Origin: Zootoca vivipara
Lineage: Eukaryota
Assembly (NCBI RefSeq): GCF_963506605.1
Contig: NC_083292.1
Span: forward strand, 40,920,001-40,984,000
Direction of reading: 5' to 3'
DNA length: 64,000 nt
The notes under the pieces were generated by a model. The model was not told the DNA's origin. It saw only the letters and a program-made list of their open reading frames with translations, and ran no database searches. This document shows, piece after piece, positions 1 through 64,000 of the stretch; position 1 is the first letter of the stretch, and each line of letters begins with the position of its first letter. Both the position numbers and the translations under genes were made by a program.

Positions 1-213
1 GCAGATACCATTCTTGGAAAAAACGGGAAGCATGTTCTGTACAAATATCTCTGTGCTTGCGACACTGAAATAAAGCACTCCAATCCATGTCCACCCAAAA
101 TGCAGCAGTAATTGGAGAAGAGCCTTGTGTTGATTGAATGCACTTGGAAACATCCAGTACTCAAACGCAGCTTGGGGGTTGCTGTTGGTTTCTGGAGCGG
201 AGCTATAGGTGAG
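1..213 (-). CDS. V2R: V2R gene A exon 3 (partial, Venus flytrap domain)
   Basis: Acceptor AG at 215-214; LTYSSAPETNSNPQAAFEYWMFPSAFNQHKALLQLLLHFGWTWIGVLYF. Confidence 0.92.
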
Positions 214-2328
214 CTGAAGAAAATCAAGAACAACGAGAAGAGTGGAAAAGGTATTTTCAAAATAATAATAATATTGAAATATCATTTTGCAAATTTGTTC
301 TTTTTCTGGCTATGTACACATTAGTGGTTTGAAAAAGCAGCGAAGTCAGTTCTCCTTGCTGTGTTTTGAGCAGCATTTTAATGTTGCTGTACAGATAAAA
401 GAGAGGGGGGTGTCTTCCCCTGGTCTCCATTACCTGATTTTCCACACTAAATATAGTGATACATTTGCCAAAATGTAATGCTTATTTCCAATCATCCATT
501 GAGGTCATAAACAGATTTAATATTTGATGGCTACGGTACTTATTAAGCAGAAGGACTAACATATGACTATGTCACTAAGGGGCCATCTTTTTTAAAAAAG
601 AAAGAAAGAAAGAAAGAAAGTTGATGCAGAGGACTCCCCCCCCCCCATGGATTGGCAGTAAAGATTCCACAATTATGTTTGACCTACATTCCTGCCTGAC
701 TCTCTAGCACTGCTTCTGCATTTCTCAATCATCTGAGGTATTTAAGGAGAGGTGGGTGTCCACATGCCAGGAATGCTGTGGGTTATTGCAGTGAACAGGG
801 AGTTGGACTAATAGAGGTCATAAAAGGAATATTAGGAAGAAGAGGAGGAGGAGGAGGAGGAGGAGGAGGAGGAGGAGGAGGAGGAGGAGGAGTTTGGACT
901 TGATATCCCACCTTTCACTACCCTAAGAGGTCTCAAACCACTCACAATCTCATTTCCCTTCCTCCCCCACAACAAGAACTCTGTGACATGAATGAGGCTG
1001 AGAGACCTCAGAGAAGTGTGACTAGCCGAAGGTCACCCAGCAGCTGCATGTGGAGGAGCGGAGACATGAACACTGGCAGTTTGGAACTGCACATGAAGTC
1101 AACTTAAGGATTATTTTCCCTTGGTCTATATTTGTTCCTTAAGCAGCATGCAGCCTGAAACCCTATGATACTCCTCTTCCTGCACCCACCCCAGATTTAT
1201 AAACTCCCAGGTCCTTGGGTAGCCAACTTACACGTGGAATCTTATAGTTGTTCAGAATGACTGCCATGTGGAGACAGACATTAGAGTCAGGTCCCCCAAT
1301 GACCGCTGCCAAACTGTTCTGGGGTTCACATTTGTAGTTATGGATAAATCTTCCCCGTGTGCAGAGAACTTCCATAGAGGCTTGAAGTGTAGATATTGGT
1401 TGGAAATAGTTCTCATAGATGTTGAAACCCAGGGTGAAATTGGGTAAGAGATGAGTGTTGCAATTTATCCCCCTAACAGCAAATACAAAGGCCAGGATGT
1501 TCTGGTAATTCTGAGTCAGAAACCTACAAAGGAAGTTTGATTATTTTTAAAGACTGCTTTCCACTTCTATGATAAATATCAAGGTGGTCACATCATGAAA
1601 ATACAAGACAATATCTAGTGGAGTGAGAGACAATGCTGATCATATTCAGAATGGATCCATTGGAATAAACAGATACTCATTTCAAAGGGTCTCCGCTCAG
1701 TATGATTTAGTTGGCCGTCACCTATGATCAAGAAAATCCAGGTGTCATTGGTTTTTTTAAAAAATCAGGGCAAAAGATACCTCAAGATCACATGATCAAC
1801 AACAGGAACTGATAATAGTGGCCATGAAAACTAAGAAATAAGTGCATTTCTAACATCAAGTGAAAGCTATCTAAAGTCCATAGCAGCCCAGGTGCCTTCT
1901 AAACATGTCATGGGGGTAGCACATGTTCTGACAAGAGTCTCTCAGCCGTGTGCAGCAAGTTCAAGAAATTAAACAGAGCTTACTGTAATGTAAATCTGAG
2001 AAATAATGCCAGCATCAGTGAGGTCTCATGATTGATCATACTTACAAATAACAGGATTGAGCTTAGCAATTGTACACTCAACATCAGAAATCATCCACAT
2101 GGTTAGTGAGAGAAGTAATGTTACAGAATATCTGCATTTATTATTACTTTTAATACTAATATTGTCATCTACTCCACCACAGCAAATAAGAACATACCAA
2201 AAGGTAGCGGTAGAGGCAGAATGCCTTTCTAAAAAGGAAGTAAGGAATGCAGTCAGGTCATCCCCCTATTGAAGCTACAGCTCATCCTCATAGAAACATC
2301 CTGAGATTATTATCTGAAAAGATTTTCA

Positions 2329-2379
<51 letters not shown>

Positions 2380-2624
2380 CATCATCATCAAAACCTAGCT
2401 CCGTACATGAGCTCATCAACTACGTCCTGAGAAGGATGTTTTGTGAATGTTATCTGGTAAGAAGATCTGTAGATCTGTGAAATAATGCACCCAAGGATGA
2501 GATCACCTGAGTGATAATAGTTGTGAAGAGTAGGAGCATGCTCATCCCTGCAAGATTTAAGAACAGGAAGTCTGCAACCAGCTTGAGGCAGCCACACTAA
2601 TGCCAGTATTCCAAATAGAATCAT
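1..2624 (-). CDS. V2R: V2R gene A, 5' part (exons 1, 2 and start of exon 3); the rest lies left of the window
   Basis: Exons 2407-2624 (signal peptide MILFGILALVWLPQ..SGDLILG), 1232-1523 (QNILAFVFAV..LLPNFTLGF..VIGGPDS..KIPR) and 1-213 (LTYSSAP..LLLHFGWTWIG). GT-AG sites and compatible phases; exons 1 and 2 are 218 and 292 nt, as in the paralogs. Confidence 0.93.
836..1072 (-). mobile_element. 5'-truncated Squam3-like SINE with (CTC)n tail
   Basis: CACATGCAGCTGCTGGGTGACCTT..GATATCAAGTCCAAACTC on the - strand, recognised from memory of the family; GAG microsatellite at 840-892. Confidence 0.65.
1232..1523 (-). CDS. V2R: V2R gene A exon 2
   Basis: 292 nt, open frame, AG/GTAAGT boundaries. Confidence 0.93.
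2330..2390. repeat. (TTA)n(TCA)n microsatellite
   Basis: Direct reading. Confidence 0.95.
2407..2624 (-). CDS. V2R: V2R gene A exon 1 (signal peptide)
   Basis: 218 nt from ATG at 2624; donor GTACGG at the position homologous to the paralogs' donor. Confidence 0.88.
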
Positions 2625-2844
2625 CTTTGGTGATAACCATCCAGTAAGAAACCATTTTATCAGTTCCCACATTATCATTTGAGTGCCTATTAGTTTCCTC
2701 ATCTGAGCCGAATAATCACTCAGTCAGCTGAGCTCGAAAGCTGGGACTTTCAAGAGTGCAGTTTATTAGCACTCAGACCGATTGCACAGCAGGTGTTAAT
2801 ATCTAGCTTGAGTCAGAATTTACTATTTTGCTAGTGGCCAATAG

Positions 2845-2913
2845 AATTCCCCATGATATTTGCAGAAGCGGTTGTAATCACAGTTGATTTGAGAATTACT
2901 GGGGAGTTAATCA
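2845..2913 (-). promoter_or_regulatory. Conserved V2R upstream module (gene A)
   Basis: AATTCCCCATGA..TAATCACAGTTGATTTGAGAATTACTGGGGAGTTAATCA, ~220-290 bp upstream of the ATG; homologous to the copies at the other four genes. Confidence 0.65.
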
Positions 2914-3691
2914 CATGTTTAGCATTTACTGTGGAGGTGCAGAAGAACATTTCCCCCCTGACATATCAGCAGAGGTCAGTAGGCTTCACAGCCCTCCCCG
3001 GTGAGGCAACAATAAGCTCCAAAGCCACTAAAGGCCACTAAAAAAGAGTAGCATTGAGAAACAAGCAAAGACTAACATACCACCCTATACCCGGGGGTCT
3101 CAGAGCAGTTGAGAGAATATCAGGGTGGTTCACAGAATAATCTGGCATCAAATGGTAATGGTACCTTAAAAAGTATTCATTTCCTAATCTCAGCCCATGG
3201 GCCCATAAGATAATAGGAACCATTGCATTTTCTCTGGTATTCAGGGACCAAGAAAAGGAGACTTATTCCATAGATACATAGGCCAACCATTAAATTATGT
3301 TAGTGACTAAATCCTGCTGTTGATCTTTTTAAATATATATATATATATTTATTATATAGTAACATTCACATCACCATCATTATTTTCCTTAAGACAGATG
3401 TTTTTAAAACATTTAAAAGCCCTTTTGTGGGTGGGAGAACAATCCTGCTTTTCTTTCATGACACTAGACTTATTCTGGTGGTTGTAAAAATTACGTTATG
3501 ACAGACCCAATCCTGAGATGTCAAAACACCAGGCCTGGTAGAGAGGCAGTTTTCTAATTTAGTTGGGGTGTGTGGATAGTTCCAGCCAAAAATCTGGGGA
3601 GCCTTCTCGCCCTAGGTCAAGCTTTTTTCACCAATCCTTTTTCTCCACTCAAATGTGGATGAACACAAGGCATGCCAAACACGTTGTCTTG

Positions 3692-3878
3692 CAGGTAGGT
3701 AGCCGTGTTGGTCTGACGTAGTCAAAACAAAAATTAAAAAATCCTTCCAGTAGCACCTTGCAGACCAACTAAGTTTGTCATAGGTATGAGCTTTCGTGTG
3801 CATGCTAAGGTGCTGCTAGAAGGAATTTTTTATTTTGTTTCGACTATGTCAGACCAACACGGCTACCTACCTGTAACT
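3692..3878. mobile_element. Penelope-like element terminal-repeat palindrome (ribozyme core truncated)
   Basis: Inverted arms GTAGGTAGCCGTGTTGGTCTGAC..GTCAGACCAACACGGCTACCTAC; same family as 38060, 45857, 54325 and 58221. Confidence 0.7.
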
Positions 3879-4320
3879 GAAACATTGATAAAGATGTTGA
3901 ATAAGACTGGGCCCAAGACAGAACCCTGTGGCACCCCACTAGTCACTACTCTCCAGGATGAGGAGGAGCCATTGATGAGCACCCTTTGGGTTCAGTCAGC
4001 CAGCCAGTTACAAATCCACTGAATGGTAGCATTGTCTACCCCACATTTTACCAGCTTCTTTACCAGAATATCATGGGGCACCTTGTCAAAGGCCTGGCTA
4101 AATTCAAGATAGGCTATATCCACAGCATTCCCTTCATCTACCAGGCTTGTAATTCTGTCAAAAAATGAGACCAGATTAGTCTGACATGACCTATTTTTCA
4201 GAAACCCATGCTGACTTTTAGTGATCACAGCGTTCCTTTCTAGGTGCTCACAGACCGTTTGCTTAATGATCTGCTCTAGAATCTTTCCTGGTATTGATGT
4301 CAGGCTGACTGGGTGGTAAT
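3879..4320 (-). mobile_element. CR1 LINE reverse transcriptase fragment
   Basis: [41 protein letters not shown]. Confidence 0.9.
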
Positions 4321-5195
4321 TTTTCTCTACTCAAATGTTTTTTCTCCACTCAAATGTGGATGAACACAAGACATGCCAAACACCTTGTCTTGAACTGCAG
4401 GCCCAAAGGAGGGTTTGACGGGGGGAGGAACCATGAGAATGGCCAGATCCAATGCTTTATTAAATAAAGGTGTAAACAGACATCAAAGCGTGCAGAGTCA
4501 CACAGTTCTTAAAGACATGGGACAAGAATTATGGAATATTATGCCAATATGTGATCACAAGTGGAGAGAATTGTGGACACAGATGGGAGAATTTGCTATT
4601 ATTCGGTATGGAGAAATGGCAGAGGGAATTAATGAAGTAAATTTGATACGTAGGAAAAAACACGGTTGACCTTTACCAATAATAATAATAATTTGGGATC
4701 CCCTCTTGGACTTTTCATGGGAGAAAGAAATGAATGACTTTGAGACACTTTGACTTAAAAGAAATATTCTTTAACAGAAAGTAGATAAGATGGTGTTATC
4801 TGGACTGAATGTCTTAATCCCTCACACACACACTTTTTATGTAACCAGCAGATGGAAAATCATTAAGTCCTTTTTCTTTTTCTTAATTGTTTCTTTTCTT
4901 TTCTCAATAATTTCTCTTCTTTCTTTCCCGTCTTCTTTCTGCTTCCTTCTCTTCCTCTTCTTGTTTCCTCTCCTTCTTTTTTTGCTTTTTTGTTGTCTCT
5001 CTCTTTCATTTTCTTCTCATGATTGGGGCTGCAATAGTAGTGTAACTTAGCTGAGGATAAGTATATTTGGTTGGGATTGCATTGTGAGTTTCATGGATGA
5101 CAAGGTAGGTATTTAGCGATGGCTAAATTTCCATGGCTTACAATGTGATTAAATGATGAATAACGTTAGTTGGGTTGAGTACCACATTACAATCA

Positions 5196-6097
5196 TTATT
5201 TTCTCCTCTGTATTAGCTGCTCTCTGCTGTTCAACTCAGGCCTAACCATAATTATATAGCTTTTTGGGAAAAAGATACAAACCAGTAAGCCTGCACTGGA
5301 GGACAAGATCGAGAAGATCTCTACAGCCACCATGTATTTGCCCTTAGTACTCAAGTAGGTTGGAACAAAGGAGAGCCACACACTGCAAAACACCAGCATG
5401 CTGAAGGTGATGAACTTGGCTTCATTGAAACTGTCAGGCAACTTCCTGGCTAGGAAAGCCACACTGAAGCTGACAATGGCTAGGAAGCCCAAAAAGCCCA
5501 GCACAGAGTAGAACATGAGAGGTGAACCTTCACTACATTGCAGTACAATTGCATCAGGCATTGTGTGCATGTCCAAATATGGGGATGGAGGAGAAGTTGA
5601 CAACCACACAGTACAAATAATGGCTTGAATCAGGCAGCAGGAAAGAACAATTGAGGTGGCCAGGTGTTTCCCCACCCATTTTCTCATTTTAGACCCTGGC
5701 TTGGTGGCCCGGAAAGCTATGACAACAATGATGGTTTTAGCCAGCACACTTGATACAGCCACAGTAAATATGAAGCCAAAAGCAAGTTGTTGGAGGAAGC
5801 AGGTTTCCTTCTCAGGTTGGCCAATGAATAGCAAAGCACAAAGGAAGGAGATCAAGAGGGAGATGAGGAGAGTGTAGGTGAGGCTCCGGTTGTTGGCTTT
5901 GACTATGGGAGTGTCCCTGTGCATAATGAAGATTCCCAGCACCAGAGCTGTGATGAAAGACAAAGAAAGAGCAAGAAGAGCCAAACCGAGGCCCAATGTT
6001 TCTTCATAAGACAAGAAAGTTATATATTTTGGAAGGCATGAATCCTGGTCATTGTTTGGATACTGTCCATCTGGACATTGAAAGCAGGCAACCATGT
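5196..6097 (-). CDS. V2R: V2R gene B exon 6 (7TM)
   Basis: ORF 5196-6095 plus acceptor AG at 6099-6098. Confidence 0.96.
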
Positions 6098-6418
6098 CTG
6101 AAAAAAGAAAATGTAGTTTTCAAAACACGTTTCATTTTGTTATACATGCTCTGATATCGGAAAAACCCAAATGAAGGCAAAAAAGGTCAAAACATGAAAG
6201 AAAGTCTTGCACCTAAATGCTCAGAGCTCAGTGGCACAGGAAAATGCCAATGCTGCTTTTTGTCCAGGGGTGCAATGCCTCTGCTGCCATCTTGCCTGAA
6301 TGTATATATCAAAATATTTGTTTGGTTTTAGTCAAGTGGTATAATATACTGCCCTGTTTAGGGAGGCTTTTAATGTTTAATAGATTATTTTATTTCATGG
6401 GCGGGGTATAAATAATAA

Positions 6419-6462
<44 letters not shown>

Positions 6463-9400
6463 ATCAGTCTGTATTCCCTTGTCAACGATCACCATCAAAC
6501 TGAAATGATTTATAGAGGAAAGAATCATTCTGTTTGTATTGTCAATTGTAATTCAGATTTGTTAAGTATAATTGGTTTCATTCACACTAAAATGGGACTG
6601 CCTGTTTGTATTGGTGAAAGGGCTTAACTCGAGGATTCCATTGAAGCTAAAGGCGTGCAACAGGAGCTCACCCCGTTGTGTGCAATCGAACACCAATCCC
6701 TTGAAACTAAAGAACAGCAAGAAGAGCTCTCTCTGTGATTTAACCAAGTTGATAATTAACTGGTTGTTGTTCTCTAGCAGTTAACATGTGAGTGAATAAC
6801 ATTAAATCAGGTGATAAGGGTTTTTGGTTGAAAATCTCCATTTTGAAAGGAGTTACCTTTGCATTTCTTTGTTTTCAAACTTTGTGGAGTGAGGATGTAA
6901 ATGAAGGTCTCCAAGTAAGTACCTCCAGGCTAAAGCGGCTGGATGGCAGGCAGTGAAGCCTGTGTGTGAGTGTGTGCGAGAGAGCTGTTTGCCAGCTTTG
7001 AATATAAATTAAAGTTATTTCTAAGCTGGACAGCACAAGGTATTGTGAGGATATTTTTTTATGTATCATTGATGTTTTTGTTTTGTTTTTGAAGAACGTT
7101 CTGCAAGTAAACTTTTTAATTAAACATATGGGCCTTGACAACATTTTTATTCCAAAAGGACTCTGTTTTCATGTATCTAAACTGTTCAATATTAGCATCA
7201 CCAATAAAAATTGCCTATTCATTCTTCATGAAATAATACAATAACTGAAAACACTGCTAACCATTATAGTTCACTTTTTTCTGAGCTTTGTTATAGAGTT
7301 CAAATCCAAAAATCAGTATGAAAATATATGGAAAACTGAACTACAAACATTTTTTAGCATCGTTAGATAAATGAGTTTCAGCCTGATATGCATCCAGTGG
7401 ACTACATGCTATACTTCTGAGAACTTTATACATTATCATGATTACCCTTCTGGTTGGAGATCTTTCCTTCTGGACATGGAAGACAATCATAGCAGCAAGA
7501 TGGCTTCCCCTCCTTCTTGCCCTTTCTATAACCTGGATGACAATTGTCATTGCACAGAGAAATGGGACGCGACTGTCAATAAAGGAAAGCACAGAATATT
7601 TTAACATTCAAAAAATAGATTTAGATAGTTTGTATCATATAGTTTAATCTACAGCTGAGAACGAGGTTGAGGTTGGCATGGCATAATAAATTTGCTTGAG
7701 TCTTAGGAGTTGCTTTCTATGCAGTATGACTGATTGAACTTCCACCTTGGTTGGTTGATAAATGAGCCTCATCTAGCTGACATGAGAAAGAGGCAAAGTT
7801 GGTTCCAATTCTGAAGAATAAGCCATTTTTAAAACTTTGGGGAAATAATGGGAACCATCTGAAAAGTTTTGTGGACCCTTACCTGGTTATAGATATTGGG
7901 CCATACAATGGCATCCTCAACAATAGTGAATGTTTGAGGAGCATCTGGGTCTATGTTTCCAACTCTGACTCTAAGAAAAGATTGATTTGGGAATGTGACC
8001 CAATTTATAATATCAAATCCAGCTTGTAAGGCCCCCTTTCGATCAAATGAAACCTTTTCCCCAGCACTGTTGTTAAATGAAACATTTCGTAGAAAACATT
8101 GGAGCTAAAGGGAAGAGAGAGAGAGAGAGAGAGATCTTAAGAGAGATGCAAGGCAAGAATACAACACACTTCAAACTAGGATCAATGGGCTCTTTAAATG
8201 ATCAGTGCAGGATGTGGCTGTTGTCTTTGTCCATGGAGTTTTCTTGGCAGGGATACTGGAGTGGCTTGCCAATTCCTTCTCCAGGTGGATCACGTTTGGT
8301 CAGAACATAACTTCTCCAAGTTATTTAAGCCCCTTCGCCACGACAAGGCAGTGATCCATGAAGCAGAAGACATCAAGAAGAGCTGGCAAGAATACACAGA
8401 GGAATTATACCAGAAAGATATGGAGGTCTCGTACACCTCAGGTAGTGTGGTTGCTGACCTTGAGCCAGACATCTTGGAGAGTGAAGTCAAATGGGCCTTA
8501 GAAAGCATTGCTAATAACAAGGCCCGTGGAAGTGATGATATTCCAGCTGAACTATTTAAAATTTTAAAAGATGATGCTGTTAAGGTGCTACACCCAATAT
8601 GCCAGCAAGTATGGAAAACTCAGCAATGGCCAGAGGATTGGAGAAGATCAGTCTACATCCCAATTCCAAAGAAGGGCAGTGCCAAAGAATGCTCCAACTA
8701 CCACACAATTGCGCTCATTTCACATGCTAGCAAGGTTATGCTTAAAATTCTACAAGGCAGGCTTAGGCAGTATGTGGACTGAAAACTCCCAGAAGTGCGA
8801 GCTGGATTTCGAAAGGGCAGGGGAACCAGAGACCAAATAGCAAACATGCGCTGGATTATGGAGAAAGCTAGAGAGTTCCAGAAAAACGTCTACTTCTGCT
8901 TCATTGACTATGCAAAAGCCTTTGACTGTGTCGACCACAGCAAACTATAGCAAGTTCTTAAAGAAATGGGAGTGCCTGATCACCTCATCTGTCTCCTGAG
9001 AAATCTCTATGTGGGACAAGAAGCTACAGTTAGAACTGGATATGGAACAACTGATTGGTTCAAAATTGGGAAAGGAGTACGACAAGGTTGTATAGTGTCT
9101 CCCTGCTTATTTAACTTATATGCAGAATTCATCATGCGAAAGGCTGGACTAAATGAATCCCAAACTGGAATTAAGATTGCCGGAAGAAATATCAACAACC
9201 TCAGATATGCAGATGACACAACCTTGATGGCAGAAAGCGAAGAGGAATTACAGAACCTTTTAATGAGGGTGAAAGGGGAGAGCGCAAAATATGGTCTGAA
9301 GCTCAACATCAAAAAAACCAAGATCATGGCCACTGGTCCCATCACCTCCTGGCAAATAGAAGGGGAAGAAATGGAGGCAGTGAGAGATTTTACTTTCTTG

Positions 9401-12400
9401 GGCTCCTTGATCACTGCAGATGGTGACAACAGTCACGAAATTAAAAGACGCCTGCTTCTTGGGAGAAAAGCAATGACAAACCTATACAGCATCCTAAAAA
9501 GCAGGGACATCACCTTGCCGACAAAGGTCCGTATAGTTAAAGCTATGGTTTTCCCAGTAGTAATGTATGGAAGTGAGAGCTGGACCATAAAGAAGGCTGA
9601 TCGCCGAAGAATTGATGCTTTTGAATTATGGTGCTGGAGGAGACTCTTGAGAGTCCCATGGACTGCAAGAAGATCAAACCTATCCATTCTTAAGGAAATC
9701 AGCCCTGAGTGCTCCCTGGAAGGACAGATCGTGAAGCTGAGGCTCCAATACTTTGGCCACCTCATGAGAAGAGAAGAATCCTTGGAAAAGACCCTGATGT
9801 TGGGAAAGATTGAGGGCACAAGGAGAAGGGGACGACAGAGGATGAGATGTTTGGACAGTGTTCTCGAAGCTACCAACATGGGTCTGACCAAACTGCGGGA
9901 GGCGGTGCAAGACAGGAGTGCCTGGCGTGCTATGGTCCATGGGGTCACGAAGAGTCGGACACGACTAAACGACTAAACAACAACAACAGCAGGATGTGGC
10001 AGTTCATTGTTCCAAGCAGGAAGCCAGTGATGTTCTCCTCCACAGTACTATGAGCTCAAGCAGGGCAAACCCCCTTATTCCACGATGTTCTTTGTCTTCT
10101 GGAGGCTACTGAACATGCTTTGGTGTGTGGGGAGTTGCTTTCTTATACTATTAAAAATATGTGCTTTTCTGCATATTGTGGAGTTAACCAACATGAAAAA
10201 CAAACTTCGGCCACAGTGACATTAACCAAACAGTATGAAGGTGCAAAGACCAGCTTGCTCATTGGGCACTTATAACCCTCAAAATTGTCTCCTGCAACAT
10301 GACAGGCTGGTTCACTTGCCCGCCCAGGAGTCTGGATATCTATTTTACTGTGTTTACTGTGAACAAGAACACCAGAAAACAAGTTGAAAAATGGGTCCGT
10401 GAGAAACCATGTCTGCAGCTGCCCCAAACCCAGACTTGGCACAGAGAGTGACCACTCTTCTTTTACCTGCCATGGGAGTTCAGTGAGAAACTTCTTTCTC
10501 TGTCCTCTCTGTCCTCTCTGTCCTCCGGCAATTGCTTTCTTTTTGGACTTGGACAAATCCATGGATTGCAGGGCATGGACCATAGCATAAACAGCCAGGT
10601 AGATGTTGTAACTGTGAGCAGTTGCACTCATTTCAAAAACGGATGCTGGAAGAGTGTCTAGCTTCTCCTTCCCTGTGCAGAATTCCTCATTTGCCATGTC
10701 TACCTTGGTGTCAGGGAGAAGACAGGTAAATGTATGCTCCCAGAATACTCTCAGAAATTTGTCTTCTTTTTCTGAAATGGGGTTCCTGTTCTGAATAAAT
10801 TTATGGAATCCTAACACCCCTTTAAAGTGAACTGCAAAAGATAGAGCACCATGGATGAAGTCTATGTCCCACTGTCTTTGCAAAGGAAATGAAGTGAAAT
10901 CCATTTGAGCTGTCATAACCAGGAGTTTTGCATTCTTTTGGCCACTACTGAATTTCCAAACCTCGATCAATATTCTCAAGATTAGCATGGTCTGAATTTC
11001 ACCATGCACAACCACCACACTGACAGTGCTCGCCATGATTCCCACAGCCATGTTTATCCCCTTGCCCACAATTACACCAAAAGCACTGGAGGATCCTTGT
11101 TTCGGTAAACGTTCTATGAAGGCAAAGCAGATGCCTCTTTGGGAGAAGCTGGGAAGCACATTCTGCACAAACCTCTCTCCGTTGTCATCATCCAGATAAA
11201 CTACCCCAATCCATGTCCACCTGAAATGAAGAAGTAACTGGAGAATCCCCATATATTGGTGAGCCCCATTTGGGAACATCTGTTGGATGAAAGCACCTTG
11301 TTTTTCAGTATCCAGTGCTGGGGCGGAACCGTATGCAAGCTAAAGAAATATTAAAATAAAACAGTAAAGTTCTCATCATATTATCATGTTCTTGTAGGTT
11401 AATGTGTGCATATCCGGCAAAACAGCTACTACCAAAGCATAGTGCTTCTCACAAAGTATCACCTGAGAAGCATCAACCTTTTCTTTTGAACCTTCTGCCA
11501 ATCAAACCTCATCTTAAACTCTGATGGTACCATAGATCAATGCCAAAGGGGTTTGCTGCTCATGCAACAGGACTTTGTGTCTCTCTCGTCCTCTGTGTCG
11601 CCTCCAGCATGCCCCTTGGGTTGCGCAAAAAAGGCCCTTTAAGAATCCACCTGAGTGTGCTTCAGAAACAGGAGGGGATCCACCAGACTTGCAGCTAAGA
11701 CATGTCTGTGATCAGACCTGGCACCTCTTGGAACATACACAGCTGTCCCACCAACTTAAGGGCTATTGTTGGTAGTGACCCAAAGGTACAGACACTCACT
11801 GCCGTCAGAAGGCTGGGATGGGTTTTAAAAAAATAAAATTAAGATAAAGGTATATATAGGCTTTGAAACAGAAATCTCTGTTTATGCCAAATGGATCTGA
11901 GATAATGTAGACATTCTCCCTATAGTCAAGTTTTCCTGCAAGGCTTCCAGTGTGATTTCAGCCACATCCATTATAACCTCCAAACCACATCTAAAAAGCA
12001 AGAGAAGCAACCCGTAGTTTGCTCTTTGCGCATGAGCAAAGCTTACCTGTGGCATCTTGTAGTTGCTCAGGATGGTTGCCATATGGAGGCAGACATTGGA
12101 ATTAGGTCCCCCAATGACTGCTACAGGATTGCTACGGGTGTCACACTTGTAGTTTGGGATAAAATTTTCCTGAGTCGAGAGAAGTTCCATTGACGCTTGA
12201 TAGGTTCCACTTGCGCTGAACTGGCTATTATAGATCTGGAAGCCCAAAGTGATGTTGGGTAAGAGTCGAGGGTTTAAATTGATTTCGCTGACAGCAAATA
12301 CCAAAGCCATGATGTGCTGGTAGAGCTGGGTCAGTACCCTGTAAGGAGAGTTACATACCACAATATGGTTCATCTGCTTCAGATTATATTGGGCACAATT

Positions 12401-13184
12401 CTATACATTACATACTTAACTGTGGCATTTCGTCAAGCTATGTATTACAGCTCATATACAGGAAAGAGCTGTTGACTGTGGTAAGGCAGCCACTGGCATT
12501 TTATCCCATTTACTCTTCTCAATATGCATCTAATAATGACACTTGCTGGAAGCTAAAGAAGGCCAAGTTTGAATAGCAATTAGGGAGGCTTTGTATTTCT
12601 TAAATCAGGTCTATTCCAATTCTTGAAATTATCAGATACCATATATTTAACAACAGAAGATATACTGAAAGTACTCGGATGAATTTAAAACCATAGGGTT
12701 GGTAATGATTGCCTGTAAACTCTTATCTAATCCAGAATATCTAATACACAATACAATTTAAAATTTCATTCCCCTACAATTTAATAGTAATAATAAAAAT
12801 AAAAATAATTCATTATTTTTTCCCCAGCCACTCTGGGCGGCTTCCAAAAAAATATTAAAATAAAATGGTCTGTTAAACATTAAAAGCTTCCCTAAACAGG
12901 GCTGCCTTCAGATGTCTTCTAAAAGTCTGGTAGTAATATTATCAGTTACATTTTATAACTCCTTACATGATATCACCAAAGAGCTCAGTAGAGGGAGGTT
13001 TTTGAAATGTCATTGGACTTGAAAATACAAAGTTTTGTGAAGAGATGCCAGCAATATTGAGATCTCCAGGCTGATAATACTTGTGGAGAATAGGAAGAGG
13101 GTCACTGATACTACATTTAGCATTTGGAAGCTTGCACACTGCTTGAGGCAACAACACAAATACTAACACAACTAACACCATCAT
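5196..13184 (-). CDS. V2R: V2R gene B, complete six-exon vomeronasal type-2 receptor (~877 aa)
   Basis: Join of 12967-13184, 12047-12338, 10467-11339, 7883-8104, 7446-7572, 5196-6097 = 2634 nt, open frame. Contains VFT, cysteine-rich domain ([15 protein letters not shown]) and 7TM ([25 protein letters not shown]). Confidence 0.96.
6349..6460 (+). mobile_element. L2 LINE 3' end with (TTA)n tail
   Basis: GCCCTGTTTAGGGAGGCTTTTAATG..GGGCGGGGTATAAATAATAAA matches the 3' ends of the 15-16 kb and 40 kb L2 copies. Confidence 0.75.
7446..7572 (-). CDS. V2R: V2R gene B exon 5 (cysteine-rich domain)
   Basis: 127 nt; [42 protein letters not shown]. Confidence 0.94.
7883..8104 (-). CDS. V2R: V2R gene B exon 4
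   Basis: 222 nt; [40 protein letters not shown]. Confidence 0.94.
8219..9988 (+). mobile_element. Bov-B (RTE clade) LINE, internally deleted, in intron 3 of gene B
   Basis: RT with RYADDTTL; in-frame stops at 8780 and 8948; (CAA)n tail; 12-bp TSD GCAGGATGTGGC at 8207-8218 and 9989-10000. Confidence 0.95.
10467..11339 (-). CDS. V2R: V2R gene B exon 3
   Basis: 873 nt; [30 protein letters not shown] followed by GTAAAA. Confidence 0.95.
12047..12338 (-). CDS. V2R: V2R gene B exon 2
   Basis: 292 nt; [26 protein letters not shown]. Confidence 0.95.
12810..12933 (-). mobile_element. L2 LINE 3' end
   Basis: Reverse complement of the 16315-16430 sequence. Confidence 0.75.
12967..13184 (-). CDS. 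V2R: V2R gene B exon 1
   Basis: 218 nt; signal peptide [17 protein letters not shown]. Confidence 0.92.
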
Positions 13185-13413
13185 TTAATATTAAAATCTG
13201 ATTTCTAGAAAGAATTTCACCTATTCCAGCATTGCTATTCAAGGAGCTGTGGATCCTGGAATTAGATTCAAATGGCAACTTATTCAGCAGATGTGACAAT
13301 TTGCATTTCAGAATGACGGGGCTCTGCCTGTCTCTTCCTCTTTTCTGAATGGTGCAAAGGGATATGGATGGTTTATTCAGTGTCAACACATAGTTTTCCT
13401 CATGACCATGGAC

Positions 13414-13482
13414 AATCCCCAGGAACTTTGAAAACAAGGAGAATTAATCATAGTTAATTTGATAATTACAGAGGAGATAATA
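13414..13482 (-). promoter_or_regulatory. Conserved V2R upstream module (gene B, proximal copy)
   Basis: AATCCCCAGGAA..TAATCATAGTTAATTTGATAATTACAGAGGAGATAAT. Confidence 0.7.
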
Positions 13483-13784
13483 AACTTATTCAGAACTCTA
13501 GCTGCTCCATGAAAATGTTCAGTTGATCTAAACTAATTGAATACAGTGCCTACAAAATTGAAAGGGACTTAAATTATTACTAGTTTGCCACCTTGTTTTC
13601 CATGGGGCCTAATTTCAACTCACTTGGTATGGAACTGATTCAAGCAAATATGATGCAGTGTGAAGTTGCAGCAAAGAGATTGATGACGTTGTGTCTGTTT
13701 CTAGCTTTAGTTCTAAGTTTCACAGGAAATAATACAAACCTATATTTCACTGTTGGTTTGTAATTTAGCTAGTGCCCACTAAAG

Positions 13785-13848
13785 GTCTCCAGGGAATTGG
13801 AGAAAATGCAATCACAGTTAACCTGATAATTAGAGGGAAAATAATCAC
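13785..13848 (-). promoter_or_regulatory. Second (distal) copy of the V2R upstream module for gene B
   Basis: TCTCCAGGGAATT..CAATCACAGTTAACCTGATAATTAGAGGGAAAATAATCA. Confidence 0.6.
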
Positions 13849-14414
13849 TACTCAGACTTCTAGGTTCTCTAAGACATGAAAAAGAAAACATGTTTAACTC
13901 AACATAATTTTCTTCTCTATAAGAAAAATGAGGTATTCAAAAAAGACTCTTTCGAATAAAAATCATTGTGCAATATATTTATATGTAGAGCTGTGTTAAA
14001 ACCTTTTTAAAAAAAAAGCAGCTGTCCAACATAAAGCGGTCTCCCTTCAGTTTTCATCTAAAAGGGGGCATACACCTCCCAAAACTCATGTTATTTCATA
14101 TGTGTGATCACTATGTCTGCCAAAATGAAACATTTTTTCAAATTTTCCCATATGATGGAAACGCCAAAGGGGAGTGAAAGTTGCAGGTGTAGTTTTGTGA
14201 TTTACAGGCCAAGCTCCTTATCCGGTTGAATTATTTTACAAAGGCTAGATACCGGTAGTCACATTGTTTTCCAAGGTAGAATATTTAAGTACAAAAATGT
14301 TGCTCTTGCCTATATTCTGTGCTGTTTCTTCAGAGCAGAAATGTATTGGTAGGGTTGTAGTTTTCTTAGAATCAGAGAATTGTGGGTTGGGAGGGAATAT
14401 GCAGGAATATCCAA

Positions 14415-14488
14415 CTGCCCCATGCAGGGACCGAACCTGTGACCCTGACTTTATCAGCACCACACTCTAAACAACTGAACTATCCAGC
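14415..14488 (-). mobile_element. Degenerate tRNA-Ile-derived SINE head
   Basis: GCTGGATAGTTCAGTTGTTTAGAGTGTGGTGCTGATAAAGTCAGGGTCACAGGTTCGGTCCC resembles tRNA-Ile, with broken stems. Confidence 0.6.
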
Positions 14489-15077
14489 TGGATGATAAAC
14501 TACCTGTTACCCAGTTATATTGCCCAACAAGCCTTGCTGGATCAGACTGGGAGTCCATCTAGTCTAGCCTCCTGTTCCCACATAAACCAGTTCTTTATGA
14601 GGCACCCACAATACCAATGTAAGTTGAGCACATATATATTGCTGCAGGGGGAAAATCTGTCAAAGAAAAGTGAGTGGGGGCAGGAACCAGGAGAAAGAAA
14701 GCAAGGAAGATCTTTATTTGTCTTTTCACAGAGTGTAACTTGTCTCCCGTCTGTCAAGATAATCTGATAACGTTTGCTGGTTGCCCTCACCTTGGCCATT
14801 CTGGGCCATGCTGTTGAAGTAGTAAATACCTTAGTTATTGAATCCAATTCACAGACATACTCTGTACATACACAAAATATGCCCTTTTGACAGGATTTGA
14901 AGGATTTGTAAGTGAAAAGAACTATTGGGAGAGGTTTTTCCAAGACATTCCCTTCTGCAGAAGAAATATTTGGGGTCATTAAGAGTCAAGAGGGCTTCAG
15001 GAGCTAGTCGGGAAGGGCTGGGTGATGGGCTACGCAGGGTGGTGAATGCTTCTCCCTGTGAGAGAGCTGTCCCAGAC

Positions 15078-16441
15078 CCGCTGGTTGAGCAAGTGGTTGC
15101 TGAACAACTCCAGGCATGCCTGGAAGAAACAGACCATTTGGATCCCTTCCAGTCGGGATTCAGGCCTCATCATGGGACTGAAACTGCCTTGGTCGCACTG
15201 GTTGATGATCTCCGGCGGGCTAGGGACAAAGGTGAGAGCTGCTTCCTAGTTCTGCTGGATCTCTCAGTGGCTTTTGATACCACCAACCATAACATCCTTC
15301 TGGACCATCTAGAGGGGTTGGGAGCTGGGGGCACTGTTATACAATGGTTCCGCTCCTTCCTCCTAGGCCGTGTTCAGAAAGTGGTGTTGGAGGATGAGTG
15401 TTCAGACCCCTGGGCTCTCACTTGTGGGGTGCCTCAGGGTTCCGTCCTCCCCCCCATGCTTTTCAACAACTACATGCAGCCGCTGGAAGAGATCATCAGG
15501 GGGTTTGGGCTGGGTGTTCATCAATATGAGGATGATACCCAGCTCTACCTCTCTTTCAAATCAGAACCAGTGAAGGTGGTGAAGGTCCTGTGTGAGTGTC
15601 TGGAGGCAGTTGGAGTATGGATGGCAGCTAACAGATTGAGGTTGAATCCTGACAAGACAGAAGTACTGTATGTGGGGGACATGAGGCGGGCAGGTGTGGA
15701 GAACTCCCTGGTCCTGAATGGGGTAACTGTGCCCCTGAAGGACCAGGGGCGCAGCCTGGGAGTCATTTTGGACTCACAGCTGTCCATGGAGGCGCAGGTC
15801 AATTCTGTGTCCAGGGCAGTTGTTTATCAGCTCCATCTGGTACGCAGGCTGAGACCCTACCTGCCCGCAGACTGTCTCGCCAGAGTGGTGCATGCTCTAG
15901 TTATCTCCTGCTTGGACTACTGCAATGCACTCTATGTGGGGCTACTTTGAAGGTGACCCGGAAACTACTACTAATCCAGAATGCGGCAGCTAGACTGGTG
16001 ACTGGGAGCGGCCACCAAGACCACATAATACCAGTCTTGAAAGACCTACTTTGGCCCCCAGTACGTTTCCGAGCACAATTCAAAGTGTTGGTGCTGACCT
16101 TTAAAGCCCTAAACAGCCTCTGTCCAGTATACTTGAAGGAGCATCTCCCCCCCCCATCGTTCTGCCTGGACACTGAGGTCCAGCACTGAGGGCCTTCTGG
16201 CGGTTCCCTCCCTGTGAGAAGTGAGGTTACAGGGAACCAGGCAGAGAGCCTTCTCAGTAGTGGCGCCCGCCCTGTGGAACGCCCTCCCACCAGATATCAA
16301 AGAGAAAAACAACTACCAGACTTTTAGAAGACATCTGAAGGCAGCCCTGTTTAGGGAAGCTTTTAATGTTTAACAGACTTTTGTATCTTAATATTTTGTT
16401 GGAAGCCGCCCAGAGTGGCTGGGGAAACCCAGCTAGATGGA
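15078..16441 (+). mobile_element. 5'-truncated L2 LINE (RT domain to 3' end) between genes B and C
   Basis: [36 protein letters not shown] (YADD mutated); frameshift near 15945. Confidence 0.92.
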
Positions 16442-17066
16442 CCGCTTCTTGTTCAGAAGTGTGCAATCTTTGTTCACCAGGCTTCTTCTTGCCCCCTGCT
16501 TAATCTTACGTGGCCCACAACATAACCTGTGTTAAACTACATGAAGAAGGTTGGGCTCCAGATAATGTTCACCTTTTTCGTGCAGGCTAGTCCACTTTTC
16601 GTGACTATTGGCTGTTTCCCAGTCAGCTGAGCAGCACAAGGGGCATTGCTGGAAGAGGACGCTTTTGAACCTTCCACCTCCCAATTCTGATGGAAATTTC
16701 CCATCCATCCACCCCTGTGCTGCCATCAAGGGTATCGCCTACTTTTACTTCACTGCAATTAAACAAAACCCTACTGGAATTGTGAAACCTCAGTTCATAA
16801 TATAACAATGGATACTTCCATTTGCACTATGAAAACCTAGCCCAATTTGGAATGTGCACACAATCTTGTAAACTGGCTATCATTTAAGAGCCTTTTTCTT
16901 TTCTTTTTGGACACCACAAAGTCCTTGTGGTCTTTATTTTATTTTTTTACTGTTAGTCTTTTGATGTCTTATTAAGGAGGATGAAATAGGAACTGTTGCT
17001 GACGTGTGATGAACACCTCACCCCCACCCCCACCCTGCCTTGTCTCAGAGACTGCAACGCTGTGAG

Positions 17067-17131
17067 GTTATTATCTCTCTTGCAATTATGGCAATAACTA
17101 TGATTACTTCTCCAGTTCTCCAGAGAGTTCC
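17067..17131 (+). promoter_or_regulatory. Conserved V2R upstream module (gene C)
   Basis: Reverse complement reads GGAACTCTCTGGAGAA..GTAATCATAGTTATTGCCATAATTGCAAGAGAGATAAT; orientation follows the gene. Confidence 0.7.
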
Positions 17132-17358
17132 ACTGTCCAGTTGCAAAACATCAAAGCAAGACAGAGGGTTGCTTTTAATATCATCTGCACCATTCAGAGC
17201 TGGGGCTTGAGGTGCAGAGAGCTGTATCAGTCTGATTGCTAATACTTTGTATCATGTCACCCTGGCTTCAGTCTTCTGAGTGAGTGTGGAGTCAAGCCAG
17301 AGACTTGCTGATGTAGGAACAGGTTATTTTGTTTCTAGAAAGGAGGTTTTCATGCAGT

Positions 17359-17576
17359 ATGGTGATATTTGCGGTGTTGGTATTAGTACTGCTTCCTCAA
17401 GCAGTGTGCAAGGTTCCTGTTTCTAGATGCCATGTTAGTCACCCTCTTCCTATTCATCACAAGTATTATCAGTCAGGAGACCTCATAATTGGTGGCATTA
17501 TTTCTCATATCTTCCGGTTTTTAAGTACGTTTCACTTCCGAAACCGTCCCTCTCCTGAACATTTTGATGATCTCAT
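17359..17576 (+). CDS. V2R: V2R gene C exon 1
   Basis: 218 nt; [26 protein letters not shown]. Confidence 0.92.
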
Positions 17577-20500
17577 GTAAGGAGTTGGGTTTTCTTAAAT
17601 GTACCCTATCTATCCTGATAATATTTGTTGCTGGTCTGATTCTGTTATGGTCTTCAAAATCTAAGGGGCCTATTTGCCTGTAATATGGTTTGTTGTATTC
17701 AATCTGTAGATGTTACAATGCCTGCAAATTTTATCCACATTGGTCAAAAGAGATGGGGGGCAGTTATAGCTTCTTTAAAGAAATAATAATAATAATAGCC
17801 AGTATCAGTAACATAGCAGATAACCTGGGTTTAAATATATTGCATGTGCTATCTAAAAGCTACCAAAAGGGGGGGTATTGTTTGAATAATAGGCATGTAA
17901 GTCAAAAGTTGAGGTTTGAATGTCAAGATCAATTCATATGTTCCTCAACCTTGGCCATATAGTGCAAGAATGTTTAGCAATTGAGTATTGACTTGAAATT
18001 TCTAGCACACTCATTTTAAGGTGGCAATTTCTTTCATTTTAGAGTTCTGACTCAGCACTACCAGCACATCCTGGCCTTGGTTTTTGCTTTAAAAGAAATA
18101 AATGAAAATCCCCAGATCTTAGCCAACATCAGCCTGGGTGCCCATGTCTGTAACAGTGAATTCAGTGCAAGAACCATATATCTTGCCTCCATGGAACTTC
18201 TCTCCACAAAGGGAAAGTTTTTTCCTAACTACAAGTGTGCTATCCGGGAAAATCTGGTAGCAGTCATTGGGGGACCTAATTCTGATGTTGATCTCAACAT
18301 GGCAGTCATGCTGTATAACTACAAGATCCCACAGGTAAGTTTTCACATAAAGTACAGGAATTTAGAGAGCTATTGTCTATCCTGCTTTCTTCAAGGTGAA
18401 GTTTTTCTTGTGGAGATTATAAAGAGGGTTTGAGATAAATAGGAACCCCGTTTACTCTGTTTAGGCATAACATTCTGTCCAAGAAAAAGAATATTTACAG
18501 CTGATTCACAGTTGGCTGTTCTGGTATTCATGCACATAACCACTTACAGGGAAGTCAAGAACTTCTCTACATTCTTGAAGATTTTGGTTACTCTTTGAAC
18601 TGCAAATATTGGCTATGATCCAAAGGGCAACTAGTTTCTGATAGGCCAAATATTATTTTTTGTTTTCTTCAGTTTTTAGATCTGAGGGGACTTTCAGAAA
18701 CAATTTGTGGAGCAATATATTTGTTGGATATGGGCATCTGAGGGATGGAGAGAGGGACATTTCAAAATAATAATAATAATAATGTTTATTTATTTATCCA
18801 TCCATTAATCCATCCATCCCCCACATTATTCCCTTACAGGGACTCAATGTGGCTTACAGATAAAAAATACAAATGGCTAAAAATATACTTTAAAAAATAC
18901 AAATTAACATTAATACAATAACTTACAGTAAATCTTAAACTACTATGTTTTTATGCAACATACTAGTTAATATTAAAAGAAATGAAAAATTCCAGCATAT
19001 TGTGTGTTCCATAATATTTAGCCTTGAACGGCACCACATGGTGCTTGGGATCATTTAAAATAATTGTTTGGAACATGGCACACTTCTGTTGTAGGTAAGT
19101 AAGAGGTAGCTCTAATAATAAAATTTCAGGAAATATTTTCAGGAATTTCAGGAAATATCCATGTCACAGCAAATTCTAAAACAAAGAAACAAAAAAACCA
19201 AGTTATGGGCAATGTAATGTTCCTAAACTAAAGTTGCTGACCAGTGTTTTGAACCAGTGTGCCATGATCCAAGTTCAAAACATAACAGAATGCAAACATC
19301 TTTAGCTCTTCATGTCTTGATGTGCTTTTCATCTCCAGTAGGTTAGGAATATAAAGAGGGTGCTAGCGCAGTTTGCTGCCCTAACCTGGTCCACCAGCCT
19401 CCCAGGTCCTGCCCTATTTACACCTCAGTGCTCCTGTCTGCAACCCTTGTGAAATATCTACCACAGCTTAGTAGCAAATCTTCTGTGTGGATGCATTAAA
19501 TAGCAATAGTATCATATGGTGATTATTTGCACGGTCAGGCGGAGACCCCCGAAACCCCAGGCAGCCCCCGAGCGGAATAACGACACCAGACAACGTTCTA
19601 TGGGATTAAAATTGGCCACAACTTTATTAAGAGTCAGATGTAGGGAGACCTTGGCACAGGCATTGGGTATTTATCCTTCCCAGCCCCCCAGCCAGGGGTC
19701 TGGGTAATTTCCGGGTTATCCAGCATATGTGGGAGTTGGGCTAGCTCTGGAGAACATATGTTAAAGCAGATAGCCTGCCCCCCTTTTCGCCACCACTGGA
19801 GGGGGAGGGCAATTACGGCCCCTGCGCAAATGCTCAATGCCTCCCTCCTAGACCCCTTTAACGGGAATCTTGGTATCGCCGCCGCAATGGGGGTGGGGAG
19901 TCACCTCTCCCATGCCCCCCCCCATTTTGGTAAATGTCTAAAGGATTCCGCCCAACCAGGTATGTCTCACCTTCTGCTATGTGCACCGGATGGTTACCTC
20001 CTCCTACCTGGCCAGCCCCCTCCTGGCAACACCTCCCCCAGCTGGATTGGACGGCTGGCTGTGTGGGCGGAGACCACAGGTATCCAGCCTGGGAAGGTGA
20101 TGCTAGCCTCCGAACTGCGGTGGGCTGCCCAAGGCTCCCAGGGTGCTACGCACGACCGCAAAATGCACACCAAACGGTCATTGCAGATAGAGCAGAAACT
20201 ATCCATGCAACTGGGAGGAAGGGCCATTTTTTACTATCCCTCTTCCACTCTGGAGTTCCCCGTGCCCACTTCTACAAATGTTTTTTGGGGGGGCTCTCAT
20301 TAGCAATGTTTGGTTTGTGTGGCATACTGCAGTGGAGAAAGAGACCACCAAAAACGATCTCATTTCCAATACAGCTGATGGACAGTAAGCACTGGATCAA
20401 ACCCCGTGTCTGTGCCTTCTTCAGTCTATCACACCTGTAGGAACTGAGAAGATTTTGAATCATCATAGTTCATAGATATTTGCTTAAGTAACAAGATGAA

Positions 20501-23500
20501 ATCTGGATGGGATCTCGGTAGATATTTGGGGAGATGCATAATTATTTTGCATCACACACAAAATTTGTTTTACTTTGGAAAACATTGTCTTAGAAATAAC
20601 TTTTCCATCTCCTCATTTCAAATGTTGTTTAGCTCTCATATGGCTCCGCCCTAATAATGGATAACAAAATACAAGGAGTTTTCTTCCACCAGATTTTCCC
20701 AAATGTGGACCATCAGTATAAGGGCATGCTCCAGTTACTGCTTCATTTCAGGTGGACATGGATTGGCATACTTTATTTGGATGACAGCAATGGTGAGAGA
20801 TTTGTACAGAATGTACTTCCCAAGTTCTCTCAGAGTGGCATCTGCTTTGATTTCATAGACAAAATCCCAGAACCAACATTTTCCAATAATGCCGATGTAA
20901 TGGTGGACTATGGGATTCAAATGGTAAAGGTTATCATGGGCAGCACTGCCAGTGCTTTGGTTGTACATGGTGAAATTCAGACCATGGCTTATGTGAGAAC
21001 ATCCGTCTGTTCCTCAGTATTTTTTGATATACCAGTGAAAACAAAGGTCTGGATCATGACAGCCCAGATGGACTTCACATCACCTTCCTTTCCAATAAGT
21101 TGTGGCATAGAGTTAATCCATGGTTCCATATCCTTTGCAATACATTCAAGTGAGTTGCTAGGATTCCAGAAACTCCTTCAAGCAAGAAACCCTACCTTGA
21201 CAAAAGGAGATGACTTTATCAGAGACTTCTGGGAGCATGCATTTAAATGTTCATTCTTAAAATCTGTAGTAGACAATTTGGACAGCAAAATCTGCACTGG
21301 AGAGGAGAAGCTGGAGACTCTACCCGCAACAGTTTTTGAAATGAGCATGACTGGCCACAGCTATAGCATATACAACGCTGTCTATGCTGTGGCGCATGTT
21401 CTGCACAGCATTGAACTACTTAAATCCAAGCCGAGAGCAACGGCAAATAGAAGGGGGTGGACACAACCATGGGAGGTAATATCCTCAGCCGATTAATGCA
21501 TTGTTATCTACTTCTGTAGGTGCAAAATTAACCAGAATGTGTAGGAAACCGAATTATTACCAAGCATTTTAGGATGGTGTCTTATAGCTTCTATTTCACA
21601 GGAAATTCACAAGTCACTATCACTAGTCACACAGCATTGTTCTTCTGCACCAAGGTAGGAATATATACATTCCTGGTTAGCAAGCAGTGGGGCAAAATGA
21701 AAGAGTTCCTTTGTATGTGTAGTCCTGCTGCCTGTGCCCTCCGGGGCAGAAAGTGGGGTGGTGCTTCTCACTATTTTTGCTGTGCCAGTTCCAGCTCTGC
21801 AAAAGAGAGTCCCATATTGGAACCTTCATCAGGAAGTCCACCAAATTTTGGATCCATCTTTGGTTTTGCCCCATTCCTACTCTCAGAATGCCTTGTATCC
21901 AGTCAGCAATAATTTAGCCAATGTATACAAAGTATCAAAGTGGTGATAATAATATAGCAATAAACCAAAACAAACCATCACAAACTGGCTAATAAATATA
22001 AAAGGGAATTTACTGGGATTATAACTGGACTAAAGATAGACTAAAGACCATTCAAACAAACAAAAACATGTTAAAATGCCATGTGCAGGTCAATACTAGT
22101 TCTGTCAGAACATTCAGTCAAGAACATGTTGCAGAACACTCCTGCAATAAAACAACAGTTTGGAGGGAAGCCTTTTTTAAAACTTTATCCCTAGTTCTGG
22201 TTTGGTTTTTTTAAAAGGCACTCTCAAATATCATGCTCGTGGATTGAATTTGTTGTTGTTAAAACAACATATGTCCTTTAATATTTAGACATTTCAATAT
22301 GATCATTCTGCATAAAGCTTCTAAAACGTGCATTAATCACAGTACTCAGCTGTGAAATATTGCCACCACCATGCAATATCACTTTTTAATATCCTCTGCA
22401 ATGCTTTGTTCTCTGTGTCTTTTCTATCCTACTTTAGCTCCACCACTACCTGAGACATGTTTCATTTAACAACAGTTCTGGGGAAAAGGTATCCTTTGAT
22501 GAAAATGGGTCCTTAGTTGCTGGATTTGATATTATAAATTGGATCACATTCCCAAACCAATCTTTTCTTAGAGTGAGAGTTGGGAAAATAGACCCACAAG
22601 CTCTTACTGGCGAAGTGCTCACCATTTCTGGAGATGACATTATATGGCCCAGCAAATTCAACCAGGTAGGGTCTGTGTTCATTTCCAGATACAGTATATC
22701 GACCGTTGGATGAACTGGACATGGACAAAGGGGTTTATTTCCTGCATGAGCACAAATCACCCTTTGTACGAGATAAGTCAATCAGTGCATGGCCAGCCAA
22801 GGCAGGAACTATGGCAACTGCCCAGTGCTGTCTATATAAGTTATTAATCTTGTGGTGGGTGCTGTGTGTTAGGGTTAGTCTTGAAAAGTGAGTCTGTGTT
22901 ACATCTTGAATTAGTCGAGCAACTGAAATTTGCTTTGGACTATTATATCTGTATCTGTATCTGTATCTGCAAAGCCTGCAATGTGTCTGTGTGTGCCTGA
23001 AACTGTATTACTGAAGCCTTATCTTCTGCAGCAGCAAACTATTTTGGACCTTAATCCTCTGTGTGGTGTCTGGAAGTGGGGACAGCAATGCTAAAAAAAA
23101 GTGAAATACTGTTTATATACTGTATGTTGTCAGCCATTAATCCTGGTTTATCAGGCCCCATGATAGGAGGTCTGTGTTTGTTCGGAAAAACAGACTTCAT
23201 AGTCCAATCTAAATCCAAGATTCATCAGGATAAGAGAGTTTGGATTCAGCAGATCTTTGGCTTTCCTAGCTATGCAAAGGCTCAGTGGAAGCTTTGTTGT
23301 TGTTGTTGTTTAGTCGTTTAGTCGTGTCCGACTCTTCGTGACCCCATGGACCAGAGCACGCCAGGCACTCCTGTCTTGCACTGCCTCCCGCAGTTTGGTC
23401 AAACTCATGTTTGTAGCTTCGAGAAGCTACACTGGTGTAAATACCTCACCTTAGCTGAGCCAAAGGTACACCATCTCAGGCAAGGAAGTTTAGATCAGTG

Positions 23501-24633
23501 CAACATAATCTGGTGTAAGCGCCCCCACCCCACCCCACAAGGTGGAATTCCAGTAGCATGGAAGGTGTATTACAAAGGTGGGATGGGGCAATGAGAGAAT
23601 TACATCTATTTCAAATCCCTTTCAGCTTGGTCATGTGCTCTGCAACCCAGCAGAACTTAGCCCACAAAAAAAGAGTTGGTGTAACTTACACTGGCTTTCT
23701 ATTGTTATGATTGATTTAGAACCCCTCCTCCACTCAAAGTTCTCCCCTGGCCATGCTGTGAAGCTACAATGCTTTACATTTTTATTGATTTTAATCATAT
23801 TCATGGAGGCCCCCTGAGTGATTTTGAATGCTGGTAGAACTCTTGAAGAGCAACAGGAATAAAAGCTTGTAGCCGGGGCAGAGGAAGTTTAGTGCAGCCA
23901 TACCTGTATTCCGTTGGTTTTACACATGAGTAGAATGTCCCCCAAAGGTTCCTGTCTTTCCAGAATCAAGCAATCTCTTAATGTATAATGACCTATGATA
24001 TCCAAACTCCAAAACTGTACTTTCTGAATGTTGAAATGCATTATGTCTTTCAATCATGCACAGACACCGCCCCGTTCATTGTGTAATGACAACTGTCATC
24101 TGGGTTATAGGAGGGCTAAGAAGGAAGGGAGACCATTTTGTTGCTATGATTGTTTGCCTTGTGCAGAAGGAAAGATCTCAAATAAGACAGGTAAATTCAT
24201 GTACAAAAGCTTTAAAAAATAAATATATGGTTGGTATCCATAATATTGCCAAGAAAAAGAATGATATGGTGACTGATTGTGTGTAGCACCTCATGTGAGA
24301 AAAAGCAAAATAAATTACACTATATCCCAATTTAAGCTGAGATGGTTCTATCTTTGAGGTTGTGCTGTGCAAAGAGAGAAGGCAACTTCAGTTTTGGGAT
24401 TAAGAAAGATTTTGTCTGAAGCTTAATATGAGATGTTCCAAGTACAATGTTTCTCTGGAGCACCCCAGTGACTTTTTGCAAACATCATTACATTTTTAAA
24501 GTCATGAATTTAGCTTTCAAATATCAGCCCTCATAGAGCACTTTTGAATTTTAAGGGATTATTTATTTATTTTTAAAAGATAATTTTATTAACTTTCCAA
24601 ATTAACAACATCAAACAATAACAAAATAACAAT

Positions 24634-24674
<41 letters not shown>

Positions 24675-26128
24675 ATAACAGAGTCCCATTGACTGCAAGA
24701 AGATCAAACCTATCCATTCTGAAGGAAATCAGCCCTGAGTGCTCACTGGAAGGACAGATCCTGAAGCTGAGGCTCCAATACTTTGGCCACCTCATGAGAA
24801 GAGAAGACTCCCTGGAAAAGACCCTGATGTTGGGAAAGATGGAGGGCACTAGGAGAAGGGGACGACAGAGGACGAGATGGTTGGACAGTGTTCTTGAAGC
24901 TACGAACATGAGTTTGACCAAACTGCAGGAGGCAGTGGAAGACAGGAGTGCCTGGTGTGCTCTGGTCCATGGGGTCACGAAGAGTCGGACACGACTAAAC
25001 GACTAAAGAACAACAACAACTACAACAACAAACATTTTGTCTTCTATTCACCTATTTTAGTTCATTTTGCTCTGCTGAGCTTTGACTTCCCTCCATCCCA
25101 TCATTCAGATTTCTTTCCCACTCCTATTTCACAGTTTCTTTTAGTCCTACTATTTAAAACCAATTCGTAATACTGCCCCATATACAGGGCTACCATGTAT
25201 AAGAAGCTTTTTTTTCTTTTTTACAGACATGGATGACTGCATTCAATGTCAAGAAGATCAATATCCAAATCGTGGCCAGGATTTATGCATTCCGAAATAT
25301 TTAAGTTTCTTGTCTTATGACGAACCTTTGGGGACCTGTTTGGCCATTTTTGCTCTTTCCTTCTCTTTCCTCACAGCTCTGGTGCTTGGAGTCTTCATTA
25401 AGCACCAGGACACTCCCATCGTCAAAGCCAACAACCGGAGCCTCACCTACAGTCTCCTCATCTCCCTCCTGCTCTGCTTCCTTTGTGTATTCCTATTCAT
25501 TGGTCAGCCTGAGAAGAGATCGTGCCTCTTTCGGCAACCTGCGTTTGGCATTATCTTCTCAATGGCAGTTTCTTGGGTGTTGGCCAAAACCATCACTGTG
25601 ATCATGGCTTTCACGGCCACCAAGCCTGGGTCCAGGATGAGGAAGTGGATAGGGAACAGACTGGCCTTTTCCATTGTTCTCTTGTGCTCCCTTATTCAAA
25701 CCACTCTTTGCGCTGTGTGGCTGGCAACCTCTCCCCCATTCTTGTATTTTGACATGCACTCAATGACTGAAGAAATTGTTCTGGAATGTAATGACGGTTC
25801 AGTTATTATGTTTTACTGTGTCTTGGGCTTTATGGGCTTCCTAGCCATTGTCAGCTTCACGGTGGCTTTCCTAGCCAGGAAATTACCTGACAGTTTTAAT
25901 GAAGCCAAGTTTATCACCTTCAGCATGCTTCTGTTTTGCAGTGTTTGGCTGTCCTTTGTTCCCACCTACCAGAGTACCAAGGGAAAATACATGGTTGCCG
26001 TGGAGATCTTCTCCATCTTAGCTTCCAGTGCGGGGTTACTGATTTGTATCTTTTTACCAAAATGCTATATCATTGTGGTTAGGCCTGAGTTGAACACTAG
26101 GGGACAGCTAATAAGGATAAATGATTAA
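17359..26128 (+). CDS. V2R: V2R gene C, complete six-exon vomeronasal type-2 receptor (~869 aa)
   Basis: Join of 17359-17576, 18043-18334, 20633-21475, 22438-22665, 24064-24190, 25227-26128 = 2610 nt, open frame, all GT-AG. Confidence 0.96.
18043..18334 (+). CDS. V2R: V2R gene C exon 2
   Basis: 292 nt, ends KIPQ|GTAAGT. Confidence 0.95.
19524..20175 (-). mobile_element. Unclassified GC-rich LTR/DIRS-like repeat in intron 2 of gene C
   Basis: CpG-rich block in an AT-rich intron; AATAAAGTTGTGGCC on the - strand; no TSD confirmed. Confidence 0.4.
20633..21475 (+). CDS. V2R: V2R gene C exon 3
   Basis: 843 nt; LSYGSA..PWE|GTAAT. Confidence 0.95.
22438..22665 (+). CDS. V2R: V2R gene C exon 4
   Basis: 228 nt; [26 protein letters not shown]. 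Confidence 0.95.
23295..23421 (-). mobile_element. Bov-B 3' end fragment
   Basis: Reverse complement of the Bov-B 3' terminus with (CAA)n tail. Confidence 0.88.
24064..24190 (+). CDS. V2R: V2R gene C exon 5
   Basis: 127 nt; [28 protein letters not shown]. Confidence 0.94.
24678..25030 (+). mobile_element. Bov-B 3' fragment in intron 5 of gene C
   Basis: [28 protein letters not shown], near-identical to 9650-9976. Confidence 0.92.
25227..26128 (+). CDS. V2R: V2R gene C exon 6 (7TM)
   Basis: 902 nt; ORF 25229-26128. Confidence 0.96.
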
Positions 26129-27253
26129 AATTCTTAATTCCTATTTTCCAACTATAGCTACAATTAGCTGCCATTCTGTTCCATTTTAAGGAACAGAATA
26201 TTTCATTGTCATCATCATTACAGGCATGAACAATTTCTTGCACTGGGAGTCTGGGAAGTCTGGGAAGTATTCAATCACTGATAATTATAGGTGCATGAGG
26301 AGCTGTGTTTTTCAGGTTTTATATTTATTCCCATAATTAGAATGAATGCAAGCCTGATTAGGTATTATGCTTCATCATTAAATTTGAGCTCATTTAGGGG
26401 CTATGTGGCCACAGCTGCCAGCTCAAAATACCCAAGTTTGTTTGTTTTTCCATGTTGAATGGGGAATGAGTGAATGGAGATTCTACAATTGATTCTAAAT
26501 TTGTTTTAGGTGTTCTATTGTTTTTTATTTCCTAAAAACTGTGTTTTATTTTAGTTTGAAGTATATATATTTTTCTCTTACATGTTTTTTGCAACCTTGT
26601 CTCTTTGGATATATAAAATAAAGAAATCTGCATGCATTTGTTTGTAGCTTCCTCTTTGTGATTTGGAACTTAATCATTCGATATCAGTTACAATATCATG
26701 GGAAGATAGCCCCCTTCAGCATTGCAAGAGAGGGTATTCCCAGTGTATTGTCATAGATCTACCGAAGCAGTCCAGAGGACGGACAAATATGGGATCCTCC
26801 TCCTCTGAGAAGAACACTCATGATCCATGCATATTCCAGCAGGAATGAAGAAGCCAAAAAGTAGTACTAAAGCTACTTTATTGTAAGGCTAATTACACAG
26901 TCCATTCTCTGTTTCTCTGCTCACCAAACTCCAACAGAACAAAGCTAGGCATATTGCTTCTTACTCCATTGAGAAGCAGAAACGAAAAAGTACAGAAACA
27001 GAACATCACATGGTCAGGAAGAGATAACATCTCTCCTCTCTCACGCTGTAACTCAGACTCACTGTGTGAAAACCAACAGACATATGTGCTGCTGCTGGAG
27101 CAGCAGAGGATATATAAAAATCCTAAAATGGGCTACCAAAGTGTGAATGGTAGAAGTTATTAAACAGTAGTATATAGATAATATTTGGGATATGAAAGGA
27201 AAACACAAGTTGCAGAAATGTGCTAGGTAAGAAAGCCCTGAGTTAGCTTATGG

Positions 27254-27449
27254 CAGGCATGTCCAACAGGTAGATCACTAGGTGTCTGTGGTAGATCACT
27301 GGCTCCCCCCAAAGAAGCTCAACAACTTTGGCTCCCCTAAGAAAAGCTCAGCAACTTTGACCTGAACCCCCCCCCCCAAATGGGGTAGATCACTGCCAGT
27401 TTTCAACTCTATGAGTAGATCACAGTCTCTTGGGAGGTGGCCACCCCTG
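27254..27449. mobile_element. hAT-type MITE
   Basis: CAGG..CCTG termini; 8-bp TSD GCTTATGG; repeated GTAGATCAC motifs. Confidence 0.8.
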
Positions 27450-28694
27450 GCTTATGGAAACCATCCTTGCTGGGCTAGTGAAGAGCACTGGGGTAGTAAG
27501 AGCAATTGACAATGCAAAAAGCTATCCTCCCCCCCCCCCCCCCGCTCCAAAGACTGGACAGAGTCAGGAGATTTGAGAGCCTGTCGAGGTGACGGAGTGT
27601 GTGCGTTAGTGGCGGAGCATGCCTCCACACCACCTGGTGTGTGTGTGCGCACGCCTGTGCCGGGGGCAGGACAAATGGAGCCCACTGCACCCACCAACCC
27701 CCCACTTCTGCTGGAGTGACACCAGCCCTGAACGGCATGCCTATTGCACCCTCCTTGCACCACTGTCTCCGGATCTGAGCCTTGCAAGGCTGAGATAGAA
27801 GGGCACAAAGTTTCCATGCGCCCCCCCCCACTGCCCTCCCCGAGTGGCCTTGCAAGGCTTGGATTTGGGGAGGGTGGTGCGAGACGGGTGCAACAGCCAC
27901 ATGCCCCTTGCCACCTAAGGCGAGGCTGGGATAGAAGGACACACACCTCCTGCACCCTCCCACATCGCCACTCCCCTTCCAGCAGCCTTGCAAGGTTGGG
28001 ATTCGGGGAGGTCCTTTCTCCTCTGGTCACTGCTATGAGGTGAATGCCTGGATGATGGGCTATTAAGAGAACAAAGGATTCTGGGGCTTGGTGTGATATG
28101 GGAAATGGGTGGGGCCCCTCCCTCAATGAAGAAAAGACAGAATTGAGGTTTTGGGACTATGATGAAAGCAGAAAGCTGGAGAAAGAGTCAGTGTGTGGTG
28201 TTTGATTTCTGTTTGAATCCAAGGCTGTGGATATGGTAGAAGAAGACCAGTTTGGGGTGTTGGTGCTGTGAACCCCTTGTCAGGGAATGGCAGGACTCTG
28301 AAGAGTGGGGGGGGGAGAAGAGGACCACGAGAGTCACCCAGGAACCAGTGATTGATGAGGTTTGGCGCTGCCTGCAAAGGAGGAGCCTAGGAGGGTGGGG
28401 AAAGTCAGGGCAGCCCAAGATGGAGGAAGGCATGGCGGAAGTGGTGGAAGAAGAAGAGGGTGTTCAGCCAAAAGATGGGCCAGCAGACTCCCTACCTCCC
28501 CCCCCCCCCCTGCTATCTTCTAGAACCAGGAAGGGCTTGAAGGAGGAAGAGCAGTAGTGACTTCCATGCAGGAGAAGTCTCAGGTATCGGGTGCACAACC
28601 CATCAAGGGAGGGTATATCAGCTGCAGAAAGTAGGGTCTCCCTCTTGCTGGAACTGCTCCACAGGGCCTAGACCTGTGGACAGCTGCCTAGAGG

Positions 28695-28697
<3 letters not shown>

Positions 28698-28736
<39 letters not shown>
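28698..28736. repeat. (GT)n microsatellite
   Basis: Direct reading. Confidence 0.95.
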
Positions 28737-28738
<2 letters not shown>

Positions 28739-28873
28739 GGAGCACTGTGCAAACTGCTGAAAGTGTTTTCCTTGTTATTAAGCGTTAACTATTGGGTTTC
28801 TTGTCAATTAAGAGTTAACTTAATTTGGCAGGGGAGGGCCAGGACAGCCCTGCATTGTAAGCTCAGGTTGTAT

Positions 28874-28963
28874 CATAGCTGCCAAGTTTTCCCTTTTCTC
28901 GTGAGGAAGCCTATTCAGCATAATGGAAAATCCCTTTAAAAAAGGGATAACTTGGCAGCTATG
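28874..28963 (-). mobile_element. 90-bp hAT MITE (copy 1)
   Basis: 15-bp TIR CATAGCTGCCAAGTT; 8-bp TSD GGTTGTAT. Confidence 0.9.
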
Positions 28964-29293
28964 GGTTGTATATATGTGTAAATAAACATATCATTTTAAA
29001 TAAACCTAATAAATAAATAAACCTTATAACATGATGATGGATGTACTTTTTAAATTGAGTCATTGTACTGTTTTGGAATTCCTTGTGTTGAAAAATGGGC
29101 TATTTTTTAAAACAGCAGCACTAATGGATTCACTGTGATTTGCTCAGATACATTCAGTTTCCAAATGCTAAATATTTACTGCTCAGTTTCCAGTAAGAGC
29201 TCATCTTTTAACATGTCTTTTCACAAGCTCGGTGCAGAATTCTAGGGGGGGGGGGGGCGGGAGACACAGGACTTGCCTTCTAGAGCTTTAAAC

Positions 29294-29604
29294 CAGGGGT
29301 CAGCAACCTTTTTCAGCTGTGGGCCGCTCCACCATCCCTCAGACCATGTGGGGGGCCGGACTATATTTTGGGGAAAAATATGAACAAATTCCTATGCCCC
29401 ACAAATAACCCAGAGATGCATTTTAAATAGAAGCACACATTCTACTCATGTAAAAACACTGGGCAGGTCCCACAAATAACCCAGAGATGCATGTTAAATA
29501 AAAGGACACATTCTACTCATGTAAAAACACGCTGATTCCTGGACTGTTCACGGGCCGGATTCAAAAGACGATTGGGCCCATGGGCCTTAGGTTGCCTACC
29601 CCTG
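29294..29604. mobile_element. hAT-type MITE with an internal ~70-bp tandem duplication
   Basis: CAGGGGTCAGCAACCT..AGGTTGCCTACCCCTG; 8-bp TSD CTTTAAAC. Confidence 0.85.
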
Positions 29605-30748
29605 CTTTAAACCATTGAGAGATATCAAGAATGGTGGAGTTTTCTCCCAAATGTCCCAATTGGTTCCTTCTTTGGCTATAATTTACTGCAATGACAAGGG
29701 AGGACTGGCCAGCTTCCGCAGTTCACATAGGCAGCATCTATAAGGCGCAGCCACTCATGTATTCCCAGAATCCCCAGCATGAAATGGAATCAGCCATGTT
29801 CAGAATAATTCATTTGTCACCATTCTTTAAGGATGAGGGCACTACAGCTGCAGAAGACTTCCACAACAAAATAAATTACATTCCTCCTGTTTCAGAAGCT
29901 AGTTTGCTATGCAGATTGACCAAAAGGATATCAGCAAGGAGGGATATGTTAAATATGAAGAGCAATGGGCAGAGCATTATCTTCCAGGTTCAGGCTGGGG
30001 CTCATCTTGTAACAGCATATTATTGTTATCTGAATTGGTTGTGAAACACCACATTCTGAATTGCAGGACTATCTCAAACAATCTTGATCCATCAGATACA
30101 GCAACCAGGAATGGAATATAACTAATTTCTCGCTACATGCAGCTCAATACAATGGGGTTAAATTACAGGCACATTTAATATCTCTAGAAAGTAATGTCAG
30201 TTCTTTAATTATTTATCCTGATTAGCTGCCCCCTACTTAATTCTGGTATAGCAAAATCATATTGTTTCCAGAGAGAATTCTTTATGCACCACAGCCAATT
30301 CTAGTTGTGGAATGTCTGGCAACACTACGCTTGCGTTTCATTTATGACGAAGATGTTGGAATATGCATTGACTGTCTCAAAGCACGGTCCATTGTCTTAT
30401 TTATTTAGATCAAATTGAGATGTGAAACACAATTATCTGCCCTTGATACCACCTTGCCAATGTTCCTTGCTTCAAGTTAGCTACTTTGTCAGCACATTCA
30501 TGTCTTGTACAATTTATTTTTATGTGCTATCCCCACATCTCCCCATAACCCACCTCCTTGTGGCTGGGGTGTCCTGGTGCCCCAGACAGGCCACTGTAGT
30601 GCATCTGTGTGAGAGGAGGGGGCTCCAAATCTGGTCTCCAAGGAGCCTGTCATTGGTCCTAGCTTCATATACTGCCCTTCCAATTGTAATGATCACCAGC
30701 CATCACTACCGGTAATTCCTGTGAAATTTGGGACTTGGTTAGCTAAAG

Positions 30749-30878
30749 NNNNNNNNNNNNNNNNNNNNNNNNNNNNNNNNNNNNNNNNNNNNNNNNNNNN
30801 NNNNNNNNNNNNNNNNNNNNNNNNNNNNNNNNNNNNNNNNNNNNNNNNNNNNNNNNNNNNNNNNNNNNNNNNNNNNNN
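30749..30878. other. Assembly gap (130 N)
   Basis: Run of N. Confidence 1.
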
Positions 30879-30997
30879 CAGCGAGAAAATCATGTTGACT
30901 ATGGACTATGGAATTGTACTGCCTTTACATTTTTCATAGCTTTGGAAATCATTGTGGTTGGATTTCCTTTTTAATGTCTTAGTAAAGTACTAATTCA

Positions 30998-31336
30998 GGG
31001 GACGCGGGTGGTGCTTGATGATCAGAAGGTCGGCGGTTCGAATCCCCACAACAGGGTGAGCTCCCGTTGCTCGGTCCCAGCTCCTGCCAACCTAGCAGTT
31101 TGAAAGCACGTCAAAGTGCAAGTAGATAAATAGGTACCGCTCCGGAGGGAAGGTAAAAGGCATTTCCATGCACTGCTCTGGTTTTGCCAAAAGCGGCTTA
31201 GTCATGCTGGCCACATGACCTGGAAAAACTGTCTGCAGAGAAATGTCAGCTCCCTTGGCCAGTAAACCGAGATGAGTGCAGCAACCCCAGAGTCGGCCGC
31301 AACTGGACTTAATGGTCAGGGATCCCTTTACCTTTT
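30998..31336 (+). mobile_element. Sauria SINE
   Basis: GGGACGCGGGTGG..GGTTCGAATCCC (B box)..CCCTTTACCTTT tail. Confidence 0.9.
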
Positions 31337-31632
31337 AAAAGTACCAGTTTACTGATTTTTTAGGCTTTTATGGATATCAAGGAACTGATTATCTCACCAA
31401 CTTATACACTTTTTAACACGAACTCTCCCTCCCATTGTGCTGGTTTAAGCACCATGTTATTTTCAATAGGTCCTCTATTACAAAGTCCATAGCTGTTTTG
31501 GGAGACTATGGCCTCAGATCTCACCTGCAATATCTATTTTAACCCTGACAGGCAGCTGTTTCAGGGTTTGAACCAGAAACCAATCTTTCAACACTGAATA
31601 AATAACTGGAGACAACCTGCAGTAGACCTTAC

Positions 31633-31860
31633 TTGGTTGAACCTGCGGGGCCACACAACTGTGTTGTCGTGAATGTTGAACCTCTTGTCTGGGGAAGCCT
31701 GGGGGTCTATTTTCCCAACTTTGACTCTAAGGAAGGAGTCATTGGGGAATATGACCCAGTTGATAATATCAAATCCAGATACCAGTTCCCCATTTTGATC
31801 AAAGGAAACTTCTTCTTTAACACTATTGTTAAACGAGACACTTCTCAGAAAGTGGTGAAG
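31633..31860 (-). CDS. V2R: V2R gene D exon 4
   Basis: 228 nt; [26 protein letters not shown]. Confidence 0.94.
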
Positions 31861-34800
31861 CTAAATCAGTGCAGAGAGAAAAGCAATAAATAAGGATGTA
31901 CAAAACGGTGAAATATTACAAGTGAGTGATAATCTTTCACACTTTGGTACATGACCTGTTAAAAAGCTGTATATGGATTTATTATTTGCCTTGTTGAACG
32001 AGGTTGTTCTTAGAAACAGGTTGAACCAAATGGGGGAGAATAAAGTATTAAAAACAATGTACATACAGATACAAATAAACAACAGGTGATAGTGCACCAC
32101 ATTCAGAAATGTGAATTCTTTGTGAAGGATTATTTCTATTGTAGCAGTAGTCTTCCTAGTGGTATTTAGTTACTTGTAACCATTAAAGCTGAGGTAAAAA
32201 AAAATCCTGAACATGGTTTCCCTCACCCTCAGAAAATCTTTGATATTTTCTTCACCAGAAAAAAAGATAACTTTTCAGTGTTTTCTATTAACATCTTCCC
32301 CCTTGTGGCTGTTCACAATACAGTGGTACCTCGACTTACGAACGACTCGACAACCGAATTTTTCGACTTACGCATGGGGGTAATGGCTGCGCGCTTATGA
32401 ATGTCTCGACATCCGGGAAAAAAAGTGGCGGTTTTAGATAGGGATTTTTCGACTTACGAATTTTTAGATAGGGTTGCTTCGATTTACAAATTTTTCCGTT
32501 TTCAATGCATTCCTATGGGAAATCGTGTTTCCAATGGCATTTTTTGACTTACAAATTTTTCGACTTACGAAGGTGCCTTCAGAACGGATTAAATTCGTAA
32601 GTCGAGGCACCACTGTAATTAGTAGCATTGGTGCTGGAGTCTGTAACCCAGGTACACTCTAGAACAGGGGAGGGGATATTTTAAAGTCCCTTCACAGTCA
32701 ACTTTATGGGAGGCCATATGGGAGGCCATATGGGAGGGGCTGGAGGGAAAAATAGTTGAGAATAGAGACCAAAGCGGACAAGTCAATCGCTGTGCTTCTC
32801 ACCTTTGTACAGTAGGCAACTTTTCAGCTAAACAGAAATCAAAGTTTTCTACACAAGCATCTCTCCAAACACCACCAAGGCAAGTAAATGGCCTCGTCAC
32901 AGTTCAAGGACACATTCTAGCCATGCAAAAATACTCAGGGAGGAGGTGGTTCAGGGCCAGTGAGCTTGGGGGATCCATTGAAGAAAACCCCATAATGGAG
33001 CTTTCTTCCTTTCTTCCTTTTTTTCTTTTTTCTTTTAAAAAGGAACCGTTTCTAACATTTGTAGAAGGTGGGGTATGAGCCTAAGGGTACAGCTGTTATT
33101 CTTCTCATTTTGTGTGTGAGAGAGAGATACAAGCCTGGTGAACTTTTAATGGTTTCTTGAAGGGTTTCTTCAAGGATCCCCATGAAAGTATATGGTTTGG
33201 GAAGAAGATTGGTGTCCTGAGGGTGGCGTGTAGCCTAGGATCAGTCCCGGGGTCTGGAGGACTGTATTTGGCCCCTGGGCCTGAGGTACCACACCCCTTC
33301 TCTACCACCCTTTCCCTGGAGCAATGGAGATGCCAGGAGTGCCTGAATTATGGGCCTCTGCTTTTATGGGCAGCATTCCTGGCTACACTACAATGTCTCT
33401 TAAAGGGGGGAAAATAAGGATCCCTGCTTCATATGCTGGAAGGGAAGGGAACTGCTGAGGATTCTGAAAGGGGGAAGTGGATACGGCATGCCAGAGCAAG
33501 AATGCCCTAGCAAGGAGAAGGGAGGAATGCAGCAAAAGAAAGAGAAGTGTGAGGGGAGTAGCCAAGTTGACGTTAGGGCACCTTGGGAAGCACTTTTGCC
33601 TCAAACCTGGAAGGGCTCTTCTTCACATCTCCTCTTCATATTATTGAACTTTGCTACTGGCCCTTGTGCAGAATGCTCAGGGTTTCTTCACTTTCCTGGA
33701 ATAATCCCAGGAAATCTGGAGTGCTATGGCAGCATGGTATGAAGTACTTCTCTAAAATGAGCATCACTAAAAACAGACAAGCCCACTAGAGTCTTGGTAA
33801 CATTTCATCAATTCCCCTCCCCTCTCATTTTCTCCCTCAAAATCATCGAAAGGGAACAGGCTTTTCCCCACTGTGTTCAAGAAATGTGCTTCTTCCTTGG
33901 GCTCAGCCCTAGGGTTGTACGAAGCACATGACAGCCCATCAACCTATTTATGCACCTGCAGTTATTATACACTTTCTGCATTAGTCTGATTAGTCCCTCA
34001 CATGCCACATAGGTTCACCCAGAACCTCCCATCTCAAGACGCTCTTCATCACTTTACGTTTGAGTTTTGTTGCATGCATGGCTTGCAAAGCATGCGCCAC
34101 ACCATTCAGACCACTGGAATACAACATTACCTGCCACGGCTGTTGATCTATAAGTTCCCACCTTATTCCACCAGTTATTGCTCTGAATTTTAATTTGGTG
34201 GAATGCATGGCATGCAATGCATGTGCCAAAATATAGATGGCATTGAAGATACTGTAGCTGTGGGATGTCATGCTCATTTCAAAAACAGTGTCAGGAAGGC
34301 TCTCAAGCTGTTCCGGCCCGGTGCAGAATTCCCCGTCTTTCTTGTCTGAAGAAGGATGGGGCAAATAGCAATTAAATGCTACTTCCCAGAAGTCCTTGAT
34401 GAACCCGTCTTCTTTTTCAGAGATAGGGTTTCTCATCTGAATAAATTTCTGGAACCCTGGAATATCCCTTGAGTGAACAGCAAAGGATAGAGCATCGTGC
34501 AGGAAACTTACATCCCAACTTTGTTGGAAGGGAAAGGATATGAAATCCATCTGGGCTGTCATAATCCAAACTTTTGCCCTGGCTTGCACGGGTACCCCTT
34601 CGATTTCTGCAATATTGGGCAACACTCTTAGTGCCATAATGGAATGAATTTCACCATTCACAATGACAACATTGGCTGTACTTCCCACAATAATATGGCA
34701 TAGTTCAGAAGATTCCTCTACTGTTTCGATGAACTCACCAGAAAAGGTGACTTTGGGGAATCTTTCTATAAAATCAAAGCAGATGCCTCTCTCAGCAAAC

Positions 34801-37703
34801 ACGGGAAGAACATTTTGTACAAATCTCTCTCCATTGTCATCGCTCAGAGAAAGCACCCCGGTCCACGTCCAGGTGAAATGCAGAAGCAACCGGAGAATCC
34901 CGACATACTGATGAGCTCCGTTTGGGAACATGTAGCAGAGGAAAGCCGCATGGAAGTCGGTGTCTGTTAGGGGATGAGAGCCATAGATGACCTAAAAATA
35001 ATATTTTTGAAAAAGAAAAAGGGATACCAACTACATTTTTTCCATTTATTTAATAATTATTAGCATAGAGTCATACTGTTATGCTACTTATTTAGATGTT
35101 TTATATGCCTGTTGTCTTTGAGAGCTGGACCATAAAGAAGGCTGATCGCCGAAGAATTGATGCTTTTGAATTATGGTGCTGGAGGAGACTCTTGAGAGTC
35201 CCATGGACTGCAAGAAGATCAAACCTATCCATTCTGAAGGAAATCAGCCCTGAGCGCTCACTGGGAGGACAGATCCTGAAGCTGAGGCTCCAAGACTTTG
35301 GCCACCTCATGAGAAGAGAAGACTCCCTGGAAAAGACCCTGATGTTGGGAAAGATGGAGGGCACTAGGAGAAGGGGACGACAGAGGACGAGATAGTTGGA
35401 CAGTGTTCTCAAAGCTACCAACATGAGTTTGACCAAACTGCAGGAGGCAGTGGAAGACAGGAGTGCCTGGCGTGCTATGGTCCATGGGGTCACGAAGAGT
35501 CGGACACGACTAAACAACTAAACAACAACATTTAGATGTTTTGCTTATGCTGCTCTATGACCATAATAAAGTACTTCATAAACAGGCATGGTGATGCAAA
35601 ATCAAGGAGTGAATCATTTCAGGCTGTAGTTTATGAATTGTACATCCAGGCAGAATATACCAGTGACCCGACAGTGTAGTATATTATGTCTTAGGAGGAG
35701 TTAAATCTCCACTGAGAACTACCCAAACATTCAAATATAAGCCTTAAAGGACATAGTGGAAAACAGGAAATGGATCGTTAATAACCAATATTCTGTGCCC
35801 ATATCTTACTTGTGGCAGCTTGTACATATAGAGGATGGTTGCCATGTGAAGACCTAGATCAGAGTTTGGTCCCTCAATGACTGCTCTTGGAATGTTCTCC
35901 GTGTCACACTTGTAGTTTGGAATGAATCTTCCCTGCCTGGAGAAAAGTTCCATTGAGGCCAGGTACGTCCAGCTTGGACTAAAATGGCTATTGTAGATGT
36001 GGAATCCCAAGGTGACATTGGGCAAGATTTCAGGGTTTTCATTTATTCCCTTTATAGCAAACGCCAAAGCCACAACATGTTGGTAGAGCTGTGTCATTAC
36101 TCTGAAATAAGAGAGCTACTTGCTGTGTAAATAATGCATCTTCACACAGAAAAATAGATTTATGCCTATAGTCCAGTGAATCACATGGATACACTGGCAA
36201 ACATTTCTTAGCATTGCAAATTATTTGAACTGATTTTAATATTGCATTTTTTATTGTTTTTTATCAAACAATGATTTCCTAAGTTCTAATTTTATAAACA
36301 CTAGTTTAGATATTTGTGCTTCTTTATTTTTTATATTTCAGGGTTCTTCAGACTCCCTCAGGGCTGCCATAAATTCATTTAAAATGCTTTTAAAGCTTCC
36401 TAGTAGTTTGGGCTAACAGGCTTAGGTGAAGGACAACCTTACTGACTAAGATTGTTTATTAAAATGATGTTTTGATAATAAGGGAACATTGATATTTGCT
36501 TTGGGATCTTACATATGCATGATGATAATGACGCAAGAGATGCTGTTGCTGAAAGCAGCTTCTACAGGAGCACTCCTATGGAAAGATCTGTTGGAATAAG
36601 AAGCTTAGGATGCAGTAGATTAAAAAAAGTGGGGAGGGAGCGTTTAGCTTGGATGTAGGAAACAAGCTAGGGGACCTCTGATAATGCTTGTAGAAGTCAG
36701 GCCTTGAAATGGGGACTCTGTATAGTAAAAATGGCTTTAAATTATTTCCTTATCTAGAGCAAGCTGGCAGGCAAAAATATTTACATAAACTCTTCCCTAA
36801 TGAACTTTTATCAGTTTAAGGGAGCAGCAGCAGCTCACCAACTCTCTATTAAGGGAGAATAAATGAAGAATACAATGAATACAAAAAGCTTTGAAAGGGG
36901 CTCAGCCTGAAAGCTTCTTGGAGGAGAACGTGGCATGACTCAACAACCTAAATATCTAAAGGAATAGATATTACAGGGCTTCGGTGAACATTTGGAGGAA
37001 AAATAATGAACGCATCAGGATCTTGAATATAGGGCATTGAGACTACAGTATCTGAAGCATTGGCTTTGGCAGTGACTCATGAAAACACAATTAAAAATTG
37101 AAACGGGATACTGTGGACCTCCTACTTAGCTAGCTGATTGATGGGTCATCTGGGACAGTCACCATTAACTCCCCATCCATGACTCTATTTAAGATACACC
37201 AGTGTAACTTGTTCATTCTGAGCCAAGACTGGTGTAAGCCCCCCAACACAACACCCGAGCACAAAACCCAACTTTTTAAAGACTTTTCAAGACTTGTTTT
37301 TCACTTGCCATTGAGTGGCTTTGCATCTTGCTTCATACCAGCTCCTTGTGCATAGGATGGCTGCCCAGAGCTGCCATAACACCAGAACTAATGGGAAGTT
37401 AGAGGGATGGAGTAGTAGCATCAGTAATATTCACTATGGATTCATTATATATGTATGATATGGTTAAAAGAGCACAACTCCTTACAGAAAGTCATCAAAA
37501 AGCTCAGGAGAGGGAGGTTCCCTGAAAGTCATGACACTTGAGGTCACATAGATTTGAGACATAATGCCAGCAATGAGGAGGCCTCCTGACCGATAATATT
37601 GGTGAAGAATAGGAAGAGGCTCTTCAATGGAACACTGAGCAACAGGAAGTTTGCACACAACTTGAGGCAGCAACACCAATACCAAGAATACAAATGCTAC
37701 CAT
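31633..37703 (-). CDS. V2R: V2R gene D, exons 1-4 intact; exons 5-6 not seen (assembly gap at 30749-30878)
   Basis: Join of 37486-37703, 35810-36101, 34131-34991, 31633-31860, open frame. Alternative upstream ATG at 37724. No cysteine-rich or 7TM exon found on the - strand between 26128 and 31633. Confidence 0.9.
32321..32615. mobile_element. Tc1/mariner (Tigger-like) MITE
   Basis: TIR CAGTGGTACCTCGACTTACGAA / TTCGTAAGTCGAGGCACCACTG; TA TSD. Confidence 0.88.
34131..34991 (-). CDS. V2R: V2R gene D exon 3 (a possible alternative donor extends it to 34002)
   Basis: 861 nt; VIYGSHP..QPWQ|GTAATG. Confidence 0.94.
35103..35529 (+). mobile_element. Bov-B 3' fragment in intron 2 of gene D
   Basis: [23 protein letters not shown]..; 13-bp TSD ATTTAGATGTTTT at 35090-35102 and 35530-35542. 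Confidence 0.92.
35810..36101 (-). CDS. V2R: V2R gene D exon 2
   Basis: 292 nt, ends KLPQ|GTAAGA. Confidence 0.95.
37486..37703 (-). CDS. V2R: V2R gene D exon 1
   Basis: 218 nt from [14 protein letters not shown] (239 nt from ATG 37724). Confidence 0.9.
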
Positions 37704-37950
37704 CTTACAGGAGGGAATCTTCATTTTAGAAGACAGTTAATCTCTCTCCCCACCCCTGTACATCACTGAAGAGCAAATCTTACTAGAATGGCAATTGACT
37801 CAGCTGATTCAATGCTAGAAGCATGCAACATACATAATCAGTGATCAGAGCTACAGAGCCTTGTGAGTCTATAGTTCAACCTCTGAATGGCACTGGGGGT
37901 ATTAATAACATCTGCTAGTGTAAGTCTGTTATTTGGAGTGTGGTTATTGG

Positions 37951-38018
37951 ATATCCCTTAGGGTGGAGAGAAAAGTAGCAGCAATTGTGATTAATGATTA
38001 TTACAGAAGAAATAATCA
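37951..38018 (-). promoter_or_regulatory. Conserved V2R upstream module (gene D)
   Basis: ATATCCCTTAGGG..AATTGTGATTAATGATTATTACAGAAGAAATAATCA. Confidence 0.62.
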
Positions 38019-38059
38019 CCTGTTCTGGGTTATACATTATCAGTGACTTTGGCAAACAA

Positions 38060-38272
38060 AATAAAAAAATTCCTTCAGTAGCACCTTAAAGACCAACTAA
38101 GTTTTTATTTTGGTATGAGCTTTCGTGTGCATGCACACTTCGTCAGATACACACTTCTTCAGATGCACACAAAAGCTCATACCAAAATAAAAACTTTGTT
38201 GGTCTTTAAGGTGCTACTGAAGGAATTTTTTTATTTTGTTTCGACTCAGACCAACACGGCTACCTACCTGTA
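38060..38272. mobile_element. Penelope-like inverted terminal-repeat insertion
   Basis: Palindromic arms; flanking duplication ACTTTGGCAAACAA; hammerhead motif on the - strand. Confidence 0.75.
38113..38150 (-). ncRNA. Minimal type I hammerhead ribozyme motif
   Basis: GUAU CUGACGA A GUGUGC AU GCACAC GAAA GCUC AUAC. Confidence 0.65.
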
Positions 38273-38594
38273 ACTTTGGCAAACAAGACAGCAATGTCTG
38301 TTACATCTCAGCCAAAGCATAGTCTACCAAATATGAGTAAGTGCTATTGATTCATAAAAGTGGATTAAATTCCTCCTCCCCAAATGCAGTTGGAATACTT
38401 CAAAGTCCAAAAGAAAACTTCAACTGCTTTGGAGTAATCAACGTTTTTCCATATGTATTTTCCTGCTTCAGAAGTCTGCTGACATTTCTGTCCCATTAGG
38501 GTGTAAATAATTAACATATGAGATTACTTGATCAATTTTGGGCCCAGAAAAGAAGGAAGCTGAGAAATTGTTAGGAGTTGTTCCACTTCTTCCA

Positions 38595-38703
38595 TTTTAA
38601 CCATTTTGGTTGCCCTCTTCTGGACACGCTCCAGCTTGTCAGTATCCTTCTTGAACTGTGGTGCCCAGAACTGGACACAGTACTCCAGGTGAGGTCTGAC
38701 CAG
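38595..38703 (-). mobile_element. CR1 fragment
   Basis: [34 protein letters not shown]. Confidence 0.85.
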
Positions 38704-38719
38704 ATATTCTTATCCCTGA

Positions 38720-39630
38720 TGCTCTCATATGAATTCAGCACAGCTGAAGACGGTGTGTACTTTCATTCAAGGCACGATGGGGGTCTGTACAACCGGACAT
38801 GTCTCTGCGGCAAGACAAAAGTGTAGCAGGTCCTTATCTGAGAGATGTTGTTTGCAGATGGTACAGCCTCGACAACATTCTCCAAGGAAGTTCTACAGAG
38901 ACTCATCAACCATTTTTTAAAAAATACTTTTTATTCATTTTATAAGGGGAAAAACCACAAACATACGAAAATGAAAAAAACGAGTAACACAGAAATACTT
39001 CTTACGCTCTCATAACTTCTTCTTAACATCATAATGACTTCTCCCAGTCCCCCTGCCCCAATCTGAATTTCATTTCTGATCATCTTTGGCAGTTTCAAAA
39101 GAAATACTTATATCCTCAACAGATTTCTGTTCTATTACCTTCTTAAAAGAATATTTATCTATGTCTTACTTCTATGCCAAAAACCTATAATTGCATCCCT
39201 AGACAATATTAAATATTACAATATTTTTTCAATTATAATTTAAATTTTTTCCAGTCTTCCTCCACCGTCTCTTCTCCCTTGTCAAGGAGTCTCCCAGTCA
39301 TCTTGGCAAGTTGCATGAAGTCCATCATCGTTGGTATATCTTGACTCTCCCAATTCTTAGCAATTAGTAAACTCGCAGCAGTTGTGGCATACAAAAACAA
39401 TATTTTGGGGGATTTCCTCCCCCACTATTCCCAGTAAAAAGGCTTCTGGTTTCTTAATGAAAGTGTATTTCAACACTTTTTCCATCTCATTATGCGACTC
39501 ATCCACCATTTTGCCCAAGCCTGCAAGGAGTTTAGCTTAACAAAGGATAACATTCTGAGTCAGGACATTGCCAGCACTCAGCATTGGCGAGCGCACACTT
39601 GAGGCAGAAGAGAATTTTGTTTACCTGGGT
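38720..39630 (+). mobile_element. Old RTE LINE RT fragment interrupted by an L1 insertion
   Basis: EDGVYFHSRHDG..EMLFAD..RLI..FAQACKEF..ENFVYLGS, split at the duplicated GACTCATC(A/C)ACCATTTT. Confidence 0.7.
38917..39495 (-). mobile_element. L1-clade LINE 3' fragment
   Basis: IKKPEAFLLGIVG..FLYATTAA..LAKMTGRL..EEDWKKF, AATAAA and A tail; 17-bp TSD with one mismatch (38900-38916 / 39496-39512). Confidence 0.78.
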
Positions 39631-40193
39631 TCCAGAGTGGTGCATGCTCTGGTTATCTCCTGGCCGCTTGGATTACTGCAATGCGCTCTACGTGGGGCTA
39701 CCTTTGAAGGTGACCCAGAAACTGCAATTAATCCAGAATGCGGCAGCTGGACTGGTGACTTGGAGTTGCCGCCGGGACCACATAACACTGGTCCTGAGAG
39801 ATCTACACTGGCTCCCAGTACATTTCCGAGCACAATTCAAAGTGTTGGTGTTGACCTTTAAAGCCCTAAACGGCCTCGGTCCTGTATACCTGAAGGAGCG
39901 TTTCCACCCCCATCGTTTTGCCCAGACACTGAGATCCAGCACTGAGGGCCTTCTGCCGGTTCCCTCGCTACGAGAAGCCAAGTTACAGGGAACCAGGCAG
40001 AGGGACTTCTCGGTCATGGCACCCACCCTGTGGAATGCCCTCCCACCAGAGGTCAAAGAGAACAACAATTACCAGACCTTTAGAAGGCATCTCAAGGCAG
40101 CCCTGTTGATGGATTTCTGTTTTTTAATATTTTGTTGGAAGCCGCCCAGAGTGGCTGGGGGAACCCGGCCAGATGGGTGGGGTATAAATAATA

Positions 40194-40235
<42 letters not shown>
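39631..40235 (+). mobile_element. L2 LINE 3' fragment with (TTA)n tail
   Basis: RLDYCNALYVGLP..LHWLPV..; homologous to 15880-16440. Confidence 0.9.
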
Positions 40236-40237
<2 letters not shown>

Positions 40238-40370
40238 CAACATATCAGATGACATCTACAAGGTGACAGCAAGCTACACTGTGCCTCCAGGGCAGAAGTG
40301 GGAGAAGAGTTGGAATTAGAGATGGTGCCTACTCAACTGAGCAAATTGATTGGTGACTGTTTTCTAATTA

Positions 40371-40654
40371 CAGTGGTGCCTCGCTAGACGAATTTAATTT
40401 GTTCCACGGGTCTTTTCTTATAACGAAAAATTTGTCTAGCGAATCCCATAGGAATGCATTGAATTTTTTTTTTAAAAAAATTGCCCATAGGAACGCATTA
40501 ATTGAATTTCAATGCATTCCTATGGGAAACCACGATTCGCTAGACAAATTTTTCATAAAACTTATTCGTCTAACGAGGCAACCTCCGCTCGGAAAATCCT
40601 TTCATTAAGCGGAAATTTAGTTAAGCAGGGCATTCGTTAAGCGAGGCACCACTG
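40371..40654. mobile_element. Tc1/mariner MITE just downstream of the gene E stop codon
   Basis: TIR CAGTGGTGCCTCGCT / AGCGAGGCACCACTG; TA TSD. Confidence 0.88.
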
Positions 40655-40704
40655 TATATGTTATTGAATCAAATGGGATTTAGTTAGAGGTGAATTTAAA
40701 GAGA

Positions 40705-41618
40705 CTAGCTGATTCTTTGATTTTCTCTTCTTACTAACACCTGCCTTCTGTTCAACTCAGGCCTCAGTAAAATGACATAGCATTTGGGGGAAAAGATGCA
40801 GCCCAGTAAGCCAGCACCAGACGCCAAGATGGAGAAGACCTCCACAGCCACCATGTACTTCCCCTTGGTGCTCAAGTAGGTTGGAACAAAGGACAACCAA
40901 ACACTGCAAAACACCAACATGCTGAAAGTGATAAACTTGGCTTCATTGAAACTGTCAGGCAGCTTCCTGGCTAGGAAAGCCACAATGAAACTGCCAAAGG
41001 CCAGTAAACTCATGAAACCCAGCACACAGTAAAACATGACAGTTGATCCTTCATTACATTCCAGTAAAATTTCTGTCATCATTGAATGCATGTCAAGATC
41101 TGGGAATGGGGGATAGGTTGCCAACCACACACAACAAATTGCAGATTGAGTAAGGGTGCAGGAAAGAATAATGGAATTGGACAATTTCCCCCCAACCCAT
41201 GTTCTATATTTAGACCCTGGTCTTGTGGCCATGAAAGCGAGAGTCACAAGGGTGGTTTTGGCCAATATGCAAGAAACTACCAATGAGAAGATCATGCCGA
41301 AAGCAATTTGTCGAATGAGGCACGTCACCTTCTCAGGTTGGCCAATGAATAGCAAAGCACAAAGGAAGGAGATCAGGAGGGAGATGAGGAGAGTGTAGGT
41401 GAGGTTCCGGTTGTTGGCTTTGACTATTGGAGTGTCCTGGTGCTTAACAAAGATCCAAAGCACCCAAGCTGTGAGGATAGAAAAGGAGAGGGCAAAGGTG
41501 GCCAAACTGATCCCCAAGGGTTCTCCATAAGTCAAGAAGGTTATTTTCTTGGGAAGGCATCCATCCTGGGCAATGTTTGGGTAATGATCTTGTGGACATT
41601 GAAAACAGTCATCCATGT
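40705..41618 (-). CDS. V2R: V2R gene E exon 6 (7TM)
   Basis: [15 protein letters not shown]..7TM; acceptor at 41620-41619. Confidence 0.96.
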
Positions 41619-44600
41619 CTGGAAAACAAAAATAAATTGAGCTTCCAAGGCAAATAACATTGTTCCTTCCTCCTTGCCTGCCTATGGTCTTAAAGCGACA
41701 GAAGCAGCGGGGAGGGGGTGTTTTGCCTCCCTTCTTTCTTGGATCAGACCCCTCTGGCAATTCTTCCACCAGTCCTGTGCTCACTCCCCAGCCCCCCAGC
41801 CCCCCCCCCCCGCTGCCCTCTTCCAAGTTCCACATATACACCTCATCCTGACAACCTGAGGTGGGACACTCTCTGCCCTCGCTGTCACTTCCCCCGAGCA
41901 ACCCTCTTCTGGGTGATTTTTGCCCTCTCCTGAGGCATTCCTTTGCTGGCACCCTCTGTGTATGGCCAATCATGGGGCACAGGGTGACCCATGGCAATAC
42001 AGTCATACCTTGGTTCTCAAACAGAATCTATTCTGGAAGTCCGTTCAATTTCCGGAAATGTTCGAAAACCAAGGTGCGGCTTCCGATGGGCTGCAGGAGC
42101 TTCCTGCACTCATCTGGAAGCCGTGGAAGCCGTGTCGTATGTTTGGGTTCTGTCAGGGGGACTCCCTACAGGGAGCCTCCCCCCGTCATCCTGACCAGCA
42201 CTTCGTCCAGCGACAGCACAAGCAGCGACTCAGGAGGAGAGAATGAGGAATGGAGCAGTTTGGAGAGAGGGCTCAGTGAGGTGTCTGAGCCCTGGAAATG
42301 CTATGGAGAAGAGAGCGTGCAGGAAGTGCTCAGAGACGCGTCAGAGCCCTGGCACTGCTCTGCTCAAGGGTCAGCGGATGAGGGATTCAGCGAGACATCG
42401 GAGCCCAGGCGTCGCCCCAGCCAGCAAGAGGGGAAACCTCTCCTTCTGGTGCCCGAATTGAGGCGTGCGCCCAACACGTAGGGCGAAGGGGTGGCGTTTT
42501 GGGGTGCCCAGGCTTTTATGCTGGTCGAAAAGCAGGCAGCGCCATTGCTGGGTTCTGAATGAGACTAGGCAATCAGGTTTTCTGTTATCTCTGCACTGTA
42601 AATAGTATGCACAATAAAACTCTTAAAGACAGTGCGGACTGGAGCGTCTTTACTCAAGAGTAGCCGCAACAATCCCCTGACAGGTTCCAAATAACGTTTG
42701 TAAACTGGAACACTCACTTCCAGGTTTGCAGTGTCTGCATAGCTGCCAAGTTATCCCTTTTTTACAGGGATTTTCCCTTATGCTGAATAGGCTTCCTCAC
42801 GAGAAAAGGGAAAACTTGGCAGCTATGAGTGTCTGGGAGCCAAAATGTTTGAGTCACAAGGCATTTGGGATCTGAGGTACGACTGTATTTAACTGCATAC
42901 TATCAGCCAACTCCGTACAATTTAAGAATCAGGGAAATTAGTTTCTGGTGTGCATGTACTGGATCATACCTGATGGAGTCTATAAATACTGTCCAAAACA
43001 CCTCTTACCTTCCTTGTTGGAAATCTTTCCTTCTGAACATGGGAGACAATCATAGCAGCAAGACGGCTTCCCTTCCTTTTTGGCACGACTATAACCAAAG
43101 TGGCAGTTCTGATTGCACAGAGAAGCAGGTTGTGACTGTTTATTTTTAAGAGAGAGAGAGAGAGAGAAGATGCAAGTTAGATAGTTCATGCCTCACTGGC
43201 CCATCCAAGAAACCTGCAGTTTAGAAACCAGTTGGTGTAAAGAAAAATAACAGAAGTTTTGAGTGAGGGTTCCTTTTAATGCAACCACGACAATATCAGA
43301 TACAGTATTCAGTCCCGTTGAATATCAAGAAGGGATAGCCCCCAAGCTGCCTGAATGCTTTCATCAAAATAAATCCTTGTCCCTCTGTCAGATGGGTTGA
43401 GCTCTCATTTGGTCCTGATGTATTCCTCATCATAGCTGCCAAGTTATCCCTTTTTTAAAGGGATTTTCCCTTATGCTGAATAGGCTTCCTCATGAGAAAA
43501 GGGAAAACTTGGCAGCTATGTTCCTCATCAATGTTGGAATTATTACTTTGGAAGATGATCTAGATTGGTGCTGTGGTCCCAGATCTCCCAGCACATTTAA
43601 TTTAACTGTGAGGGATACCTGTTTTAGGGTTTAGCCAATGAAGCATTTATTGACCATTGAGGAAATGAATGGAGAATCCCTGGAGTGGACTTTACCTGGT
43701 TGAAACTGTTGGGCCACACAATGGCATCATAATCCAAGCTGAAGCCTTCTTCGGGGGCAACCTGTGTGTCCATCGCTCCAACTTTGACTCTAATAAAGGA
43801 CACATTTGGCAACACAACCCAATTGATTATATCAAATCCCGTAATTAATTCCCCATTTTGGTCAAGGGAAACTTTGTCCGCAACACTATTGTTAAAAGAG
43901 ACTCTTCTCAGAATGTTGTGGAGCTAGATCAAAGGGAGCATTAAAAAATGAAATTCATAATGATTTGTTGAACAATTTGCATTTACAAGAAGCTGATTAC
44001 GTTTCACATGTGAGGGGGCTATGGTTCATTGTTCTTTAAAAAACTATGCAGGTCAATCTTTGTCATTTTTGTATAAGGCACTTATTAGAAACTGATTGTG
44101 TAACAAATTGATTAATGGTTCATGGAAATGCTCTTTGGAAAGGTTTTTTTTTTTTTGCACTAGGAAAATGATATGCAAGCTTCTATTCAACCTGTCCACT
44201 GAGATCACAGCACTCAAAACAGTTAAATATCAGAGGATATACAAAAAAGTGGAAATGATATAAATTATTTTTAAAAAGAAACCAGCGAACTGTTACACCT
44301 TCCTGCCCTCCGTGTCTTAGTAGTGACATGCATTTATTATAATATTTTTATCCCACCTGCACAACTCTCAAAGCAGTTAACACCATAGGATGCAAAATAA
44401 CATAACATGACATAAAACAATTTCTAGACACTAACAGATATAGTAAAGTCTATTAGTTTAGGGTTGCCATATTTCAAATGATTAAAATCTGGACAGAACA
44501 ATTATTTTGGGAGCAAAGTTGCTGAGCTTTTTTTGCAAAATTGCAGGGGGAGAGCTATTTTTATGGAAAATCAGCAAAAAACGGCACTGCTGACATTTGA

Positions 44601-47600
44601 CTGATTTAGTCAGACATTTGACCAATTTCCACCCAGACACTACTGCTGCTGGCTGCAGAATTCTGTATATGTCTGGGAAAATCTGGACGTATGGCAACCC
44701 TATGTTGGACTCTCTCATTACCTGCCAGGAGTGTAGGTTTAGGAAATCCCGTTTCTCTTCTTCCACCATTGCTCTGTATTTTATTGTGTGGAGATGAATA
44801 GCATTCAGAGCATGTGCAAGAGCATATAGAGCATTGTAGACGGCATAACTGTGGCTACTTGTCCTCATTTCAAAAACAGAGGCAGGAAGGTCCTCAAGCT
44901 TCTCCTCCCCAGTACAACATTTCCTGTGTGCTTCCTCTAGAGATGGATGAGGGAAAACACATTCAAATGCTGCTTCCCAGAAGTCTCTGATAAAGCCATC
45001 TTCAACTTCCAAGTTAGGATTTCTCAGGTGAAGAAATTTCTGGAATCCAAGAAGCTCCTTTGCGTGAACTGCAAAAGCTAGCGCTCCATGGAAGATTTGT
45101 ATGTCCAAATATCTCAGAAGTGAACACGAAGCAAAATCCATCTGGGCTGTCATAATCCAGACCTTTGGTATATCACCTCCTCGAAGGCCGGGCATTGCCC
45201 TCATTACCATCATGGTATGAATTTCACCATTCACAACCACAACATTGGCAGTGCTTTCCATAATAATAGCCAATACTTTTGTACCTTCTTCAAGTGTTTC
45301 ATAGAAGTCGTCGGAAAATTTTAGCTTAGGAAATGTTTCTTTAAAAGCAATGCAAATACCTCTCTCGGCAAACATGGGAAGAACATTTTGTACAAATATC
45401 TCTCCAGTGTCATCTTCACAAGATAACACCCCAATCCATATCCATCTGAAATGCAACAGGAGCTGCAGAATCCCATCATATTGTTGAGACCCCTTTGGGA
45501 ACATCTGGTGGAGAAAAGCTCCTTGGGTGTTGCTATTGGTCACAGGAGAAGAGCCGTAGATGAGCTAAAGATCATAATTTTAAAAAAGAGGGAAGTGTTG
45601 CAACATTATGGTACCAAGTTTCAACAAAACTAAATATTTGGGGGCTTTTTTTCTTTGATTAATATTTATGGACAAGAACCCCCCCCCAAAAAAAATCCAT
45701 TAGGTTAATAGAATTAGAATGGAGTGGTTTTGGAAAAGTATTGATGTATGTGACTTCTAATTATACAAGGCAGGTGTTTGTTTGTTTGTGTGTGTGTATG
45801 TGTGTATAATCAATTCATACAAAACATCAAAGAATTTTACAATAACTGGACATAATGTTCTGTTTCAGTGTATCTGAAGAAGTGTGCATGCACACGAAAG
45901 CTCATACCTATGACAAACTTAGTTGGTCTCTAAGGTGCTACTGGAAGGAATTTTATTTTTATTTTTTATTTTGTTTTGACTACGTCAGACCAACACGGCT
46001 ACCTACCTGTAACTGGACATAATAACTATACCGTAAAAACCCTACCAAAAAAGAGTTAACTTCAGAAATCAGACAATTATGGTAGAAAGATGGAACTCTT
46101 CATTTGTTACATAAACCTGATGGTATATAAAACTGTTCAGCTGACATTTACAAGTTGAAACAGAGACTTCCAGTTTGGCTTGCCATGGCAGGGGCTGGAT
46201 CAACATCGCAGCCGTTTCGCATGGAATGTTTTGAGGATGAGATAGGAGTAATCACCCTCCCCAAAAAAACACCCTAGGACTGGGGGACGGGGCAGCTTCA
46301 CCTGCAGATCGCCCAACACTAGCCTCCCTCAACAAACAGGGTAAGAATGTTTTGGACAAATGTCTCACCAGCAAATGTCTATACACCTAACTTACTTGTG
46401 GCATCTTGTACATAGACAGGACAGTTGACATGTGGAAACATAAGTCCGAGTTTGGTCCCCCAATGGCTGCTACTGGGGTGCTCTCACCATCACAATTGTA
46501 GTTGGGGGTGAGTCTGCCCTGTCCAGAGAGGAGTTCCACTGAAGCATGATAAGTCCAACCTGCTGTGAAATGGCTGTTAAATATGTGGCAGCCCAGTGTG
46601 ACATTGGGTAAGATATGGGGATTTCCATTGATCTCCTCTACAGCAAATACAAAGGACATAATGTGCTGGTAGAGTTGTGTCACTGACCTGCAAATGAGAT
46701 TGATATATGAAATTGCACAGAACTGAATTAAACCAGAGATGAATGGAAATTTTAAAAAATGATAGTGGCTTTTGACAACAAAGAACTGGCAAGACTGAGA
46801 GCTGAAACTATGGCAAAGCTACAAGGAGCAACTGTTGAGCTGGAAGGACTCACTTGATGAATTGGGAGAATACAAGCATGAGAAATGATGCAGCTCAGTG
46901 ATAGAGCTGGGTTTCTGGGAAACATGAATGAGGTTATAAATGGAGACATGGAGAGATTTCTGGAAGACTTGGAGTGACCCCAGGTTACAAAGCTATTAAA
47001 TCCCTGGCATGCTTTGTGAAAAAAGAATGGAAGAAATGGAAATGGAAGAGATCAGGCTGGAAAAACAAAGCAAATACTACAAGATGTGGAAATTGAAGCT
47101 AAAGAACCAATGTGAGTGTGGGCCAATGTGAGACTTGTATACATGCAGAGAGGGAAAGATTTGTCATTATTTAATATGGAGGCATGCAACTCTTTTGCAA
47201 CTTCTTTTTATGAATCTGAAGCCCTCTTATTTTATTCTTTCTTTCTTTCTTTCTTTCTTTCTTTTATTTTCTCCTTTCTTTTTCTATAAAGATGTCTACT
47301 TGTCTCAAAAAGACCAATGGCTTCAAGGAACAAGAAAGGAGATTCTGACTAAACAGCAGGAAGAAATTCCTGGTGGTAAAAACTATTCAACAGGGCAACC
47401 GACTCCCTTGGAAGGTTGTGGACTCACCTACATTGGTAGTTTTTAAGCAGAAGTTGGATGGCCATCTGTCATGGATGCTTTAGTTGAGATTCCTGCATTG
47501 CAGGGGGCTGGACTAGATGAACCTTGGGGTCCCTTCCAACTCAACAGTTCTATGATTCTGTTAATATATGCACCCAGTGTAGGGAAATGTTTGGTAATAT

Positions 47601-48377
47601 TGGCAGACAAATATAGATGTGTTGTTCCCATGAACAGGAGTGATTCACATCACTCAAATATACAGAGCAATAGTTTAGTTACTATTGAGTTCTGGAGAAC
47701 TTTAAAGAAAAGGATGAATGCTTTTTTTCTTATATTAGTTGCAATTTATTTTGAGTTAAATCCTGGGATATTTTGGAATTAGGCTATAATTTATTGCAAT
47801 GATTATCAACAACAGAGACAGCAGTCGTATTATTAAGATTCTGTGTGTTTGCCTTTGGAAATTTCACATATTTATCACACATATGTGTCAGTACTAAAAG
47901 CTGTTGATTTCAAAACAGAAAAATGGTTTAAAAGAGCTACTCACAATTGTGTGTTTGCTCACTACCAACTGACACTGTTTATAGTTACCAATATTGATTG
48001 AGCAAATCTACCCTCAACCATAAATACTGGAACTATTTAAAGGGGGGGAAGATGGTGAATAATGATGAAATAATATCACAAATGCAGAATATTTTGATTG
48101 CAGGTGTATAATATGGTTAGCAAAGTACATCTCCTTACAGATTGTCATCAAAAAGTTCAGTGGATGGGGGCTTCTCGAAGGTTGGCGTACTTGAAGTTAT
48201 ATAAAGCTGTGACATAATGCCAGCAATGATGAGGTCTCCAGACTGATAATATTGGTGAAGAATAGGAAGAGGGTCCCAGATGCAACATTGAGAAATAACA
48301 ACCTTGCATGCAACTGGTAGCAGCAGCAACAGTAACCAGTTTGCAAATAGGGGGTTGAAGGGGAAAATCTTCATCAT
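40705..48377 (-). CDS. V2R: V2R gene E, complete six-exon vomeronasal type-2 receptor (~880 aa)
   Basis: Join of 48139-48377, 46396-46687, 44722-45564, 43696-43923, 43009-43135, 40705-41618 = 2643 nt, open frame; exact start ATG uncertain. Confidence 0.95.
42151..42682 (+). mobile_element. Solo LTR (532 bp)
   Basis: TGTCAGGGG..CCCCTGACA termini; 5-bp TSD GGTTC; AATAAA near 42613. Confidence 0.85.
42738..42827 (+). mobile_element. 90-bp hAT MITE (copy 2)
   Basis: 15-bp TIR; 8-bp TSD AGTGTCTG. Confidence 0.9.
43009..43135 (-). CDS. V2R: V2R gene E exon 5
   Basis: 127 nt; [28 protein letters not shown]. Confidence 0.93.
43431..43520 (+). mobile_element. 90-bp hAT MITE (copy 3)
   Basis: 15-bp TIR; 8-bp TSD TTCCTCAT. 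Confidence 0.9.
43696..43923 (-). CDS. V2R: V2R gene E exon 4
   Basis: 228 nt; [23 protein letters not shown]. Confidence 0.94.
44459..44702. mobile_element. hAT-type MITE next to the gene E exon 3 donor
   Basis: TIR TAGGGTTGCCATA / TATGGCAACCCTA; TSD degenerate. Confidence 0.75.
44722..45564 (-). CDS. V2R: V2R gene E exon 3
   Basis: 843 nt; LIYGSSP..HSWQ|GTAATG. Confidence 0.95.
45857..46012 (+). mobile_element. Penelope-like terminal repeat fragment
   Basis: Flanking duplication TAACTGGACATAAT (45843-45856 / 46010-46023); contains a hammerhead motif. Confidence 0.75.
45870..45907 (+). ncRNA. Minimal type I hammerhead ribozyme motif
   Basis: GUAU CUGAAGA A GUGUGC AU GCACAC GAAA GCUC AUAC. 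Confidence 0.68.
46396..46687 (-). CDS. V2R: V2R gene E exon 2
   Basis: 292 nt, ends KMPQ|GTAAGT. Confidence 0.95.
47385..47560 (+). mobile_element. CR1 3' end
   Basis: GGACTAGATGA..GGTCCCTTCCAACTC..TTCTATGATTCT tail. Confidence 0.8.
48139..48377 (-). CDS. V2R: V2R gene E exon 1
   Basis: [33 protein letters not shown]; donor GTAAGG. Confidence 0.88.
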
Positions 48378-48588
48378 TCCCCACACTGTCATTTGAGTGT
48401 CCCTGAATAACAACATCTGAGCAGAATAGCCACACATGTAGCTGACACAAAGCCGGAATTGCACGATGTGAAAAAATCAGTAATCAGACTGACAGAGCCC
48501 TGGCTCTCAGTAACACAGCTTGTGAATGACATTGGGGATATTAATAACACCCAGAAGCCTTGGTTCATAAGTCTGCATTTGTCCGTTG

Positions 48589-48662
48589 GAATTCCCTAAC
48601 AGCAAGGAGAAGAAGTAGACATAATTATGATTAATTTTATAATTACAGGAAAGACCATAATC
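48589..48662 (-). promoter_or_regulatory. Conserved V2R upstream module (gene E)
   Basis: GAATTCCCTAA..ATAATTATGATTAATTTTATAATTACAGGAAAGACCATAAT. Confidence 0.62.
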
Positions 48663-49157
48663 TGCTCTGGCTTTTAAATGTTTTGTCACATTGCAAGAAA
48701 AAAAAACATGTTTTTCATATCTCACCAAAGTCTTAACTGGCCCTCCTGAATGGGAGATCAAAAAAGTTATGAGAAACAGTGGAAACATCTGTGGAAATCG
48801 GAACCACACACACACACACATTCTACAAATGGATAACCATTTTCTAATAAACCTATTTATTGATGTTGCATATAATCTTGAATAAATTCTAACAGGGCCA
48901 TCTTTTCAAAATTTGAATACATTCATAACCCAAATTAAATATCCAATGCCTGAGAGTAATCATATGTATTTCCCAATATGTATTAAGAGCTTCAATCAAT
49001 TAAAATACAGATTAAGATCAGATTAAGATCAAAGTAAAATCAGATGGCAACCCACTGGGCCAGCTATTTATGCTGGTCTTATACGGATTGGTGGGAAGAG
49101 CTAGGGAGGCCGCTTACATGCAGGGGCTTATAGAAGGTTCTTATAAAGGAGGGGGGT

Positions 49158-49666
49158 CATGGGCGTAGGCAGGGGGCAGGAGGGGGCAATTGCCCCCTCC
49201 TAGAAGCAGGGCCGCTGGTCAGCCTGCCCCGGTGCCGTCTCCCTTCTCCCTGGCTGGCTGAGGGGCGGGAGGAGGGAAAGCCCCAGAGCCGCGCAAAGCG
49301 TTTGGCTGGCTTTCCCTCCGCCCGCCCCACAGCCAGCAAGGGAAAAGGAAGGCTGGCTGTGGGGCGGGCAGAGGGAAAGCCAGGCAACCGCTTTGCGCGG
49401 CTCTGGGGCTTTCCCTCCACCCGCCCCGGTGATCATGGAGGGGGAGGAGGGGATCGGAGCAGCCCGATTTCGGGCTGATCCTGGCGCCCCCTCGCCCCTG
49501 CCGATCGCGATGGGGGAGGAGGGAGTCGGAGCAGCCCGAAATAGGGTTAGGGTTGGAGGGAAAGCTGGCAAGGGAGAAGGGAGCTTTCCTTGCCCCACTG
49601 TGGCCCCTCCCCCTCCCCTTGGCCCCGCCCCTTGCCCCCCTAATTTTCATCCTGGCTACGCCCCTG
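49158..49666. mobile_element. GC-rich non-autonomous DNA transposon (hAT-like)
   Basis: CATGGGCGTAG..CTACGCCCCTG termini; near-TSD A(G)6-7T; internal inverted and direct repeats. Confidence 0.7.
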
Positions 49667-49789
49667 AGGGGGGGTCAGACTGGGCCCTGACCAATCATGG
49701 TGGAACAGCTCCGTCTTGCAGGCCCTGCAGAAATCCTGCAGGGCCCTGGTCTCTTGCAACAGAGCATTCTACAAGTCCGGGGCCAGCGC

Positions 49790-50120
49790 CTGGTGAGAAT
49801 AGTAATAAATGCCTTGGAATTTTATGAAAGAAATATCAATAAACCATTTGCAATGTTCTTTTGGGACACAGAAAAGGCTTTTGATTATGTATCTTGGGTC
49901 CTCTTAAGAAAATTAATTGAAATCATGGGATTTTGAGAAAACTGGAAGAGCTATTACTGCCATACATTCAGAACAATATGCAAATTTAATAGTAAATGGA
50001 ATACTTTCAGAGAAGCGTAGTTATGAAGGGTGCAATATAAGGTTGCCCACTTTCACCACTATTGTTTATTTTGGTTGTAGAGATGTTGTGAATCAAGGAC
50101 CAGCCACCCGCTTGAAGATA
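49790..50120 (+). mobile_element. L1-clade RT fragment
   Basis: FFWDTEKAFDYVSW..IMGF..GCPLSPLLFILVVE. Confidence 0.75.
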
Positions 50121-50820
50121 AGAAAGACAAAAGGAGACAATGTATTTAGGTTAATGGGCTAAAGAAGGCCACAGCTGTTATTTGTTACAGCATGTGAGTG
50201 GTATTGGCTTAGGCATTGGATCAAACAAACTATACATGACTCCACCCCGCTCAGCAGGGAGTCATTCAAGTGTTAACAACCAGAAGGTGGAGCTTGTTGA
50301 TGCAAATACAACTAGAAGCTTCCCCTGATGTCACCGGGGGTCGTGCCATGGCCCTAGCCACCAGCAGGGCACCAGACAGGATCCACAACTGCTGGATCCC
50401 TTTAACGGAATACCCAACAAGTAGAGGGGTAGGCAATGGCCACAACCTGCCCTCCAATACACCACACATATTCCAATGCCTAACCGCCAATACCTGAAAA
50501 GTTGTGACAATTTGCTACGAGGTAGGCGAAAAACCAAGAGTCTGGAGCCAATTTGCCAAACGCATAAAAATTCCAACCAGGCCCCTTGGGCAAGCAACAC
50601 AACCAGCCAAGGTCCATAGCAATGTCAAAAGCATAGAAATGACCTAAAGGGAGGGTGGGCAGGTGATCCAACAAAATCCAGAAGCACAATGAGGGCTCAG
50701 CACTGCCGCACCACCAATTGGCTGGCTGCAGGGGCACGGTGTGGCAGCCGGGACAGCCCCCCTGCCGATGTGGGAACCGGCTCCCACTCCTCCCCTCTGG
50801 AAGGAGGAAAGGCTTTATGT

Positions 50821-51060
50821 AGTCAAACCTCGGTTCCCAAATGCCTCCATTTTGGAACGTTTCGGCTCCCGAATGCCGAAAACCCAGAAGTAAGTGTTCT
50901 GGATTTTGAACGTTTATCAGAAGCTGAACATCTGGTGTGGCTTCCACTTGAGTGCAGGAAGCTCCTGCAGCCAATCAGAAGCTGCACCTTGGTTGTCGAA
51001 GATTTTGGAAGATGAACAGGCTTCTGGAATGAATTACATTCAACAACCAATGTTTGACTG
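50821..51060. mobile_element. Tc1/mariner MITE
   Basis: AGTCAAACCTCGGTT..AACCAATGTTTGACTG-TA. Confidence 0.7.
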
Positions 51061-53758
51061 TAACGATAATAATCTTTAAATCTTTTAATGATAATAAATA
51101 ATTATAAATTTGTTTATGTATACAACAACTGCAGCAAGGATTGGAAAAATAAGTAGTCTAACAGATCGGAAAGAAACATTTTCCTGGGTTTATGCTTTTT
51201 GTAGAATGCTGAATGGGAGGAGTTCTGGAATCCCTGATATCACAAGGGAGGTGGTTCTTAGCCAGTGGGAGGATGAAACGCCCTGAAGAAGAAATTAGAG
51301 AAGAGATTGTTATATGACAACACCAAGGTATCCAAACAGAAAAAGGTCTGGAAGGTGGGAAACATTCCTTAAGAGATGTGATATGTGCAGGGCCTTATTC
51401 CAGGGCCAAAAGCTCACAAAGAGGGGAAATGATCAGGGTGATCTTTTAAATACTAGAACTCAGGTTCATCCAATGGAACGGAGCGCTGGTACATTCTAGG
51501 GCTGTCTACAGGTGAGCTCTCTTGCCAGTGCCCCCAATGGCTGTTTGGCCAATAGCAAACACCAGACAAGCAAGACGTTCTTTGGATTCCACTGAACGGA
51601 GGACTGACAGACTCTTAAGGTAGAGACAAACTTCTATTAATTGGTTAACATTAGCAAAGAAATTGATCAGCAACGTAGAATAGAGTCGAATATAAAGCCA
51701 ACAGCAACTGGAATAAACTACAAAGTTGCAATATTAACCAATAAGCAAACAATCTTAGGCAACAATAATCATATAACAGATAGAATAGGTACAGTTCTAC
51801 ATGTCTCCCCAGCCGATACTGAGATTCGAAAGACATATCTGGGATACTTCAGACTGGCCCCAGGGAGATCAGACTGGCCTCGACCAGAGCCAGGGCCTTT
51901 TCGGCTGTGGCCCCAGACTGGTGGAACGCTCTCTCACAAGAGACCAGGTCCCTGAAAGATTTGGCATCTTTCTGCAGGGCTTGCAAGACAGAGCTCTTCC
52001 ACCAGGCCTTTGTTCTCTGTATAAGAACAAGCACAAAGGAGGTTTCCCAGCCCACTCACAGGTCCTTATAATATCAGTGGAAACAGTTGGTCCTGGTGAA
52101 TATTAACTGCTTTCAATTTTAACCTGAGGATCGTCATTTGTCCAGTTTTCATTTTCATTTATTTGAATTTTCAGATGCATTTTAATCGATTGATGTCTTG
52201 TTTTATGCATATTGTATTGTTTATATGATGTTAGCCACTCTGAGCCTGGCTCCAGGTACAAATAAAAATGTATTATGATTTATTATTAATCTGGAATGGA
52301 ACATAGAACAATGTATCAGAATTTCCCTGTCTCCTTCAGGTCTCATGCCACGCTGGCAACAGATGCAGTTCATGACGTAATGACATTCCCATCCTTTCAT
52401 GTAATTATGTTCCCATACTGCGTGGCCCTCATCCCCCCCCAATGCCATGGAAGAGGTGCTGACCGCGGGAGGCCCAGTAGGCCTCAGGCCGCGCCACCTG
52501 CGTGGCCCCAAACCAGCCCCGATGCCAGGAAGGAGGTGCCAGCCACAGTAAGGCCTAAGCTGGCCCCACCATGGCCCCAATCCCAGGCCCGGCCCCAAGG
52601 GGAAGCCATGAAGGTGAGGAACACTTACCTCACCAAGAATGAAGTTCAGCAATGCACCCAGTAGGAAGAAAACAAAGCCCATTGTCCTGCCGAGATGGGG
52701 TGGGCAACGGCCAACCTGCAGAAAAGTGGGTGGCACTGGGCCAGGTAAGACCCATGCGGTGTGGCAAACCCCACCCACATTCTGGAGGGGGTGTGAGCGG
52801 AAATTACGTTCCCATCCTTTCACTTCTCAAACTGTCACTTTACTTATATTAAAGCTGCAGCTACATTGCAAACCAGGAGCACCGCATTCTGTTTTATTCC
52901 CTGGCAATACAGGTGCCCTGCTCTGATTCATAGGCCCAGTTTGTCAATCCAGATCATGATCCAGATTATGATCAGAAAATACAAGTCTTTGGCAATCCTA
53001 TTTGCTAGCTCGGATGGCTTTGAAACAGAATTAGACAACAGCCCTCTTCGTTCTTTCTTTAAGCCACAGCATCAGATGTCAGGCTGGGTCTTTGCAAACA
53101 GAAAACAAAATGCCACACTTGGAGAGCCTGTGTAACAGCTTCCCCTCTGCTTCTTTTCCAGTTCCAACTCATGGTCTCCAAAATCTTGCTAGATTCAATT
53201 GGATTTATATGCATCTCACTGAGATGGATCTTGTACTCCATATTTTCTGGTGATCAGGAGGTAGTTCTATAATTAAATGTATATACCTTCCATCAAGGGT
53301 GGGGAAGATGTGACCCTCCAGATGTTATTGGTCTACAATGCCCATCACCCTCAACTATGGACCATGATGCCTGTGAAGGAGGGCATTAGCCAGGAACACC
53401 TGAAGACCTCATAGATCCCACACAATCTATTAAATGGTGAACATCTTACTGGAGTCCTGTAAACTAGATGTCCAGGAGTTTAGAGAGGAATTGGATGCAA
53501 AATGAGAATGTGCTATACAGTGTATTACCTAAAACAATTTTCAAAAATGCCTTGGAATCCATATAGAACATCTCTTTTGGTTTAAAGCTGAGATTGATCC
53601 AAGAAAAGGAAAAGAAAGATGCTTCAGTTATATTGGACTCAACAACTTCTTGACGGGAAAGGATGGTCTCACACTGATAGACGCCACTCTGAACCTAATG
53701 TGCGCATAGTGTTATTCTCCATTTGCTGTTGTCTTATTCTAGCTTGTTGTTTCACAGA

Positions 53759-53883
53759 CAAAACTGAGAGGATGGGGAAGCCAAGGCTGGCAAACCGTAG
53801 AGCATTCCAAAGACATGCAGGCAAAACTGAGAGGATGGGGAAGCCAAGGCTGGCAAAGCGTAGATCATTCCGAAGACGTGCAG
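53759..53883 (+). repeat. Two-copy 63-bp tandem repeat
   Basis: CAAAACTGAGAGGATGGGGAAGCCAAGGCTGGCAAA.. at 53759 and 53822. Confidence 0.9.
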
Positions 53884-54242
53884 TGTCCAGAAAGCATGAA
53901 GGAAAAGCAGTGAAAACTGGTGGTCTGTATACAGCGCAGTCATATGGGCTGAGGTTTCTCATAAAGTAGAGGAATGCACAGGAAAGGGAAGTTGATGGAG
54001 AGACAGGCAGGGAGTGGAGCCAGTCATGTTGTGCCAGGGAGGAGTGCCAAAAAAAGCCCATGCAGCCCTTTAGGTGCCGGAGATCCACCAAGCCCCATAG
54101 AAATCCCAAGAGTGAGCCCACTCTTTGCTGCTGGCTGTTGTGTGTGTTTTTAGTGTGTGCAGTCAGGAATGGCTGTACAATTAGGCAGAATGAGGCAGTT
54201 GCCTCAGGTAGTAGGTGCTGGGGTGGGTAGAGATGTGTAGAC

Positions 54243-54988
54243 CAGGGGTCAGCAAACTTTTTTGGCAAGGGGCCGGTCCACTGTCCTTCAGACCTTGTGG
54301 GGGAAAAAAGAATGAATTCATATGCACCCTGCTTTCTTCAGTCATCTCACCCCTTGCTTTTTCCTGCAAGACTAATTGCAGCTGTTAACCATTGTTAACA
54401 TTCGTCCACAGGTTTACCACTCATATCAGCCAATCACCCATTCCCACCACCCTACTGAGTAATACCCCTCCCTGTCCTCTCACTATACATAAGGGTTTAG
54501 TGACTTCTGTTTCAGTGTATCTGAAGAAGTGTGCATGCACACGAAAGCTCATACCTATGACAAACTTAGTTGGTCCCTAAGGTGCTACTGGAAGGATTTT
54601 TTTTAAAAGAATTAATCCGTTCCAGACTTTTAAAAACAAACCCTAAAACAGCAATGTAACATGAATTTTCCTATCTAACGAGACCATTGAGCCATAAATG
54701 CCGGCACCTCTTCCGGGCTTTGGAAGTCTCCAGAGGCCCTCCCACCATTTGCAGCCCTCCCACCAGCAGGGGTGACCCTGGCACTGCGTTTCATTGGTAG
54801 AGCCGCCACCGCGCAGCGCTGCGTTGGCTCTACCAATGAAACGCAATGCTGGGGTCAGCCCTCAGCCCTCATCCCGGTACTGCGCTTCACCCTCGGACTC
54901 TCAGGGGGTCCTTAAATGGCTGTGTGGCCAGGATTTACAACCCTGTCGGGCCTGGCTTGGCCTTCAGACCGTAGTTTGCTGACCCCTG
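54243..54988. mobile_element. hAT-type element with a nested Penelope fragment
   Basis: CAGGGGTCAGCAAACT..AGTTTGCTGACCCCTG; 8-bp TSD GTGTAGAC; Penelope repeat at ~54325-54600. Confidence 0.82.
54517..54554 (+). ncRNA. Minimal type I hammerhead ribozyme motif
   Basis: Identical to 45870-45907. Confidence 0.68.
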
Positions 54989-55517
54989 GTGTAGACCACA
55001 CAAGCTGCACTGCACCTCCTCAGTTTGTCTGCTGCCCCATCAGCAGCATAGAAATAAGAGCCAATGGCCAGCCCAGCTCAGCTTGTTTATGTGGAATTAT
55101 GTGTATGGAGGGAACATCTTGTCATTTGTCTGGGGAGCAGAAAGTAGTATCAAAGGCTACTGTCTTTTGATCCAGACATTGGTCAGAAAAGTTTCCTCAA
55201 GCAGCAAGGCATCTCGGCTTGCTTCCTCCACCTGCTTATCCGCCCAAGTACCCAGTCCTTGAACAGTTGAGTGTCTCTGTCTGGTGGCTGCCACAGCATA
55301 TGGAAACCCTTTTTCCTGGGGTGGCAATGGTATGTTGGCTATTGATGGCTAAAGTAGAATTTTCTTTCTTCAAGCATCAACTTATCAGAACGTGGTTGCC
55401 TTCATCACATCTCCAGCGGGCGAAAGATTAGTCATAATTGAGATTTGCATCCTTGTTGCCATGACACTGATGCTTTACATGCTGTGTAAGTACATCATTG
55501 GTGCACGTTGATACTAC

Positions 55518-56369
55518 TGTCGTGGATTTTGCTTCAATGCCAATAGCATTTCCAAAAAGAGATGGCAGGATCCACCTTCCCTTTACTCCTTTCATCTCTC
55601 TTGTTGGGATTCTGGTGAACACAGAGTTAAAACACTCTGGAGGCGTTCTGATTCTCTGGGTGTCTGCCCACAAGTGATACGTGCAGTTTCCCTTGCTCTG
55701 ATTTCAGTGTTTTGGTTTTGAGTCTGAGTTTCTGCCGGAGAGGAGTGTGTAGGAGAGAGTGCTAGAGATAAGAGCTGCAAACATGCAGCCAGCTTCTGTT
55801 GGTTTTGCTGTTTCTTTTGTGCTTCTGTAATAAAGATGAGTTAGACCAGTTAAACCACAGAGCCTAGGGCTTGCTGATCAGAAGGTCAGCAGTTCGAATC
55901 CCTGTGACGGGGTGAGCTCCCGTTGCTCGGTCCCAGCTCCTGCCAACCTAGCAGTTCGAAAGCATGTCAAAATGCAAGTAGATAAATAGGAACCGCTACA
56001 GCGGGAAGGTAAATGGCATTTCTGTGTGCTGCTCTGGCTCGCCAGAAGCGGCTTTGTCATGCTGGCCACATGACCTGGAAGCTGTACGCCGGCTCCCTCG
56101 GCCAATAATGCGAGATGAGCGCGCAACCCCAGAGTCGGTCACGACTGGATCTAATGGTCAGGGGTCCCTTTACCTTTTAGACTAGAAGCAACGGAGTTGA
56201 GTCTGTTTTATTGAAGACACAGACTGCCATCGTTCCAGCTGCGCTGTAACTCTGCTGGATCCGAACAAGAAGAAGCTTTGCAGAGCGAGCTGGGGAGCGT
56301 GCTGGGCAGCCATTGAAGGTTGGCTGCGTGGGTCTAAGTATTTACGACCCACTAATGAACTTTACAACA
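55518..56369 (+). mobile_element. Probable solo LTR interrupted by a Sauria SINE
   Basis: TGTCGTGGA..TTTACAACA termini; 4-bp TSD CTAC; AATAAA near 55829. Confidence 0.55.
55848..56177 (+). mobile_element. Sauria SINE
   Basis: Homologous to 30998-31336; CCCTTTACCTTT tail. Confidence 0.9.
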
Positions 56370-57397
56370 CTACATTTATCACAACATCTCTTAGATTTCC
56401 GGGGGTGAGTTACAGCTGTCACCCACTGAGAGCAATGGCACTGTTTTGTTCTCCCTGAATAAGTGAGTTCCAGCACTTGGAAGAAAAGCATAAGTCCCTG
56501 GGACACCCTGGACAATTCCCTTCCCCAGTTTGCAAGTCTCTCCTCCTTTCCCAACTAATCCTCATTTGCTGTGGGAGAGCCCCCATTCCTGGTCCTTGCC
56601 ACCCTGCCCTCTACTAATGCTCCATTTCCATGAAGGAAAGTGCTTGGGGGAAACAGGCTGCAGAGGATAAGGCCATGGCCAATGTGTGTGGCTCCAGAGC
56701 CTACCTAGATATTGAGATATATGCAGGGCTTTTTTTTCAGGTAGAATTAACCAGGACCAAGTTCTGGCCCCTCTCAGGTGGGCGCCTCTGCTGTTCTAAG
56801 AGAACAAGGGAGGCATTCATGGTGTGTTCCGGTGCCTCTTTTTCTAGTAAAATAGCACTGGATAGATGAACACATGGCCTGTTTGCCTACATAATTTATT
56901 TTTATAGGGCACTCCAAAGTCAGCAAAGCTCGGGGGGGGAGGGAACCAAATGATCCAAGAATTTGCATATTTTAAGCATACGGCAGAGCATGAGGCAGCC
57001 TGGCAAATGCAAGTCTGTAGGACAAAGAGGACAGGTGTATCTAGATACCCCAAAATCTAAAGCTCTCTAAAGAAGGCCAACCATCTGGTGACAGAAGTAT
57101 CAGGCCAAATGGAAATAGGACTTCAGACCACCAGGGCGGCTTAAATCAAGGCATGGAAACCCTCAATCTAAGGGCTGAGAGCAGAAAATATTAATAGAAG
57201 TCATTTTCATGTTTTTGTTAATTTGATTTTTTTATTTGTCCTTCTTCATAAGGTCCTGAGGCACGTTTGTTGTACAACTTGGCAATTTAAATTCAATATT
57301 AAGAACAGTTTGAAACCAAGTATCCCCCCCCCAGCTTATCAGACTAGCGTGCTAGAACACAATTTCTTCATTCCTTTTCTCCCTACCTCCTTCTTAG

Positions 57398-57496
57398 ATC
57401 AGAAGGAAATGAAAGTAAAAATGGAGTTTCAAGAGGCAGTGAATATAATTCGAACGGTGGTTGTTCGGATTGATCCAATCTTCGAAGGCAAGGATG
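57398..57496 (+). CDS. Putative lectin neck exon
   Basis: Pyrimidine tract + AG, 99 nt, phase 1-1; QKEMKVKMEFQEAVNIIRTVVVRIDPIFEGKD; donor GTAAGC. Confidence 0.65.
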
Positions 57497-60400
57497 GTAA
57501 GCATTTTATATGCACATCCACACTTTTGCTGTAACATGTTTAAATTAAACAGAGTTCAATTCTTGCAGTCCACTTTGGGATTCAAATTGGGTGAGCAAAA
57601 CATGTATTCAATGAAACTCATCACCCAACAGAGTTTAGCACGTTTCCATTGCTCAGCAGGAAGAAAAGCAGACGATCGTGATTCTCACATCTCCCCACTA
57701 GAAATGTCGTCCTCCCCCATCAAACTGTAATTCACAATGTTTCTGCTAGTGCAAGATTTTAGCACTAGCCACAAGGGAACATTTCCCCCACTTCTCCTGC
57801 ATGCCATTACCAAAGCTGCTCTCGGGAGGGGGGGGGCGATGACTGGAATGGGGCTGACAGTATATCCTACTTAGCTCTATGTGGGATGCAACCCAGAATT
57901 CAGCAGGAAAAGAGTTTCGGCACCTCTATTTTCTTAGATCTCACAAAGCATAACTGAAAACTGCAAAGTACTCTTTGTAAACAGTATTTGGCTTTACTGT
58001 GGGACTTGAGGTGTGAATTGGTTTGTGACCCTGTGTATTCCCAGCAGAACAGGAGGACATAGTAGGGGAACATTAGAGATATTTCATGAACCACTTTTAA
58101 TATGAGAATAGGATAGTTGATTGCATAGGTCTTTGGTCTGATCCAGCTGCAGTGGTGTTCTTAGGCTTTTCATTGGTGATTTCAGCCACAGAGAATCAAG
58201 TCTGCCCTCATATTCATAAGTTACAGCTAGGTAGCTGTGTTGGTCTGACGTAGTCAAAACAAAAAATAAAAAAAATTCTTTCCAGTAGCACCTTAGAGAC
58301 CAACTACCTATGACAAACTTAGTTGGTCTCTAAGGTGCTACTGGAATAAATTTTTCTCATATTCATAAGAAATCCATCCTGGAGCTCTGCTTCTTGTTTC
58401 AGGCTTGAGTGTTTTTAAGTGTTTGAAAATGGTTTCCTGATATTTGCAAATTGTTATTTCATATACTCCTGCCTTAAACTGTTTCAAATATTTTAGACTT
58501 AGTAATACTTGCTGCAGCTCAAAACATGTCAGAGAAAGTGCGGTATTTTGCCAAGAAAAATGATGAACTGCAAAAAGACATTGGTAAGCTACCCTGCGAC
58601 GCTGAAGAATTGTAGTGCAGTGGGAACCTGCCCTGAGTCTGCACCAGCTGAAAGCCCCTTCTCTAGCTGAATACTCTTAGAGCCAGAGCAGAGTGCTGCC
58701 CTCTTTTGCATCCGGCCACCCTAGAGAAACCTCAGAGATATTCAGTTCAGCTCTCCTGAACTGTTGAATTGATTTAACTTCTATTGTGAGGAAAGAAAAG
58801 ACAAGCCCATCATCAGAAAGAAGCCCTTATCACCCACTCACATAGTGAATGGACCCATTGGCCACTAAATACATAATTGGTAAAGTAATTTAAAATTGTC
58901 TATAAAGCTTTAGATGTGAAAGCAAATAATGGGAATGAATGCCTATTACGTCACTTGTACATAGAAGCAAAATAAAGATGTTCAGCAGCAAAACACACAT
59001 TTTGTGAGAGTCGTATACAGTATTGTAATGCCATTTCCCCCTTTCTCTTTGAGCTTGGGAAATATTATTTATTGCATTTAAAGACATTAGGCCAAAACCA
59101 AGTCTAAATCCTGATTGAAATGGATCTAGAAAATCAGTTCCCTCCAAGAGCACCTGGATCTGGTCCACAAGCACCCACTCAAGAACCTTGCCCAGGAAGG
59201 GGAGATTAGCAACTGACGGGCAGTTACTTAGATTTTCTGAGCCCAGGGATGATTTCTTTGGGAGTGGTTTTACCACTGCCTCCTCCAACCCCTCTTATAA
59301 AGAGGCATTAATCACCTTTCTGGTCCAGCCAGCTGCCTGCTCCCTGCTAGTTTGTATCAGCCACAAGGGCCAAGGGGGCCCCAAGCACCTTTTCCGCATT
59401 CTTGAACCTTACCAACTGAAACACACCCAACACAACGGAAACAGACTCTGCTCTGGACACCCTTCGAGATTCATTGCTATAAAAGCAGGGTCAAGATGCA
59501 AGCAATTTTGTCGTTAAAATGCTTTGCAAACAAGTCACAGAAAGCTGCTGTCAGTTCTACCATCTCCTTCGGGCAGACGGTAGCAGGCCCTGTGTTACCC
59601 GGGAAAGCTCTGCTGGATGGCACAATGGAGGAAGCAAAGCAAACCTTCCTTGTAGTCTTCACTGCCACTTGGGAGACTCGAGGATGAGCCCTCACCAGTA
59701 GTCAATTGCATTCAACCAGATTTTTCCTCCACTCAAGTTCAAGCCATCTCCCAGTTTCTTTCTTTGCCCTAACCTCTGCAGTATACCAGGGGGACAAACA
59801 GGCTGCATGAAGCAGGAGTGGGCACTCAGGGCCAATTTTGTCAATGGCCCAAGCCAAGGCAGAGGGTCCTCTGGGTAGTTGCACCTGCCCTGTAGCACTC
59901 CCTCCCACCAGATGTCAAGGGGGAAATCAACTATCTGACTTTCAGAAGACATCTGAAGGCAGCCCTGTTCAGGGAAGTTTCTAATGGTTGGTGTCTAATT
60001 CTGTTTTAATTTTTTGGAAGTCGCCCAGAGTGGCTGGGGCAATCCCAGTCAGATGGGCAGCATATAAATAAAGTATCAATACCATTATTGTTAGTATTTG
60101 GTTGTTCCAGAGCTCAGCCAAAGCTCGGCAGGAGCACCAGTCAGATCAGCTGGAAAATCCCCCAGAGCCATTTGGAATCCCACTGGATCCATCCTTTCAG
60201 CTCAGGCAGGGAGACTGCTGGGCAGCAAAGCAGGTGGTAAACCAGCAGAATCCCTCATCTGTCCCGGTTGCCCAATGCCAGCAACACACACTCTAGATTC
60301 CCCTCCCCACCTCTGCAGAGAGTGAAAGAGGATTTTGATAAACCACAGCTACTCCCCCTCCCCAACCTTCAAGTCTGCCCTGATGCTCCCCTGAGTATCC

Positions 60401-62376
60401 AGGTGAAAACAAGTGGGTGAGGCCCCTGAGGTTCAGGTAAGGCCTGTGAGGGGAGATACATCTTTTGTCTATTCCCTCAAATAAAAGGTTCTTGACTGCA
60501 CTCCCAGCTATGCCCCACCCCCCAAAGTATTCCCTGCAGCATCAGAATGGGTTGAAGTGTTAAGTGTTAATGTTGTTCTTGTTTTAATCTTTCTGAGCTT
60601 CCTAGATGAATATATGTTATCATATGACCACAGAAATGAACTTAATAAAAATAATTGAAAACTGCACAGATGTACAAGGTGGTTCCCATTAAATTCCCTA
60701 TTTTCTCTCTCTACTTCCTCCATACATGGCTTGACTCAAAGATAGCGTTGCTGAAAACTTGAACAATGGTTGGGTTATATATGAAAGGACCTTGTATGGG
60801 TTTTCTACTGAGATAGCCTCGTGGGTGGATGCCCAAAAAAAATGTGAGCGGGAAGACGCCCAGCTCATTTCTATGGAATCAATGGACGAACAGGTGAGCA
60901 TCAAAGCTGAGTATAGGAAAGGTAGGGGATCTTCTTGAGCCAATGGGCTCCTATCATCACTATCCATTTAAGAGGGTTACATCTACCTGTATGCAGCCAG
61001 GACAGCAACTCCATCAGTCAAGCCAAGGGGTGGATGAGGAAGGGTGCAGCTGCTACCATCTGGGACTAACTAAGGCTTCTTGGAGCTGCTGATCTCTAAT
61101 AGAATGAAGCTGGCAGTCAGGAAGGAGGTCTTGAGGGGGGTGAAGGAGTAGAGAAGAGTTTTTCTGCACTGGTCCAGTAAAACGCTTCTGCTGCGCAGAC
61201 CAGATACAGTTCTCTTTGCGGAGCATAAATCAAACACAGCGGCTGGATCCTTGTTGCGGTAAAAGCCTTCTAGGTTTGCCAGTAACGACCCACGGAAGCC
61301 CAACTTTCGAAGACAGTTTTATCGCAGACAGATAACAGAAACACCTCCAGAGCTTTCAGACATGGCTGCCCCACACCCCACAAAGCAAACAAAACAAACA
61401 CTCTATATACACTGAGCACCTTAACAACTTAACAACTTAAATCACCTTGCTACTTTGCCAGCGTCTTAGGTTTAAAGCCCTAGCAGTAGATACTTGAGGG
61501 GCATCTATCCCTTGGCTTGCTGGTAAATTCTTCCTCTGCTCTGTGAGATGTACTGAGTCCTCAGAAAAGAGGCTTCTCTCACCACCCTAACCCTCTGGCA
61601 TGAGAGTATCATGGAGATGACTCCAGAGAAGCTAGCAAGGTATATCCCTCTCCCAGTGCCTTAGCCCTGGCAGAGGGGCTACTGGGGTGCTACAGGGCAC
61701 AGACATGGGTGAGACCCCACCACCATGACATCAAGCATACCACAACCAGACTGATTCCAGTGTCTCTGGAACGAACCAACAAACATGGATGCCGAAATTG
61801 GAGTATTTGCCACACAGGTCACTGTCCCACTAGATGGTTCCAAGACCAACTGTTCTATGGCACAGTTATTTACAGTATTTGGAAATTTTAACACTGTGTC
61901 ATGACTGGAAGACATATGTAGCTAGTCTTGGTGAGGGCAGGTGAAGTTGCCCTTCACTACAACATTTCCTCTTTGGTATGCTTCCTTGATTCCATCATCA
62001 TCATCCATCATCATCATAATGTTGATCAGGAGGACAATACCACATCCACTGTACGAAATTATTATTGGTCATGGGAATATTATGTAAAGTTTTGATCACT
62101 GCTTCCCCCAAAAATGTGGGTAGGGTCTTCACAGGTGACACCTGCTCCTTTTAAAATGTGGGGTTTTTTAATGCCTGTTGAATTTCTGTAAAGGGCTATA
62201 GTCTCCCAGAGAAAGGGACATTGTCTTAAAAAGATTTTATTTCTTCTTTCTCCACCCCTACCCTAGATTTTTGTGAGCACCGAAGTACAAAACCTTAAAA
62301 AGGTTTATTGGATTGGAGTCTTTAAAGACAGGGGAGGGACATGGAAATGGCTGTCAGGGAAGATACCTTCAGTCAC
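57398..62376 (+). CDS. C-type lectin domain gene (probably type II membrane, CLEC4F/CD207/CD209-like group), partial
   Basis: Phase-compatible exons 57398-57496 (neck-like), 58497-58583 (neck-like), 60742-60893 (CTLD exon 1) and 62267-62376 (CTLD exon 2). The last CTLD exon is expected beyond 64000; the 5' exons are unresolved. Confidence 0.8.
58221..58355. mobile_element. Penelope-like palindromic remnant
   Basis: Flanking duplication CTCATATTCATAAG (58207-58220 / 58356-58369). Confidence 0.72.
58497..58583 (+). CDS. Putative lectin neck (helical) exon
   Basis: 87 nt, phase 1-1; LVILAAAQNMSEKVRYFAKKNDELQKDI; donor GTAAGC. Confidence 0.68.
59090..60070. mobile_element. Degenerate L2 pieces (RT on - at 59090-59840; 3' end on + at ~59850-60070)
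   Basis: VANLPFLGKVLE..DPFQSGFR on -; GAAGACATCTGAAGGCAGCCCTGTT..GCCCAGAGTGGCTGGGG on +. Confidence 0.7.
60742..60893 (+). CDS. C-type lectin first CRD exon
   Basis: 152 nt, phase 1-0; SVAENLNNGWVIYERTLYGFSTEIASWVDAQKKCEREDAQLISMESMDEQ|GTGAGC matches GW..F....Y.FS....W..A...C....A.L.S..S..EQ. Confidence 0.88.
62267..62376 (+). CDS. C-type lectin second CRD exon
   Basis: 110 nt, phase 0-2; IFVSTEVQNLKKVYWIGVFKDRGGTWKWLSGKIPSV|GTAAGT (WIGL-type and W.W motifs). Confidence 0.88.
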
Positions 62377-64000
62377 GTAAGTTTTTGAAGAAATATTTGT
62401 TAATGACATAACGTTCCAAAAAGTTGCAGATTCTGTTTACATAATTGATCCATTTGCTCTCCAAATATATTTTGCCATGCACTTTTCTCTACTACCAAAG
62501 ATCTACATATGTACTCCTCCACATCACTATCCAGGTGAGTGCCTGCTTCTTCTCACTAGGGTGCAGAGGCAGGAAGGCTGCTCTTCTTGCTTCTCTAAAC
62601 AAGTGAATGTGCTGATTCGGAAGAGGGTGAAAGCATGCTTTTAAATGGTTTGTGCTGCTTAGCTCAGCTTCAAAAGGACTTGCAGGAACCTAAAGCTGAG
62701 CAACACTCTCTTTAGGAAAATATTTCTACAGTTATCTGCTAAACAATCTGAATAACCAGCAATCTCAAACTTAATATAATAGGAGCAGGTGACGTAGGTG
62801 TGTGAGAGAGGGTAGTCACTCTCTTGGATAGAATCATAGACACATAGAAATTTAGCATTGGATGAGACCCGAAGGGTGATCTAGTCCAACCTAAAGAATC
62901 ATTGACAAATCCCTAATAGTTTTGGGTTGCTGTCAGCTGGCAGTTTAAGACAGTTCATGGTTCCCTTTAAGTATCTAACAACTCTTTTCAACCCATGTTG
63001 ATGGATTGACAAGGAAGATGGAAGATCTCATTCATCCACAGCTTGGTAGTAGAACAGCGAGCTAGTCTGGCATTTATTTATTTATTTATTTATTTTTCAA
63101 ATAATTTTTTATTCATTTTCCAAATACAAAATCTCAAATATTATATTATTTGCTTAACATTGTTGACTTCCTCAATTTACCCCTCACTGGGTCCATTTTA
63201 AAATTCCAATTAAGCAGTTTTCATCTTATGTCTTAAATTAATCTAACACATTTTATCATTAACACTCGAATATTCTGTTCTAAAAATGTCATCTATTCTC
63301 CACCAATAATTAATCAATTTATCCAAATCAAAAATCGTTTTCCCTTCCTTCTGTCTTCTATTTCTCCCCTTAGCCTCAAAATTTTTACCAAGAACTTTAA
63401 AAAAAAATTAATATTATTTCTTCTATCATACTAACATTTAAACACATTATAACAAATTTAGCCCCCTTCCCCTGAACTCAGGGTCTCCCAGATTCTTCAG
63501 CGAGTTCCATAAGTCATTCCAGTTTCAGACCATCTAAATCAATCAAGAAAGTTACATCCATTACTACCCCTCACCCCACTCCCACCCTGTCCCAGCCTAC
63601 CCACCATTCTTCCTCAATCATCCCCTGATGCCTCCCCAATTCTTTAAATGCTGTAGTACAAAACCATCCAGCAATAATTCCATTTTTCAGCCCTATCTCA
63701 GTTTTTATTCCCTTTGGATTCTGACCCCAGCATGGATCCTGTCCTCCCTCTCTCACTGGGAGGACATTGCTCCATGCTGGTTCTTCTTTGGGGACTTCTT
63801 GGATCAAACATATGTTCTGTTCCCCCCCCCTCTCACTGGGGGAACAATGTTCCATGTATCTTCCTCCTTTTTTAAAAAGTTCAATTACACTGTCCAAGGC
63901 TGATTATTGTTCCTCTTGCTTGACTTTGCTCTCTGTTAGAGTTAATCCTTTTTCTCTGTCCTGACAATTCTGATTCCTTTCACGCCATTCATACAACTGT

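Follow-up and report, generated by a model that had tools for sequence, protein, structure and literature searches.

A conserved, homeodomain-dominated upstream module as the probable proximal promoter of clustered V2R genes in the lizard Zootoca vivipara

Clustered V2R genes of Zootoca vivipara share a homologous upstream module of approximately 200-250 bp, which is likely the proximal promoter of nearly all clustered V2R genes sampled here and whose conserved core is a block previously noticed in front of five of them by a sequence-only reading. Within the DNA examined, the copies of this module are homologous, take the same orientation and position relative to the first coding exon and are restricted to V2R genes, and selection acts on their homeodomain-type core (YAATTAT). 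That the module functions as a promoter is probable, while the factors binding to it and its role in receptor choice are proposed below with decreasing confidence.

The window analysed comprises 64 kb of the forward strand of contig NC_083292.1 (C17; assembly GCF_963506605.1, positions 40,920,001-40,984,000) and contains five V2R first exons, here named A to E (Table 1). Genes B, C and E each display the V2R architecture of six coding exons (signal-peptide, Venus-flytrap, cysteine-rich and 7TM exons), and the 7TM exon of gene C matches PF00003. Gene A is cut by the window edge and gene D is incomplete, as its exon 5 and 7TM exon were not found in the readable sequence. Gene D retains its module although the 7TM exon was not found, and it also carries an in-frame upstream ATG at 37724.

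Table 1 V2R first exons, shared blocks and module elements in the 64-kb window (positions counted from the first letter of the window)
Feature	Position	Strand	Remark
Gene A coding exon 1 (signal peptide)	2406..2624	-	remainder runs off window start
Gene B coding exon 1	12966..13184	-	exons 2-6 located down to 5211
Gene C coding exon 1	17359..17577	+	exons 2-6 located up to 26113
Gene D coding exon 1	37485..37703	-	exons 2-4 located
Gene E coding exon 1	48138..48377	-	exons 2-6 located down to 40732
Gene A ~70-bp shared block	2845-2913	-	gene-oriented
Gene B ~70-bp shared block	13414-13482	-	gene-oriented
Gene C ~70-bp shared block	17067-17131	+	gene-oriented
Gene D ~70-bp shared block	37951-38018	-	gene-oriented
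Gene E ~70-bp shared block	48589-48662	-	gene-oriented
Module core word, candidate homeodomain site			TAATTATC
Gene A module	2781..2976	-	held-out profile match E 1e-18
Gene A ATTA cores	2908-2912; 2892-2898; 2875-2879	-	2892-2898 degenerate (TAATTCT)
Gene A O/E half-site	2848-2857	-	
Gene A TATTAA	2796-2801	-	
Gene B proximal module	13308..13534	-	profile E 5e-25
Gene B proximal cores	13478-13482; 13462-13468; 13445-13449	-	
Gene B proximal O/E-like word	13416-13425	-	
Gene B proximal CCATTCA	13346-13352	-	
Gene B second (distal) tandem module copy, 5' of the gene	13678..13916	-	profile E 1e-28
Gene B distal TAAACATG	13889-13896	-	
Gene B distal core	13826-13832	-	
Gene B distal O/E TCCCTGGAGA	13786-13795	-	
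Gene C module	16963..17238	+	profile E 1e-33
Gene C cores	17069-17073; 17083-17089; 17102-17106	+	17083-17089 is CAATTAT
Gene C O/E-like word	17118-17126	+	
Gene C TTTTAA	17173-17178	+	
Gene C CCATTCA	17190-17196	+	
Gene D module	37835..38061	-	profile E 1e-23
Gene D cores	38013-38017; 37997-38003	-	
Gene D O/E-like word	37954-37963	-	
Gene D TATTAA	37902-37907	-	
Gene D CCATTCA	37884-37890	-	
Gene E module	48481..48765	-	profile E 3e-32
Gene E AAAAACATG	48707-48715	-	
Gene E cores	48658-48662; 48639-48645; 48621-48627	-	
Gene E O/E half-site	48593-48600	-	
Gene E TATTAA	48541-48546	-	
Gene E TCATTCA	48523-48529	-	

All five blocks align in the orientation of their genes at about 212-315 bp from the ATG, as had been proposed. 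The block itself is real, but its supposed length of ~70 bp falls short, since homology extends over ~200-280 bp; likewise, every gene has its block, but a further full copy in front of gene B had been overlooked. Scanning the window with a profile trained on 48 V2R genes, all from outside the window, gave six strong matches (E 1e-18 to 1e-33), the next best having an E of 0.8. Spacing is near-constant among the window genes only; family-wide, the core has a median position of -322 with a 10th-90th percentile range of -599 to -250 (n=69). Closer to the gene, the TGAATG word ascribed to B-E was recovered as sense CATTCA in all four, whereas the TATTAA attributed to C, D and E occurs in sense in D and E but reads TTTTAA in C, and that of gene A had been missed. 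In the proximal module of gene B, a TATA-like word is absent at the homologous position.

The earlier statement that introns lack comparable similarity agrees with pairwise comparison of the five window genes. In the upstream region from -450 to -150, 10/10 gene pairs scored above the 99th percentile of shuffled sequences, compared with 2/10 in each of four intron windows and 0/10 and 2/10 in two further-upstream windows, these percentile thresholds being crude with few shuffles behind them. The median pair score was 22 in this upstream region vs 11 for shuffled sequence and 9-11 in intron and distal windows. An intron-3 window had 5/6 pairs above threshold, yet at background-level scores (median 11 vs 22 for the module region).

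For the family-wide survey, a protein search delivered 460 exon-1 candidates, 150 of which were scored, and 7TM searches delivered 745 and 727 candidates. Eighty loci taken from the scored exon-1 candidates contained 93 exon-1 matches, which were reduced to 90 (1.2 kb flank, near-complete exon), 89 (one degenerate copy removed) and finally 64 non-redundant ones; 55 further stretches from other clusters extended these to a set of 85 (88 reduced to 84 and 83, then two added). Using a leave-one-out profile, from which relatives of more than 72% exon-1 identity were removed and whose underlying alignment included the test row, the module was found before 79 of these 85 non-redundant first exons at a threshold of at least 10 bits and before 75 at at least 15 bits, in a sample from one genome that amounts to about one eighth of the V2R family and over-represents relatives of gene D. 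All matches were sense and upstream, on contigs C17, C13, C14 and C2, and the two of 258 control windows that passed correspond to the module of a head-to-head neighbour and one orphan copy. Six genes stayed below 10 bits, namely an isolated exon 1 on C7 (L011), a truncated C6 gene, one gene on C14, and L061, L042 and L067. A profile derived from the five window genes alone recognised 23/24 other clade I genes, 8/15 of clade II, 2/12 of clade III and 0/7 of clade IV, with 0/64 matches in downstream controls, while a profile trained on clades I-III recovered 5/7 clade IV genes, in which the module has diverged and lies 600-800 bp upstream of the ATG. The C2 clade keeps the module although its exon-3 protein is only 27-31% identical to that of gene C, and here the module revealed an exon 1 that the protein profile had overlooked.

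Specificity on the genome scale rests on two exact patterns. One gave 21 matches, 17 of them inside V2R clusters (reversed control: 1), and the other gave 9, of which 7 lie inside clusters (control: 2); all six cluster matches of the 21-match pattern that were outside the exon list proved to be upstream of a V2R exon 1. The sequence-only reading had itself raised a transposon origin as an objection. The clusters are indeed rich in LINE and SINE pieces, and the DNA search of the genome, which leaves out words of very high frequency, cannot alone prove rarity. Nevertheless, a transposon fragment is hardly conceivable: DNA depth over the block is single-copy-like, with a value of 15 in run X4, where an adjacent repeat reaches 356,000-492,000; of 90 profile matches in the 80 loci plus window, 83 are sense and precede an exon 1 by no more than 800 bp (the other seven, on the + strand, either precede an exon 1 by 1.1-2.8 kb or stand in front of the following gene); and the four off-cluster matches of the 21-match pattern have neither a V2R within 4 kb nor an extended module. 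In its genomic distribution, the module is therefore unlike a transposable element, as it is not dispersed free of host genes in either orientation.

Read in sense orientation, the 5' part of the module comprises AAACATGTTT (forkhead-like), GCAAT, RATTATC, five to six pyrimidines and TGYAATTATC, and the 3' part AATTAA, ATRATTA, a pyrimidine tract, TCCCNNGGGA (O/E, local clade), GCAAAA, TATWAA and CATTCAGAGCTGGG, followed by the 5' UTR. The labels forkhead, GATA, AP-2 and Y3CAR4 for such words are those we presume to apply. Motif discovery upstream of V2R genes, as the earlier reading had suggested, returned the tandem homeodomain-type core (TatctccccTgTAATTATc.aAat) as top motif of an unseeded EM search in 83 genes. 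Element counts cover those 69 of the 83 genes that exceed the matrix threshold. Relative to the core, a second upstream ATTA occurs in 34/69, RYAAAYA in 18/69 and TATWAA in 15/69 genes against backgrounds of 2-5%, and canonical TATAWA 75-115 bp 3' of the core in 11/69 vs 3.4%, the enrichment p-values being inflated because paralogues were treated as independent and windows were chosen after seeing the alignment. The region from -500 to 0 is AT-rich and not a CpG island (median GC 0.40, 3 CpG; 83 genes), and splice-donor-like words between module and ATG share no common position.

Of the homeodomain and O/E promoter sites claimed earlier, the homeodomain-type core is constrained, but O/E is weaker than claimed and mostly a feature of the local clade. 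An O/E word within one mismatch is present in 10/69 genes (8/28 in clade I vs 2/41 in other clades). Compared with TCCCNNGGGA, one mismatch is found in B and two in C and D, while A and E have a half-site only; the clade-I consensus is a perfect TCCCTAGGGA, and the distance between O/E-like words and the core is 26-54 bp. A presumed AP-2-type word, GCCNNNGGC, was also considered at the O/E position and rejected (4/69, not enriched). The core fits DLX/LHX matrices and the distal O/E site of gene B the O/E matrix, as printed in the accessible part of PMC3247239.

The core could alternatively be a target of GATA-type factors or of others outside the homeodomain class, given that antisense WGATAR occurs in both repeat units and in the core window of 47/69 genes, partly by construction of the anchor. 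This is highly unlikely, as the AATTA columns are 80-98% fixed whereas the C required by GATA is so in only 63%, and the T/C variation preceding AATTA yields TAATTA or TAATTG, both homeodomain-type words.

Evolutionary constraint centres on the core. In four control windows aligned identically, 0-3 columns exceed 0.7 identity and the best 7-column mean is 0.47-0.50; in the upstream window, 21 columns do so and this mean reaches 0.81. Rates were obtained as per-element scale fits relative to the four-fold-site rate on a 25-gene tree, which replaced tree-based posterior site rates that were too shrunken. TAATTA evolves at 0.33x (LRT 20.5), TGTAATTATC at 0.42x (LRT 23.8) and AATTAA at 0.53x (LRT 8.2), with GCAAT marginal at 0.61x; the minimum among 40 random 10-column draws was 0.74x. 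No such slowing relative to synonymous sites was detected for the first ATTA (1.03x), the TATA-like word (1.04x) or the forkhead-like word (1.41x), nor significantly for the O/E site (0.87x, LRT 0.9), and the module as a whole (1.24x; block 0.88x) is no slower either, with a mean pairwise identity of 0.47 vs 0.50 at synonymous sites. The four-fold sites used as yardstick may themselves be constrained.

These figures might suggest that the module is merely ancestral flank that was copied whenever a whole gene was duplicated in tandem, in which just the short TAATTA is functional and the rest is a neutral, fading relic: its total divergence equals or exceeds that of synonymous sites, and significant slowing is lacking in the O/E, TATA-like and forkhead-like words. 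However, module flanks evolve at 1.4-1.7x, and for the same gene pairs the introns and the DNA further upstream reach baseline much sooner (for introns, in 649 close pairs). Among ten close pairs of 75-85% protein identity, core identity is 0.74 vs 0.53-0.59 in introns and an unrelated baseline of 0.49, so that the module outlasts paralogous introns, conservation at intron level having been the other objection raised at the outset. Moreover, several words keep their order and spacing even where exon-3 identity between clades has dropped to 27-31%, a persistence that neutral DNA would not show, and a neutral relic is therefore unlikely. Selection on the core is shown; for the remaining module words it is only suggested by retained order and by decay slower than that of the flanks.

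In the mechanism proposed for the promoter, the module would be inherited by duplication together with its V2R gene, and homeodomain factors of the vomeronasal lineage would bind the tandem ATTA cores. Factors of the Lhx2/Emx2/Dlx type are the probable candidates for such binding. According to the accessible text of the respective papers, Emx2 is on throughout the mouse vomeronasal neuronal lineage (PMC11630819), rattlesnake vomeronasal epithelium expresses Emx2 and Lhx2 (PMC12400810), and mouse OR genes need no more than such sites within ~300 bp for sparse expression (PMC12547500). Ebf might assist in the local clade, although its role as a clade-specific helper has slightly less than an even chance. 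The TATA-like box would set the start ~110-130 bp 3' of the core, leaving a 5' UTR of ~150-200 nt in window genes; for gene C, TATA spacing predicts a start near 17195-17205. Rebuilt mouse V2R transcripts that are just ~350 nt longer than older gene models, as given in the accessible part of PMC4154679, are consistent with short UTRs. RNA runs, of unspecified tissues, gave reads at gene B on nothing but a repeat (X7-X9) and nothing usable over gene C (X9, X10, X13, X14).

Alternatively, the block might be transcribed as part of a long 5' UTR or be a proximal enhancer, with the true start further upstream. Its distance to the ATG varies from about -110 to beyond -800, tandem extra copies precede six genes, and strict orientation would equally fit an element acting at RNA level. 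On the other hand, similarity breaks off sharply ~90 bp 5' of the first core, the TATA-like word lies 3' of the core at promoter-like spacing, and Rfam gives 0 matches in the window, which makes this alternative quite unlikely. In clade IV and some other clades, a UTR intron or another start may be involved, because 500-800 bp, containing several upstream ATGs, separate the module from the ATG.

A promoter of this kind may tentatively be assigned the task of qualifying each gene for one-receptor choice, as opposed to driving general vomeronasal expression. Instead, it may serve lineage-specific activation, because a mouse study, in its accessible part, ties V2R expression to combinations of transcription factors (PMC11630819). 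A bolder proposal, rather doubtful at present, is an ancestral choice promoter of all singly expressed non-family-C V2Rs: one homeodomain-centred module predating the squamate V2R radiation, of which mouse and frog V2Rs would probably retain traces. Its presence would separate stochastically chosen receptors from the broadly co-expressed family-C receptor, while clade-specific additions (O/E, extra cores, tandem copies) would set choice frequency. In mouse, multimerised homeodomain sites raise OR choice frequency, as stated in the accessible text of PMC12547500. The single family-C V2R, which the PF00003 search did not reach, was located by synteny beside GMPS, its neighbour in 19 vertebrates according to the available part of PMC12400810. 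The profile found no module match in the 3 kb upstream of this gene; loss by distance may account for this, because it is one deeply diverged gene.

A module of ~250 bp with one constrained site represents a ready minimal promoter for testing how V2R genes are switched on, can be used to find first exons of divergent V2R genes and provides, by its presence, a specific contrast with the family-C gene. In the open-access-weighted literature searched, no description of V2R promoter motifs was found for any species (Dietschi 2017, outside this scope, may show one), the term 'V2R promoter' was met once, in passing, in the portions of text available, and the words 'promoter' and 'motif' do not occur in a rattlesnake V2R paper (PMC12400810). 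Surprise is limited, since the ingredients (homeodomain, O/E, TATA) are the expected ones: OR promoters combine homeodomain and O/E sites and, in some cases, TATA, according to the accessible parts of PMC12547500, PMC3247239 and PMC5318403.

Mouse OR proximal promoters resemble the lizard module in being AT-rich and CpG-poor, with homeodomain cores, O/E-like sites and TATA in a subset, located within a few hundred bases, and in serving a large chemoreceptor family arranged in clusters. They share motifs without high sequence conservation, as far as the accessible text of PMC9668312 states, whereas the lizard genes carry one alignable, ordered module; also, O/E is the strongest signal in the mouse promoters in the sources as available, while the homeodomain core dominates in the lizard and O/E is clade-limited. 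In OR enhancers (Greek islands, H element), O/E and homeodomain sites lie side by side in a composite motif, in contrast to the 26-54 bp separating them here, and an enhancer is shared by a cluster, whereas the lizard module occurs as one oriented copy per gene and so does not qualify as such. Mouse V1R and vomeronasal Fpr promoters are similar in that a homologous block with O/E-like motifs is shared by paralogues via duplication (PMC3247230, PMC9668312). In the accessible parts of these two papers, however, homology among V1R promoters is reported to be confined to subfamilies, none being evident across them, and V1R transcription starts at a separate non-coding exon, whereas the lizard module spans clades of 27-31% exon-3 identity and adjoins the first coding exon. 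A further counterpart is the mouse V2R promoter captured by Fpr-rs1, in which sequence at the first exon of a V2R gene drives vomeronasal expression at a basal level; the available text of the same report (PMC7873101) ascribes a 'characteristic' homologous regulatory sequence to mouse V2R genes, given without motif content. By analogy, the lizard module probably works like an OR or V1R promoter, but as one homeodomain-dominated module alignable across distant clades.

Gene D is an incomplete V2R within the window, in which exons 1-3 are open and the conserved block upstream of exon 1 (the module, likely the proximal promoter) is intact. Exon 5 and the 7TM exon were not found in the readable sequence up to the end of gene C, the interval including a short N-run, and gene D may be a truncated gene or one encoding a secreted ectodomain.

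Features in and outside the window (G000, Zootoca vivipara genome, with contig number; bare coordinates are window positions)
Feature	Position	Strand	Content or basis
Gene D interval	26200-38061	-	exons 1-4 and module
Gene D exon 4	31636-31860	-	exon search
Inverted repeat immediately upstream of module D	38054-38241		79-bp arms
GC-rich inverted repeat upstream of gene E	49200-49700
LINE reverse-transcriptase fragments	8200-9990, 14900-16400
Degenerate V2R exon 1 copy within gene A intron 1	1950-2130	-	stop-containing
Second, near-identical copy of gene B and of exon 1 of gene A	G000:C17:40897006-40906615
L101, lone V2R-like gene	G000:C6:27216100-27220000	-
L011, isolated V2R exon 1	G000:C7:56874001
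L115-L116, divergent V2R	G000:C13 ~40.736 Mb	-
Single family-C V2R	G000:C5:21923062-21954430	-	adjoining GMPS

The second copy of gene B and of gene A's first exon, which lies 25-27 kb before the window copies and encodes a 7TM protein 100% identical to its window counterpart, either arose by duplication recently or is a haplotype retained in the assembly. Between gene B's two modules, both this duplicate and DNA sequencing run X4 lack approximately 160 bp. Additional or partial modules were also observed upstream of five sampled loci (L041, L030, L031, L037 and L008), making six genes with gene B, while one orphan module lies within a C14 gene near G000:C14:54387800. These extra, partial and orphan copies probably represent local promoter duplications.

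Outside the window, L115-L116 displays a clear module followed by exon 1 ~340 bp downstream, which the protein profile had missed. In L101, a sequence resembling exon 1 and a cysteine-rich exon fall within 4 kb together with a 7TM exon that is intact; searches for exons 2 and 3 gave no match and the profile detected no module. Such an arrangement is that of a receptor devoid of most of the Venus-flytrap domain. For L011, exons 2 and 3 were not found within 6.5 kb, the module is absent by profile, and only ~110 bp of upstream DNA match a C17 paralogue.

Likewise, profile scoring of 3 kb upstream of the family-C V2R gave no module match. Its upstream region harbors a GC/CpG-rich stretch at 500-900 bp and, around -68, a TATA-like word rich in A. 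Its 7TM region is 43% identical to that of gene C.
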